From Neoconidiobolus thromboides FSU 785 (Eukaryota; Fungi; Entomophthoromycota), in NCBI GenBank assembly GCA_025603075.1, contig MU626322.1, positions 1 to 64,000 on the forward strand: DNA of 64,000 nt, read 5' to 3'. This document shows positions 1-64,000 of the stretch, in pieces (position 1 is the first letter of the stretch; the number at the start of each line of letters is the position of its first letter). Under the pieces are notes generated by a model, which worked only from the letters and a program-made list of their open reading frames with translations, ran no database searches and was not told where the DNA came from. The translations under genes and the position numbers were made by a program.

Positions 1-94
1 TAAAAAACTATATATAAAGACCAAGATTTTAGTTAAAGTTATAAAAGAAATTGCAATTAAATTTTATTTTGATATAAAAAACTAATCCCAAACT

Positions 95-463
95 TCAATT
101 CTTTTTGCAGTTGAACTCAATAAATCCGCTATTTCTCCAACCTTCCTGCCATGCGAAATAACCAAGACTACATTTTGAGTCACTGTTCTTAAATTCCTGT
201 AAAGTATGACTCAAGTTTCTTGCTCTACAATTGGAAGTTCTATAAACACATTCACAAGAAGTATTTCTATTAGTAACACGATGTTGATAAACAGGTCTAC
301 AATTGGTTTGTAAGGTAGAAGAGATTCTAGCTAAACATTCATTTTTGAGATCTGAAGTTTGAACATCTATTTTTTGAACACAAGTATTACCTGAATATTG
401 TGTCTGGGATGAGATAGAGTTGAAGAGATAGAAGCAAACAGCGAGTACTTGGGAGGTTTTCAT
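95..463 (-). CDS. Small secreted cysteine-rich protein (122 aa)
   Basis: Intronless ORF with an N-terminal signal-peptide-like stretch (MKTSQVLAVCFYLFNSISS) and 8 Cys in the mature part. Confidence 0.7.
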   Translation of the reverse strand: MKTSQVLAVCFYLFNSISSQTQYSGNTCVQKIDVQTSDLKNECLARISSTLQTNCRPVYQHRVTNRNTSCECVYRTSNCRARNLSHTLQEFKNSDSKCSLGYFAWQEGWRNSGFIEFNCKKN

Positions 464-1099
464 TTTATATTATCAAGATGTTTTATATTCTAAACTAATG
501 GTTTTGGAAATACAATATGTAGTATTTGTTCTAAGAGTTGGTATGATATATTAAAGAGTTTAATCGATGCTTTATATACTTTTTGTATTTAATAATTTAA
601 TAAATAATTTGATTGAATAATTCATAATTTAATATTATTTAGTTAAAGAATATTAAATAAAGGACTTGAGTCTGGCCATGACATATTTTTTATTATTTTA
701 AGTCTGGAGTTTTATTAAGATATATACTTTATCTAGCGTCATTGCTAAAGATGCCAATACTTTAGTTAGAGTTCTTTTACGAGAACAATTATGCATCAAT
801 ATAAAGGATACTATGACTAAATTATCTAATTAAAGTTCGGGATCTTAATGTAGTTAAGAGTAGTTTTATTATCTAACCTTTTAAAACTCATTTTGCATTA
901 ATAATCTTTTTTAGTTTACAACTTCTATCTTGTTTTTGATTAATAATGGTAGAGTATTTGATTAATTTTTTAATTCCGATATTAATTTAGACAGAATAAT
1001 AACAACAATAGTAATAAAATTAAAATAAATTAAATCAATGTTTTAGTTAACGCTATTTGCCAAGTAAGCTTGATTTCCATATTAAACTTTTAGCAAAGA

Positions 1100-1959
1100 A
1101 ATGTTATATTTCAATCTAATTGCCCATTCTATTCATTTTTCTCATTTTGTTATGCATCCAAAAATATAACTATAAATAATGACTATGACATAAGAAAGTT
1201 CAAATGTCAAAGAAAAAATATTTATTACATTATGAAATGACTTATTCCATCTTAAATTTTCCTTTATATTATTTTTTAACTATTATAATAATCAGTTTAC
1301 ATAAATTAAACTATAACCACAAAAGTTGGTACGACTCTAGAAACACAATTCATTTTAAATATACCAAAATAAAGTCTACTATTGAAAATTATATCAATTG
1401 GCTTCATAATCAAGTAAAAAAAGAATTAATATACAAGTTACAAGGGTATGAAGAATATCAATTGAAATTAAACAACAGAAATAAACTATATTAACCAAGT
1501 TTAGTTGATCGACTATAACGTTTAATCTATGATAATAGATTGGTTTCATAAGATATAAATGTTCGAATGCCTAGGTGTCTAAAAGGTTATCTGAGGTCCT
1601 ATGCAGCTGAGATGGCTTAAGCAAGGAAAACGGATAGCCTTGTAGGTCGTGTTTAGATAAAGACTATAATGGGGATATGTGTAATAAATCTGGCAAGGAA
1701 AAATAGATGGAAAACAATTGTTAGGGTGCTTAGAGAGTTATTTAAAAGTTGTAGGTTTGAAAGATTAGCTGAAGAAAGATTTGAAGGTTTTTTATAAGGA
1801 AAAAAGCTGTTAAAGAAAGTACCACGGGATATGATCTTCATAATTTATAACAAGAGTACTTGCTTGGGTTGTGTTGGTAGTTTTTCCTATTATTTTGAGT
1901 TAACAAGATTATGTCAGTTCAACTTATTATCCGTTTTAAATAAAGCAAAAATAACTTAA
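1100..1959 (+). mobile_element. Degenerate non-LTR (LINE-like) retrotransposon 3' ORF2 relic
   Basis: The frame starting at 1204 continues to 1959 through six TAA/TAG stops. It contains KSWYDSRNTIHFK, similar to the W..RN...F motif of LINE ORF2 tails, and a frameshifted H-F-F-x-x-C-like motif lies just upstream (~1130-1150). Confidence 0.35.
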
Positions 1960-2619
1960 ATTTGGTTTATAGTGTTAATGAATAAAGTTTTTATAAAATA
2001 TTCTATAAACATGAAAATTGAATTAGTTAGAATTAACAGAGATATTAACGAAGGCCTTTTGTTAAAATTTAAATAAAGCGTCTGAAATGGAAGCTAAGTG
2101 ACAAACTTTTTAAACCGTACCAAGAAATTAGAAAATGTTTTTTATTAATATTATTATTGTAAGCATTTATTAACCTTTAGTATATTGATTTTTTATTTAA
2201 AACATAATTATTAAATCTAACAAGTGAACAAATATCATATAAAAATTAGCTAATTTTCTATACAAATACTAAGTATCCTCCTTACATCGAATAATCGAAT
2301 TTTTTCAATTTAAAAATATCAAAACAATAATTAGATGTAGCTTTTGCAATTATTGGGATTTTGATTAAATAAAATGATATTAATACCTAGTTTTTTTTTA
2401 AAAATATTAACATTCTTTGTTTTAATATTGTATTAATATCCTTTTGGTTTGGCTATATGTCTATTAAAATATCAATTATGGCACCAAATGATTGACTTTT
2501 TTGAAAGTAGAAGTAATAGTCATTTGTACACTTAAAGAAAAATATCATCTCTGATGATGAAATAGCTTTACTCGAAAAAAAAGAACATCATTCCTTTAGT
2601 TTGTTTTATTTTTAAACGA

Positions 2620-4016
2620 CTATCAAATTTGAATTCCTTCTAGAAATTGTACTTAGAGAAATATGCAGCCAATTAGATCCAGTTGAGTTGTTTAATTTAC
2701 GCTTTTTAAACAAGTATTTATACAAAGTTGTAACTAGAGCTATTCAATATAACTCAATTTACCCTACTTATAATCAACTTAAGTTAAAGGTGTATCAAAT
2801 TTACCAAGAGAAGTCTGCCAATAAACATGGTAGCGAAATGAAATATGTCAATGTAAATTATGATACTCTTGAACTCATAAATGTATACCCAGTTTAAAAT
2901 CAATATATAGGGATGTATTTTTATGTTTAAGAATTTTACTAACAATTTTTCCCTCAAATAGCGCCTAAAAGATAGAAAAAGTAATGAAGCCAAAAAAACA
3001 TCCCTATATATTAATAGTAGTTTAAATAAGATAATGATGAAAATTTTAAACTAATAGTTAAGTTTCCAAATTTAAATAAACTAAGAATTGAGATAATTGA
3101 ATATTTACAAATAACGGAGTTACTTAAGAACAGAATAAATCAACTTGAAGTGCTTGAAATAAGTTAAGATTTTTTTTCTTGCCCATCAGCTTGCTCTTTG
3201 TTTTAATCAACAAAGCTAATTAAAGATGCTTCGGTTTCATTCTAGGTAGTCAGTCTACTTTACTTGTTGATGAAATGGAAACATTTAAAGGTAGCTGAAA
3301 TTTGTAGAGCTAAAATTTGAAAAGTTGGTGGTAATTCGTAAATTACTAGAGTGTTGTCAAAGTTTTATTTCCAGCAATGTAGATTTAAAAATTCAGAGAA
3401 GATTTAATAATTAGATTATCGAATACTTTGGTGCTTTAAGACAGCTAAGAGATTTTATACTAATAAATGAGTCAGACGAATTGTTTAAGGAATATAGCTA
3501 TAATAAAAGTTTCGGAATATTGTCTAAGGGCAGTAATATCACATGTTTGGGTTATTTTAGTAAAATGGATGACTTTAATTTTAAGTACTTAGAATTATTG
3601 ACTTTAAAGGAAATTGGGATTAAACAGTTAAATAAAAGCTACTACGTCCAGTTGCTTTACCAAACGATCATACTATTTGTTTTTCCAGTATGAAATTTAG
3701 TTATCATACAACATTTGGTAATAACGATACAGCTGATGAAAATGATATTTATAAAAAGGGATACTACCCGCCTAAATACTACTCTATAAAAGAGGTTCAT
3801 TTAGATATGTTTAATTCCTCATTTGAATCCTTCCTCTATTTCCTGTGTCTCTTTCCAAACCTTGAGGTACTTAAAATTGAAGAATTTTGTTTAGTAAGGG
3901 GTGAGATTGATGTCAATTACAGACTTTCTACTCCTTTAATTGTAATTACAACATTTGATCCTAAAAACATTGGTCCTCTATATGAGCAGTTTATCGATAT
4001 TTTAAATTTAACCTAG
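2620..4016 (+). pseudogene. F-box/LRR (RNI-like) pseudogene interrupted by a MITE
   Basis: F-box-like LEIVLREICSQLDPVELFNLRFLNKYLYKVV at ~2640-2730, then LRR-like fragments (FLCLFPNLEVLKI). It has stops, frameshifts and a MITE at 2909. Confidence 0.65.
2909..3005. mobile_element. MITE family A copy
   Basis: AGGGATG...CATCCCT terminal inverted repeat flanked by an ATAT/ATAT TSD. Confidence 0.9.
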
Positions 4017-4327
4017 ATTAAAATATAGCAAATTATTCTATATGAAAACGTTTTGTTTTTGCTTTTCTATTTATAAATATTTTAATGTCGTGAAGGTATT
4101 GAAATTATAAAGTATATTTGTCTTTTCCTTTTTTATAATATTAACATAAAAATTAAATGAACTCAGCTATTAAAATTATGTTAATAGAATACAATAAAAA
4201 CAATTTCAAAATAATCAAAGCAAAAGGCCAAAAATCTTTAAAAATGTTAGTTAACTTTTAATATAAATAAGGCCAACTGCTACCTCCCAAAAGGGACTTA
4301 AATCTAGAATAGACAAATATTGATTAT

Positions 4328-7205
4328 CTATTTATTTTCCATCTCATGGTTTCCATTTATTTTCCCATCCCCATTTTCTTTAATTTCTTTTTCTACTTCA
4401 TTCTCTTCTTTGTCTTCATTCTCATCTTTCTCTTCTTCTTCTGCACTGTTATTACCTCCAGTTTCCTTTCCATTATCAAATTGATCCAATAAATGATCAA
4501 TATATTCAAGCGGTGTTCTATTCGAAGTAGGTAAATCAAACTTTACTTTTCCTTCGAAAGTACTATCACTATTCATTCCTCCATTAGGTTGAATAGCTGA
4601 ATTTTTAGGTAGATCAGGTTCATTATTTGTTTTATTATTATTACCATGATCAACTCCATTCTCAGTACTTTTATTTTCATATAATTCATGCAACCAAGAA
4701 AATATCTTTTTTTCAATTTTGGTACGATTGTCTACCATATGGATTATTGGCCATGTTTTATTGGCTCCATTTTCTAAATGTTCTTTTAATCTTTGATAAT
4801 CTGGGTCATTGAAGATATTAATATAATCTAATATGTTGACTCTGGGCTATTGTATTTTTATTAGCTTTATTGTCATAAACATAACTATCAAATTCATCTC
4901 TTACCAAAATAGTAACATTCCCATCAAACTTTTGTAACCAAACATAAGACCAATCTTGTTGCATAAAATGGGGTAATAATTCTAAGTCCCTAATCACTCG
5001 TAGCCATTTCTTTAAATCCAATTTCAAAAAGTGCTCTAATGAAGAAGCTAAAAACCCTCCTCGCCTAATAGGAATAATGAATAAATAATTTTTTACTATA
5101 TCATAATGAAACCCACCATCCTTTACCATATCTATTAGCAGCTGGGTGACCTACACTTCCACGATGGTTATAATAAAAGATAGAAATATGCGGATTCACT
5201 TGACTAACAATACTATAGTTGACATTGAACTAAAAAGCATAATTAATATTATCATCTTTAAGTTAATAAGTAATATTTACAAATGATTTTAATGCATCTA
5301 GTGGAATATCCTAAATAATAAAATTTTAAATTAAATAAAAATTTTATATTATTGTGCTTTAAATCTTACCGTTTTCAAGCTTCCATCTCTCCATTTGACT
5401 CCAGAATTAAGATAAGGTTCCAACGTACCATCTGGTTTTTTTACCATTAATGTGATTGGATTTAATACACCTGGAATAGCTGAACTGGCAATCACTGTTA
5501 AAAAAATATTAAATTCCAAATTTTATAAAAATAAACCAGTTGAGCCTTACCAGCGGACCAAATTACTACATCGGGAGTAGAAACATAATTAAACAATTTA
5601 GCAGGTGAATAAGAATCATAAGGTACTGCAGTAACATTCAAAATCTTTCCTGTTCTTTTGTAAGCTTCTAAAAAGGTGGTATGACCTAATGTAACCCACA
5701 AAGCATCCGTAGCAAAATTGGTAGCACTAAATCTAAAACAATTGATTTATTAACACATTTATCTATTATTAGTTGAATAAGTACTTACAAAGCTCCTGTC
5801 TTTAGTAATCTGGTTATCTTAACGCTCATGGGCTCAGAACATGGGTTGATTAATACATGAGTTTCTGGTTTAAATATCTCTTTTAACTCTTCATCTGTCC
5901 TACATGCAGTCATTGCAGCTAATTGCATGTTATTAATTTATTCATTACCCTATAAATTCAAAATATCTTACCAATCATAGATCCAGCACTGGTACCAGTG
6001 ATAATTTTAGGTAGCATATTATTTTCAATTAAAGTACGAACCACACCTTAAATATTGATTAGCTTATTTATTTAAAATACAACAAACTTACCAAAATGAA
6101 AGTAAGCCAATGTAGCTCCCCCAGATAAACATAAGGCAGATCTACCATAGCTTTGAAAGGCTTGTTCAAAAAAGGACTTCTTTTCGGCTAAACTCAGCTC
6201 TTTACTTGAACCTATGAAATCGAGTGCTTCCACCACTAATTTTAAGAAATTTAATTAATACTCTTGATGAAATAATATTCATTAACTTACCTTCACTATA
6301 AAAATCTTCTACAATCTAATAAAATATACATAAACGTTATTGAAATTGTTGAAACTTTATTATTTACCTTTTTAGTTCCAAAGTAGGTTTTTGAATACAA
6401 GTGATTATTTTCTATATTACCCACATTACTCTTTAATCCGCCTTGTAATAAGATATCCTTCAACTCGTTCACTTTCTTTCTTTCTCTTAACTTTTTCATT
6501 TTGTTATTTAAATTGATGATTAATTCATGATCATAATAAGCCATTTTAGCCTCTTTTCTCCATTCTTCTTTTCCCATAAGTTCATCTAACTTTAATCCAA
6601 TCTCCTTCCATTCTTCATAACTGCAAGCTTTTCTTAATTTTTGTTTAAGCTGCTTTAACTCTCCCGTCCTATAGGATTTTATTAATTTTAGTTCCTAATT
6701 AAAAATATACTTTTACTTACCAAACATAAAGATATTCCCAAAGTGCTACTACTTGTCGAACCATAGCGTAAAAAAATAACTCAATACAAATCATAGTACC
6801 TACAAATATCTATAATAAAAGGTTGAAATTGTTAATCTATAGACAATTACTATCATTATTTCTTACCAAAAATGGAAACCTTAATAAAGAATATCCTAAC
6901 CCTTCGGATTTATTTGTGTGGGAGGAAGAAGTAAGCATCGTTGATACTAAACCAAAATAGGATTGGTTTTCATCAAATTGAAACGAGCTTCTTCTACCAT
7001 TTGAGTCGCGACGTGAATCTTCTCGTTTATCAAAGTTAAAGTCATTAATACTTGTGAATGATGATAGATGGGGTGATGATGGCGTTGAGATCAAATTTGC
7101 CGAAGATTTAATTTTCATTGCTTTTTTAAATGATTCAATGCCTTCTTTGCCATTTTCAATAAAACTTAGTAAATACGCATATAACTCGGGGTTGCTTTGA
7201 TCCAT
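4328..7205 (-). CDS. TGL4: Patatin-like triacylglycerol lipase (TGL4/TGL5/SDP1-like), multi-exon
   Basis: Spliced motifs: YGRSALCLSGGA (~6115-6150), GTSAG nucleophile elbow (~5985-6000), WRDGSL (~5375-5395). DUF3336-like N-terminal exons and GT-AG introns. Confidence 0.9.
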
Positions 7206-7812
7206 CTGTTGAAGATTTTGATTTAAAATATAAAATAAAATTTTAGGAGTGACTTCTTTTTTATAGCTTTTTTATCCACTTTTTATTTGCTTTTACTAAT
7301 TCATTGACTTGGTTCTACTTTGATATTTATTATTTTTCTTGTTGGATCAGAATTACAATAAATTTAAAGTCATTTCCTATATTTAATCAAATATTTCTTG
7401 AAATTAGAATTAGACTACTAAAAATGACATCAAATTTTATTATTTAGATTGCTTTTTTCCACTTTTTGCAATGGGATAATTGCTAATTCTTGGGTTTAAC
7501 TCAATCTTAATTGCCGATTTATTGCTACTATTTTTCCATCCTTGGTACTGGATAAATTAAGATCTTCCTTTACATATTATTTTTTTGATAGTTCCAAATA
7601 AAGGTTCTTTAATTTATTTTAATTTTAATTTAAAATAAAACCTCACTCTTCATCGAAATATTCTAAAATACTTTAAAAACAAAAAACATTAATTAGCTTA
7701 GTTTTTATTTTGGTAATAAAAATTATTGATATATTGATATTTAATATCTATAAATTAAATGCTAAGCAACAGTAAAAGAAAAACGTTAAAGATTGTATAA
7801 ATCTACTTAAAA

Positions 7813-9139
7813 TTATGATTGAGTAATCGAAGGACGTCTATAATGATGAACATGAATGTGCTGATTTAACCACCAGGTATTGTTATAACATCTTACTGCT
7901 TGAAATGAGCAGAGAGGATCTAAAAACTCAACAAAACCAAAGCTAGCATTGCCTCGATTAATAAAATTAATTGATTTAATATCCCCAATCGTACTAAATA
8001 AATCTATCAAATCACTCTTAGAAACAATACTTGAATCTAAACCATCAATATAAACTAAAAAATAATCACCAACAGTACCACTCTGTCCAATCTTTGTACC
8101 CCATTCAATTACCCAATCCTTACTACATCTTAATACTTTATACGCATTAATAGCTGCTTCCCATTCTTTATATCTTATAAGATAAAAACCTTCATAACCC
8201 AAATAGTTAATTTTATCTTCAAATGTCAAATATTCTATTCCTCCATACTCTTTTAGTTTCAAATAAAGTTCATTGTACTCCATGCTACTTATAGGTAATT
8301 TCAAAACATATAAAGATCGATTGACTCTAGCATCTTCCACTCTCAATAATGATCGATTGATATAAACTTTTTCTGAATATTGTAGGAAGTTTTCTGAACA
8401 AGTATAATCTTGAAAGTACACAAATCCATACGGAACACCAGTACTTGTTTTTGCTAACTTTATATTATCCACAATGCCCCATTTAGAAAACTCTAGCCAA
8501 AGTAACTCTAATATGTCTTCTTCATTTGGTAGATTCGGATATCCAGCAATAAATAAACAACCCCTTGGAGTCTCAACTAGAAAGGATAAACATAAATACA
8601 GCAGATTTTAAATCAAACAATTACCATCAATACCACTATTCTCTTCTATTCCTTTAGCCTTATTTCTACCATATCCAATCGAGTTTGCCTCCATAGTATT
8701 TATCAGCTCATATTCTAAACAGCTATTAGTATCCATCACTTTGAAGTACAAAACCATTTTTAAAATAATAAATACACATATTGCTTGGTTTTTTATCGAT
8801 ATTTTCTTACTAACTTATAACCTAAAAACATCCGAATAAGAAGTTTAAATTACCATTCTTTGAGTCCCTAGATCTTGGTGATAAATAATTTGAGTCTAAA
8901 GAGTTCACCGAATGCTCATCATCCTCCGAAGGTTCACTCTCTTTGTAATATGTAAATAAATTAGCTATATAAAACTAAACAAAAAAATTACCATCTTCCA
9001 ACCTAAGCATAGCAAGACTAATCTCAATATCTGGAAACATGGGTTTAAAGTTTGGCTCTAAATCTAGCGAACTTATCGATCCTCTTCTTGGATGTACCTT
9101 GACTTCGAGCTCAGAATCTGAATGCGAAATTTCCTCCAT
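7813..9139 (-). CDS. Rim4-like multi-RRM RNA-binding protein, about 4 exons
   Basis: The spliced product contains PRGCLFIAG...FSKWGIVDNIKLAKTSTGVPYGFVYF...RVEDARVNRSLYV, which parallels RRM1 of yeast Rim4, plus two more RRMs. The ATG at 9139 and the exon chain were reconstructed by hand. Confidence 0.72.
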
Positions 9140-9590
9140 TTTTGTACAGAAAAAAGGAAGAAAATTTCAACTAAAGCTATTTATACTCTTCTTTTCAATA
9201 GCACTATTTGTTTTAAAAACTAAGTACAGGTCAACCTAGTTCTCCGCACTATGTAAAATGAGCTCTACTTTTATTACCTTCGATCGAGAGGTTTCTGAAA
9301 CCTTATTAAGTTATGGACTAAACATGACATCATTTTTAGAATTTTTACTTGAATTTTAAATATTAAATGCAATCTTTTAGATTTTAATATACTTGCTCAA
9401 TTTTTACTAATTAGTTGGTAATTTAGTGTGCATTATTGAATCATCATCGATTTTAATTTAAAAAAATCAATAAATGCCTATTAAACTAAATTTAAACTTG
9501 TATACTAAATTTGGCGTATTTTTTAACCTTTTATCTCTTTTACAAGAAATCAACACTAGAGTTGTTTTAATTAAATTTCATTATAGATAT

Positions 9591-9683
9591 AGAAATGTTT
9601 ATTTCGTCACCTTTTCTACTTTTTAAGCGCTATTTGAGTGAAAAGATTGTTAATAGAATCCTTAAACACAAAAAAACACCCCC
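9591..9683. mobile_element. MITE family A copy (degenerate left end)
   Basis: AGAAATG...CACCCCC with ATAT/ATAT flanks and the core TTAAGCGCTATTTGAGTG. Confidence 0.8.
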
Positions 9684-9943
9684 ATATAATATTTAAAAAG
9701 TTTAATCAAACAACTTGTTTTTTAATTCTTTATCAAATTTTATAAGCTTGGACTCTGGAAAATTACTTGTTTAACTTTTAATATAAAATAGCATAAATGC
9801 TTTATCATTTTTGTTATTAAATATAATTATTTAAACTTATATACAATAAGTTTATTACAAAAATTTGGCTTCTCTATTTAAATAATATTTTAATTAAATT
9901 TCATAATGATAAATTAAGAAACTAATATTTCCAAGTATATAAG

Positions 9944-10709
9944 TATGAAATATCGCTTTACAAGCTCTATGGTTGATTATAACATAACAATTACTTAAGT
10001 CGGTGCGTTCTCAAGCTCAAACACAGTCAATCCCAATCCTCTTGTTTTGATTTGGTGCAAGAATTTCTAACTTCATATCGCAAAGGATATTATCCCCTCG
10101 TTTTGATACCCATATGTGAAGCATCGATTTGTCAGCCCCATGGTTAATTATAGCATAATAATCGCCTAAGCTGTTGTGTTCTCGACTTTAGAGACAATTG
10201 ATCCCACGCTCTTATTTTGGTTTGCTATGAGAATTTCTATCTTCGTCTCAAAGGATATTATCCTCCCGTTTTGATATTTATACTTATCGGAGTATAAAAT
10301 AGATTCTAAAACATAGTAGTTCAAGGCTTTTTAACTGAATTGTTCCCTGATATCTCGAACATTTAACAAAGCCACTAAGTTTTCTTAGTAGTATTTTACG
10401 CAGATTTTAAATTAGTATTGTCTGTTCTATTTATCTTACATAGTCCATAGCCTATTACGTGCTATTCTTCATAACTCAAGTCTATCTTAGTCACATAAAC
10501 TAAGGCCTTTCGACTTACAGTATAGTCAACCAAGCAATAGCTGTTTTTGACTCCAATCACTGAGTACCAGATTTTGCACCATACTTGTCAGAGTATAAAA
10601 GAGATTTTAGAACATAACAACTTGAGGCTTTTAATTCAATTGTTCTTTGATGTTGCACTTTTAATAAAGCCACTAAATCTTTATGATAATGCTTTACGTA
10701 GATTTCACA
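9944..10709 (+). mobile_element. Solo-LTR-like element B, outer copy, split by a second B copy and 3'-truncated
   Basis: Starts TATGAAATATCGC and matches the other B copies to 10114. It resumes at 10584 (cttgtcagagtataaaag) and similarity ends near 10709. Confidence 0.75.
10115..10578 (+). mobile_element. Solo-LTR-like element B, inner copy
   Basis: TGTGAAGC...TTTTGCA, about 464 bp, flanked by (C)CATA direct repeats at 10110-10114 and 10579-10583. Confidence 0.85.
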
Positions 10710-10737
10710 CTATAATAAAAAATAACTGTTATCATAT

Positions 10738-10835
10738 GGGGATGTATTTTTGTATTTAAGGATTTTACTAACGATTTTTTCACGCAAATAGCGCTTAAAA
10801 GATGGAAAAAGTAATGAAGCCAAAAAAATATCCCC
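10738..10835. mobile_element. MITE family A copy
   Basis: GGGGATG...TATCCCC, TSD ATAT/ATAT. Confidence 0.92.
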
Positions 10836-12225
10836 ATATTATGTTTTTAGTAAAAATTGTTTGAAAAACTTCAAGCAAAGTTTTAAAATATAAATAAAAA
10901 ATTAAATAAAACCTTTAGACATCTTTATATAGTTTAATTTTTACTTTAATTTTTACTTTGCTTTTAGCTATTTCAGCCATTATGGAAACTCTAACTAATA
11001 AAACTTCAAAAATTAAGCCAATTATTGAATTGGAAATTTAGATATCTCAAGATAATTAATTCTAGTAGCAAAGGGTTAATATAATAAATTAACTTTAATA
11101 CTACCAATTTCACTACAGATGGAGTAAAATAACTTTGAGCTATATACTTTTAAAGATTTCAATAATAATAATGATATTATATCTATTTTAAAAACTCATA
11201 GCTTTTCATTTGCTAAATTGTTTAACTGTATTTTTATAGTCAATATAGTGCTTTGATTAATTACTAGATATTGCTTGTTTTTGTAAGTCTGATAAAAATA
11301 ACGTTGAAATATATAGTAAACAAAAGTGAGTTTAACCTGTTCTAAGTGCCACACTTATTTTTATTTTATCAAATGTTATAAATACTATCCCTTGCTATAC
11401 AATTATCAATATTTAAAGTAATTTTGTTAATTTATCATTTTTTTGCTTCAGGTTTTTGTCCATTTTTTAACTTAAAAATTTCAAATAGCAATAATAGTAA
11501 AATAAAAAACATCCTTCCCACAGTAAATCTTTAAACGCAAAACAGTGGTTGCTATCAAATTCTGTAAAAAATGCACTACAGTTTTTATTGCTACATAGTT
11601 ATAGATTAATCTTTTACTTCAAATGTGTTTTTACTCTCTAATATAATAATTTAGTTTATTATTATATACATTACTATTTTATTAACCATTGATTGCCCTT
11701 TATATTATAATGATAACAAAGTAGTCCGACTAGTATAAATAGGCTAGAAGATTATTACTAAATAATTTTGTTATTAGTAAGTTTTGTAACTGTAATTTTT
11801 ATTTATCTTTGAGTATAATGTTATTTTAAATTTGAGCTTCTTAGTAAAATAGTGAAGTGACAAGATCAAAGGATGCCATTGAAATCGTCCACTTTGGACC
11901 AAAATCTTACACTCTTAAATTAGCAAATAAAATAGAACAAAAATTATTTCATTGAATTTGTAATAAAAATCAAATTTTGTTATAATTTTATTAATTTTTA
12001 CAATTCAACAATTTAATAAGTAAAAACCATATTTTGAAAGAAGAGGAAGCGGACAGTAAAGAAACCCAAATAATAATAAATCATTGCTTCTACAACCTAT
12101 AAAAAGAGGAAGAAAAATTTAAAAGTTTTATATCAATCCGGACAAATTAATTAAGTTTTCAAAAAGAGGAATAAAAACCATTATCGATTTACATTAATTT
12201 ATTCAAAAAAACAAAATAAAGCAAC

Positions 12226-15200
12226 ATGTCCAATATATTTGTATGTGTACGATGTCGACCATTAAATACACGAGGTAACTTTTTTTCTTTTCCCTCCTTT
12301 TCTCCAACAAGCCTGATTTGTATTCCTAGAAAAAACCCGTGGCGCCATTGGCTTAATTCGAATGGAAGGTAATCAAACGATAATTGATCGGCCAGTATCC
12401 TCTAAAGAAGAAAAAAATCCGATAATAAAAGAAGAAAATCAACCCAAAACATTTGCATTTGATAGAAGTTATTGGTCAGCATCAACACCAAGCGATCCCA
12501 ATTATGCTTCTCAAAAAATGGTATTTAATGATATTGGTAAAAGTATGTTGGATCACGCGTTCAATGGTTATAATACTTGTATTTTTGCTTGTAAGTAAAT
12601 TTTTTGTTGAAGAGGATAATTTATTGATTCATTGATTTTTAGATGGTCAAACGGGTAGTGGTAAATCCTATTCGATGGTAATAAAAAACTTAATCGTATA
12701 AATCTCACTCAACTTATCAACTATGATATTAGGTAGGCTATGGCGAAGATAAAGGTATCATCCCCCTAACATGCATTGAATTATTTGACCGCATCAACTC
12801 GAATAGCGACATTAATCTATCTTTTAACGTCGAAGTCTCCTATATGGAAATTTATTGCGAACGTGTTAGGGATTTATTAAATCCAAAAAATAAAGGTAAT
12901 TTAAGAGTAAGAGAGCATCCAGCATTAGGTCCCTATGTAGAGGATTTGAGTAAGATGGTAGTTAAATCTTATAAAGATATTGAAGATTTAATGGATGAAG
13001 GTAATAAGGTAACATAATGAACTTTCGGTTTATGATGATAATTTTTAATAAATAAAATAAATTATAGGCTCGTACAGTTGCCTCGACTAATATGAATGCA
13101 ACGTCATCGAGATCCCATGCAGTTTTTACAATTATATTGACACAGGCGAGGTTTGATCCAGACGCTCAAATGGCTACAGAGAAAGTATCAAGGATTAGGT
13201 AAGTTAGTTTAAAATCCAATCATACTTCATTTATAAATCGGCTCAATATCTTTTATTTATAAATGTCAAAATTAACATAATATCCTTTTATTAGTTTAGT
13301 TGATTTAGCTGGTAGTGAAAGAGCAAATTCCACTGGAGCTAGTGGACAAAGATTGAAAGAAGGAGCAAACATTAACAAATCATTGACAACATTAGGTAAA
13401 GTTATATCTGCTTTAGCGGACCAAGCTGCTATGCCAATAAAAAAAGGAAAGAAAAAAGAAGATTTTTTTATTCCTTATAGGGATTCGGTGAGTATTACTA
13501 TATATATATTAAAAAGGCCTATATATCTTTAATTTAATAAATTACTAATTCAAGAACTATTAGGTATTGACCTGGTTACTTAAAGACTCTCTCGGTGGAA
13601 ATTCAAAAACCATCATGTTAGCAGCTATTTCACCAGCTGATTATGAAGAAACTTTATCAACATTGAGATACGCTGATCGTGCTAAAAGAATCGTCAATAA
13701 AGCTGTGGTTAATGAAGATCCAAATGCTAAAGTTATTAGAGAGCTGAAACAAGAATTAGATTTATTAAGATCAAGATTAGCAGTTTATAATCCTGAAGAA
13801 GCGTATTCGAGTACTGGAGGGGGGGTTGCAGGAGGGAATGTTGGAGCGAAAGCTGGTCTTATTATGAAGCCAGATGGTACCACCCAAACAGCAGCAGAGA
13901 TTAAAGATCAATTAGAAGTTAGTGAAAAATTAATGAAAGAATTAAATCAAACATGGGAAGAAAAATTAATCCAAACACAATCAATACAAGCAGATCGTGA
14001 AAAAGCATTAGAAGAATTAGGTATAACAATTGAAAAAAATGATGTTGGTGTTCATTCACCAAAAAGAACCCCTCATTTAGTGAATTTAAATGAAGATCCA
14101 TTGATGTCAGAATGTTTGATTTATAGTTTGAAATTAGGTATTACTAAAGTTGGATTAATGGAATCAGAAGAAGAAAGAGATGTAGAAATTAAATTAAGTG
14201 GTACAAGTATATTACCTAATCATTGTTATTTTGAAAATATAAATTCAACAGTGACAATTTATCCTACTAAAGGTAGTATGACTTTAGTCAACGGTAGGCA
14301 AGTTACTGAACCTAAAAGATTGAGATCAGGATATCGAGTTATATTGGGAGATAACCATGTTTTTAGGTTCAATAATCCAGAAGAAGTCAGAAGAGAAAGA
14401 ACAAAGACGAGATTATCAGTTAGTGTAACTAATGGGGATTTGGGGGAATATTCAGAAGCCAGTTCTCAATCTCCAATGGAAAGACCAGATTCTAGAGCAT
14501 CTACCATAACAAGTGATGTAATTGATTGGAATTATGCCTGGAGAGAAGTCAATGGGAACACAACAGAAAGTGTATTAAGTGATAATAGTTTAGAAAATAA
14601 CTTATCATATAGGCATTCAAGAAAACCAACGAATAGTTCATTTGAATATCGACCACCCAGTTCTTCTACAAGATCTCCAGAAACAGCTGAGTTGGAAATG
14701 AAGTTAAAACAAAATCAACTTGAAATGGAACGTCAATTAATTGAACAAAGGAAACAATACGAAGAAACATTTAAAAAGTTAGTTGAATCTAAAATTGAAG
14801 GAAATATAATAGTACCTAGAATTTATACAGAAAAAGAAAAAACATTAATTAATAAGTTTCTTAATAATTTAAAGAAAAGAACGTTTGTTACTATGGCAGA
14901 AACTATACTAATGAATGCTATTACATTGAAAGAAGCGAATATAATTGCGAAGGAATTAAAAAAGAATGTTAGTTATCAATTTATAGTTATTAATGAATTA
15001 TCAACAATAAACTGTCATTCATTTTGGGAAGATAAATCTCAATTAGAAGAATTAGATAGTAATGAAGATGATATGTTATTAAGCAATAAAACACCTTTTA
15101 TTGCAATCCAATTAATTGATAGAAATAATCAAATGAGTTATATTTGGTCAATTGATAAATTAAAACAAAAATTGATTCGAATGAGAAATTTATATAATTT

Positions 15201-17328
15201 AATGGACAGGCCATTATACCATCAACATTTTAATCTCCAGGATCCATTCGTGGAGAGCTTAGTAACGAAGTATAGCTTAATTGGTTTAGCATATGTTAAT
15301 CTAGCAAATTTGATGTATAATTTAAAGCAAACATTTAACACTCCTATTATTAATCATTTGGATGGTAAAGTTTATGGGGAATTTAAAGTTACAATTAATC
15401 CTTTAGCAATTGTTAATAATAATAATAATAACAATAATAATAATAATGTACTAAGTGTTGGAGATCAATTAATATTTGAAATTATAATGGAAGAATTAAA
15501 TAATATTAGTGAAGACTTATATACACAAGTACATGTACAATTTCGATTATCTTCTTTTAATACAATAATACCATATTCAATAAGTGATCAATTATTTGCT
15601 ACAGATCCAATAAGTAATTTCAATAATAAAACAATGCAAATCCAATATCGACATACAATAACAATTAATATAACTAATGAATTTATTAACAATATACAAT
15701 TACAACCAATGAAATTTGAAATATATGGTAAACCTAGTTTAATTACAATTAATAAATGGGACCATATTAATCAACAACAGAATGAAATTGATCCCAATCA
15801 ACAAATAAATTTAATTGGTGCTCCTAATGGATTCAATCCTAAAATAAAAGAAAGGAGACCTGAAGATGAATTAATATTAAAAGAGACTCATGATTTATTG
15901 GCAAAAATTCAAATATCTGAATTAAATCCAAATGGGCAATATGTAAATGCTGAAATACAAGCTACAAATCCTACAGATAATGGTGTATTTTTATTAAGAC
16001 AAGGGTTACAAAGAAGAATCTTAATATCATTACAACATAATTCAGGAAAACAATTTCAAATTGATAAAATTATTAAAATAGTTATAGGTAGAATAAGATT
16101 AGTAGATAACAAAGGAAGATTTACTCATGATAATTTAAAAAGTCAGTCAGATATAATTGAATTAAATTTAATATTAAATACAATTAAAGAAGAGATATCT
16201 CAAGATGGATTAAATAAATATGAATTTCAAGTAAATTGGGATTCTTCATTACATAACTCAATTCATTTAAATAAAAATACAATAGCTAATCAAAGAGTTG
16301 TATTAACTTTAAACTGGCAGTTAATGTCAAATAAAGTACAAGATCCACTAACTTTTACCATTGATTTACCACTTATAATTACTTCAAGGACATCTTCTGT
16401 ATCAAAATCATTATTTTCATTTATGACTAATTCAACACGATTATTAAGTAATATCTCTCAATTATATCAACTTATTCTTACTCCTAAAATGATACGCAAA
16501 AGGACTGAATTATGGAAATTAGATACAGCTACCTCTTATGTTAGAGGGGAAGAATATTTAGGCAATTGGAAACCTAGAGGAGTAGAATTGATATTAGAAA
16601 ACAGGAAAATACAGTTTAACATAAGGAAGAGAGTAGAGTTACAAATGTTAAGGCAAGCAAATGAATTAAGGAGGTTACAAAATGGGGGAATGGAGCTAGT
16701 AATGCCAAAGATTGATAATCCAGTACAATTAAATATGATTAACAATTGGTGGTTAGGGATGATTAATAAAAAAGAAGAGATAGAAGGGATGGAGGAAGAT
16801 ATTAAAGAGGAACCAGAGAGTAAAGTGGAAAATGGGGAGGGGGGTATAATAGGGAGTAATAAAGCAGAAAAAGTTAAAAAAGATAATGTGTCAATAAGTT
16901 CTGATAAAACAGCAAACTCAATGACTAGTGAGAATAAAAATCTAGACATCCTTAATTCGCAGAAGGTTCCTGACCAGCCTGTTAAAATGATGGGAGAACT
17001 TAAACTTATCCCTAAGAGTACCACTATTACACGAAAAGGATACCTATTAACACCAATTGATCTAACACTATGGGAAAGACGATGGATAGTTATAAAAAGA
17101 CCATTTATGTACTTATATAAAGATAGTTATGAATTAGAAGAATTATTGGTGTTTGATTTAACTTCCACTAGAGTAGATTACAATAAAGATTTGGAAAAGT
17201 TAGTTGGAAGAGAAGGTGTGTTTGCATTGTATACTAAAAATAATTCATATATGTTTCAAGCAGAAGGGGAGGGAGAGTTAATGAAATGGTTGAAATGTAT
17301 TGATCAATGGTATCAAGGGGAAGAGTAA
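12226..17328 (+). CDS. unc-104: Kinesin-3 (Unc104/KIF1A-like) motor with FHA, DUF3694-like and C-terminal PH domains
   Basis: ATG at 12226 ([12 protein letters not shown]). Spliced motor motifs [19 protein letters not shown] and LVDLAGSER. Neck [18 protein letters not shown] (HLVNLNEDP) and PH ([12 protein letters not shown]). Large last exon 13566-17328. Confidence 0.97.
15415..15447 (+). repeat. (AAT)n microsatellite encoding poly-Asn in the kinesin
   Basis: 11 consecutive Asn codons. Confidence 0.9.
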
Positions 17329-17838
17329 AGTGAAGGTAACAAGGAGGGTAGAGAGAGGGAAAGTGTGGATGAGGATAGTAGCGGACATGGAAAAACATTT
17401 TTAATTGATGGATTTTTTTAGTAATAAAATAGTTTGGTTTTTTTGTACACAAAATTTCAAACTGTAACTAAGATATTTATGATGATTTAAAGTTAGAATA
17501 TTAAATGATAAGAGAATTAATAAATTCAAATAAGTTATAACTTTACGAATTTAACAATTAATACAAAATGTTATATTATATTTATTTTAATAGAAGTTAA
17601 ATTTTACAAATGAAAAAGGTTTGGTTTAAAAAGAAATTCTAGAGATCAAATTGTTTAGTTAAAATTAAAATTAATATTACATAATTGTAAAACAATATAC
17701 CAATGTAATTTATTATATTTTGATATAAATATTGCCTTATTTAATAATAATTATGAATAATAAAGGATAAGATTAAGAGATAGAAATATAAGCATCACCA
17801 AAAGCCTTTCTACTATAAAGTATAGATTTATTTAATGC

Positions 17839-18150
17839 TTAACTCTTACTTTGATGCTGATCCAAATACCCTTTCATTTTTTCTAATACTTCATTCGCAG
17901 TGATACCCCTATTATTATCTTTGTTTCCGTTATCTCCATTACTAGTTTGAGAACTTGTTTCTTTTTGTTTAGAAGTCAATTTATTTCTTAAACTAAAAAA
18001 ATTTCGTTTGATATTATAAATAAATTCTCGTACATGAATCGATTTTCTTTGTAACTGGTGAGTTGAAACATTATTAGTATTAGGGGTATTAGTGGCGAAT
18101 ACACTGGAGGTCAAAACAAATGTAGCTGCAATTAAGTCAATAAATTTCAT
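17839..18150 (-). CDS. Small secreted protein (103 aa), Cys-free, with dibasic sites
   Basis: Likely start MKFIDLIAATFVLTSSVFA (signal peptide) at 18150. RK and KR pairs flank SIHVREFIYNI. Confidence 0.65.
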   Translation of the reverse strand: MKFIDLIAATFVLTSSVFATNTPNTNNVSTHQLQRKSIHVREFIYNIKRNFFSLRNKLTSKQKETSSQTSNGDNGNKDNNRGITANEVLEKMKGYLDQHQSKS

Positions 18151-21100
18151 GCTATAAAGTAAGTAGATTGTAAAGAAGTAAAATAAATTGAATAGTATAA
18201 AGTGGATTTTTGCTACTAATTTCTCTTTTCTCCCTTTCCTTAAAATCACGGAGTAATTAATTAATTTAATTAAACAAATTCAATCCCATTACTATATTTG
18301 GTAATTTAGTTAAAAAATTCAATCTCATTGAATAATTTTGGTTATTTAGAGTTAGTTGATTTAAAAAGTTGTTAAATTCGAATAATAAAACTCTGAATGA
18401 AAAGAAATAGAAGAGAAAAGGGAAAGAGGATATTAAAAGGATTAAGATATTGAAATTGATAAACTAAAAAGACAGATGGACTATGAGCATTTGCTAATGC
18501 TGCTACTTTGAAAATTTAAAACAAAATTGGATTTTCAATTTATGTTAAGCAATGGCTTAGATGCTGCTAAATATTTATACTATAGTTTTATTAAAATTTT
18601 CTATTATTCTGAAGATTAATAATTATACAGTATTATAATTTTTATATATAATTTAAAATAATACTTTATTTTATTTTTTTATAATATTTTTTTAGATTAG
18701 TTTTAGTGCATTGAATCAAAAAAAGATACTTAGCATTAATTTTAATAATCATAATATTTTCTTAGAATTAAAAAAATAACTTTAATTTTAATTTTTTGAC
18801 TTTAAAATAAATTAAAATAAGATCAAAAAAAAACTAATAAATTGAATCTTTATAATAAATTGAATCTTTATAATAAATTTAATAATTATATAAATCAAAA
18901 AAGTCATCATATAATAATAAATTTGGATAATAAAGATTCTTATTTTTTTAAACTTTAATTAAATGTTTTTCTAAATTTTAAACTACTTAAAAATAGATCA
19001 AAATTAAAATTATAAATACCTATTTTAAGTTCAGCTATTAAATGTAATATAATGTAATTTCTTAAGCCAGTACTTTTTTTGAATTACTCTATAATAATAG
19101 CTATAAAAGTTATTAAAGAACTTCTCTACTTTAAAACTACTTTTTTCAATTATTAGCTATTAAATTTTCAATGAATATTAGTTCAATTAACTAACTCAAC
19201 CCAATTCATTAGTATTTATAAAAAATAGGCATTTTTATGATATAAGACATAAGTCAATATAAAATATTATAAGAGTAAATACTATGATGATTTTATTCAA
19301 CAAATAAACACATTGTATTTTGTTAATAGTTTTTATTATTAGGAATAGTGGGCTTGTCTTGAACAAATATTAAGCATAGTAACTCAATTACAACAAAAAA
19401 CAGCTTATATAACTACTTAATTGTAAGTGAGTTTTTATAAAAAATTATGTTTAGAAATGCATGTAAAACTTCTGTATAATATAATATCAAATAAAAATAG
19501 ATGTATAAGCTATGAAGACTTTTGAACTATTATTTTGATTTATAATTAGCTTTAATTATTAAAGCTTACGATTATTAACAAAAAATATTATATATTTTTA
19601 TCATTTATACTAAATAGCCTAAATCAATTTAAATATATTATAATTAAATACTTTATTTTGAATATAATTAATAATAAAAATGATAAAAGGTTTAAAACTT
19701 AGATTTTAATATTCCATTTATTTTTTCAAGTAAACTAAAATTATAATACTCATTAATCTAAGATTAAAAGTACTGATATTAAATCAATTTATTGATTTAG
19801 TAACTTTTATACTACGTTTTTGGATATATATATATATATTTAGTAGATAAATAAAAATAATAAACGGTATATTAAAAGTACACAGCATATTGATGATTTA
19901 AGATTATCATACAATTAATCAAATATAAGGTTTAATTTGTATTAATATAGCTAAAGCCTCTTAGAATAATATAAAATCAATAGTTAGGAAGGTAATTTTA
20001 AAAACCTTAAAGTGTCATGCGACACAACTGATAATAATATTAAGGTTCAGAATATTGAAACAAAATTACTATTTTTAACTTGTTTTTTAATTTTACATTA
20101 TTATAAAAAAGCCGAAATTACTAGTGTAAATAAACCTTATGGTAAAAGGGCTAGTACTTTTTATTAGCCTAATTTCAGATATACAATATAGTTGGATAAA
20201 ATTTCTACTGTATTTTTATAATGCATTGATGTTTTTGATAACAATAATTCTTATTTAATAAAATAGTTATCAGATAATAAAATAAATGCCTATATTAGTA
20301 TATTAATATATTACAAAAGATTCCTTAATAAGCGAAATTCGCAATTATAAAATTGGAAATTTACATGATTAAAGTTTGGATTTATATAGATGATAAAATC
20401 CTAAGCTTTCAATGGTGTTATATTAAATTTTTTAATTTAACTATTCAATTATCTTCGCTTTTTTAGTAAAATAATAACTAGTAGAAGACGAAAATCAAGT
20501 TGATTTTGCTTAATTAAAGATGATTTCACGAAAACAACTATTTTTTTATTAAATCAACTAATTTTATAAATTTAGTCATATTGTGTAGATTTAATAATTG
20601 CAAAATGTTGGACTTGGAAATTCGTATTCAAAGCGAATTTCTATATTTATATTGTCTAGAAAAATAATAACGCAACTAGGAATAGAATTTGAAATTTAAG
20701 CTCATTCATTCTTAAAAAATACTTGAATTAGCTTTTACTAATACTTGAAAATCCACTACGTATTACAGGTCTTATATATCTAATTCCTGCAAAAAAAAAC
20801 TCCCTTACTAATTCTAAAGATTAAGTTACCTAGAATATACATTTCTTTTCTTCTTTTATGCGATGAGCCTAATTGAAACTTTTTAGTATCACATATAGAA
20901 ACTTTTTAATATTTCAATTTTATAAAATATCGCTCCTTCCTATTTTTATTAAATTCCAATAGTGCTTCTGAGATTAAATTATGGCTTAGAGATATTATAC
21001 TGGTTTTTTTTTAAAACAAATAAATTTAAAAACTTCACAAATTGTAGTAGACATCTTATATATATTTACTGCTTTATATCAAAGTTTTTGTTATTGACTT

Positions 21101-23472
21101 AGGTTATGATATAATATAACATATCATTTTTCTACAATAAAGGCTACGATTAACTTTAAATAATTCAAACCTTGGTAATTGAAAATTTAAATGGAGTTAG
21201 TTCGGAGAAAATATTAGCTTTTTACTATTTTTATAAAGGATAGTAATGGGTGGAAAATACGTCTTAATTAATAAAGTGTAAAAAAGGTTAAAGTCATTGT
21301 TATTATATTCTCGCTCTTTCGAGCTTCAAACTAGGTTCATAGGCATATTTATGTAAATTAAAAAATGCTACATAAAAGAAATAGAGCAATATATTGATAT
21401 TAAGTGGAATTAATATAAGATTTCTAAAAGTTATTATCTTTAAGTTTAATAAATAATTACTTATATTAATCAGTTTGATTTTTATGAAAATTATTAATTC
21501 TAAAGGCGGGTTATTGTTAATAATACCTAAACTCCATATTAAAATCAAACGTTTTTATGAAACTACTTTTTGAACGTTTATGTTACCCAACTTTTTTAAT
21601 AGTAATAGGTCTTGAGATTCTCTTCTATTCTCTTCTATTCTCATAAAGGTACCAAGAACTCAAATAAAATAACAATTCATTCTACATTAGTGGTATGATT
21701 GATGTAAAAAAGCGTAAGTTATAAAAGTTTTATCTTAAGCTGCTACTAGTTATTTGCTTTATTTTTAGAGCTGGTGTTTAATTTAACTATTTTCGTAACA
21801 TACTAAATTTGTCGATACCAACAGTTATTAAAGCTCAATTGTATAATATTTAACTGCTTATTGAAGAATAAAACTTCAGCTATAAATGCTATTAAAGCTT
21901 AAGGATTAGGCTTTAAAAAAAATAAGCAAACAAATAATAGCCGAAGAAATTTTATGAGGAATTCCATAATTGAATTTTAAAAGATATAATCTTAAAATCA
22001 AAGTCAAAATCTCACATTGTAAATCTAGACAAAGTTTTTTTTAACAATGGTTTTATTATTAAAATGTATTAATTCGCTATGTATAACTATAAAATAATAT
22101 TTGAACTAACTCAATTTAGTTTATTTTTCCTAGCGAGATAGGTATTATTAATAATAAGCTATGGTACAAAATCTAGAATTAATCTAGATAGTAAGCGTAG
22201 ACCTTCAATCTAAATATTATAAAAAAATATAAAAGAACTTTTATAATAAATTAACTCTAATTTACTTTTATAGTTACTTCTTAATGTTATTTTACTTGTA
22301 CTTTCTATTTTTATTCTTTTAACATTATTTATTTCCCCGCATACTAACTATTTAGTCAATTACTATTTAGCCTAAATACTAAATCTTTGGTTATGTCTAG
22401 ACTTTTACTATATGCTGATCACTATATTGATACTTTGAAAGCTTTATTAATAAATAGTCTCGACCCTTGGCTTTTAGGCTAATCTCAAATTAATAGTCTT
22501 TAAATATTATTTTTCTGATTAAAAACTAGGTTTTATTATTCGGTCTAGACGTTATTTTTTTATTAAATCTATTGATGTATTAGACATCAATGTTTATTCA
22601 TAATTTGGTTTATTAACAATAGTAACTTAGTATTACATATCCTTAAAAAATACTCTAATAAACTATGTCTTAGTAATTTAATTAAAAAATGAACAAATAA
22701 TACTAATACATAGCTTATGGCGTAGTTTTAATTAATAATTTAATAGTTTACAGTTTTCTTTGCTGTATATTGTTTGATTTACAAAACTAAAGTTATCTAA
22801 ACAATAATTTGAGAGTGAATTCATTAATAAGTTATAATTTACATAAATTCCGACTTTCTATTAGATTTACCTTATTATTATAATTTATATTATCTTACAT
22901 CCATACAACTATTAATTAGTTGATATTTAATTTACAATTTTTAAATTGGTTTTGTTTGATTTTTGAACTTTTGTACTCGGAATTCTCTTTGTTTTACAAT
23001 TGAGTCACTTTAGATGTTGATATCAAATAGCAATTTAATAAATAGAATTCTATATTTGATAATATTTTTGAAAATTACAAATTTTATTACTTTAGTTCTA
23101 TTTAAACACTATAACACATACTCTACGATAGAAAAATACAACTTATTTCATTCTCAATCTATTCCCTTAAGTTGATTTTAAGGAGTTTGTAGAACAAATT
23201 TCTACTTTAGAATCCTTGATTTATAATGATTTTTCTTGGAAAAAAACTTAAATTAAATTTGTATTTAACATGTTTTAAGAAAATGAGGGATAGAAGAATG
23301 AATGATATTTTAATCTCACATTTAAGTTAGTTATCTAGATATTCGAACTAAACTTAAACAATAAAATAATAATACAAAAGTATAAAATTTGAATTACAGA
23401 AAAGTTACATTTATTTAATAGATAACAAGAGATAAATAAAGAATATGAACAATAATGATAGGAGAGAAGGGA

Positions 23473-24294
23473 TTAGTTAAAGGTTAGATTCATAAGGGAT
23501 AAACCTAATTCTCGATTCATCATGAGATCTAACTCTCTTTCATTATTAAAGAAGGAATTCATTATACAGGTCAAATTTTCTAACTCTTTAGCAATAATAT
23601 CAGTAGAATACAAGTTAATATACTCCTCCTGGAGATGAGGTAAATTTTTGGTGGTGACAATAAACAAACAGTTTAACAAAAATTTAAAGGAGGTAGTATA
23701 CATTGGGCTAGTTAAAAACATGATAAATCGGTTATAATCAATTAAAAGGTTTTGATCATGTAAGAAATAAAAATAGTTTAAAACAATATTCACTTGGGAT
23801 GGAGTTAAGCAAACAATAGTACCATTATTATATAATCTTTGAATATAATTCGAGATTTCTTTTCCATCACCATTTAACAATGGAGTTATCATTTCACTGC
23901 TTGGAGTAACCGAACTTGATAACCCTGAGCCGAGATCAACCTGGAAACTGCTTGGAGGAGAAGGCAAACTAAGGTGCAAATATTGTGATTTATTTTGCTC
24001 TACTTTAAATTGTTGTTCACCAATATTAATCAAGGAAGGTTTTTTTGGTTTAGGACCACGTTTGAAAGATGGAGCTTCATAGGTACAAAGTTTATTACGA
24101 GAATTACAAAGCTGGCAAGCATTTCCTTCCGCAAGACAACGAGTCTTTCTCTTTCTACATTCATCGCAAGCTCGACTTATTCTTCTTGCAATTGTTCGAT
24201 AACCAATGTTATTTGGGTCATTGGAAACTTTATTCATTTCTTGATCTAAATTGTTTTGGGCTTCGACTTTAAAGCAATAAATCTTTGATTTCAT
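23473..24294 (-). CDS. Zn(II)2Cys6 transcription factor with a short or truncated middle domain (up to 273 aa)
   Basis: Canonical ACDECRKRKTRC-x6-CQLC-x6-CTY cluster, a KRGPKPK linker, then the beginning of a fungal_trans-like region. Confidence 0.9.
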   Translation of the reverse strand: MKSKIYCFKVEAQNNLDQEMNKVSNDPNNIGYRTIARRISRACDECRKRKTRCLAEGNACQLCNSRNKLCTYEAPSFKRGPKPKKPSLINIGEQQFKVEQNKSQYLHLSLPSPPSSFQVDLGSGLSSSVTPSSEMITPLLNGDGKEISNYIQRLYNNGTIVCLTPSQVNIVLNYFYFLHDQNLLIDYNRFIMFLTSPMYTTSFKFLLNCLFIVTTKNLPHLQEEYINLYSTDIIAKELENLTCIMNSFFNNERELDLMMNRELGLSLMNLTFN

Positions 24295-27239
24295 ATTGAA
24301 GTAAATTAAAAAGATTGTAGAATTTATCGATAATTAATAAAATTTGTGTTTCTTTTATACCAATTTTTGGAAACTTTATTCAATCTCCATTTGTGTTCGC
24401 TTTTTTAAATTGCTTAATAATTTGAGAACAAATCTTGTTTATAACCTTATTTTGTGAAGTTTACTCAAATTATGAAATAATCAAGAAAAAGCTATTATAA
24501 TTATAAAAGGTTGCTTTACATATTTAATTTATACGATTTATTTCTAAAAAACTTACTACACTAATTTTATTATCGGGTTCTACTTTTATACTTTGTTTTA
24601 AGTATTATTTTGAGTATTATCTTTTAGTTTAAACACAAGGTATATTGCTCAATTTCGATTACTGCCATTTCTCAAAGCAATAACAGTCAAATAGTTATGT
24701 ATATAAATAATATAGTATTATAATTGATAATATTCTTACTATTAAAAATATTACCATTTATAACTTAAAAATTTAAATTCATTTAAAATTAATATATTTT
24801 AAATAAAATATAGTCAATATATAAAAATTATTAATAAAAGCGAAAATAAGTATAAGAAAATTGATTAATTCAACCGACTCATTTTTAAATGTTAAAAAGA
24901 TAACTTACATCTTAGTATTTTTCTTTATATACTTAAAATCTAATAATATGATAGCGTTAATGAAATAAAAAAGTAAACATGATTTTTGTTACATTGGATT
25001 GTAATAAATTTGCCTTTTTTGGACTTTGTATGTAACTAAATTTGTAAATTTACATATTATGTTTTTATCCATATTTGAATAATATGAATTATGTGTTAAT
25101 TAATTTTAGATTTTACAATGTTTTTTAATGAACTTTGTAATTTAACTACTAATTAGTAATATGTATATCTCTTATTTTTTGGAAAATCAATAGCATTTTG
25201 ATATTTACTTTTATCATTTAAAGATGTAACTAATGTATGTATTTTTATATTTAAAATTTATAATGTCAAAGTCTGCTACTATATGCAACTATAAATAGAA
25301 ATAGATCTTTAAGTAACCCTTATTTGAAAAAAGGATAAATATCTCCTTATAACTTATTGATACTATAGCTTAATATGAGTAGTAGCTTAAAACCTACTAT
25401 TGAATAGAATGGATCAATGAAATAATAAAATGAAATAGGATAAATTTTAATGAAATTGATGTACTACCGCTTCACTCGCTTTATTAATTAAATTTAATTT
25501 AAACCAAGTTTATGTTTATGTTTAAATTCTATTATATTAATAGCACAAGTAGAAGCTTATTCTTTTTATTTAACCTAAAAAACAACAGTATTTATCAAGC
25601 TGTTCGGGTAAAATTAAGTGTTAGTTACTTGCTAAATCTAAAGGTTCTCTTCGTATTGACCTTATTATTTTGAACAGGTTGGGTTGTTTGTTAAAATAGG
25701 ATAAAGCAATGTCTAAAGTTGAAAGTCGATTACGGCTAATTATACGAAAAAGCAATTTATTATCAATTCTATATTTTTTTAATTGTAAACTCTTTTCTTT
25801 AATTTATTAATAACGATGAATTTTATTGAATAGAATTGCTGTTGTGGTGCAGTCACAGGTTGCTTCAATAAAGTATAACTTTTTTTTACACTAATCAATA
25901 TCTCTATCATTTACAAAGCTAAGAAGCAATAGATATTAATGAACTCATTTACTTTGAAAGTCAGGTTTCTGTTTCAATCCCTTTTTACGCATTAGAGGAA
26001 CAATAGTTTAGAAAATAGAAAGTTTAATTTTATAACTATAATTAATTTGGTTTAAAGCTATGAGCTTAAAATAAAACTACCAACTTAAATATATATTCAA
26101 AATAAATAAGCTACATATTACATCAATCTAAGCCCTCTTTCAGTATACATTTTATTATATTAAGAAAGCTCTAACCAGTATTAAAAGGAAACATTATTAG
26201 TTGCTTAATAATAATATCTTGACTGTGTTTCTAAATTACCAAAAATGGTACAATTATCCAATTAGAAGAAATGATTAACGAAAAAAGAATGTTAAAGAAT
26301 ATTACAAAAAGCTGTTATATAATCTTTATATCACTATGTGATAACTATCACTAATAAAGATATTGAATAATACAAAATTAATGTAATTTTGTTTTGATTA
26401 ACATATATATTGCTTTTTTAACAAAATATGCAAGACAAACAATATGGAAATTGATTTTGCAATTCTTAAATCATTTGCCATGCTTATTTGACTAGTATAA
26501 TTTAACAGTTGTCTTTTTTAAAGACCGATTATGAAATAATAATGTTATTTATATTTAATAATCAGCAAAACATCACTTTTTAATCAAGTGTTTGTTATTT
26601 AAAATAGTACGATAGCTAAAAATTGTTATTTTCTAAATATTCTTTTTGTTAAAAACATTCAAGAGAACTTTAACTGGGTACTATAATTTTTACTAAGCTG
26701 ACAATTATTTAGTAAATTTAATTTTTATAGGCTCGGCCTTTAAACAAGTTAAAGTGTCTATATAACTTCTGTTATAATTTCAAGATTAAATAGCAATATG
26801 AAATTTTGTCTCTAATTATAGTTATGTTGCTGTCATCGCCATCAGATAAATTTATTGTTATATTTATTATTTTGATAAATATCTCTAATTTTTTTCAACT
26901 TTTAAATGTTAGTTTCTTTTAGATATAAACAAATCATGCTTAAAATTTTAAAAATTGAATTTAAGAATCATTTTAAAGCAAAAAAATTAATCGCCAATTT
27001 AAATAAAAAAACAATTAGATTAATATAATTTTAGTTTTAGTAATAATTCAAATTAAACATGATATCAATTATTTTTTTTGTTATAGTATTAATAATCCTT
27101 GATGATTTTATTATAACTATTATAGCATATATTTGTTTACTTTATTTATCTTTTGTATTTAACAATAGCAAACTAGTAAAAATAAGCTTTTAAAAAAAAT
27201 AATAGTTTTTTGATATTCTATTCATTAAAACTGTGATAG

Positions 27240-28450
27240 TTTTTGCGGAAGATTTTTAATACAATAAACGTTACTTATTTCAAAACCCTTTAAAAAGTTC
27301 AATTGGAAATAACATTTGAAACTATTAAAAGCATACTAAAATTCCCATTTATTGTAACCTTATCTAGATTAGGTTTGGAATCCCTTGGAGTATCATAGTG
27401 AGATGCTTTCATTTTGGGTAAAAAATGTGTAATATGTAATGATGAAGCAGAAAGGCTGTAGCTAACGTCTGTACCAATAGTCATTAAAGTAAAATCATTA
27501 ACTTTTAATAGTTCGAGATTTGGAAAAAGGCACAAGAAATGAAAAGAGCTTTAGGTTGAACAGGAAATTTATCCACTTCTATTTTTTTATAGATTCACAC
27601 TCAAGTGATATACTTCTTTTTATAGGCCCTTATCAGCTAAATTAGACTTAGCAAATATTTTGTTACAAGAGAAGCCTATATATTAAGGTAAACAATTTGA
27701 ATGTTTGGTAGTAAAGAGACTAAAATTAACAAATCTCTTATTAAATCTTTAACATAAATCTTCCTTAAAATTTATAGCTTATTTGAAGGATCAAAGCTAA
27801 TCTTAGTGGCTAGATTATAATAGCCTGACCTAAAAACATTAGGATCTCCCGTTAATTTTATCATATCATGAGTATTTATATTAAATCGCCTAAAAGGATT
27901 CACTAATTTAATGCTGGTTGTTTGCTTTAAATCTCCAAGACACTTAATAAATTTATTATCAAGCCCTCCTTTAGATACCAATCCTGAATTATTTGAAGTA
28001 AAATTGATTTCAGGACCAATTCTAGCACTTACAACTTCTTGAACAAATATTATACGTAGTTCGTTCAACTCATGAAAATTTGTTTAATTATATTGAGCCT
28101 GTTAAGGTCTAACTAAGATTTTGTTAAGATATAGGGCTATTTTTTTTGATTTCATTATTTTTCCGTTTTTTAAGCGCTATTTGAGTGGAAAGATTGTTAG
28201 TAAAATTCTTAAACAAAGAAACACATCTCCATATATTAGAAGCAAGTGCAATCTGTTTTGATTAAGATAGTCAGCAACATAAGCAATAGCCACATAAATC
28301 ACAACTATTTTAATTGTTTCAAGTTGCTCTAAAAAAATTTTAAATGTCTTTATAGATCAATACAATTACTATAGCCAATAATATCTTTTTTAATTTTGAT
28401 AATTCAGAATTAGTTTTGACATCCTTTTCTTGTTTAATCTTTAATGTCAT
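27240..28450 (-). pseudogene. F-box/LRR-family pseudogene interrupted by a MITE
   Basis: Fragments such as CLFPNLELLKV and LLPNIQIVYL are homologous to the 2620-4016 and 30660-32090 copies. It has stops, frameshifts and a MITE at 28133. Confidence 0.6.
28133..28230. mobile_element. MITE family A copy
   Basis: AGGGCTA...CATCTCC, TSD ATAT/ATAT. Confidence 0.88.
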
Positions 28451-28550
28451 TTATAAAAATAAATAAGAAGGAGAGGAAAAAAATTAACTTAGTTAATCAT
28501 TCGTAAATTTAAAGTGTTGACATGTATTGACAAAGATATCACAAAAATAT

Positions 28551-28575
28551 GGGGATGCCCAAATTAGCTTCAGAG
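28551..28575 (+). mobile_element. Orphan MITE-A-type terminus (GGGGATGCCCAAATTAGC)
   Basis: ATAT followed by GGGGATG, but the internal sequence is unrelated to MITE A. I found no matching right end. Confidence 0.35.
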
Positions 28576-28799
28576 GTTAGTCAAAAATTAATTTGAATTT
28601 TAAATTTTAAAATCTTTAATGTATGATTAGCTAAACTTAAAAAACTTAAATCTAAATAAAAATTTAATATGACAAGGAGAACCACACTATATAAACATTG
28701 TAATTTATTTATATTAGCTTTAATAACTATTTATAATAACTTAAAGTTTATAGAATTTTGTAACAAAAATGGTAAAAATAACGAATTAGGACAACCCTA

Positions 28800-29262
28800 T
28801 GTGAAATATCGCTTTGTCAGTCCCATGGTTAATTATAGCATAACAATCGCCTAAGCTGTTGTGTTCTCAAGTTCAGAGAAAATCAATCCCATGTTCTTAT
28901 TTTGGTTTGTTATGAGAATTTCTAGTTCCATCCAAAAGAATATTATCCTCTCATTTTGATATTTATACTTTTCAGAGTATAAAAGAGTTTACAGAGTATA
29001 GTAGTTCGAGGCTTTTTAAATGAATTATTCCCTGATATCTCGAACATTTAATAAAGCCACTAAGTTTTCTTAATAGTATTTTACGTAGGTTTTACATTAG
29101 TATTGTCTATTCTATTTGTCTTATATAGCTTGTAACCTATTACGTGCTATTCCTCATAATCCAAGTCTATCTTAGTCACATAAACTAAGACCTTTCGACT
29201 TATAGTGTAGTCAACCCAGCAATAGCTGTTCTTGACTCTAAACCCTGAGTACCGATTTCACA
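28800..29262 (+). mobile_element. Solo-LTR-like element B
   Basis: TGTGAAAT...ATTTCACA, 463 bp, with internal TATAAAA and AATAAA. Flanks CCTA/CCCA. Confidence 0.85.
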
Positions 29263-29269
29263 CCCATAT

Positions 29270-29367
29270 GGGGATGTATTTTTGTGTTTGAAAATTTTGC
29301 TAATAACTTTCCCACTCAAATAGCGCTTAAAAGATGGAAAAAGTAACGAAGCCAAAAAAACATCCCC
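29270..29367. mobile_element. MITE family A copy, 7 bp from element B
   Basis: GGGGATG...CATCCCC, TSD ATAT/ACAT. Confidence 0.92.
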
Positions 29368-30659
29368 ACATTAAGTAATGTTTGTGATTTAGATCCTACT
29401 TTTTGACTATATCCTGGAAGAAGTTTAGGTCCAACTGGGAAAACAGGCCTTGTTAATATACATGGCTTAATTTGATTTCTAGATGCTATTAATCTAAAAT
29501 TTTTATTTAAAAATTAAGACCTGTTGGGGTATTGACGTGAAATGTCTCTCACTTAAATTAAATAAGGTATTTAAATCAACTGTTAGATTAAATTCATCAG
29601 GGATGTTGTTAAATTCGTCAGAGATATTTTCATCAAATATGAAATTCGAATCCATTGACATATCAAAAGTTATAACTATACCGAATCCTATTGACTTTTC
29701 CGGATTATCATCCAAATTGGATTCCGCTTTGCATATTAAGATTATTTAACATCTCAAACTAAATGAATTAAGAATGATTATAAATTTATCTTCACTAATG
29801 AATTTATTTGTTTTAAGACAAAATCAAGACGAAACTTACAATATGTAATAAAAATTATTAACTAAGTGATTGTACCATTTGCAATCTAAAAATAAAAAAT
29901 TAATCATAAATGCTAGCAATAAATAAGGAATTTATTGCTGGTGTAGTTAAAAAAGACTGAACAAATAGTGTAAGCTTCCTCCTTTATTATCTTAGTCCTT
30001 TATCATTTAAATTTACTTAGTCAATTGAAAACTGAAAGTTTAAAATCCTAATATACATAAAGTAGAAATAATAGTATAGAATTATCTAGAAATTAAACTA
30101 TTACCTACTTTTAATCTCTATGTTTTAACTCAATTAAAATCTAAGAATTAAGATTGATAGTTTGCTATTGTTCTAATATCAATATTCAAATACTTTTTAT
30201 CCTGTCAATTATCATAGTATTCATAATTAGTGATTTCTATTATCCATAGATATTAAAGTGGGATTTTGGTATAAATATCTTTAGCCTTTTGCAATGTTTT
30301 GACTAATTAAAGCTGAATAGTTGTCTTTAGTTATATAGGAGTTACATGCTTGTTTTAGTTGTAAAAAGATTGCGCAAAGACTAAGGATATTCATAATAGA
30401 ATTTCGTGATAATTAACCTACAAAAAGCTTTAATGTATAGTATTGATATTGTTTTATAAAAAATAAATTTTAATAATTAAAACATTGAGACTTTTATCTT
30501 ATATGTTGAATGAATAACGATAACGTTTATTTATAAAAATAAATAAAGGAAAGGAAAAGGAATATTAAAACCATAATAAAGTATGACTTATTTTGACTTT
30601 ATCCAAGTTAAAAAGGAAATTTGTGGCTTATTACTAAAACTTATTTGTATTATTAATAC

Positions 30660-32090
30660 TTGGAGTAATAAATGATAAAAGAGTAGTAAAGATATAATTA
30701 ACAACGGTACCAACATTCATTAAGCAAAACTATCAACTTTCCATAATTGAGATTTGGAAAAAGAAATAAAAAACAAGGAAAATCTTTAAATGGAATTTCT
30801 AATACATTGATCTTAACTTTTAATAAACTACATCTAATTGAAGTGTATTTTGTTTTACAAAGATCTTCATCATTATAAATATATCCATCGAATATTGGTA
30901 TAGGAAGAAAAATAAAATTATAGAAACGAATTGTTTGAATATTTGATAATATAGAAACTGCTTCCAAAAGTTCTCTTGATAATTCTGCAACATGCAGCTC
31001 TTAAAGTTGATAGTTTCAAGTAATCATAGTCAATTGAATTATTTACTCCAAATTACCCAAACTTGTAATATCATCATCCTCAATTAACTTTATACTATTA
31101 TAACTATGGGCGGAATTGATATCATTAATGAAATAACTAAAATCAAAATAGCCTATTAATTTAATACTTTTTAACTGCTTTAAACCACCAAGGCACTTAA
31201 TAATATCAGCATCAAATTTCCTATGAACTTAAGTTCAAATTAGAAATAAAGCTCACATTTGAATTAATCTTACCACACTTATAGATGTGCTTGTTAGATT
31301 TAAATGTAACATTCTTAAATTGCTAAATTTCGTTTTAACTAAAATTAATCCATCAAAAAGTAACTCACTATCCGAATATATCTTAGATGAATTTAATATG
31401 TTTGTATTTAAATCTTCAATTACTTCTGAAATATACATATCTCCCTGTTCGATCCTGTTAACTTCAAATACTTCAAGCTGGCTTAAATGGGAACATAATA
31501 CCTTTGATAATTTCATAGTATTGGGACGGTTTATTGTTATTTTCTTTGACTTTGATAATTAAAGCTTTGCTTCTACTTTGACGTCTCATTCAGTACCATC
31601 ACTGCTATAGTTGTCATTAGTATCATAACCATCACTACTATCACTATTGTAATTATCTCTACCATCGTTGTTGTAGTTATTAATATTGTCACTATTGCCG
31701 CTACTTCCATTATCATCACTATAATTATTATCACTATCGCTATTGACATCACTAGTAGACACGTCATTATAATAAATAGATATTGCATTTGGATAACAAA
31801 TTAGCTAATCCAGATTATTGTCAAAGATATTTAAAAGTTTCATTAATAAACCATTTTACATAATAAATTTATTTTGAAATTCTAGATATTATTGATAGTT
31901 TAGATCATTTTTATACTGATGCCGATTATAAATCGAATGACTAGCATTAGTACAGACAACTCAAATTACTATCTTATATAAATATTTACTCAAAAAACAT
32001 AAATCAAATAGCTCAAATGGATCCAACTGTTCAAATATGGACTCTAGAGATAGATCAGAAAGTTTTAAAAACTATATTGTCATTTTTAAA
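30660..32090 (-). pseudogene. F-box/LRR pseudogene with an N/D/S-rich low-complexity insert
   Basis: F-box LSLESIFEQLDPFELFDLCFLSKYLYKIV at ~31970-32060. LRR-like fragments (LSQLEVFEV, FLFLFPNL) and multiple stops. Confidence 0.7.
31590..31770 (-). repeat. Degenerate triplet (RAT/AGT) repeat encoding NDVSTSDVNSDSDNNYSDDNGSS...
   Basis: A run of GAT/AAT/AGT codons in the F-box frame. Confidence 0.7.
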
Positions 32091-32786
32091 ATAAAAGCAT
32101 GATAAAAAGATTTCAGTTCGCCTTTTCTATACTTTATAGTTTGTGTTCTTTATAAATTTTGATTTAATATTGACTAAAAAGTATAGAATATTATTGGCTA
32201 GAAATATATAATTTTTGTGTCTCAAATATGTAAATCAAGTTGAAGAAGACTGAAATGTTTGTAAAATATTGATAGAAAGGCTAAACTATCATTAATAAGA
32301 AGGGTCGCAAATTTAATCTATTAAAAATAATATAAAACTACTAGTTATATTATGATAGCAATAAGATAAAAAAACCATTTATTGGATGAGTAGTTGGATT
32401 TTAATCATAACTTTTAAATATTAACATATAAAATAAATACTAATCTTAAAGTTATTGTGCAGTTAAAATTTCAGTCAATAATATAATTGCTATTGAACCA
32501 CCTTAATAAAGATCACTTAATCTTTTTACAAATAATTTTTACTATTAAATATTTGACTCTTACCTTCAATAAACATCTTCAAAAGGAAATGAAATTAAAA
32601 TACCAAAATCATTATCAATTCAAAGTCTACGAACCAGTCCTGCTAACTCATTTATCGCTATTGTTTCTTTATTTCTTACATCACTGTCTATTTAAACAAA
32701 TATAATCTCTTCAACAAAATCATAACTCTGACCAGTCAACATAAAATCTGAAAAGTTTGCCCTCATTACGTTAATCAAAGTACATT

Positions 32787-34802
32787 TTAAATCAATGAAT
32801 TCAAAAGTGAAAATAAATCATTTGAATATTGATGATTCTCGATAGCAAGTTGCATAATATCTTCTCGACACGAAGAGATAAGGCTATGTAATTCAGTTGT
32901 TGAAGCCAATCTTTTCAAGGTGCCTACCAATAACTGAGGTATAATTTGTTGAATACTAGCCTCATCATCAATCTCATGGTTATTTACAACTTTATTACCA
33001 AGGTCATTCTCTGTCTCCTGCTCTGGTTCAATATTTTTACTATTTAGCATTAAATAACTTGCCAAATATTCTTCTGGCAAATCATAGCTAGCTGTAAAAT
33101 CAATCAAATGAACTTTAAAATGTTCAATAAAATAAGTGCGGTTATCAATACCATTGGGATATTGTTGACAATTATCCCATTTACAATAATATCTTTTGAG
33201 TCCATGGGGTGCGTGTACTGCTCTAAAATGAGAAAGTTCATCTGCTTTGGTTAATACCATGCGTGTACAACCATCCCATTTACATATATAATGTCGAATA
33301 TTACTTCGATTAATTGTCGATTTTAATTCTTTAGTTGAGGTGGTACTAGCGAGAACATTGTGGTAAGAGCTAGTTGAAGTATTGATGGGATTTGAATGTG
33401 TTGTTGGTGGTGGCATCTTTTTTGGGCAAATGCCTTCATAATATAAATACCATTTATCATTCTTTTTCTTGTTAACTATTTTTGCTGTTGGAAAGGTGGA
33501 TAGTACTATTTTAGTTAATTTATTACTATGGTGTAACATAAAGGACATGACATTAATATTAATTAATTTACAAAATTCTCCATATACTTCGGAGATTGGA
33601 ATCATCATCTTTGAATTTGCTTGGTATTTCAAACTTAACCTAAACTCTTTATTAGTTATTAACTAAGTGACTATAGGTTTGCTTACCAATTTTGAAACTG
33701 TTTTGATTCTTTAAGTTTAGCACTTTCTGAAGAAGCATCAAAATATAAAGGGTCTTCTCTTTTATCTGATAAATAAGTCCTTAATAAATTTAGAAAGGTA
33801 CGGTATAAATTGCCTGGAAAACTTAAGATAAAAGCTGAAAAGTCTTCCAAGGCAAAATAAGCATACAATGAAAAAAATTCAGCGGTATGACAAACTAATT
33901 CCTCATCATAAGATAAAGTAATCAACTCAATAGCTCTTTGGACATAAACTTTAGATTGTAAAAAATCGGAAGCTTTTGAGCATTCTTTACCTAATAGTAT
34001 CCTCGACATGCATCTCAGTGAAAAAATTATTTTAGATCGATCATAACTATTTAAAAGCTGATATAGGCTTAAGAATACATCCTTATCCATTCTCATAAAA
34101 GAGCATATGTTTTCAAATAAATCAAAACAATGACTTGTAAGTTCTGGATACCCTTTAGTGTCCATAAAAGAGGTTAAAGGAACCTCGCAATTCATCAACT
34201 GTTTGATAGTCTTTAAAATTACCTTTGAGTTGCAAATCAACTTTGCGTTGGCTGGTATTAAGCTGAAGTTCCTTAAAATTAACATGATTACTAAAAAATG
34301 CTCTGAGACTAAATTTCCACGCTTTTGGCTAAGAGTATTGTTAAAATTCTGGAGTTGTTCTTGTACTACCTCTTCCAACTTTTCAAAAAGCAGAATGTTG
34401 TTACCTAATGTATAACTAGGCGGACAAAAATAAGACCACTCAATAAGCAGTTCAAAAGCCCACGAAATCTCATTAGGTAACCCACTTTCTAAAGCTAAAT
34501 AAAGTCGATCCGTATTTAGCATCCAATCAAAATCTAGATGGTAATATAATTATGTTCTAATTAAAAGTTTACTTTTTAAATATTTCTTTTAGTTACTTAC
34601 CTAGTGGCCCGTGATAAAACTCAGTCAATTCTCTTTTAAATAAATGCTCTGGTACATTATTGCTGGCCTCCGATACAAGTGGTTGAATTGGAACTGGAGT
34701 GCTAGAATTAAAAGAGTCTGGTCTTGGTAAAATACTGGCTCTTGTGGCTATCCTTGGTAATGTGTTTACAAATTGAAAGCTATTGGCACTTGATTGACTC
34801 AT
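32787..34802 (-). CDS. RSC9: Rsc9/ARID2-like RSC chromatin-remodelling subunit (ARM region, RFX-like domain, two C2H2 fingers), 3 exons
   Basis: LYLALESGLPNEISWA is the Rsc9 signature, followed by RFX-like IPISEVYGEF...YLYYEGI and C2H2 fingers YICKWDGC...HFRAVH and YYCKWDNC...HFKVH. First intron 34534-34600. Confidence 0.85.
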
Positions 34803-35637
34803 AATTTTTTAAATTTTTAAAAGCTAAAAAATTAATTTTTTGTTTTTAGAATTTAGTTTAAATTCAAAGTTTAATTTTTCAGTAATTTATTGCAAAAATT
34901 GTAATTAAGTGTAAATATTATAAAAATTATCCCTTTAATTAATACCTAACTTCTATAAATTCTCAAATTGAATTAATTATTAAATTTTATTTTATTATTA
35001 TTGTTAAGTTTTAAATAAGTTATTTTAGTTGAATTATAAAAAAATCAGCTGTTATTGCATTATAATACAAATACAAGAGGTATTGACTTAGCTGATAATA
35101 ATTTGCATTTTTATAAAAAAATTTAATTTTTTTTTTAGATATAATAACATATAGCTGATTTAATATGTATAACATTTAAAGGTAAAAAACAAAAGTTGGG
35201 CTTTATTATAGAATTTACCGAAAAAATGGTTAAAATTTATATTATGCTGATTAGTATTCCTAAAAGTAGATCACATATGTAAAGCTCTTCAGAATAATTA
35301 AGCGCCATTTTCCTGCTATAACACCATTAACTATTAAAGCTAAGCTTACTAGAAAATATGTAATTTGTAGATGTAAAGGGAAAAAAAGAAGAGAAAAGAA
35401 AAGAATTACTATTATCTGGACTGTAATATTGCATTATGTTTAGCACCTTGCTTTCAAATCTATTAAACAAATCAATAAATTATACTGTAATAATTTCAAA
35501 TTATTTTTTGGCTTTTTGATTCCTTAACAAATATTATATTGAATAATGATAGTTCATTACTATTTATATCTTTTGACTTAGTGTTTTTTTAAAAAATTCA
35601 TTATTATAGTAAATATAAAAAACATAATTTATAAGTT

Positions 35638-35733
35638 GGGGATGATTTTTTTGATTTTATTATTTTTTCCACCTTTTAAGCGCTATTTGAGCGGAAAAAT
35701 TGTTAGTAAAATTCTTAACAAAAATACATCTCT
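35638..35733. mobile_element. MITE family A copy
   Basis: GGGGATG...CATCTCT with a distinctive AGTT/AGTT TSD. Confidence 0.92.
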
Positions 35734-36018
35734 AGTTATTAGTTTGAACAGATTAAACTTTAGACTGACTTTTTTAGTGACAGTAAACTTGATATTTTTA
35801 AATTATAGCGTTGGTGCTTAAGGGGTTAAGTTCCGATTATAAAGATTGTAGTTTAACTTTGTAGCCATCTATAAAGCTACAGTCTCAAAGCACCCTTTCC
35901 ATTATGAAGATACTAGAGCCAGTAAAGCTAAGTGCTTTCTATTTTTATCCATATGGGGGTGTTTTTTTGGTTTCATTACTTTTTTCTTTTTTTAAGCACT
36001 ACTTGAGTGGATAAGCTA

Positions 36019-36581
36019 TGTGAAATATCGCTTTGTCAGTCCCATGGTTAATTATAGCATAATAATCACCTAAGCTGTTGTGTTCTCGAGTTCAGAGAAA
36101 ATCAATCCCATGCTCTTATCTTAATTTGCTACGAGAGTTTCTATCTTCGTCTCAAAAAATATCATCTTCTCATTTTGATGTTTGTACTTGTCGGACTATA
36201 AGAGAGATTTTAGAATATGGGGATATATTTTTGTATTTAAGAATTTTACTAACAAATTTTCCGCTTAAATAGCGCTTAAAAAATGGAAAAAATAATGAAG
36301 TTAAAAAAACACTCTCATATAGTAACTTGAGGCTTTTTAGATGAATTATTCCTTGATATCTCATACATTTAATAAAGCCACTAAGTTTCCTTAATAGTGT
36401 TTTATGTATATTTTACGGTGATATTGTCTATTCTATTTGTCTTACATAGTCCATAGCTTACTACGTGCTTTCTCATAATTCAAGTCTATCTTAGTCACAT
36501 AAATTAAAACCTTTCGACTTACAGTATAGTCAACCAAGTAGTAGCTGTTTTTGACTCCAATTACTAAGTATCTATTTCACA
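36019..36581 (+). mobile_element. Solo-LTR-like element B (contains a MITE)
   Basis: TGTGAAATA...TATTTCACA with GCTA/GCTA flanks. About 461 bp after removing the inner MITE. Confidence 0.9.
36219..36316. mobile_element. MITE family A copy inside element B
   Basis: GGGGATA...CACTCTC, TSD ATAT/ATAT. The empty site is visible in the other B copies. Confidence 0.92.
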
Positions 36582-36990
36582 GCTATCAGTAAAATTTCCA
36601 AACAAAAAAATACATCCCCATATTTTGATTCCTGCCATTGATATCAAATAAGCATAAATTTGCTAAAACTTGCTTTTTGACTTACCAATATTACTTCTGT
36701 ACTTTAGATCTTTATTGAAATACATATTATTAGTAGCTATATAATTATAAACGGGAATATATCATGTGTTGTAAGATGCTTTATAATATATTTCAAATCT
36801 AGTCCCATTATACCATTACGTTTTTTATTGAGCTCTACAGCTATAGAGGAAAAAGCGATAAAAAAGGGTTTGAATTTGATATTTAACTTTAAAAATATAA
36901 AGCTATTACAAATTCAGATTTATTTTCTGAATGTAAAGACAAACATCTAGGAACAAAGCTTTCGATTGTAAGCCCTAATGAGGTTCATAT

Positions 36991-37091
36991 ATCAAGTGCT
37001 ATAGTTTCTGATTTCATCAGTTTTTCCACTTTACAATCACTATTTAAGTGGAAGTTATCAGTAAAAATTTTATACACAAAAATATATCCTC
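36991..37091. mobile_element. Degenerate MITE A copy
   Basis: The right end tatacacaaaaatatatcctc-ATAT and the core cactatttaagtggaa are recognisable. The left end has decayed. Confidence 0.55.
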
Positions 37092-37371
37092 ATATAGTTG
37101 ATTTAAAATTCTTTACTTAAGTTTATTATAAAAAAAAATTATTTTTATATTTTAACATTAATATTTGATAATTATGATAATTATAAAATGTAATGTTGTG
37201 ATTTTAAACAAGGCTAATAAGCAATAAGTTTTAAATCATATAGTCAAAATAGAAGATAAATTATATGAATTATAAATATTTCATGTTTATTGCAAGCTAT
37301 ATAGAATAATAAAAGTAAATATAATAAATAAGCATAATATACATATAAGTTTAAATATAAAAATAAAATAT

Positions 37372-37471
37372 GGGGATGTCTTTTCTGGCTTCATCACTTT
37401 TTCTATCTTTTAAGTACTATTTGAATAAAAAAAATTATTAGTAGAATTCTTAAACACAAAAATACATCCCC
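37372..37471. mobile_element. MITE family A copy
   Basis: GGGGATG...CATCCCC, TSD ATAT/ATAT. Confidence 0.92.
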
Positions 37472-38211
37472 ATATAATAATAATTAAATAATTAAATACA
37501 AACCATAAAATTAATTTTTATGATTTGTATTATCTTATATAAAAACAAAATTCATGCTAAATTCAGTTTTATATAGGTTAGTCTAAAAAAATCAATTATT
37601 TAAATTATTTGATCATAAAAGTTAGTATTAATAATACTTACAAAAGACAAAACAATTATATAAATATATATAGTAATAAGCTTATAATAAGATGAAGCTT
37701 TTAGATCAACTTTGAGTTTTAAAACACTGATTGAAAAATTTAGTTAAACTATAGCATGTTTTTTTGGCTTTTTTAATAGAAAAAAAGCTATAATAGATAT
37801 TATTTCAAATTATATTAACATTTTTCAAAGTTTATTTTCTCTAATTTGTTTAAAAAATGAATAACAATGACATCTATATATATTTTAAAAATATTAAAAA
37901 ATTTATAGATTATTAAAATATGTAGCTTTTTATTAAAATTCTAATATAAATTTCAAAAAAGTAAAGTGTCAATTTGTTTCTTTGTTCATTTTTTGTGAAG
38001 CAAAGTTGAAACAAATATTAAACATTGAAATAAAAAACAGTACTTGGGAACTTTTTTAACCTATCAACTAGCAAAATGTGGCCAAAGATTTCATAAAGTT
38101 ATTAAAACAACGAAGGTGACTACTAAATTAGAAAATTAAAATTGGAGCTTTAAAAATAAATCAAAATTTTCCAAATTATTTAAATCATTTTTTTAGAAAT
38201 CCAATTTCATC

Positions 38212-39716
38212 ATAGATATAACACCAGAGTAAACTATGCATATCCCCAACCGATAAATGATTGCTTTTTTTAAATAGAAAAGGTACGTAGTGAAGTGGAT
38301 AAAAAGCGTTACCGCGTATACAGTTTAGAACGATACAAAATCCACAATCGTTCACTCCCAGCATATAAAAACAATCGATCCATCTCACTTGACAGTGTAT
38401 CATAGTAAATAGCTATTCTAACAAAAGTATCTAGAAAACATACATTAGGATGTTGACACGCCAGATATACAAAACTAGCTTAAAAAAAGCAAAGCAAGGA
38501 TTGATAAAAGCGTATTCCAGTCCTTCATTTCATAGTGTAATCGGTTTGTTGGTTTTGAACTTTATTTCAGTGTACAAGTCTGATTCAGTTACTGCTATAC
38601 TTTATTTTGGTTTGACTATAAGGATGGCGCAGGTGTTGGGATATGATAAATTGTAAAAGAAAGGGTAGAAAACGATGAAGAGAAAATAGGGTGTGATAAA
38701 GAAATGTAGAAAAACAAGGAAAGAATTGTAAAATTATGGAATTTATCATCCTTAGTATATTACGTTTTTTCTATAATGCTTCCAGATATGCAAAGTCTTA
38801 ATATAAATTTCGGACCAGTGAAAATCAGTGTACCGAAGAGCATTGGGAATCGTCTAGATCTGAATTAAATCCATATGGTGGGCGGAATAGAGATGAAAAT
38901 GTTTTTTTTAAATAAGAGCTCTGAAAATATATATAGTGAAAAAAAGTGACTGAATCGTTTATAGAGATTGTATCACACATTCAAGAGGTTAAATTAAATT
39001 AAATTATTCAAGGTTAGATAAAATACATGAAATACCATATCATGAATTAAAATTACTAGAAGAAAAGTTATATACCATATTAACTAATATAATGGGCCAG
39101 TTGATCTACAACTCATCCTTATATGATACAATGAAAGAAATAGAGTTAAAAGATCAAATCCAAAATATAAAAAAAATCCAGCAATTTTATGAATCTAGTG
39201 TATTTATTCATCACTTAAACGCCTTTGCTAATTTAGTGTTAGTATATCTACATTATTCTTTCGTCTTAGTTATTTCAAAACTTAAGAGGTTTTCGATTAA
39301 TAAAGCTATGGTTTCATACAAATCTGCTCAACCAGTAGCAGAATTTTTCTTAATAATAAAACGAAATAATATCCAACAAAGTCACGATAAGAATGGTGGT
39401 ACTTTTGGACGCATTGGTTGTGACTTAACTATTAACGACGGGTTCCAGATGGGTTATGGTGTACTTTATTATACTCTGCTTATGTATGTAGTATATGTTT
39501 ATTTGTCATTTATTGATAGAGAAGAATGGTTGTTAAACCGAGGATTTGGTAAGAAGTTGATAATCGAAGCAAAGGCTTATATATTGAAATTGTTGATGGC
39601 TAGTTATGACTTAAAAGTCGGATTCGGTCAATACTATCAAGTTTATTAAAAAGAATTTAAACAGTTATGTGGTAAATGAGGTATTGTTATTGTCTATTAA
39701 TGGCATTGTTACGTAG
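38212..39716 (+). pseudogene. Pseudogene of the MHD-only TF-like family
   Basis: The start is mutated to ATA in the conserved ttcatc-ATG context. Both intron donors remain, about 100 codons are deleted after exon 2, and there are many stops and frameshifts. AIRMAQxLGYD-type and EEWLLNRGFGKK motifs are retained. Confidence 0.88.
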
Positions 39717-40303
39717 AAAGTAAAGAGGAGCTATGTTTTGAATAAGTTGGATAAACTTTTTATTTATTATAAAATATTATAATATTACGTATAAAGTGCT
39801 CCTTAATAGGGAAATTGATGTAAAACAGTCGATTGTTTATTAGTAGAATTAAATTAATTTGAGTATTAAATTGTTTTTAGTGTAAATATATTTACTTTGG
39901 TTATTGATGATACATTTAAAAGCATTAAGTTACATCGTATTAACCATCTTTTCGCAATAAAAATAAAAAACTATTTTTACAATCCCTTTAAACATTTATC
40001 ATGACCACTGGGTTTAAGAATTAGTACAGTTTGTGCCAATCTTTATCTTAGAAAGGGTGCTAACTTAATTCAAAACTATGCCAGTCATTAACAAAAGGAA
40101 TAACGATTTTTAAAAGATAAACAGATGTTATCGAAATTGTGCTAATTAATATCAAAAAATAAACTTTATTAGAAATGAGGTTTTTTAAATAAATAGTTAT
40201 CATCTCCTTTACACCTCTGCCTTCAAAAGCACATTAAACAAATAAAAAACTTTGTCAATAAATAAATAAATATTCCATTAAATGCATAGTCCATATTTAT
40301 CTC

Positions 40304-42222
40304 TTACCCAATGATGTCCTTAATGGTCATTAGCAATACATTGTCAATTTCATAGTTTCCTAGATTCTCTTTAATAGATTTAACAGTATCGACTGAATCA
40401 AACCTCTCGTTTTTCAGTCTAGAGTTGCAGGCGCCCTTCAGCAATTTCAACAATTTAAGCATATACGCTTTAGCTTCAATGACAATTTCTTTCCCAAACC
40501 CCTGACTTAATAGCCATTCTTCTTCACTAATAAATGATAAATAGACATATATTACATACATAATAGAGGCATAATATGGAGCTTCATAATTGAACTGAAA
40601 CCCATCGTTAGTAGCTAAAGCACACCTAGCACATGCAAAAGCTCCACGATTCAAACCATGAGTTTGTTGAATATTATTCTGCTTCATTGTTAGATAGAAT
40701 TCAGTTACTGATTGAGCAGATTTGAACAAAAGTCTAGCTTCATCGATAGAAAACTGTTTAGGTTTTGGGACGACTAAAACAGAAGGATAGTATAGATAGA
40801 TTAATATTAGGTTAGTAAAGGCATTTAAATGATAGTTAAATACGTTGGATTCATAAAATTTCTGGATTGTTTTTGTATTTTGCATTTGTCCTTTTAGTTG
40901 TATTTTTTTCACTGCATCAGATAAAGACGGATTATATATTAATTGACTGGTTAAATTAGCCAACACAGTATTAAACTTCTCTTTTGGAAGCTGTAGTTCC
41001 TGGTGAGATACTTCATTTAATTTGTTCAATCTTAAATACTTCAATTTAATCTTTTGAACATGTGCTACAATTTCAATGAATGACTCTGTCACTACTTTTT
41101 CACCATATATCTTTTCAAGCCTACTATTTGAAAAAGTCGTCTTCATTTCCAAGCCATTTATCACACTAGTTCTGCCTAGTTGTAAACCATCTACATCAGC
41201 TTTTGGCAAGTTTATTTCTACTGGTTTAAAATTAAAACTAAGACTTGGCATATTTGGAAACAAAGTTAAAAAATGGTAATAAACCATTGATAGTGAGTTC
41301 CACAATTTTATCTTCCTTTCTTTTTTTCCCATGTCCTCCATAAAGCTCTCGTCTATACTCTTATTGTACTCCAAAATCCTCTTATCTTCTTCAATCCCCT
41401 CTTCTGTAATCTTATCATATCCTAACAACTGCGCCATCCTTACGGCTGAACTAAAATAACGTAATCCCATTACGGAATCTGATTTATATCCTGAAATAAA
41501 GCTCATAAATAGTAACCCAATCACATTATTAAAGGAGGGTTTTGCATATGCTTCTCTCAGTCCCTTCTTTGCTTTCTTTATATTTATTCTATAAATCTGC
41601 TGTGCTAGAACCCTATTATTTGAAGCTGTAAAATAAGCCAATAAAGCTAAAAATACATAAGAGGACATTTCAGAAGTATTTTTAGTTAATAAGGCGTTAA
41701 CTTCCTCAGGGGTGAACCACATTTGATATAAATCAATGTACTTTAAATAAATAGTTGTACTAGTTTGTAGGAAAGTGCCATAGCCAATGGTTGGTTGCTT
41801 CAATAAATTAATTGGCTCAACAATGTGGTTGAGGTTGGAGTTTCTGTTAATGTACATTAGGTCATGTTTATAACTATCTATTAATAATTCAATATGATCG
41901 TAGTCTTCAAATACAGATACTGTGCCTTGCTTTAGTTGACTTAATATCTTGACACACCAAGCCAAGTATCCTTAATTTTATATTTTAGTATTTTATTTTA
42001 AATGGTTTATCAAAGTGGTTATTTACTGTGATACATTGATAGCTCTGATGGACTCACTTTTTGTAAATGTCGCAATTGGGTTATTATAGAGCTTACATTT
42101 TGCTCTAAATTATCCATTTGATGCCGCTTTAAACCTATTCCACTGCGTAGTTTAGCTATGAGCCAATATTAGTATACATTGGTTCGAAAAATGGATGGCT
42201 TACTTTTTGGTGGAGTATTCAT
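40304..42222 (-). CDS. Fungal TF middle-homology-domain protein lacking Zn2Cys6 (about 604 aa, 3 exons)
   Basis: Exons 42222-42204, 42155-42027 and 41970-40304 splice in frame. AVRMAQLLGYD...KLWNSLSMVYY resembles the fungal_trans motifs. Confidence 0.85.
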
Positions 42223-42581
42223 GATGTTGGGTTTTAAGATAAATTAAACTAAAAAAGCTAAAAACTAGCATTATTTTTAACTACGATTGCTTAATTTTGT
42301 ACAGCTTGACTGCAATAATTACTATTTTATGCCTAATTTAAGTAAAATGCGACTAGTTTAGCAATGATTTTTATAATTAAAAAGCTTATTATAATTCTTT
42401 TGAAGCTTAATTATGGCTATATTTACTCTTAAATGAATAGTTTATTAGTTTATAGAAGAGATGAAATAATAGTAAACTATGTCCTTTTCTCTAGTTTATC
42501 TAGCAAAATAGCATAATTATTTCACCTCATAAAAATAAAAAATAAGTTCTTGACCTATTTAATTTAAAATTCAATTTCAAC

Positions 42582-44491
42582 ATGGATACAGTGCCAAAAA
42601 GTAAACAGTTTTATTATTATGATTGATGTATACTAACCTTCAATCCATAGTAAAACCACGTAGTAAAATGAATAAAAGGCATCATCGTGTGGATGCTTTA
42701 GAGCGTAATATAATGAAAACGATAGCCTGTTTACAACAACTCAAAACTGTTAGCCCATCTCACTTATCAGTATATCACAGTAAATAACCATATTAGAAAA
42801 ACTACTCAAAGAACTAAAACTATATTGAAGAATATTTAGCCTGGTGCGTCGAGATATTAATTGGACTACAACAAGAAACCTTATCAGTGGTCGAAGACTA
42901 CGATTACATTGAATTATTGATAGTCACTTATAAACAAGAACTGAATTTCCTCAACAACAATGACAACTTTTCACATATTATAGAACCAATTACTTTATCG
43001 AAGCAACCAACCACTGGATATGGTACTTTTTTACAAAACGGCACTACTATTTATTTAAAGTATATTGATTTATATAAAATGTGGTATACTTGCGAAGAAG
43101 TCAACGCTTTACTAATCAACTCTAAGCCTGGTATGCCTTCTTATGCCTTTTTAGCTTTATTGGCTTACTTCACAGGTTCGAACAATAGTACATTGACACA
43201 ATGGATTTATAAAAACAACTTGAAAAAAGCTAAAGAAGGTTTGGCAGAGGTTTATGCTAATCCATCATTTAATGGTGTAATTAGCTTACTCTTTTTGTGC
43301 TTTATTTCAGTTTATATACCAGATCCAGTAGGAAGTGCACGCTACTTTAGCTCAGCTGTAAGAATGGCACAAGCATTAGGGTACGATAAAATAGTAGAAG
43401 AGATGGAGGAAAGTGACAAAAAGAGGTTAAGACATGATAAAGAAAAGCAGGAGGCGAATAAGATAGAATCAGAGAAAAGGGGAAGGATTGTGAAATTATG
43501 GAACTCATTATCGTTGGTTTATTATTCTTTTCTGACAATGTTTCCAAATATGCTAAGCCTTGGCGCCAACTTTAAACCCATGGGAATCGAGTTGCCTGAT
43601 GTCAATAATAATTCGCAAATGCATAAAACTTATGAGCTGAATAGCTTGGAGATGGACACTATCTTTTTATCTAAAAACAATGAAAAAGTATATATTGAAA
43701 AGACAGTGACAGAGTCACTCACTGAAGTTGTATCACACATTCAAAAGGTTAAATTAAGCTATTCAAGATTAAATAAAATACACGAAATATCCGATTGCGA
43801 ATTACAATTACCAAAAGAAAAGTTTAACACAGTATTAACTAGTCTAACCAGCCAATTAATGTATAATCCATCTTTGTTTGAAACAGTAAAAAAAATGGAA
43901 TTAAAAAAACAAATAGAAAGTAAGAAAACGATACAACATTATTATGAATCAAATATCTTCAACTATCACTTAAATGCTTATACCCATTTAGTGTTAATAT
44001 ACTTATATTACCCTTCAGTACTAGTGTTTCCAAAACCAAAAAGATTTCCCATCAATGAAGCTCTAATCTTATATAAATCAGCTCAATTTGTGGCAGAGTT
44101 TTTTTTAACAATCAAACAAAATAATATTCAGCAGAAAAACAAAAGTCAAACCACTAGTAAAAGTAATTATAATGAACTAGCCATCAACAACGAATTTCAT
44201 TTTAATTATAAAGCTCCATATTATACTTCAACTATGTATGTAGTGTACGTTTATTTATCATTTATTAGTGAAGAAAGATGGTTGTTGAGCCAGGGGTTTG
44301 GTAAAAAGTTGATAGTTGAAGCAAAGGCTTATGTACTGAAATTATTAAAAATGTTGAAGGCTACCTGTGATTCTAAATTGAAAAGTGAAAGGTTAGATTC
44401 AAAGAGTACAATTCAATTTGTTAAAGAAAATTTGAGAAATTTTGAAATTGAGGATACATTATTATTATCTATCAATGAGATAATTAGCTAA
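42582..44491 (+). CDS. Fungal TF middle-homology-domain protein lacking Zn2Cys6 (about 602 aa, 3 exons)
   Basis: Exons 42582-42600, 42651-42779 and 42831-44491. Same intron positions as its paralogs. Confidence 0.85.
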
Positions 44492-45243
44492 AATGTAAAG
44501 AAATCGAGATGTTAACGAAATATTTATTTATTACTGTAAAAAAGGTATCATATTATTTATTTAATGTGTTCTTGAGGGGGGCGATTGGAAAGACGAGACT
44601 TATTTGCTATAAAATAAATTTTTTATTGAATAATCATTAGACCTATCAATCCGATTATTATACTATTGACTAAGAGATTGATATTCTAACAAATTTTAAA
44701 TTGAAAAATGCTAGTTGATTCTAAAAGCAAATACAATTAGCAGCTAATAGATTGGTAGTTTTATGTCAGTTTTAAAGGATGTTATTCATTTTTTCCTTAG
44801 TTTTTAAAAATTTGAAAAATATCTATTGAGTAAGATAAAAGGTTTATTACGTGTTTAACGAGTCTCTTTGATAAAATGACAATAGTTTAAAAATGGAATA
44901 GCAATTATATAATCTAATTTTTTAAAACTGTCATTTTACTTTATTCTGTGCTTTAGTTAATCAAAAGTACTTAATAATTTTGACCTTTATATAAATTGGC
45001 ATTTTTTTAATGAAAGTTGATTATATTTTTTTGAAACTCTTCAAAATGTGATGCTAAAACCTTTTTAAATTGTACACATTTTCCAATTTTTTGGGGAAGA
45101 TACTAAAATATCAGCTTTTATGCTCGTGTACATGATCTAATTAAAATAACTGAAAATAAAGTATAAAAGCAAATCAACTTTTGTACAGAAACAAAAACAA
45201 CTTCTTTATTTAGATATCAGGTTGTTATTACTGTTTTGGAAAA

Positions 45244-45492
45244 ATGAAACCAAACACCATTATTTACCATTTAGTTTTAATTACTGGAGTACTCTCTACT
45301 TGTAAAGTGTCTTATTTTCCCAGCCGTGGTATAAAGGAACAGAATTTTACCTGTAAAGTAAGCTGTACTAAAGTTATAACTGTCGCTTCTAACCCCAATG
45401 GTCTTATTTGCTCTTTAAATAATGATATGGTTATATGTTCTTGTGCCAATGATGGATGTGGTTCCTTGCCATCATCATTAAAATGTAAATAA
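45244..45492 (+). CDS. Small secreted cysteine-rich protein (82 aa)
   Basis: Signal peptide MKPNTIIYHLVLITGVLS and 8 Cys in the mature ~64 aa. Confidence 0.75.
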   Translation: MKPNTIIYHLVLITGVLSTCKVSYFPSRGIKEQNFTCKVSCTKVITVASNPNGLICSLNNDMVICSCANDGCGSLPSSLKCK

Positions 45493-46070
45493 GAGATGCA
45501 TTTATTAAATTATCATTTATAAAATTATTTTTTGGTTACTTGTTATATTTTTTATAACTAATATTTGATAAATTATTATTATTATTGTTAATTAGTTTGT
45601 TTAAGTTTGAAATATCATACCTATCAGTTAAGTGGGTTTATAAAAAAAATGTAAAAAGAATACTGTTAACAAGAATGACTGTAAAAATACTAAGATAACA
45701 ATTTAAAGAAACTAAGGAGGTATTAAGTAGAAAGTTAATGGCACATAGTACTATTTTTCTATCAAATTTAGACTTTAAAAAGAATTGAAGGCAAAAGATT
45801 TATAAATGAAGGTGATACTTTGAGGGAATGTTAATATAGATTTAATTTTGTCGTTTGAATTCAAAATAAGTTTTAATAGAAATGACATCAAAGGATCAAA
45901 AAACACGATTTAATACTTTTTTTTATAAATAGGATCAAAACTGACATCTGCTCTACTCAATCACCATACAAAAAAATTCGTTTATATAAGCTCTAACTCT
46001 AGATACTATTGATATATTAATATCTAAAAAAACAATACGCCTTAAACCAAACCTAGCTATCCCTTTTGAT

Positions 46071-46280
46071 CTAATACCTCTTCCCGATAGCTCTACTCAT
46101 TGCCATACTTTTAGGATATAAAAATCGAGTACCAATACCCAAACAAGCGATTAAATTAATAAACATACCCCAACCAAAGCCAGAAAGAAAAGGAAAAAGT
46201 AATTGATTAGTAATTATAGTGAGGATAGTGGAGCCTATGCTAGGGGCTACTGGTGGTGACTTATTTTTTTTGAGCTGCAT
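46071..46280 (-). CDS. Small membrane protein (69 aa), possibly Mim1/TOM13-like
   Basis: The hydrophobic segment NQLLFPFLSGFGWGMF loosely resembles Mim1 NLLLPFINGMMLGF. It sits as a compact ORF with its own AT-rich flanks. Confidence 0.45.
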   Translation of the reverse strand: MQLKKNKSPPVAPSIGSTILTIITNQLLFPFLSGFGWGMFINLIACLGIGTRFLYPKSMAMSRAIGKRY

Positions 46281-46784
46281 TTTCGTTTTAAGATTGAAAT
46301 TATAAAAAAATTAAAGATTAATTTTGAAAAATGGAAATTTTAGAAGCTATTTTTTTTGGTTAGCAATTAAAACGAAAATCAAAAGATCAAGTTTTATCTC
46401 TAAAAACTTAGTTATAAGTTTAAATATTAGTAGATATAGCTTTATGTAAATGTGTAAAAATGATATTATGAAATTCGTTTTAAGCAATGTATTTTCATGT
46501 ATATATAGTGTATTATTATTAATAGGATGCATCTAAAAGAACGATTAAAATATTAAATATTATTGTAATATCTTGGACTAAAATTTATACTCTGGGCTTT
46601 AATTTTCAATATGACAAATAACTGTTAATAATTAAATAAAAAGCAATCCATTATTTACATATAAAGAAACCTACTATATTTATTTTTTAAAACAACTCTT
46701 AAAAAATTCCGCATTCAAAAATTAAAAATTAAAGTATTCATCATATAACGTATTATTATCAAAAAATGTCTTTTACTTAATCAC

Positions 46785-47564
46785 CTATTGTCCCTTCCCT
46801 TTCTCTAATCCAGCAGGTGAATCTACCTTCTTGTTGATATCTTCAAATCCAACCGGTGGTGTTAATGTTTTCTTTGCTTTTTCACCAAGATAATGATAAT
46901 CTACAAATCGATAAGCTTGAGTTAATTGGGCTACTTCATTGGTGGCATGGCAAGCAAATAACAACATATTTCTTGGTTCGACCATCCATGCAAAACGCAT
47001 AAAGACAGCGGAGTAAAGGCAAAGGGCTAGAGAAATGGAGATAAATTAGTTATATTGGGCTGCCAACTTATTCTTAATCGAACAAAATAAAACAAAATAG
47101 AAATTAAAATTAAAAACAGCTAGTTTGGATAGGCTGATAGAGTTGATAGAGTTGATAGAGTTAATAAAGGGTTCAACAAATTCAACACTTACCTGTAGTC
47201 ATTTTACCAGAGATTAATTCTGGGTCTTTATTTAAATCATTCAAAGCAGCAATTGGAATACCCCAGTTAGCGACTAAAAAATAAAATTTAGTAAATAATT
47301 TATGTTATTGAGGATCATGGACTTACCAGGTCCCCAGAAATGCTATTTAAGGTTTTAAAAATAGAATAAAATAATAAGTTTATATTTTTTTATAAAAGAG
47401 TACATGTTCTACTTACAGTACTAAAGATAAAGATTAATTATCAATGAGAATGGATAACAATATTATTAATGGTTTATTTACCTGCATAGATACTCACGAA
47501 ATTCTTTGGATTTTACTTTAGTCATTAATCTTTGAGCTATCGAATTGCTGGCTGGTCCACTCAT
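46785..47564 (-). CDS. MPC1: Mitochondrial pyruvate carrier subunit 1, 5 exons
   Basis: Spliced product [27 protein letters not shown]...[30 protein letters not shown]. Confidence 0.95.
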
Positions 47565-47956
47565 TTTTTTAAGTTTTTTTATAAAAGAATAGAAATGAAA
47601 AATTGATAAGAGTTTTGAAGTTTATTTTTTTTGGTGCTTAATTTTGTCCCTGAAAAAATAAAGTGAATGAAATTAGAAAGTCAATATCAGAGTGAAAGGT
47701 AAGATAAAAGTAATAACGTAAGGATCATAAATTTATTATAAAGGCTGAATATATACTCTAATTATTAACTAAAGCCATTATCCAGTTTTACTATATCCCA
47801 CACTGAATTCAAGTTAACGTACCTTCTTTATCTATTGTAAATTCCTTCTAAGCCATAGCTAATCTCCAACCAATAAAAGCATCGACATTATTTAAAATGT
47901 CATTAACTTTTTTTGAAAAAGTGTCATAAGCTCCTTTTTTCAAAAGCAATCTTTAA

Positions 47957-50320
47957 ATGGCACGTAAAAACCCTCCCAGAAAAGCAAAGACTTCCAATAA
48001 TTATGTTTTTACTACCAACGAAGATGGGGAAGTCATTTTAGGAAAAAGTAAAGTGAATATTGAACAAGTGGATGGGGATGAGACTGTGGACGAGGCAACA
48101 CTAGAAGGGGAGACGGATGGAGTAGGTAAGGAGACTTGGGGATCAAATGAAAAAAAGTGTTAATATAATATATAGATAATGTGGATAGCGAACAAGAGTT
48201 AACTGTTGTCAAGAAAACTAGCAGAAAACCTAAAAAAGTTATTGTAAAGAAAAGTAAGTTTAGAGTTATTTATGTTATTTAATTAATATTTATATTTGAT
48301 CAACAGCTACTGTAACAGATAAAAAGAGCTCGATCAAGGATTATTTTACAAAGAAAACAAAAGATACTGTAGTCAGTTGCAAAGAAATTGTTAATGATGT
48401 AAAAGAAGAATTGATAGAATCGCAAATTATAACAGATGGGTGTATTCAAAAGGTAATATTGCTTTGAGCTTATTAGAATAAATAGATGTTAAATTAAAAT
48501 AAAGGAACAAGAATCCGATTCAGAAACTATTACAACTAAAAAAAGAAAGGGTAAAAAAGAGACAAATACAGAATCAAAAAGAGGCAAAAAACAAACTAGA
48601 AAGAGAGATGAAAGCAGCGAAGAAGAGTATATAGATAATGGAATAGAAAGTGAAGAAAAATATATAGATAATGACGAAGTAGCTGAAGATGAAATAGATA
48701 AAGAAGAAGCGATAGTTAAAAAGAAAACCACAATGAATAGTAAAAAAATTAAGAGTAATTTTCCAACTACTAAAAAGAATAAATTAAAACAAAAGATGCC
48801 AAAAACATTTGAACTTATTCAAAATAAAGAAGAAAGCGAGATAAGTGATCCTAAATTAGTCGACAGTATTTATTTTCGAAGAAGGGAATATGATGTTTTG
48901 GAAGTAAAAGAAGGAGAGTATGAGCAAATGTTTCAATCACATAATATTAAATTAAGAATCGAAGAAGAAAAGTATGAACTGAAATCATATGATGGTATGG
49001 AAGTTAATGGGTACAAAATATTTAATATTAATTTGAGTAGTTATTGGATTGATTTTGACTATAGCGGGCAGTATTTAGCAGTAGCAGGTAGTTCAAAAGA
49101 TAAGGGTAGTGAATTAAAGATGGAATTTAATTTTGATAATAAAAAAGGTTGGATCCAAATTTGGGACTTAAAGAAAATGAAGTTAATTATTAATATTCGG
49201 CATAATTTTAGTGTTTTGTTAAAGTTGAAGTGGTGGAATATCAATATGGATAAAATCAATATTGAAAATAGTATTAGTTTAGGTTGTTTGGTAGTTAATG
49301 GAGAAGATGGTAAAATAAGACTATTTGAAATACCAAAAATAAAAGAAGAAGAAGAAATTATGCATATTGAACTAACGGATGAGTCAAAAAATATTATAGG
49401 AATTTTAAAACACCCAGAAATTTTATATAATAATTTTGAACTGTTCAGTAATAACCTTTTAATAGCTATTAGTTTACAAGGGAATATTATCAATTATGAT
49501 TTAACAGACTGCATTTTAAATCAAAACAATATTAATAAAATACCAAAGTTTATTGCCCAACCTCATCATTCCCCAATCTCCTACATTACTTTATTATGCA
49601 ATAAATACCTATTCACATTTTCATACGATGGCAAAGCAATGATTCAATCACTTAATGATTATGAAAAGAAATTTAAATTACATACATCAAGAACAGCACC
49701 CAACAATGCTACTACTATTGTTTATGATAATCAACAGTATGTCTTATTTTCAGATCAACAAGGAGGTATAAAATGGCTACATTTTATGGATTTAGATTTA
49801 AGCTGTAAATTATATAAATGTAACACATATCCAAAATCACCAGCGGTTAAGTATTTAGCTAGTCAATATCATCATTTAACGGCCACAACTACATTTCAAG
49901 GCACGCTGGATTTGTTTATGTGTTGGGGTATGAATACTAGGGGAGATAGGGTAAGTCGAAGCTTTGATTTTTTAATAGTTAATTGATCTTATTTTTTAAT
50001 TTTGTTTTAGGCATTTTCAGAGGTAAGTATAGTGAAAGTGGAACAAGAAGACGAAAACGAAGAGTTACAGTTATCCTTATTAAAAGAGATACCTAAGGTA
50101 AAATGACATAGTTTTAATATTATTTATTTGTTTATTTATTTGTTAGGATTTATTAAAAAATGAAAAATATCATTTAAAATTATTAAAAAATACTCAACCC
50201 CATTTTTTAACTAAGTTATATTTTAATACTGTTATATGGTGTCAGAATAAAAATAAGCCATTTTTAGTTGCTACTACAACTAATAATGGTCTCTTGATAG
50301 TAAAGGATTTGAAAGAGTGA
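47957..50320 (+). CDS. TFIIIC WD40 subunit (Tfc6/GTF3C2-like), multi-exon
   Basis: Acidic/basic N-terminal low-complexity region, then WD40-like QYLAVAGS, WIQIWDL and LGCLVVNGEDGKIRLFEIP. The last exon, TVIWCQNKNKPFLVATTTNNGLLIV, ends with TGA at 50320. Confidence 0.7.
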
Positions 50321-50567
50321 AAATAAGAAATATATAATATATAGGTTTTATAGAACTTTTCAATTTAATTTATAAATAAGAAATTAAACATGTATAAATA
50401 AATTAAAGCTTAATATTGAATATTTTTTTGATATTTTACTAATTTTATAAATGAAAGATAAACAAAAAATAATACTTTTTTTAATTTGAACTTGAGTGTA
50501 TAAAATTATTAAATTGTATCAAAGCCAATCTAAAAAAAATTGTTAACAACTTTAGAACTTTATGATT

Positions 50568-51600
50568 TTATAGATTGAATACTCTATCATTATAATTATA
50601 GAATACTAAGAAAGCAAAAAATCGAAGAGAAATGTAGTATTCCAGCTTTAAATTAGAACTATGGAGGATAAAGGATTGAATCTTATTTTCTAAAACATGA
50701 ATATCTTTTGGTCTATCGCTTATACATTTAGAAAGTAAAGACTCTTTGTTATCATACAGTGTTAAACATTTAATATTATAATTGACCAAGTAAAATGATG
50801 AATAATTTTAATATGATCAATAAGTATGCTAATACCAATATGAAATTGCTCATTCGATATTCCTTCCTTGATCGTTTCAAATTTAAAGTTATTTTGGTGC
50901 TACAATTTAATAAAATTTTTAATGAATGAATAATTTCTGATACTTTTGAGTTGTTTATGTTTGATGAATTAATGTGCAATACACAGTCAAAAAGGTGCTT
51001 AAAGAACACACCACATTTGTAGCAATAGTTAGAATAAGTTAACAAGGTTATTTCAATTGCTAATTTAGCTGCTTTATTCTCACTTAATTTTAATATTGTA
51101 TTCTCCCTTTTCCATAAGTCGTGAGTATTAAATTGTAAGTTAATATAAGAGTCACCAATAGAAACTAAAAGTACTGCTACTGAATAACACTACTTTCTTT
51201 CGCTGTTATTTTTATAATCTAAGTGTAAACCTAATAACATGGGGATGTGTTTTTTTTGTTTAAGAATTTTACTATAATCTTTCCACTCAGATAGCGCTTA
51301 AAAAATGGAAAAATAATGAAACTAAAAAAAACAGTCTCATATGGAATAGCTATATAGATTAGAAAAGTAATAAGATAGAGTGCTAAGATACTTCCTTTTA
51401 ATTCATTTAATAACGTCATCATTAATTGAATAGCACTTAAAGTAATCTTTGATTGATTTGGTTTGAGATATTGCAGTAGTTTATCTTTCAAAAATGTTTT
51501 CAAATCTGACAACCTATTATTACAACCAATATGGTTTAAACCAACTAACATGATAGGGCAGATCAACATGTTATCTCTTCTTTTGTCTATAAATTGATTA
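50568..51600 (-). pseudogene. RNI-like/LRR (F-box family) pseudogene with a MITE insertion
   Basis: Broken frames with LRR-like patterns (SLKILLNCSTKITLNL, HSSNLKLEY) and a MITE at 51241. Confidence 0.45.
51241..51338. mobile_element. MITE family A copy
   Basis: GGGGATG...CAGTCTC, TSD ACAT/ATAT. Confidence 0.88.
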
Positions 51601-51623
51601 TAAGTAAATAATAGCAATAATAT

Positions 51624-51720
51624 GTGAGTGTTTTTTTGGCTTCACTACTTTTTCTATTTTTAAGCACTAATTGAGCAGAAAAATTATTAGTAAAATTCTT
51701 AAACACAAAAATACATCCCC
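51624..51720. mobile_element. MITE family A copy
   Basis: GTGAGTG...CATCCCC, TSD ATAT/ATAT. Confidence 0.88.
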
Positions 51721-51912
51721 ATATGTTTTGTTTTGTACTTTTACAGGATATGATCAATACAATAAGTAGCTATAAGAATATATAATTGCTTTTTGAATAT
51801 AGCCATGGCAACAAAATTACCTATGGTGTATTACTTACCAGCTTTTTTGTTTAAACCTAAGACTGAATTTTATTATATTTGATTCTTCAAATAGAACAGA
51901 ACATCAAAAAAT

Positions 51913-52008
51913 GGGGATGTTTTTTTGCGTTCAAGAATTTTACCAACAATTTTTCCATTCAAATAGTGCTTAAAAATAGAAAAGTAATGAAGCCAAAAAA
52001 ACACCCAC
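51913..52008. mobile_element. MITE family A copy
   Basis: GGGGATG...CACCCAC with an AAAT/AAAT TSD. Confidence 0.9.
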
Positions 52009-52394
52009 AAATATTGCTTTCATTTAACTTTAAGTAACACTATGAATTTCATTTAGAACTTAACTTTGAGTAGGATTTTAAACTTGCCCATATTATAAGC
52101 AAAGTTTTATCATTTTATGCTAATAACAATAAATTAATATTACAGAGCCTTTTAACTTATTGCGAATAATAAAAGTTTTAAAAAAAATTAAAAAAAGTTT
52201 TTATTTTAATATAATTATAATAATACGCCAGATGATATTAAATTTTTTTAGTAAAACAAAAATAGAAGAAAAAAGTATAAGCGGGAGAATGCCATGCTCA
52301 ACTCAGTACATTTTCTTATACTTTTTCAAACCTCAACATTATCCATAGTCTCCTCCCTTATTAGTTAAATAATTAATAAACTTCAGCTTTAAAT

Positions 52395-54446
52395 TCAGTT
52401 CCTCCTTTGGAATGAACTAGCGGTAGGCGACATTTCCGTAGGTGACATCGTTGCTCCTGTATTATCCATCTGCTCTGGCTCCTCATTTATGACTATGATA
52501 TTCTTTCCTCTAGCATATTTAGGATTTACTGCCCCATCTATTGAAAACTGTGACAATGGTCTACTTGGATTTGATTTGGACCTCAATCTTGTTCTAATAG
52601 TAGGATTAGATACTGTACGTATCAAATTTTTCATTAAAGAATTTGGACTATTTTCTTGCACTCTATTCCCAACTTCTTCCATGTCCCCAACACTACCTGA
52701 ATCCATTCCCACCGTTGAATTACTTGCTAATCCGCACCCAGGAGACAATCCAGGTAAAGCATCATTATTAAATTTAGTAATTGAAGGTTTTCTATATAAA
52801 CTTGAAGCTTCCAACTGCTCATCTGTAAACAAAGTTCGCTTTTTTAAATGATCGTCTTTTTCTGGGTGGATTAAGTTGCTCAATTTAACTAACATAGATT
52901 TTCCTGAATCCACTGTCATGGTAGAAGTTCGTGATGCTTGAGGTCGTATAGTACGTTGGATGTGAACTGGTAAGCTAGAATTTTTTGGATGTGGGGTAGG
53001 CATACGATTAGAATCTACTTTAATGCTTTCCGTACCTTCTAAATTTTCTGGTGAGGTTAATGTATAACTTGTATGTGTACTTGGATCATTTTCATTTCTT
53101 ATAATGTTTGCTGTTAAGTTACTGATTGTACCTGTTGGTCTAGAGGAATTGTTGCTATTATTATTGTTTTCTTCTATTTGACTTTCATTAATGTTGATTG
53201 CTTTTTCTTTCATTTCAGGTTCTTCTAAAGCTAATGTTTCATACATTCTAGAAGTTTGTAAAATAATAACTCCGCCACAGATGCAAAAGAAAGCTAAAAT
53301 AAGGGTAACAATAGAGATTGGAGAAGCGGCAAAGCCTTTATATAAGATAGCTGAGGATACAATCGTAGCTGTTGTAAATGTAACATAATACATTGGGGTG
53401 ATTTCTGCTGTTACAAACTCGTTTAATGCTTTATTTAAATAATTGATCTGTGTTATGATGGTCAATACTACAAATACTATCAGTAAATAAATAAACCAAT
53501 GTGTAAATTGATTATCTCCTGAAATTGAGGTAATGATGGCACTACCTACTGCTTGCAATGTAACTACAGATAATGAACCAATAAAAGAGCAGATAGAAAT
53601 GTAAATAATGGGATGTTTTTTGCCATATTTTGGGGCCATTCTATAAGCTAAAAATATAGATATTAGGATCACTAAAATAGTGTATGTTAAAAAGCCTAAA
53701 TTTTAAATATGTTAATGTCTTATTAAAAGTAAAATTTATAATTTAGTTTTACCCGGAGAAATAGCAAGCTCCATAAACTGGTCGATTTTACCAGGGGCAC
53801 TTTGCTCTGGTGCATGAAGTACTACAATTACGGATCCTAATAAACAAATGATACATCCAATTTTACCATGGAAATTAAGTCTTTCTTTCAAAAACACAGA
53901 AGATAGAACAGCACTAAAACAAGCCTTGTCATTCATTATTCATATTGTTAATATTTTATATCAATACCTAACAACTACACTTAAAGCACCTAATGGAGTA
54001 ACTAAAACAGCCGGTGCTAATATATAAGCTACAAAGTTGGTAACTTCACCTAAAGCCACTAATAAAAGGAGTAAGTATTTGGCTTGCAGTAATGATTTAT
54101 TAAATTACTTACTCAATATCATACCAGCCCACCACATGGTAGATTTTAGATAGCCATGACCGTCTTCTATTAATTAAAAGTATAAATATAGATGCTCAAA
54201 AAGTAATTATTTATAATCAAAACTTTATGATATAATGACAACCTACCTTCTCCTTCCACCCTTGAAGAGATTAATCCTTTTTTCTTTAAGATAAAACTTA
54301 TACCAATTAATAAGCCTAAGAGCAAATGAATTAGTAACTGAATGATTGATGTAGCTTTGACTTGAATTACCCGATAATACAGCTAAGATGATACCTACTG
54401 CACGATAGATTGGATCACCATTCACATCTATTTCAATACCTGCCAT
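52395..54446 (-). CDS. NIPA/DUF803 magnesium transporter, multi-exon
   Basis: GHGYLKSTMWWAGMI, NFVAYILAPAVLVTPLGALSV, LSSVFLKERLNFHGKIGC and IYISICSFIGSLSV, followed by a long disordered C-tail. Confidence 0.93.
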
Positions 54447-57070
54447 TGTTTATTGTAAATTTCAAATTAAGTTGTGAAAAAATTAAGTTTATTTTTTTGA
54501 TTGTTTAAAGTGGAAGAATGAGTAGTTGAATTGGAATTATAACGATTACAGGATAGAATTATATGATGGTAATGTATATATTTTCTTTAAAGAAATAAAT
54601 ATAGCTTAATTAAAATTCAAAAGAGTAATACAAATAAAATATTAATAAAAAGGAAAAGAATAGGCTATTGAGAATAGATTTGAGTGGGGAGAATCAAAGT
54701 TTGAATTTTACAATTTGGTTAAATTACTAATCCTTCTAAAAGAAGCATGAATTCATTTTACAGGACAAAAATGAGCTCATTTTTAATGGTGATATTACTA
54801 AATTTAGTGGGCTCAATATTTCTTTCATGCTTATCTTTTTGATTTTTTTTAGGGTAAACTTTAAGAATTGCTTGTTTTTTGTACACTGATTGATAAAAAT
54901 TACGAAGAAAACGAAAGGCTCAATTGTTAAGTTTCAATTAATGGAGCAAATTAAAAATTGATGAGCTCAAAAGCCGAAATATAATTGGTAAGTCTCATAA
55001 TACCTAGCATAGCTGTTAGTAAGATTTTTTTTAAACAATTATGAGTTTAACCTGACGAGATTAATGGAAACTTCGGAATTATTATTAAGGTAAGAGAGAT
55101 ATTGAATTGATTTAGAAATAATTAAACTATAATATGTTTATTTAAAAAAATCAATATACTAATTAAAGCGATAGTCAGTTCTATTATCAATTATTATAAA
55201 TCAATAATATGGAAGAAATCAAACCCTTGTTCCATTCCTTGTGCCGTCGGGACAACCTAAAAAAACATTATTCTTGTTGAGCCAATCAAAAGGCTGACTG
55301 CGAATGGTATGTTTTTTGATTATAAATTTTTATAAAAATTTAATTTCAATATGATCGACATTCATCAATAGCTTAATTTTCATTATAGATTTTCATAGAT
55401 TTTATTATTACAACTTAAAATTCTCCTTTTGGATAGTTGTTTTATATCTATTTAAATTTAACTGTGCAGCAGGGCTAATTGTTTATTTAAGCATAGATTT
55501 TTAGATTAAATTTCAATAAAGCCTAAGGACTTTAGGCTTTGGAAAACAATCAAATAAGTAGCAGCTAAAGAGCTTTTTTAAAAACTACATATTTGAGTGT
55601 TAAACAGCTATATATGCTACTTCTTTATCAATTTTGTTAATATTTTCAAAAGGATTTGAGCATTTGTAGTTTTGGTTTATTAAATGTTATAACATAAGAG
55701 GGTAAACTTTCATTTATTTTTTAGTAGTAGCTAGGAACTTGAAGAGTTTTATCAGACATATGTAAAAGTTATATACCGGCTATATTTGATTTGATTTTAT
55801 GCCGAATATTATAAATTATATAGAGTTCAATACTCCTCGATTTTTTAAATTAATTTAATCCGATGATTTAAGATAAAATGGGTAAATTAATTTTGTTTTA
55901 AAAAATAAGTTTGAACTTTAACAAAAAATGTTAGAGAATATTATTTGTACTAAACTAACGATTTATAATAGTGTTATTTAAAGATATTTTCTTAATATAA
56001 AAATTAAATAGCTATTTTAGAAATTGATGCATCTTTTAAAAAATAAATATAACAGTAGCTTAAGAATTGTTACAATATTTTATAAAGTTGTATTTTCTTT
56101 TTATTTTCTTACAGAAAACAAATTATCAGCTTATAATATTATTAAATAATATAAAACAAAAAAATTGTATAAATGTTTATCTATATTTAGGTTTGGAAAG
56201 AAGTTCCTTTTAAAATACTAAAAATTCTAACACTATTGAATTATATGATATTTATTTAATAATCTTTTAATAACTTTATTTATTAATTTCAAAACCTTAG
56301 ATAATATTCTTAGGGATACATTAAGTTTATTATTTTTATTAAATAAAAACAAAATAAAATAAGTACAAACTCCCTGTAGTCAGTAGCTGAGATAATAAAT
56401 AGTTATATTAAATAATTTAAATTAGGGTTTTGAAAGTAATATCTGATGTAAAAGAATTTCAGTAAAGTTGAAATTCTATACCTTTCAACCCAAATCAACT
56501 ATAATCATTCACCTCAGCTCATTCTCATTTGAAATACTTAAATTGGCTCTTTGCTTTCTTTTGTAGCCTTTTAACTATACATCATAGCCTTTATTCGTTG
56601 TTCTCGGATGCTAAACTAAGAAAAGTATCATTGCTAGCAAGTTACTATTTATCAGTCCAAGTGCTTGCTTGGGTATCAATTGCAAATTTTCTATCTTTGA
56701 AGTACGACTATGAGCAAGGATACTGTGAGGAGGTATTAGGCAAGTAAGATTAGAGAGTAGGATGGGTTATTTAAAGAAAAAAGCTTTGCTATTTTAATAG
56801 AGGGTTTATATATCGGGTAGGATTCAATTGACTCAATTTACAAATGAGCTTTGTATATATATTTTTACAGACCTTTTCATAGATAATATTGTTATTCAAT
56901 TGTTTTTTTAACAAATAAAGTCTTATATTAAACTATGAAACTATTTGAACCCGTTATACTCTCTCTTAAAACAATCTTTTTACAAACATAGTATCAATAG
57001 TTTAAGAGTCAAACATTTAATTTAATGTAATAAATATTATTGTATATCTTTAATCTTTTGTTCACTGTTT

Positions 57071-57153
57071 AGGGGTGTTTCTTTAGCTTCATCACTATTT
57101 CCATATTTTAAATGGAAAACTAGTAAAATTCTTAAATACAAAAATACATTCCC
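57071..57153. mobile_element. Internally deleted MITE A copy
   Basis: AGGGGTG...CATTCCC-ATAT. About 15 bp of the core is missing. Confidence 0.75.
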
Positions 57154-57238
57154 ATATCTTCTTTTTTTTCACTTTACTTACAATATAGAATAAAAAAGGT
57201 TTCTACCTGATATCAAAAGTAACGCGATGTCATGAAAT

Positions 57239-57330
57239 GGGGATGTTTTTTTTCATTACTTTCTCTTCTTTAAGTGTTATTTGAGGTGAAAGATTATTAA
57301 TAAAATTATCAAACAAAAAAATACATCCCC
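57239..57330. mobile_element. MITE family A copy
   Basis: GGGGATG...CATCCCC. The flanks AAAT/GTAT have diverged. Confidence 0.85.
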
Positions 57331-57808
57331 GTATCATGCATGGTATCATGATATTAAGTAGAAATTTTTTTACAAAAAACTAAAAAAATCCTTTCAAAAA
57401 TTCTATTAGTCTATTTACTTATTTGTATGACTTTTCCCTGCCTAAAATCTTGGGGGTCACTAAGTTTTAGATAAATATGAAGTTTATATATTGGTTAGCT
57501 AATTTTAATTATTATGCAATTTTTTAAAAGTTGGACTAAGAAATTTAGCATATATAGCTAGAGGTGTAACAATCATTTAAGAAAAACAAAATTGATTCAA
57601 TGCTATTACAAAAACTTTAACCAATGAAGACAAAATTAAACCAATCAAGTAACTAATTGATTTTATGAAATGAAATGTAAACTTAATTCATAATAATAAA
57701 GGTTATTTTTCAGGTTATTTCTTTATTATAATTAACTATAATTTTTGATTTGATTTTCAAAAATACTGTTTTTATATAAATAAATTATCAAATATGTTAA
57801 TCTCTTAT

Positions 57809-59719
57809 TTATCCAATAACATTATTGATAGATGTCAAGAACATTTTATCCACCACATAATTGTCCAAATTAATTTTGATAAACTCAATTGTACTCTCCG
57901 AGTCGCATCTTTCACTTTTCAATTTTGAGTCACAGGCAGCTTTCAATAATCTTAACAATTTGAGTACATAGCCTTTAGCTTCGAGGATAAATTTTTTACC
58001 GAATCCTTGATTTAGTAACCATTCTCCTTCACTAATAAAAGATAAACAAGCATAAATTATATACATAATGGAGTTATAATAAGGTCCATCGTATTTGACA
58101 TGAAACCCAGCATTGGTAGCCATAGCACATCTAGCACAAGCAAAAGCACCACGATTTTTTCCATGTGTTTGTTGAATGTTATATCGTTTCATTATTAAAA
58201 AAAATTCTGATAATGATTCGACCGATTTGTATAAGATCATAGCCTCATTAAGAGGGAATTTTTTGGGTTTCGGGATAACTAGGACAGAGGGATAATAAAG
58301 ATAAATCATTACTAAATGAGCATAAGCGTTTAAATGATATTTGAATGCGTTAGATTGATAATATTTTTGTATTCTTTTCATGTTCCTTACTTGATCATTT
58401 GACTCCATCCTTTTCACTGTGTCAGATATAGATTTGCTATATATCAATTGAGAGGTTAAATTGGTCAACGCTGTATTAAACTTTTCATTTGGTAATTGCA
58501 ACTCAGAATGAGGTATTTCATGTAGCTTATTCAACCTTGAATACTCCGACTTAACCTTTTGAATATGTGATACAATCTGCGTGAATGATTCGGTGACTAT
58601 TTTATCGCTATATATATTTTCAAACTTATTATCCGAAAAAATGCCGCTTATCTCCAAGTCAGTTGGTGAATACGAACTATTCAATTGTATACTATTTTTG
58701 GCACTTGATAGATTGATTTTTACTGGTTTAAAATTAGCATTAAAGCTTGGCATATTTGGAAACATTGTTAAAGAAGTATAATAAAATAATGATAATGAAT
58801 CCCATAAATTTGCAGCCCTTTTTTTTTCATTGAATTCAGTTTCAGGCTTTTTTACTCCTTTACCATACCACAATTTTCTTTTATCTTCCTCAGCCATCTC
58901 TTTTTCACTCTTATCATATCCCAGCAACTGTGCCATTCTTATAGCTAAACTAAAATATCGTGTGTATGATACTAAATCTGATTTATAAGCTGAAATAGAT
59001 GCTAAAAAAAACAAACCAATTACATTTTTAAAGGATGAGTTTGCATATGCTTCCGCCAAACATTCCTTTGCTTTTTTAAAGTTAATTTTATAAACTTGCT
59101 TTGTAAGCATACCATTATTCAAGCCTGTAAAACAGGCTAACAAAGCTAGAAAAGCATAGGAAGACATATCAGGCTCGGTATTAATTAATAGAGCATTGAC
59201 TTCATTACGGGTAAACCACATTTGATATATATCAATATATTTTAAATATATAGTAACTCCAGTTTGTAAAAAAGTATCATATCCTGTAGTTGGTTGTTTT
59301 AACAAGGTAATTGGCTTAATATAATATGTGATGACTTCTTGATTGTTGATGTTTGTTAGTTCATGCTTATAAGCGTCTATCAATAGCTCAATATAATCGT
59401 AGTCTTCATAAACGGATGCTGTGTCACGCTTTAACTGATCTAGTATTTGGACACACCAAGCTAGATATTCTAATTAGTAGTTAATAAGTTTATTATTTGT
59501 TTTTACAAAGGCGCTTATTTACTGTGATAGAATGACAACTGCGATAAATTCAAGGCATCTGGTTGTTGTAAACTAGCTATTGCCTTCTTTGTATTATATT
59601 CTAATTTATCCACGCGGCGCCGCCTCCAGTCCATATCGCTACGTAATTGTGCTGGTTATGAGGGTTAATATACATTAATTAAAGAAATAAGTGCATTTAC
59701 ATTTCGATATTGTATTCAT
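57809..59719 (-). CDS. Fungal TF middle-homology-domain protein lacking Zn2Cys6 (about 602 aa, 3 exons)
   Basis: Exons 59719-59701, 59651-59523 and 59469-57809. N-terminus MNTISKSQLRSDMDWRRRRVDKLE. Confidence 0.85.
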
Positions 59720-59854
59720 GATGAAGTTGGATTCTAAATAAACTAAAATGAGATATTGAAATTTTTGATTTTATTTTTTAAAATGCATTGTCAATTCATG
59801 CAATTTAAAAAGACACCTATCAAACTTAATAAAAATATAAGAATATGAGAACAT

Positions 59855-59953
59855 GGGAATATATTTTTGTATTGAAGAATTTTACTAACAATCTTTTCAC
59901 CCAAATAGCGCTTAAAAAATGAAAAAAAAGTACTGAAACCAAAGAAACACCCC
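59855..59953. mobile_element. MITE family A copy
   Basis: GGGAATA...CACCCC with the core AAATAGCGCTTAAAA. Flanks ACAT/ATAG. Confidence 0.85.
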
Positions 59954-60249
59954 ATAGTTTGATTTCAATTTAATTTGTCATAATTGTAAATCAAAAAATA
60001 TTAGCTTGAAATAAAACAGTCACACATACTTTAGATAAAATATATTCATGTATTATTAGTGACTTATAACAAGAAGCCTATGAAGTATAACCCATTGTAT
60101 TAAAACACTAACATGTCAATTTCGAGTTAGAAATGCCTCTCTGAAAATTCAAAATTTATGAGCCTTACTATTACAATTGACTAGATTATATTATAAACTA
60201 CTTGGGCATTTGAGCTTGAATTGTATCATAATTAAATTGAAACACTTTT

Positions 60250-61440
60250 TAAATAATTAAGTTGCGGCTATTACGGCCTTTTATGACTTTTTGAGGTAAT
60301 TTTTATAATAAGATTATTTGTATAATCGATTTGTATAGTCAATCCCTATTTTTAGGTTTAATATGCCATATTCTTTCTCCTTAAATGAGCAGTCCCTTAG
60401 GTCTAAAGAGCTACAACAGTTGTAATGTTTGTTTTTATTCTAAGTTTAGTTGAATTTTGTTTAATCATTGCTATCAGATTTTCATTTATAGTGATCATTA
60501 TTTTTTAAAATTGGCAACACGAAGTGGAAGCTAATTTTTTCTTACTTCGTGTTCTAGATAACCCATTAATATTGTTATCTTTTTGTCCACTCTTAATCAG
60601 TTGTTGTATTAATTTATATTATAATTTAACATATGTATTTTATTATATTATATTATTACTTATATCAAATTATATTTTTATGTATAAATACTAGCGACAA
60701 ATGTTAAAGAGGCAGAATCGTACTTTAGCGATATGACTAGCCTTGGCTTCTAGTTAAGATAAATACTATATTTTTTTCCTTTGGACTAATACCCAATAAT
60801 AAATGTCTATGTTCAAGAGAGGCCCTTCCAATTAAAAATATTACTTTGAAAAGCTCTCTTTCATATATTTATCAGCAAGAACTTTGAAACCTGTTATACT
60901 CATTTGAGATCTATTCATTAAGAGACACACAAGACCTAAATGACTTCTACTTCTTACTGGAAGCAAATACAATCAAAGGAGTGGATTTATTAATTTAATA
61001 TTGCAATTAAATTTCTTGAATTAAAAAAAATCAAATAAGCCATATCGAAATAAAAGCTGGATTTATATGATGCCTATTTATCCATCTTTTTTAGTTGTTT
61101 GATTATTAGTATAGAAGTGGTTTTTAGCCTGCTTTTATCATGAGTATCAAGATGCTTTATTTAATTATGCTAGGTATCAAAATTCTTTTATAAATTCTTT
61201 TGAAACGATATGAGAATATAGTTTTCCTCTCTTCATTTGATTAACTTATGAACTTTTATACACATTCAGCAATTGAAGTATTTAGATGCAAAATACATTA
61301 AAATATAAGCTGGGAGATACTAAGCTACTCTTGCTACTAGATCATATCCTTTGATTTAAAAATCCTCCCTTGTTAATAGTTCGGCAGCTAAGTTTAATTT
61401 ATGGTGGTTGAAGCATATGGCAACTTGATTTCGAAGTATT
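60250..61440 (-). mobile_element. Heavily decayed Ty3/gypsy-like pol relic (RNase H region)
   Basis: Broken frames give YERELFKVIF...RHLLLG (compare EKELLA...RHYLLG) at ~60790-60870 and KSGQKDNNINGLSR (compare PGKxNxxADALSR) at ~60550-60595. Confidence 0.35.
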
Positions 61441-61472
61441 AAGTTGCATTAAAAATAGTCGAAATAAATTAT

Positions 61473-61565
61473 GGGGGCGGTTTTTGATTTTATCGCTTTT
61501 TTATTTTTAAGCACTATGAATGGAAAGATTGTTAGTAAAATTCTTAAATAAAAAAATACATCCCT
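61473..61565. mobile_element. MITE family A copy
   Basis: GGGGGCG...CATCCCT, flanks TTAT/ATAT. Confidence 0.8.
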
Positions 61566-62471
61566 ATATTATAAAATAAAAATCCATAATAATTGAACTT
61601 GATTATTTAATTTGGCTTTTTGTTTATAAATTAATCTGCCATAATAATAGTACTTTATTTTTATAAAAATGATATTTTTCAGGAGTTCAAAGGAGGAATT
61701 GAAGATAGTTAAATGTACTTATTGAAGCTTGAACAATGAAATGAATGTGTTATAACTGGATTTAAAGGAACTTGCAATGAGGCTTTTCAAAGTATGATAA
61801 AGGAATTTTACAGTTATATCATAAGAAGTAGAAATAATAAGAGATATTTTATCTATTATTAATGTAATAAAAACAGGTATAAAATTTTAAATATGAGCTT
61901 TTTGACTTAAAAAAGTAGCTTTATTGAGAACAAAACAGTATACTTGGCTGCATTAGTCTCATAATAAAAGTTTTATGGTCTTGGTGAACATTTGCTAACC
62001 TATCGGAGTTGATACAAATCTCTTGATATTGCTTTACACAAAATATTTGTTTTTTAGTTATAAAAATAGTAATATACAAAGAAATAAATGTAATGGTCAC
62101 AAAGATAATATCTGAGACTGAAATACTATAATGGAAGTTTTTTATAAATTAGAACCAAAAATAATGTAATCCTTCTTGTGTTGTAATCAATCTATTAAAA
62201 TATTTGTAAAAATTGAAAAAACTAATGATAATAGAATCAGCTTTATTTAATGCGATACAAACTAACATAAAAACAAAAATATCTAAACAATTTTTAAAGC
62301 ATTTATACTTATAATAATTGTATAGTACAAGATGTTTTATCAAAAATATGAATTGATGTTATTTTTAAATATATTAGATATATTTTTTAGATTTAACTTT
62401 TGAGAATAAGTCTATTTAACTTGATACTTATTTAAAAAAATACCTATACTATTCAATACATCAAATAGTAT

Positions 62472-64000
62472 TCATGTAATAATGTCTTTAATAGACATCA
62501 ATATCATTTCATCTACTTCAAAACTATTTAAATTCTCTTTGATAGATTTGATTGTATTCTCCGAATCTAACTTTTCACTTTTCAATTTCGAGTCGCAGGC
62601 AGTTTTTAACAACCTCAGTAGTTTCAATACATAACCTTTAGCCTCAATCATAAACTTCTGTCCAAGCCCTTGGCTTAGAAGCCAGTCTTTCTCACTAATA
62701 AAAGCCAAATAAACATAAATTATATACATAAGCGGAGTATAATAAGGTGCATCATAATTTACCCGAAACCCATCGTTGCTAGCAAACTCGCATCTAGAAC
62801 AAGCAAAAGCACCACGATTCCTACCATGAGTTTGTTGAATGTTATTTCGCTTCATTATTAAAAAAAATTCTGCTACCGATTGAGCAGACTTGTATAAAAC
62901 TATAGCTTCATTGATATAAAACTTTTTAGGTCTTGGAAACACTAATAAGGAAGGGTAATAAAGGTATATTAGTATTAAGTTACAGAAAGCATTTAAGTGA
63001 TATTTAAATACATTGGATTTATAACATTGTTGGATTGCTTTCATATCTTTTACTTGTTGGTTTAGCTCGATCTTTTTTGTTATTTCAAATAGGGATGGAT
63101 TGTTTACCAATTGACTGGTTAAATTCGTTAACACAGTATTAAATTTTTCTTTAGGTAATTGTAATTCATGATGGGGTATTTCATAAACTTTGTCCAATCT
63201 TGAATAATTTAGTTTGATGTTTTGAACATGTGCTGTTATCTCAGCAAACGACTCAGCTGCTATTTTTTCACTGTGTACTTTTTCGAATTCATTATTTAAA
63301 AAAACACTGTTTATTTCCAAACCAATTGATGGATAAGAGCTATTCACTTCTAAACCATCTTGAATGTTTTTTGATAAATCGATTTTTACTGGTTTAAAGT
63401 TAACATTAAGCCTTGGCATATTTGGAAATATCGACAAAATAGTATAATAAACCAATGATAACGAATTCCATAACTCTATACCCCTTTTCCTTTTTTCGAA
63501 CTCTACCTCAATCTCCTCCACTCCTTTAACATATTCTGATTTCCTTTTATTTTCCTCAAGCATCTCCCTTACACTCTTATTGTACCCTAATAACTGTGCC
63601 ATCCTTATAGCTGAGCTAAAATACCGTAAGCTTACTACTGGTTCCGCTCTATACCCTGAAATAAAGCACATAAACAATATGCCAATCACATTGTCAAATG
63701 ATGGATTGGCATATGCTTCCACTAAGCACTCCTTTGCTTTTTTGAAATGAATTTTATAAATATGATGTCCTAATGTACTATTTTTCAAACATAAAAAATA
63801 AGCCAACAAAACCAATATAGCATGGGAAGACAGATTAGGTTCAGCGTTAGTCAATAAGGCGCTGAATTCTTTGCGAGTATACCACATTTGATATAAGTCA
63901 ATATATTTTAAATAAATCTTTAAACCAGATTGTAGAAAGGCTCCATAACCTGTGGCCGGTTGCTTTAGTAAGGTGTCTGGATTGACAAGGTAGACGATAT
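62472..64000 (-). CDS. Fifth MHD TF-like paralog, 5' end beyond the window
   Basis: The frame is open to the window edge and collinear with exon 3 of the paralogs (KQPATGYGAFLQ...AIRMAQLLGY...RGAFACSRC). Confidence 0.85.
   Translation of the reverse strand, partial: IVYLVNPDTLLKQPATGYGAFLQSGLKIYLKYIDLYQMWYTRKEFSALLTNAEPNLSSHAILVLLAYFLCLKNSTLGHHIYKIHFKKAKECLVEAYANPSFDNVIGILFMCFISGYRAEPVVSLRYFSSAIRMAQLLGYNKSVREMLEENKRKSEYVKGVEEIEVEFEKRKRGIELWNSLSLVYYTILSIFPNMPRLNVNFKPVKIDLSKNIQDGLEVNSSYPSIGLEINSVFLNNEFEKVHSEKIAAESFAEITAHVQNIKLNYSRLDKVYEIPHHELQLPKEKFNTVLTNLTSQLVNNPSLFEITKKIELNQQVKDMKAIQQCYKSNVFKYHLNAFCNLILIYLYYPSLLVFPRPKKFYINEAIVLYKSAQSVAEFFLIMKRNNIQQTHGRNRGAFACSRCEFASNDGFRVNYDAPYYTPLMYIIYVYLAFISEKDWLLSQGLGQKFMIEAKGYVLKLLRLLKTACDSKLKSEKLDSENTIKSIKENLNSFEVDEMILMSIKDIIT

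What the first reader, a model, noticed from the sequence alone, without database searches (positions are those of the whole stretch)
40304..64000. Locally expanded family of full-length fungal TF regulatory-domain proteins with no Zn2Cys6 DNA-binding domain
Seen: five collinear paralogs in mixed orientation. The three complete copies share a 19-nt exon 1, a 129-nt exon 2 and a ~1.66-kb exon 3. Their N-termini are a short basic patch plus a predicted coiled coil (for example RSKMNKRHHRVDALERNIMKTIACLQQL) with no Cys cluster. Established: the AxRMAQxLG...LW motif belongs to the fungal_trans/middle homology domain, which is normally attached to a GAL4-type cluster and can sense ligands (as in Pdr1). 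Many MHD-only database entries are mis-annotations that miss a 5' exon. That artefact is unlikely here because the conserved ATG context is visible and two copies are head-to-head only 359 bp apart. Inference: these may be DNA-binding-less modulators, such as heterodimer partners or dominant negatives (like Id proteins for bHLH factors), or stand-alone small-molecule sensors. This is the best candidate for an undescribed system in the window.
Basis: partly seen in the sequence, partly recalled or inferred. Interest (0 to 1): 0.78.

Follow-up and report, generated by a model that had tools for sequence, protein, structure and literature searches.

The report
Zinc-cluster-less fungal transcription-factor-like gene family
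This insect-pathogen relative (Neoconidiobolus thromboides) carries an expressed, conserved family of Gal4-type regulator proteins that lack exactly the zinc DNA-binding cluster but keep the dimerisation and regulatory parts, a well-supported case of a protein class whose very existence is disputed.

Summary
The window (Neoconidiobolus thromboides FSU 785, contig C65) has four paralogous genes: 40304-42222(-), 42582-44491(+), 57809-59719(-) and 62472->64000(-). A decayed copy lies at 38435-39713(+), and a sixth copy lies just past the window. The three complete copies have exons of 19 nt, 129 nt and about 1.65 kb.

Pfam does not recognise these proteins. Profile-profile comparison, reciprocal HMMs, a Cep3-like predicted fold and bridging Conidiobolus coronatus homologues place them in the fungal middle-homology-domain (CeGAL) superfamily.

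No Zn2Cys6 motif lies within 1.5-4 kb of any locus examined. Each start codon has an in-frame stop 5-22 codons upstream. Probable RNA contigs show both introns of one copy spliced as modelled and no coverage between the divergent pair. The N-terminus aligns with the linker and coiled coil that follow the zinc cluster in canonical factors.

The family is not local. It has about 35 intact loci genome-wide plus fragments, and relatives in C. coronatus and Entomophthora muscae. The cluster's duplicates are old (dS saturated) and under purifying selection (dN/dS 0.13-0.20).

Function is inferred only: dimerising regulators that do not bind DNA. A homodimer prediction passed its controls.

The scan noted the same family elsewhere in this genome (s1-250495, s1-255540).

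The parts
38435..39713 (+). Decayed family copy (pseudogene fragment), covering profile positions 128-530 only
   Evidence: four separate frame pieces with E from 7.5e-44 to 1.4e-5, interrupted by stops. The first 127 profile positions and the N-terminal exons are missing.
40304..41970 (-). Copy 1, exon 3 (MHD body, stop codon included)
   Evidence: E 7e-192 to the family profile. The acceptor at 41971/41970 is confirmed by the spliced contig joint 41969->42026, ends CT..AC on the + strand, in runs X1 and X3.
42027..42155 (-). Copy 1, exon 2 (129 nt; basic K-x-R-S linker and start of the coiled coil)
   Evidence: Sequence read. Contigs cover it. A contig in X3 runs on from 42155 into 9 letters that equal the 3' end of exon 1, so intron 1 is spliced.
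42204..42222 (-). Copy 1, exon 1 (19 nt, ATG at 42222)
   Evidence: an in-frame TAA lies 8 codons upstream of the ATG. The exon 1-exon 2 junction is seen in X3.
42223..42581 (.). 359-bp divergent intergenic region shared by copies 1 and 2
   Evidence: Contig depth is zero over 42314-42615 in all four runs. No Zn-cluster-like frame is present.
42582..42600 (+). Copy 2, exon 1 (19 nt)
   Evidence: matches the database model P0001. An in-frame TAA lies 13 codons upstream.
42651..42779 (+). Copy 2, exon 2 (129 nt)
   Evidence: Contig depth is low. One contig in X1 keeps intron 2 (42750-43179 contiguous), so splicing of this copy is not directly shown.
42840..44491 (+). Copy 2, exon 3 (MHD body)
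   Evidence: AF2 model pLDDT 74, pTM 0.71.
57809..59460 (-). Copy 3, exon 3
   Evidence: E 5e-192.
59523..59651 (-). Copy 3, exon 2 (129 nt)
   Evidence: The database fragment P0017 begins with this spliced N-terminus.
59701..59719 (-). Copy 3, exon 1 (19 nt)
   Evidence: an in-frame TAA lies 18 codons upstream.
62472..64000 (-). Copy 4, exon 3, cut by the window end. The gene continues to an ATG at C65:64382 with the same 19-nt and 129-nt exons.

Best explanation
These are real, expressed, selectively maintained genes. They encode derivatives of the Gal4/Cep3-type (CeGAL) fungal transcription-factor family in which exactly the Zn2Cys6 cluster has been lost. A 6-residue exon 1 replaces the cluster. 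The protein then begins with the basic K-x-R-S linker and the coiled coil that follow the cluster in canonical factors, followed by a full but very divergent middle homology domain (MHD). This architecture is shown here, and I rate it about 0.9. It is an old lineage shared by Neoconidiobolus, Conidiobolus and Entomophthora. In this genome it has expanded to about 35 intact loci in several tandem clusters, and the window holds one of them. The rest is inferred. Because they keep both dimerising parts (coiled coil and MHD) but have no DNA-reading module, they most likely act in the nucleus as dimers that cannot read CGG sites themselves. They would modulate or be recruited by DNA-binding factors, in particular the roughly 117 Zn-cluster loci of the same genome, either as inactive heterodimer partners or as tethered co-regulators.
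For: MHD homology. The family profile against this genome's own Zn2Cys6-MHD factors gives hhalign probability 96.8%, E 2.7e-10, over P0001 residues 115-295, which include the RMAQxLG motif. The reverse HMM hits every window copy at E 5e-8 to 3.5e-6. The family profile hits a bona fide Zn-cluster factor at C19:25779 (E 4.7e-5) and canonical Zn2Cys6 factors of other fungi in the 1.84-billion-protein search. The C. coronatus homologue P0019 (family E 1e-29) and P0039 pass PF04082's gathering score and have no Zn cluster.

Fold. The top 10 VIA-align rows are all Cep3/CBF3 core, Z 10.3-12.0, about 340 residues aligned over model 105-590. Cep3 holds seven of the first eight Foldseek rows (rank 1 E 8.6e-03; probability 0.95-1.00). 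The top three Atlas rows are Fungal_trans/Zn(2)-C6 clusters, TM 0.47-0.60.

No zinc cluster. None of the 121 PF00172 six-frame matches lies in any family gene, and the only one on this contig is at 24.1 kb. A CX2CX6C... regex finds nothing in any frame of 30 family loci with 1.5-kb flanks, against 9 of 10 positive controls. It also finds nothing in the long open frames of the ten further stretches fetched or within 4 kb of the C. coronatus and E. muscae loci. An in-frame TAA lies 5-22 codons before every ATG of the C65 copies.

Transcripts. Contigs in X1 and X3 have intron 2 of copy 1 removed, and a contig in X3 joins exon 2 to the end of exon 1. Depth is high over the gene bodies and zero over 42314-42615.

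Linker homology. The family N-termini align with the K-R-G-P-x-x-G/S-Y-I-E-x-L-E stretch that follows the last Cys of canonical factors, with the same spacing from R-S to L-E.

Selection. dN/dS is 0.13-0.20 among the five intact C65 copies.

Dimer. The MHD (105-599) homodimer scores ipSAE 0.35 against a best control of 0.00. That mark was reached by 21 of 30 proteins solved as pairs and 0 of 23 solved as single chains. The runs agree in at least 63% of contacts and the partner pLDDT is 63.

Literature. The MHR of PnPf2 mediates homodimerisation and partner binding (bioRxiv 10.64898/2025.12.09.693112, abstract).
Against: No functional data exist. Nuclear localisation, heterodimerisation and any effect on transcription are untested. 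Pfam PF04082 does not reach threshold on the window proteins themselves. The structural Z of 10-12 is only a little above unrelated helical repeats (TPR Z 9.8). The runs are labelled RNA only as a guess, they are contigs rather than reads, and some contigs retain introns, so 5' ends are not mapped and only copy 1 has direct splice support. The dimer pass may reflect memory of the solved Cep3 dimer, and the eukaryote calibration is weaker. The linker alignment is short and not statistically scored.
Confidence: 0.55

Rival explanations
1. They are tethered co-regulators or signal sensors that do not pair with Zn-cluster factors. Other DNA-binding proteins would recruit them, or small ligands would bind the MHD. 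This is comparable to Dal81 and TamA, whose own zinc cluster is dispensable (from my own knowledge, not checked here).
For: The full-length MHD is retained under purifying selection. The MHD is a protein-interaction module in PnPf2. The predicted homodimer interface lies in the MHD, at helices 375-391 and 453-463, not in the coiled coil.
Against: Nothing separates this from the heterodimer model. No ligand pocket or partner was examined. Retention of the Gal4-type linker and coiled coil suggests pairing within the family class.
Confidence: 0.2
2. They have a non-transcriptional role: a helical scaffold derived from a transcription factor, much as Cep3 serves the kinetochore, possibly outside the nucleus.
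For: The only solved relative is a structural kinetochore subunit. The sequences are so divergent that Pfam misses them.
Against: Cep3 still uses its zinc cluster. A conserved basic N-terminal patch and the Gal4-type linker are kept across three genera. About 35 paralogues fit a regulatory family better than a single-copy structural role.
Confidence: 0.12
3. The basic patch plus coiled coil is itself a bZIP-like DNA-binding module, so these are still sequence-specific factors with a replaced DNA-binding domain.
For: Every member with a known N-terminus starts with a Lys/Arg-rich stretch directly followed by a predicted long helix.
Against: No bZIP or other DNA-binding Pfam family matches at E<=5. 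The basic stretch aligns with the canonical post-cluster linker, not with a bZIP basic region. The helix has low model confidence (pLDDT 50-62).
Confidence: 0.08
4. It is an annotation artefact: a Zn2Cys6 exon exists but was missed, as in more than 90% of database MHD-only entries (PMC10141177).
For: The base rate from the CeGAL study. The 5' ends are not mapped by raw reads here.
Against: No Zn-like frame lies near any of 30 family loci with their flanks, in the long open frames of the further stretches fetched, or within 4 kb of three loci in two other species. In-frame stops lie upstream of the ATGs. The exon 1-exon 2 junction is seen in a contig. The 359-bp gap to a divergent gene has zero transcript coverage. 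Several distant members and the three loci checked in other genera have their N-terminus in one uninterrupted frame.
Confidence: 0.03

Closest known systems
CeGAL family (Zn2C6-MHD fungal transcription factors such as Gal4 and Cep3; Pfam PF00172 + PF04082)
   Same: Homologous MHD by profile-profile and reciprocal HMM comparison. Cep3-like all-helical fold over about 490 residues. A post-cluster basic linker plus coiled coil in the same position and spacing. Total length of about 600 aa.
   Different: The Zn2Cys6 cluster is absent and is replaced by a 6-residue exon. The MHD is too divergent for PF04082's threshold. The family is confined, as far as the searches reached, to Entomophthoromycotina.
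Database 'MHD-only' proteins (PMC10141177)
   Same: An MHD with no annotated DNA-binding domain.
   Different: More than 90% of those entries were shown to be gene-model errors with a Zn cluster within 1 kb upstream. Here, six-frame scans, upstream stops, spliced contigs and conservation of the architecture in three genera argue against that error. The window proteins carry no Pfam Fungal_trans assignment, so a domain-based census may miss them.
Cep3 (CBF3 kinetochore subunit; PDB 2QUQ, 2VEQ, 6P7V)
   Same: Best structural match (Z 10.3-12.0). It is a homodimer, and a symmetric homodimer is predicted here too.
   Different: Sequence identity is 6-10%. Cep3 keeps its Zn cluster and is single-copy. 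I did not compare the predicted interface with Cep3's.
Id-type HLH proteins (dimerisation-competent, DNA-binding-deficient paralogues)
   Same: By analogy only: the dimerisation parts are kept and the DNA-contacting part is lost.
   Different: They are unrelated in fold. The proteins here are full-length and keep the large regulatory domain. No heterodimer has been shown.

Membership tests
CeGAL / Fungal_trans (MHD) superfamily | Sequence homology to the middle homology domain (PF04082) | tested here: met
   Direct Pfam scan is below threshold (no hit at E<=1 for the four window frames; 14.5 and 18.9 bits for P0003 and L009). Homology is met by hhalign against this genome's own MHD factors (probability 96.8%, E 2.7e-10), by the reverse HMM (E 5e-8 to 3.5e-6), and by bridging homologues P0019, P0039 and P0033 that exceed PF04082's gathering score.
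CeGAL / Fungal_trans (MHD) superfamily | Cep3-like all-helical MHD fold | tested here: met
   AF2 model pLDDT 74, pTM 0.71. The top 10 VIA-align rows are all Cep3, Z 10.3-12.0, 323-347 residues aligned. Atlas top rows are Fungal_trans clusters, TM 0.47-0.60. The margin over TPR proteins is small (Z 9.8).
CeGAL / Fungal_trans (MHD) superfamily | N-terminal Zn2Cys6 binuclear cluster (CX2CX6CX5-16CX2CX6-8C, PF00172) forming the Zn2C6-MHD pair | tested here: not met
   No PF00172 six-frame match lies in or beside any family gene. The regex is negative in all frames of 30 family loci with flanks and of three loci in other species, and in the long open frames of ten further stretches; the positive control scored 9 of 10. 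Upstream in-frame stops are present.
CeGAL / Fungal_trans (MHD) superfamily | Basic linker and coiled-coil dimerisation element following the cluster | tested here: met
   Alignment A3 places the family K-x-R-S...L-E stretch on the canonical K-R-G-P-x-x-G/S-Y-I-E-x-L-E stretch with equal spacing. A helix at 12-36 is predicted. The stretch is short, and the alignment is qualitative.
CeGAL / Fungal_trans (MHD) superfamily | Sequence-specific binding to CGG-type sites and transcriptional activity | not testable with these tools
   Needs EMSA, DAP-seq or ChIP, and reporter assays.
Genuine MHD-only proteins | Transcript evidence that the mRNA begins without a DNA-binding-domain exon | tested here: inconclusive
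   Both introns of copy 1 are spliced as modelled, and the 359-bp gap has no coverage. However, the data are contigs from runs labelled RNA only as a guess. The 5' ends are not mapped, and the other copies were not examined.
bZIP factors | bZIP basic region and leucine zipper (PF00170 and relatives) | tested here: not met
   No bZIP family matches at E<=5 in ten full-length members.
Id-like dominant-negative partners | Heterodimerisation with DNA-binding paralogues that blocks their DNA binding | not tested
   Only the MHD homodimer was predicted (ipSAE 0.35 against a best control of 0.00).

The most novel reading that the evidence does not exclude
Entomophthoromycotina carry an ancient, expanded clade of CeGAL proteins that function without any DNA-binding domain. 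They would form a second, Id-like or co-regulator layer over the zinc-cluster network. This would be the first well-supported natural demonstration that the fungal middle homology domain acts on its own.
Probability: 0.35. Interest if true: 0.65.

Novelty: new variant of a known kind. Interest (0 to 1): 0.5.

Why it matters
The CeGAL study (PMC10141177) concluded that more than 90% of MHD-only entries are annotation errors. [quoted passage not shown] Here the absence of the zinc cluster is backed by several lines of evidence: six-frame scans, upstream stops, spliced transcripts, purifying selection, and conservation of the same truncated architecture in three genera. The loss falls exactly at the domain boundary.

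That gives a concrete natural system for asking what the MHD does without DNA binding. It also shows that domain-based transcription-factor censuses can miss such proteins, because Pfam does not recognise them. The organisms are non-model relatives of insect pathogens and no function is known, so the significance is moderate.

Tried and rejected
- Pfam scans of the window frames and of ten full-length members gave no PF04082 hit at threshold and no DNA-binding family.
- A profile search of PDB sequences gave nothing (E 3.1 to a designed coiled coil).
- The word-index protein search, with a single sequence and with the alignment, returned only three proteins of this contig. It said nothing about other species.
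- I looked for a family copy at 50568-51723, suggested by another note. The family profile finds nothing there (E>4). The canonical MHD profile gives only weak collinear matches (E 0.066 and 0.28).
- The idea of a recent local expansion is rejected. The C65 copies are 53-62% identical with saturated dS, and the family spans many contigs and other genera.
- I considered positive selection, but pairwise dN/dS is 0.13-0.20. Site models were not run.
- The bZIP reading found no support.
- A literature search for a description of this family in Conidiobolus found none.
Their exons were searched by reference, and the full-length analyses used the stored database protein P0001, which equals the spliced model of copy 2.
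Full report
**What is there.** The window is 26% GC. It belongs to contig C65 of Neoconidiobolus thromboides FSU 785.

tblastn and a family HMM locate the paralogues at:
- 38435-39713 (+), decayed: four frame pieces with stops, covering profile positions 128-530 only
- 40304-42222 (-)
- 42582-44491 (+)
- 57809-59719 (-)
- 62472 to beyond 64000 (-)

A sixth copy (P0003) lies at C65:65467-67372. The three complete window copies have a 19-nt exon 1, a 129-nt exon 2 and an exon 3 of 1667, 1652 and 1652 nt. All introns are GT..AG and 48-62 nt long. Copies 4 and 5 repeat this structure. The head-to-head ATGs are 359 bp apart.

Only four copies lie inside 40304-64000, and the fifth is the decayed copy just upstream.

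**Is it an MHD?** Pfam does not hit PF04082 on the window proteins. Two relatives reach only 14.5 and 18.9 bits. Even so, four lines of evidence agree:
- A 20-member family alignment (A1) matches an alignment of this genome's own Zn2Cys6-Fungal_trans factors (A2) with hhalign probability 96.8%, E 2.7e-10. The match covers P0001 residues 115-295, the region holding the RMAQxLG motif.
- The reverse HMM hits all window copies at E 5e-8 to 3.5e-6.
- The family profile hits a bona fide Zn-cluster factor in this genome. In an exhaustive search of 1.84 billion representatives, it also hits canonical Zn2Cys6 factors of other fungi at its weak end.
- The C. coronatus homologues P0019, P0039 and P0033 exceed PF04082's gathering score.

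The AF2 model (pLDDT 74, pTM 0.71) has Cep3 as its best solved match. Cep3 holds seven of the first eight Foldseek rows (rank 1 E 8.6e-03; probability 0.95-1.00). The top 10 VIA-align rows are all Cep3, with Z 10.3-12.0 and about 340 residues aligned across model 105-590. The top three Atlas rows are Fungal_trans/Zn(2)-C6 clusters. The structural margin over TPR repeats is small (Z 9.8), so the fold evidence supports the sequence evidence rather than standing alone.

**Is the zinc cluster really absent?**
- A six-frame PF00172 scan of the whole genome gives 121 matches, 117 of them over the family cut-off. None lies in a family gene, and the only one on this contig is at 24.1 kb.
- A CX2CX6C... 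regex finds nothing in any frame of 30 family loci with 1.5-kb flanks. The same regex finds 9 of 10 canonical controls.
- More distant members with single open frames of 594-653 aa (C165, C23, C41, C202, C91, C196) also lack it. They also begin with a basic patch followed by a helix.
- An in-frame TAA lies 5-22 codons upstream of the ATG in all five intact C65 copies.
- Contigs from four public runs were laid on 40200-44700. The runs are labelled RNA only as a guess. In X1 and X3, intron 2 of copy 1 is removed (joint 41969->42026, GT..AG on the minus strand). In X3, a contig continues from 42155 into nine letters that equal the end of exon 1, so intron 1 is spliced too. Depth is 20-70 over gene bodies and zero over 42314-42615.

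Some caveats apply to the contig evidence. Some contigs retain introns, only copy 1 has direct splice evidence, and 5' ends are not mapped.

**What the N-terminus is.** I aligned N-termini of database models from three genera with the segment after the last Cys of canonical factors. The family's K-x-R-S...L-E stretch falls on the canonical K-R-G-P-x-x-G/S-Y-I-E-x-L-E linker and coiled coil, with identical spacing. The loss is therefore a clean removal of the cluster alone. This is a short, qualitative alignment.

**Extent and age.**
- The family profile finds about 24 core and about 12 distant intact loci, plus at least 10 decayed or truncated pieces. They lie in clusters on C8, C70, C65, C165, C170 and C159.
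- The C65 copies are 53-62% identical to each other and at most 32% identical to the other loci.
- dS is saturated (1.3-2.4) and dN/dS is 0.13-0.20. The duplicates are old and constrained, not a recent burst.
- Only 52 of 1.84 billion representatives match at E<=0.001. Of ten hits looked up by name, four are N. thromboides, three C. coronatus, one E. muscae and two unnamed.
- The C. coronatus and E. muscae loci are intronless at the 5' end, have upstream stops, and have no Zn-like frame within 4 kb. E. muscae P0058 starts with the same K-P-R-S...L-E motif.

**Mechanism.** What is shown is the architecture, expression, constraint and conservation. What is inferred is that these proteins dimerise but cannot read DNA. 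A homodimer prediction for the MHD (105-599) scored ipSAE 0.35 against a best control of 0.00. That mark was reached by 21 of 30 proteins solved as pairs and 0 of 23 solved as single chains. The runs agree in at least 63% of contacts, and the partner pLDDT is 63. The predicted interface is symmetric, at helices 375-391 and 453-463. This pass may come from memory of the solved Cep3 dimer. A preprint reports that the MHR of PnPf2 drives homodimerisation and partner binding.

I consider modulation of, or recruitment by, DNA-binding factors the most likely role. The rivals are a tethered co-regulator or sensor, a non-transcriptional scaffold, a bZIP-like replacement DNA-binding domain, and a missed exon.

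**Comparison with what is known.** The CeGAL paper holds that the Zn2C6-MHD pair is canonical and that MHD-only proteins are exceptional and mostly artefacts. This family fails the defining Zn2C6 feature while meeting the MHD, fold and linker features. I therefore file it as a variant derived from CeGAL, not as a member of the canonical pair. No paper describing it was found.

Noticed in passing
window 23476-24333 (-): An open frame with a Zn_clus match (PF00172, 32.9 bits at 24067-24174) and partial similarity to the canonical MHD profile (E 7e-9). It is a short or fragmentary canonical zinc-cluster gene 14 kb upstream of the cluster and is not part of the family.
   Followed up: partly
window 50779-51641 (-): Two weak, collinear matches to the canonical MHD profile (E 0.066 and 0.28), with no match to the Zn-less family profile. 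This may be the decayed MHR-type gene that another note describes. It is not significant on its own.
   Followed up: partly
window 40619-40648, 58124-58165 and the equivalent places in copies 4 and 5: An R-G-A-F-A-C-x-R-C loop with a CxxC pair is shared by four of the five C65 copies and is replaced in copy 2. It falls in a low-confidence loop of the model (residues 481-504) and is not conserved in the wider family.
   Followed up: partly
window 41755 / 43037: Contigs in X1 and X3 join copy 1 and copy 2 on opposite strands at roughly homologous positions. This is probably an assembly chimera between paralogues, not a real rearrangement.
   Followed up: no
window 40200-44700, runs X1, X3, X4: About a third of the laid contigs are only 90-95% identical to the window and another third are 95-99% identical. 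This suggests a different strain or divergent haplotypes of the same genes in those samples.
   Followed up: no
window 42750-43179: A contig in X1 runs unbroken through intron 2 of copy 2. This is either intron retention or DNA carry-over in that run.
   Followed up: no
L045 (C202:32000-35072) and L046 (C41:1-3500): A contig end and a contig start carry family open frames whose first 110 residues are the same (620 and 615 aa). This is probably an assembly overlap or a haplotig, so locus counts are slightly inflated.
   Followed up: no
window 48733-49986 (+) and 52395-53672 (-): Unrelated genes separate the two halves of the cluster. By eye (no tool run on them) one resembles a WD40-like protein and the other a membrane protein with a long Ser/Asn-rich tail. 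So the cluster is interrupted rather than strictly tandem.
   Followed up: no
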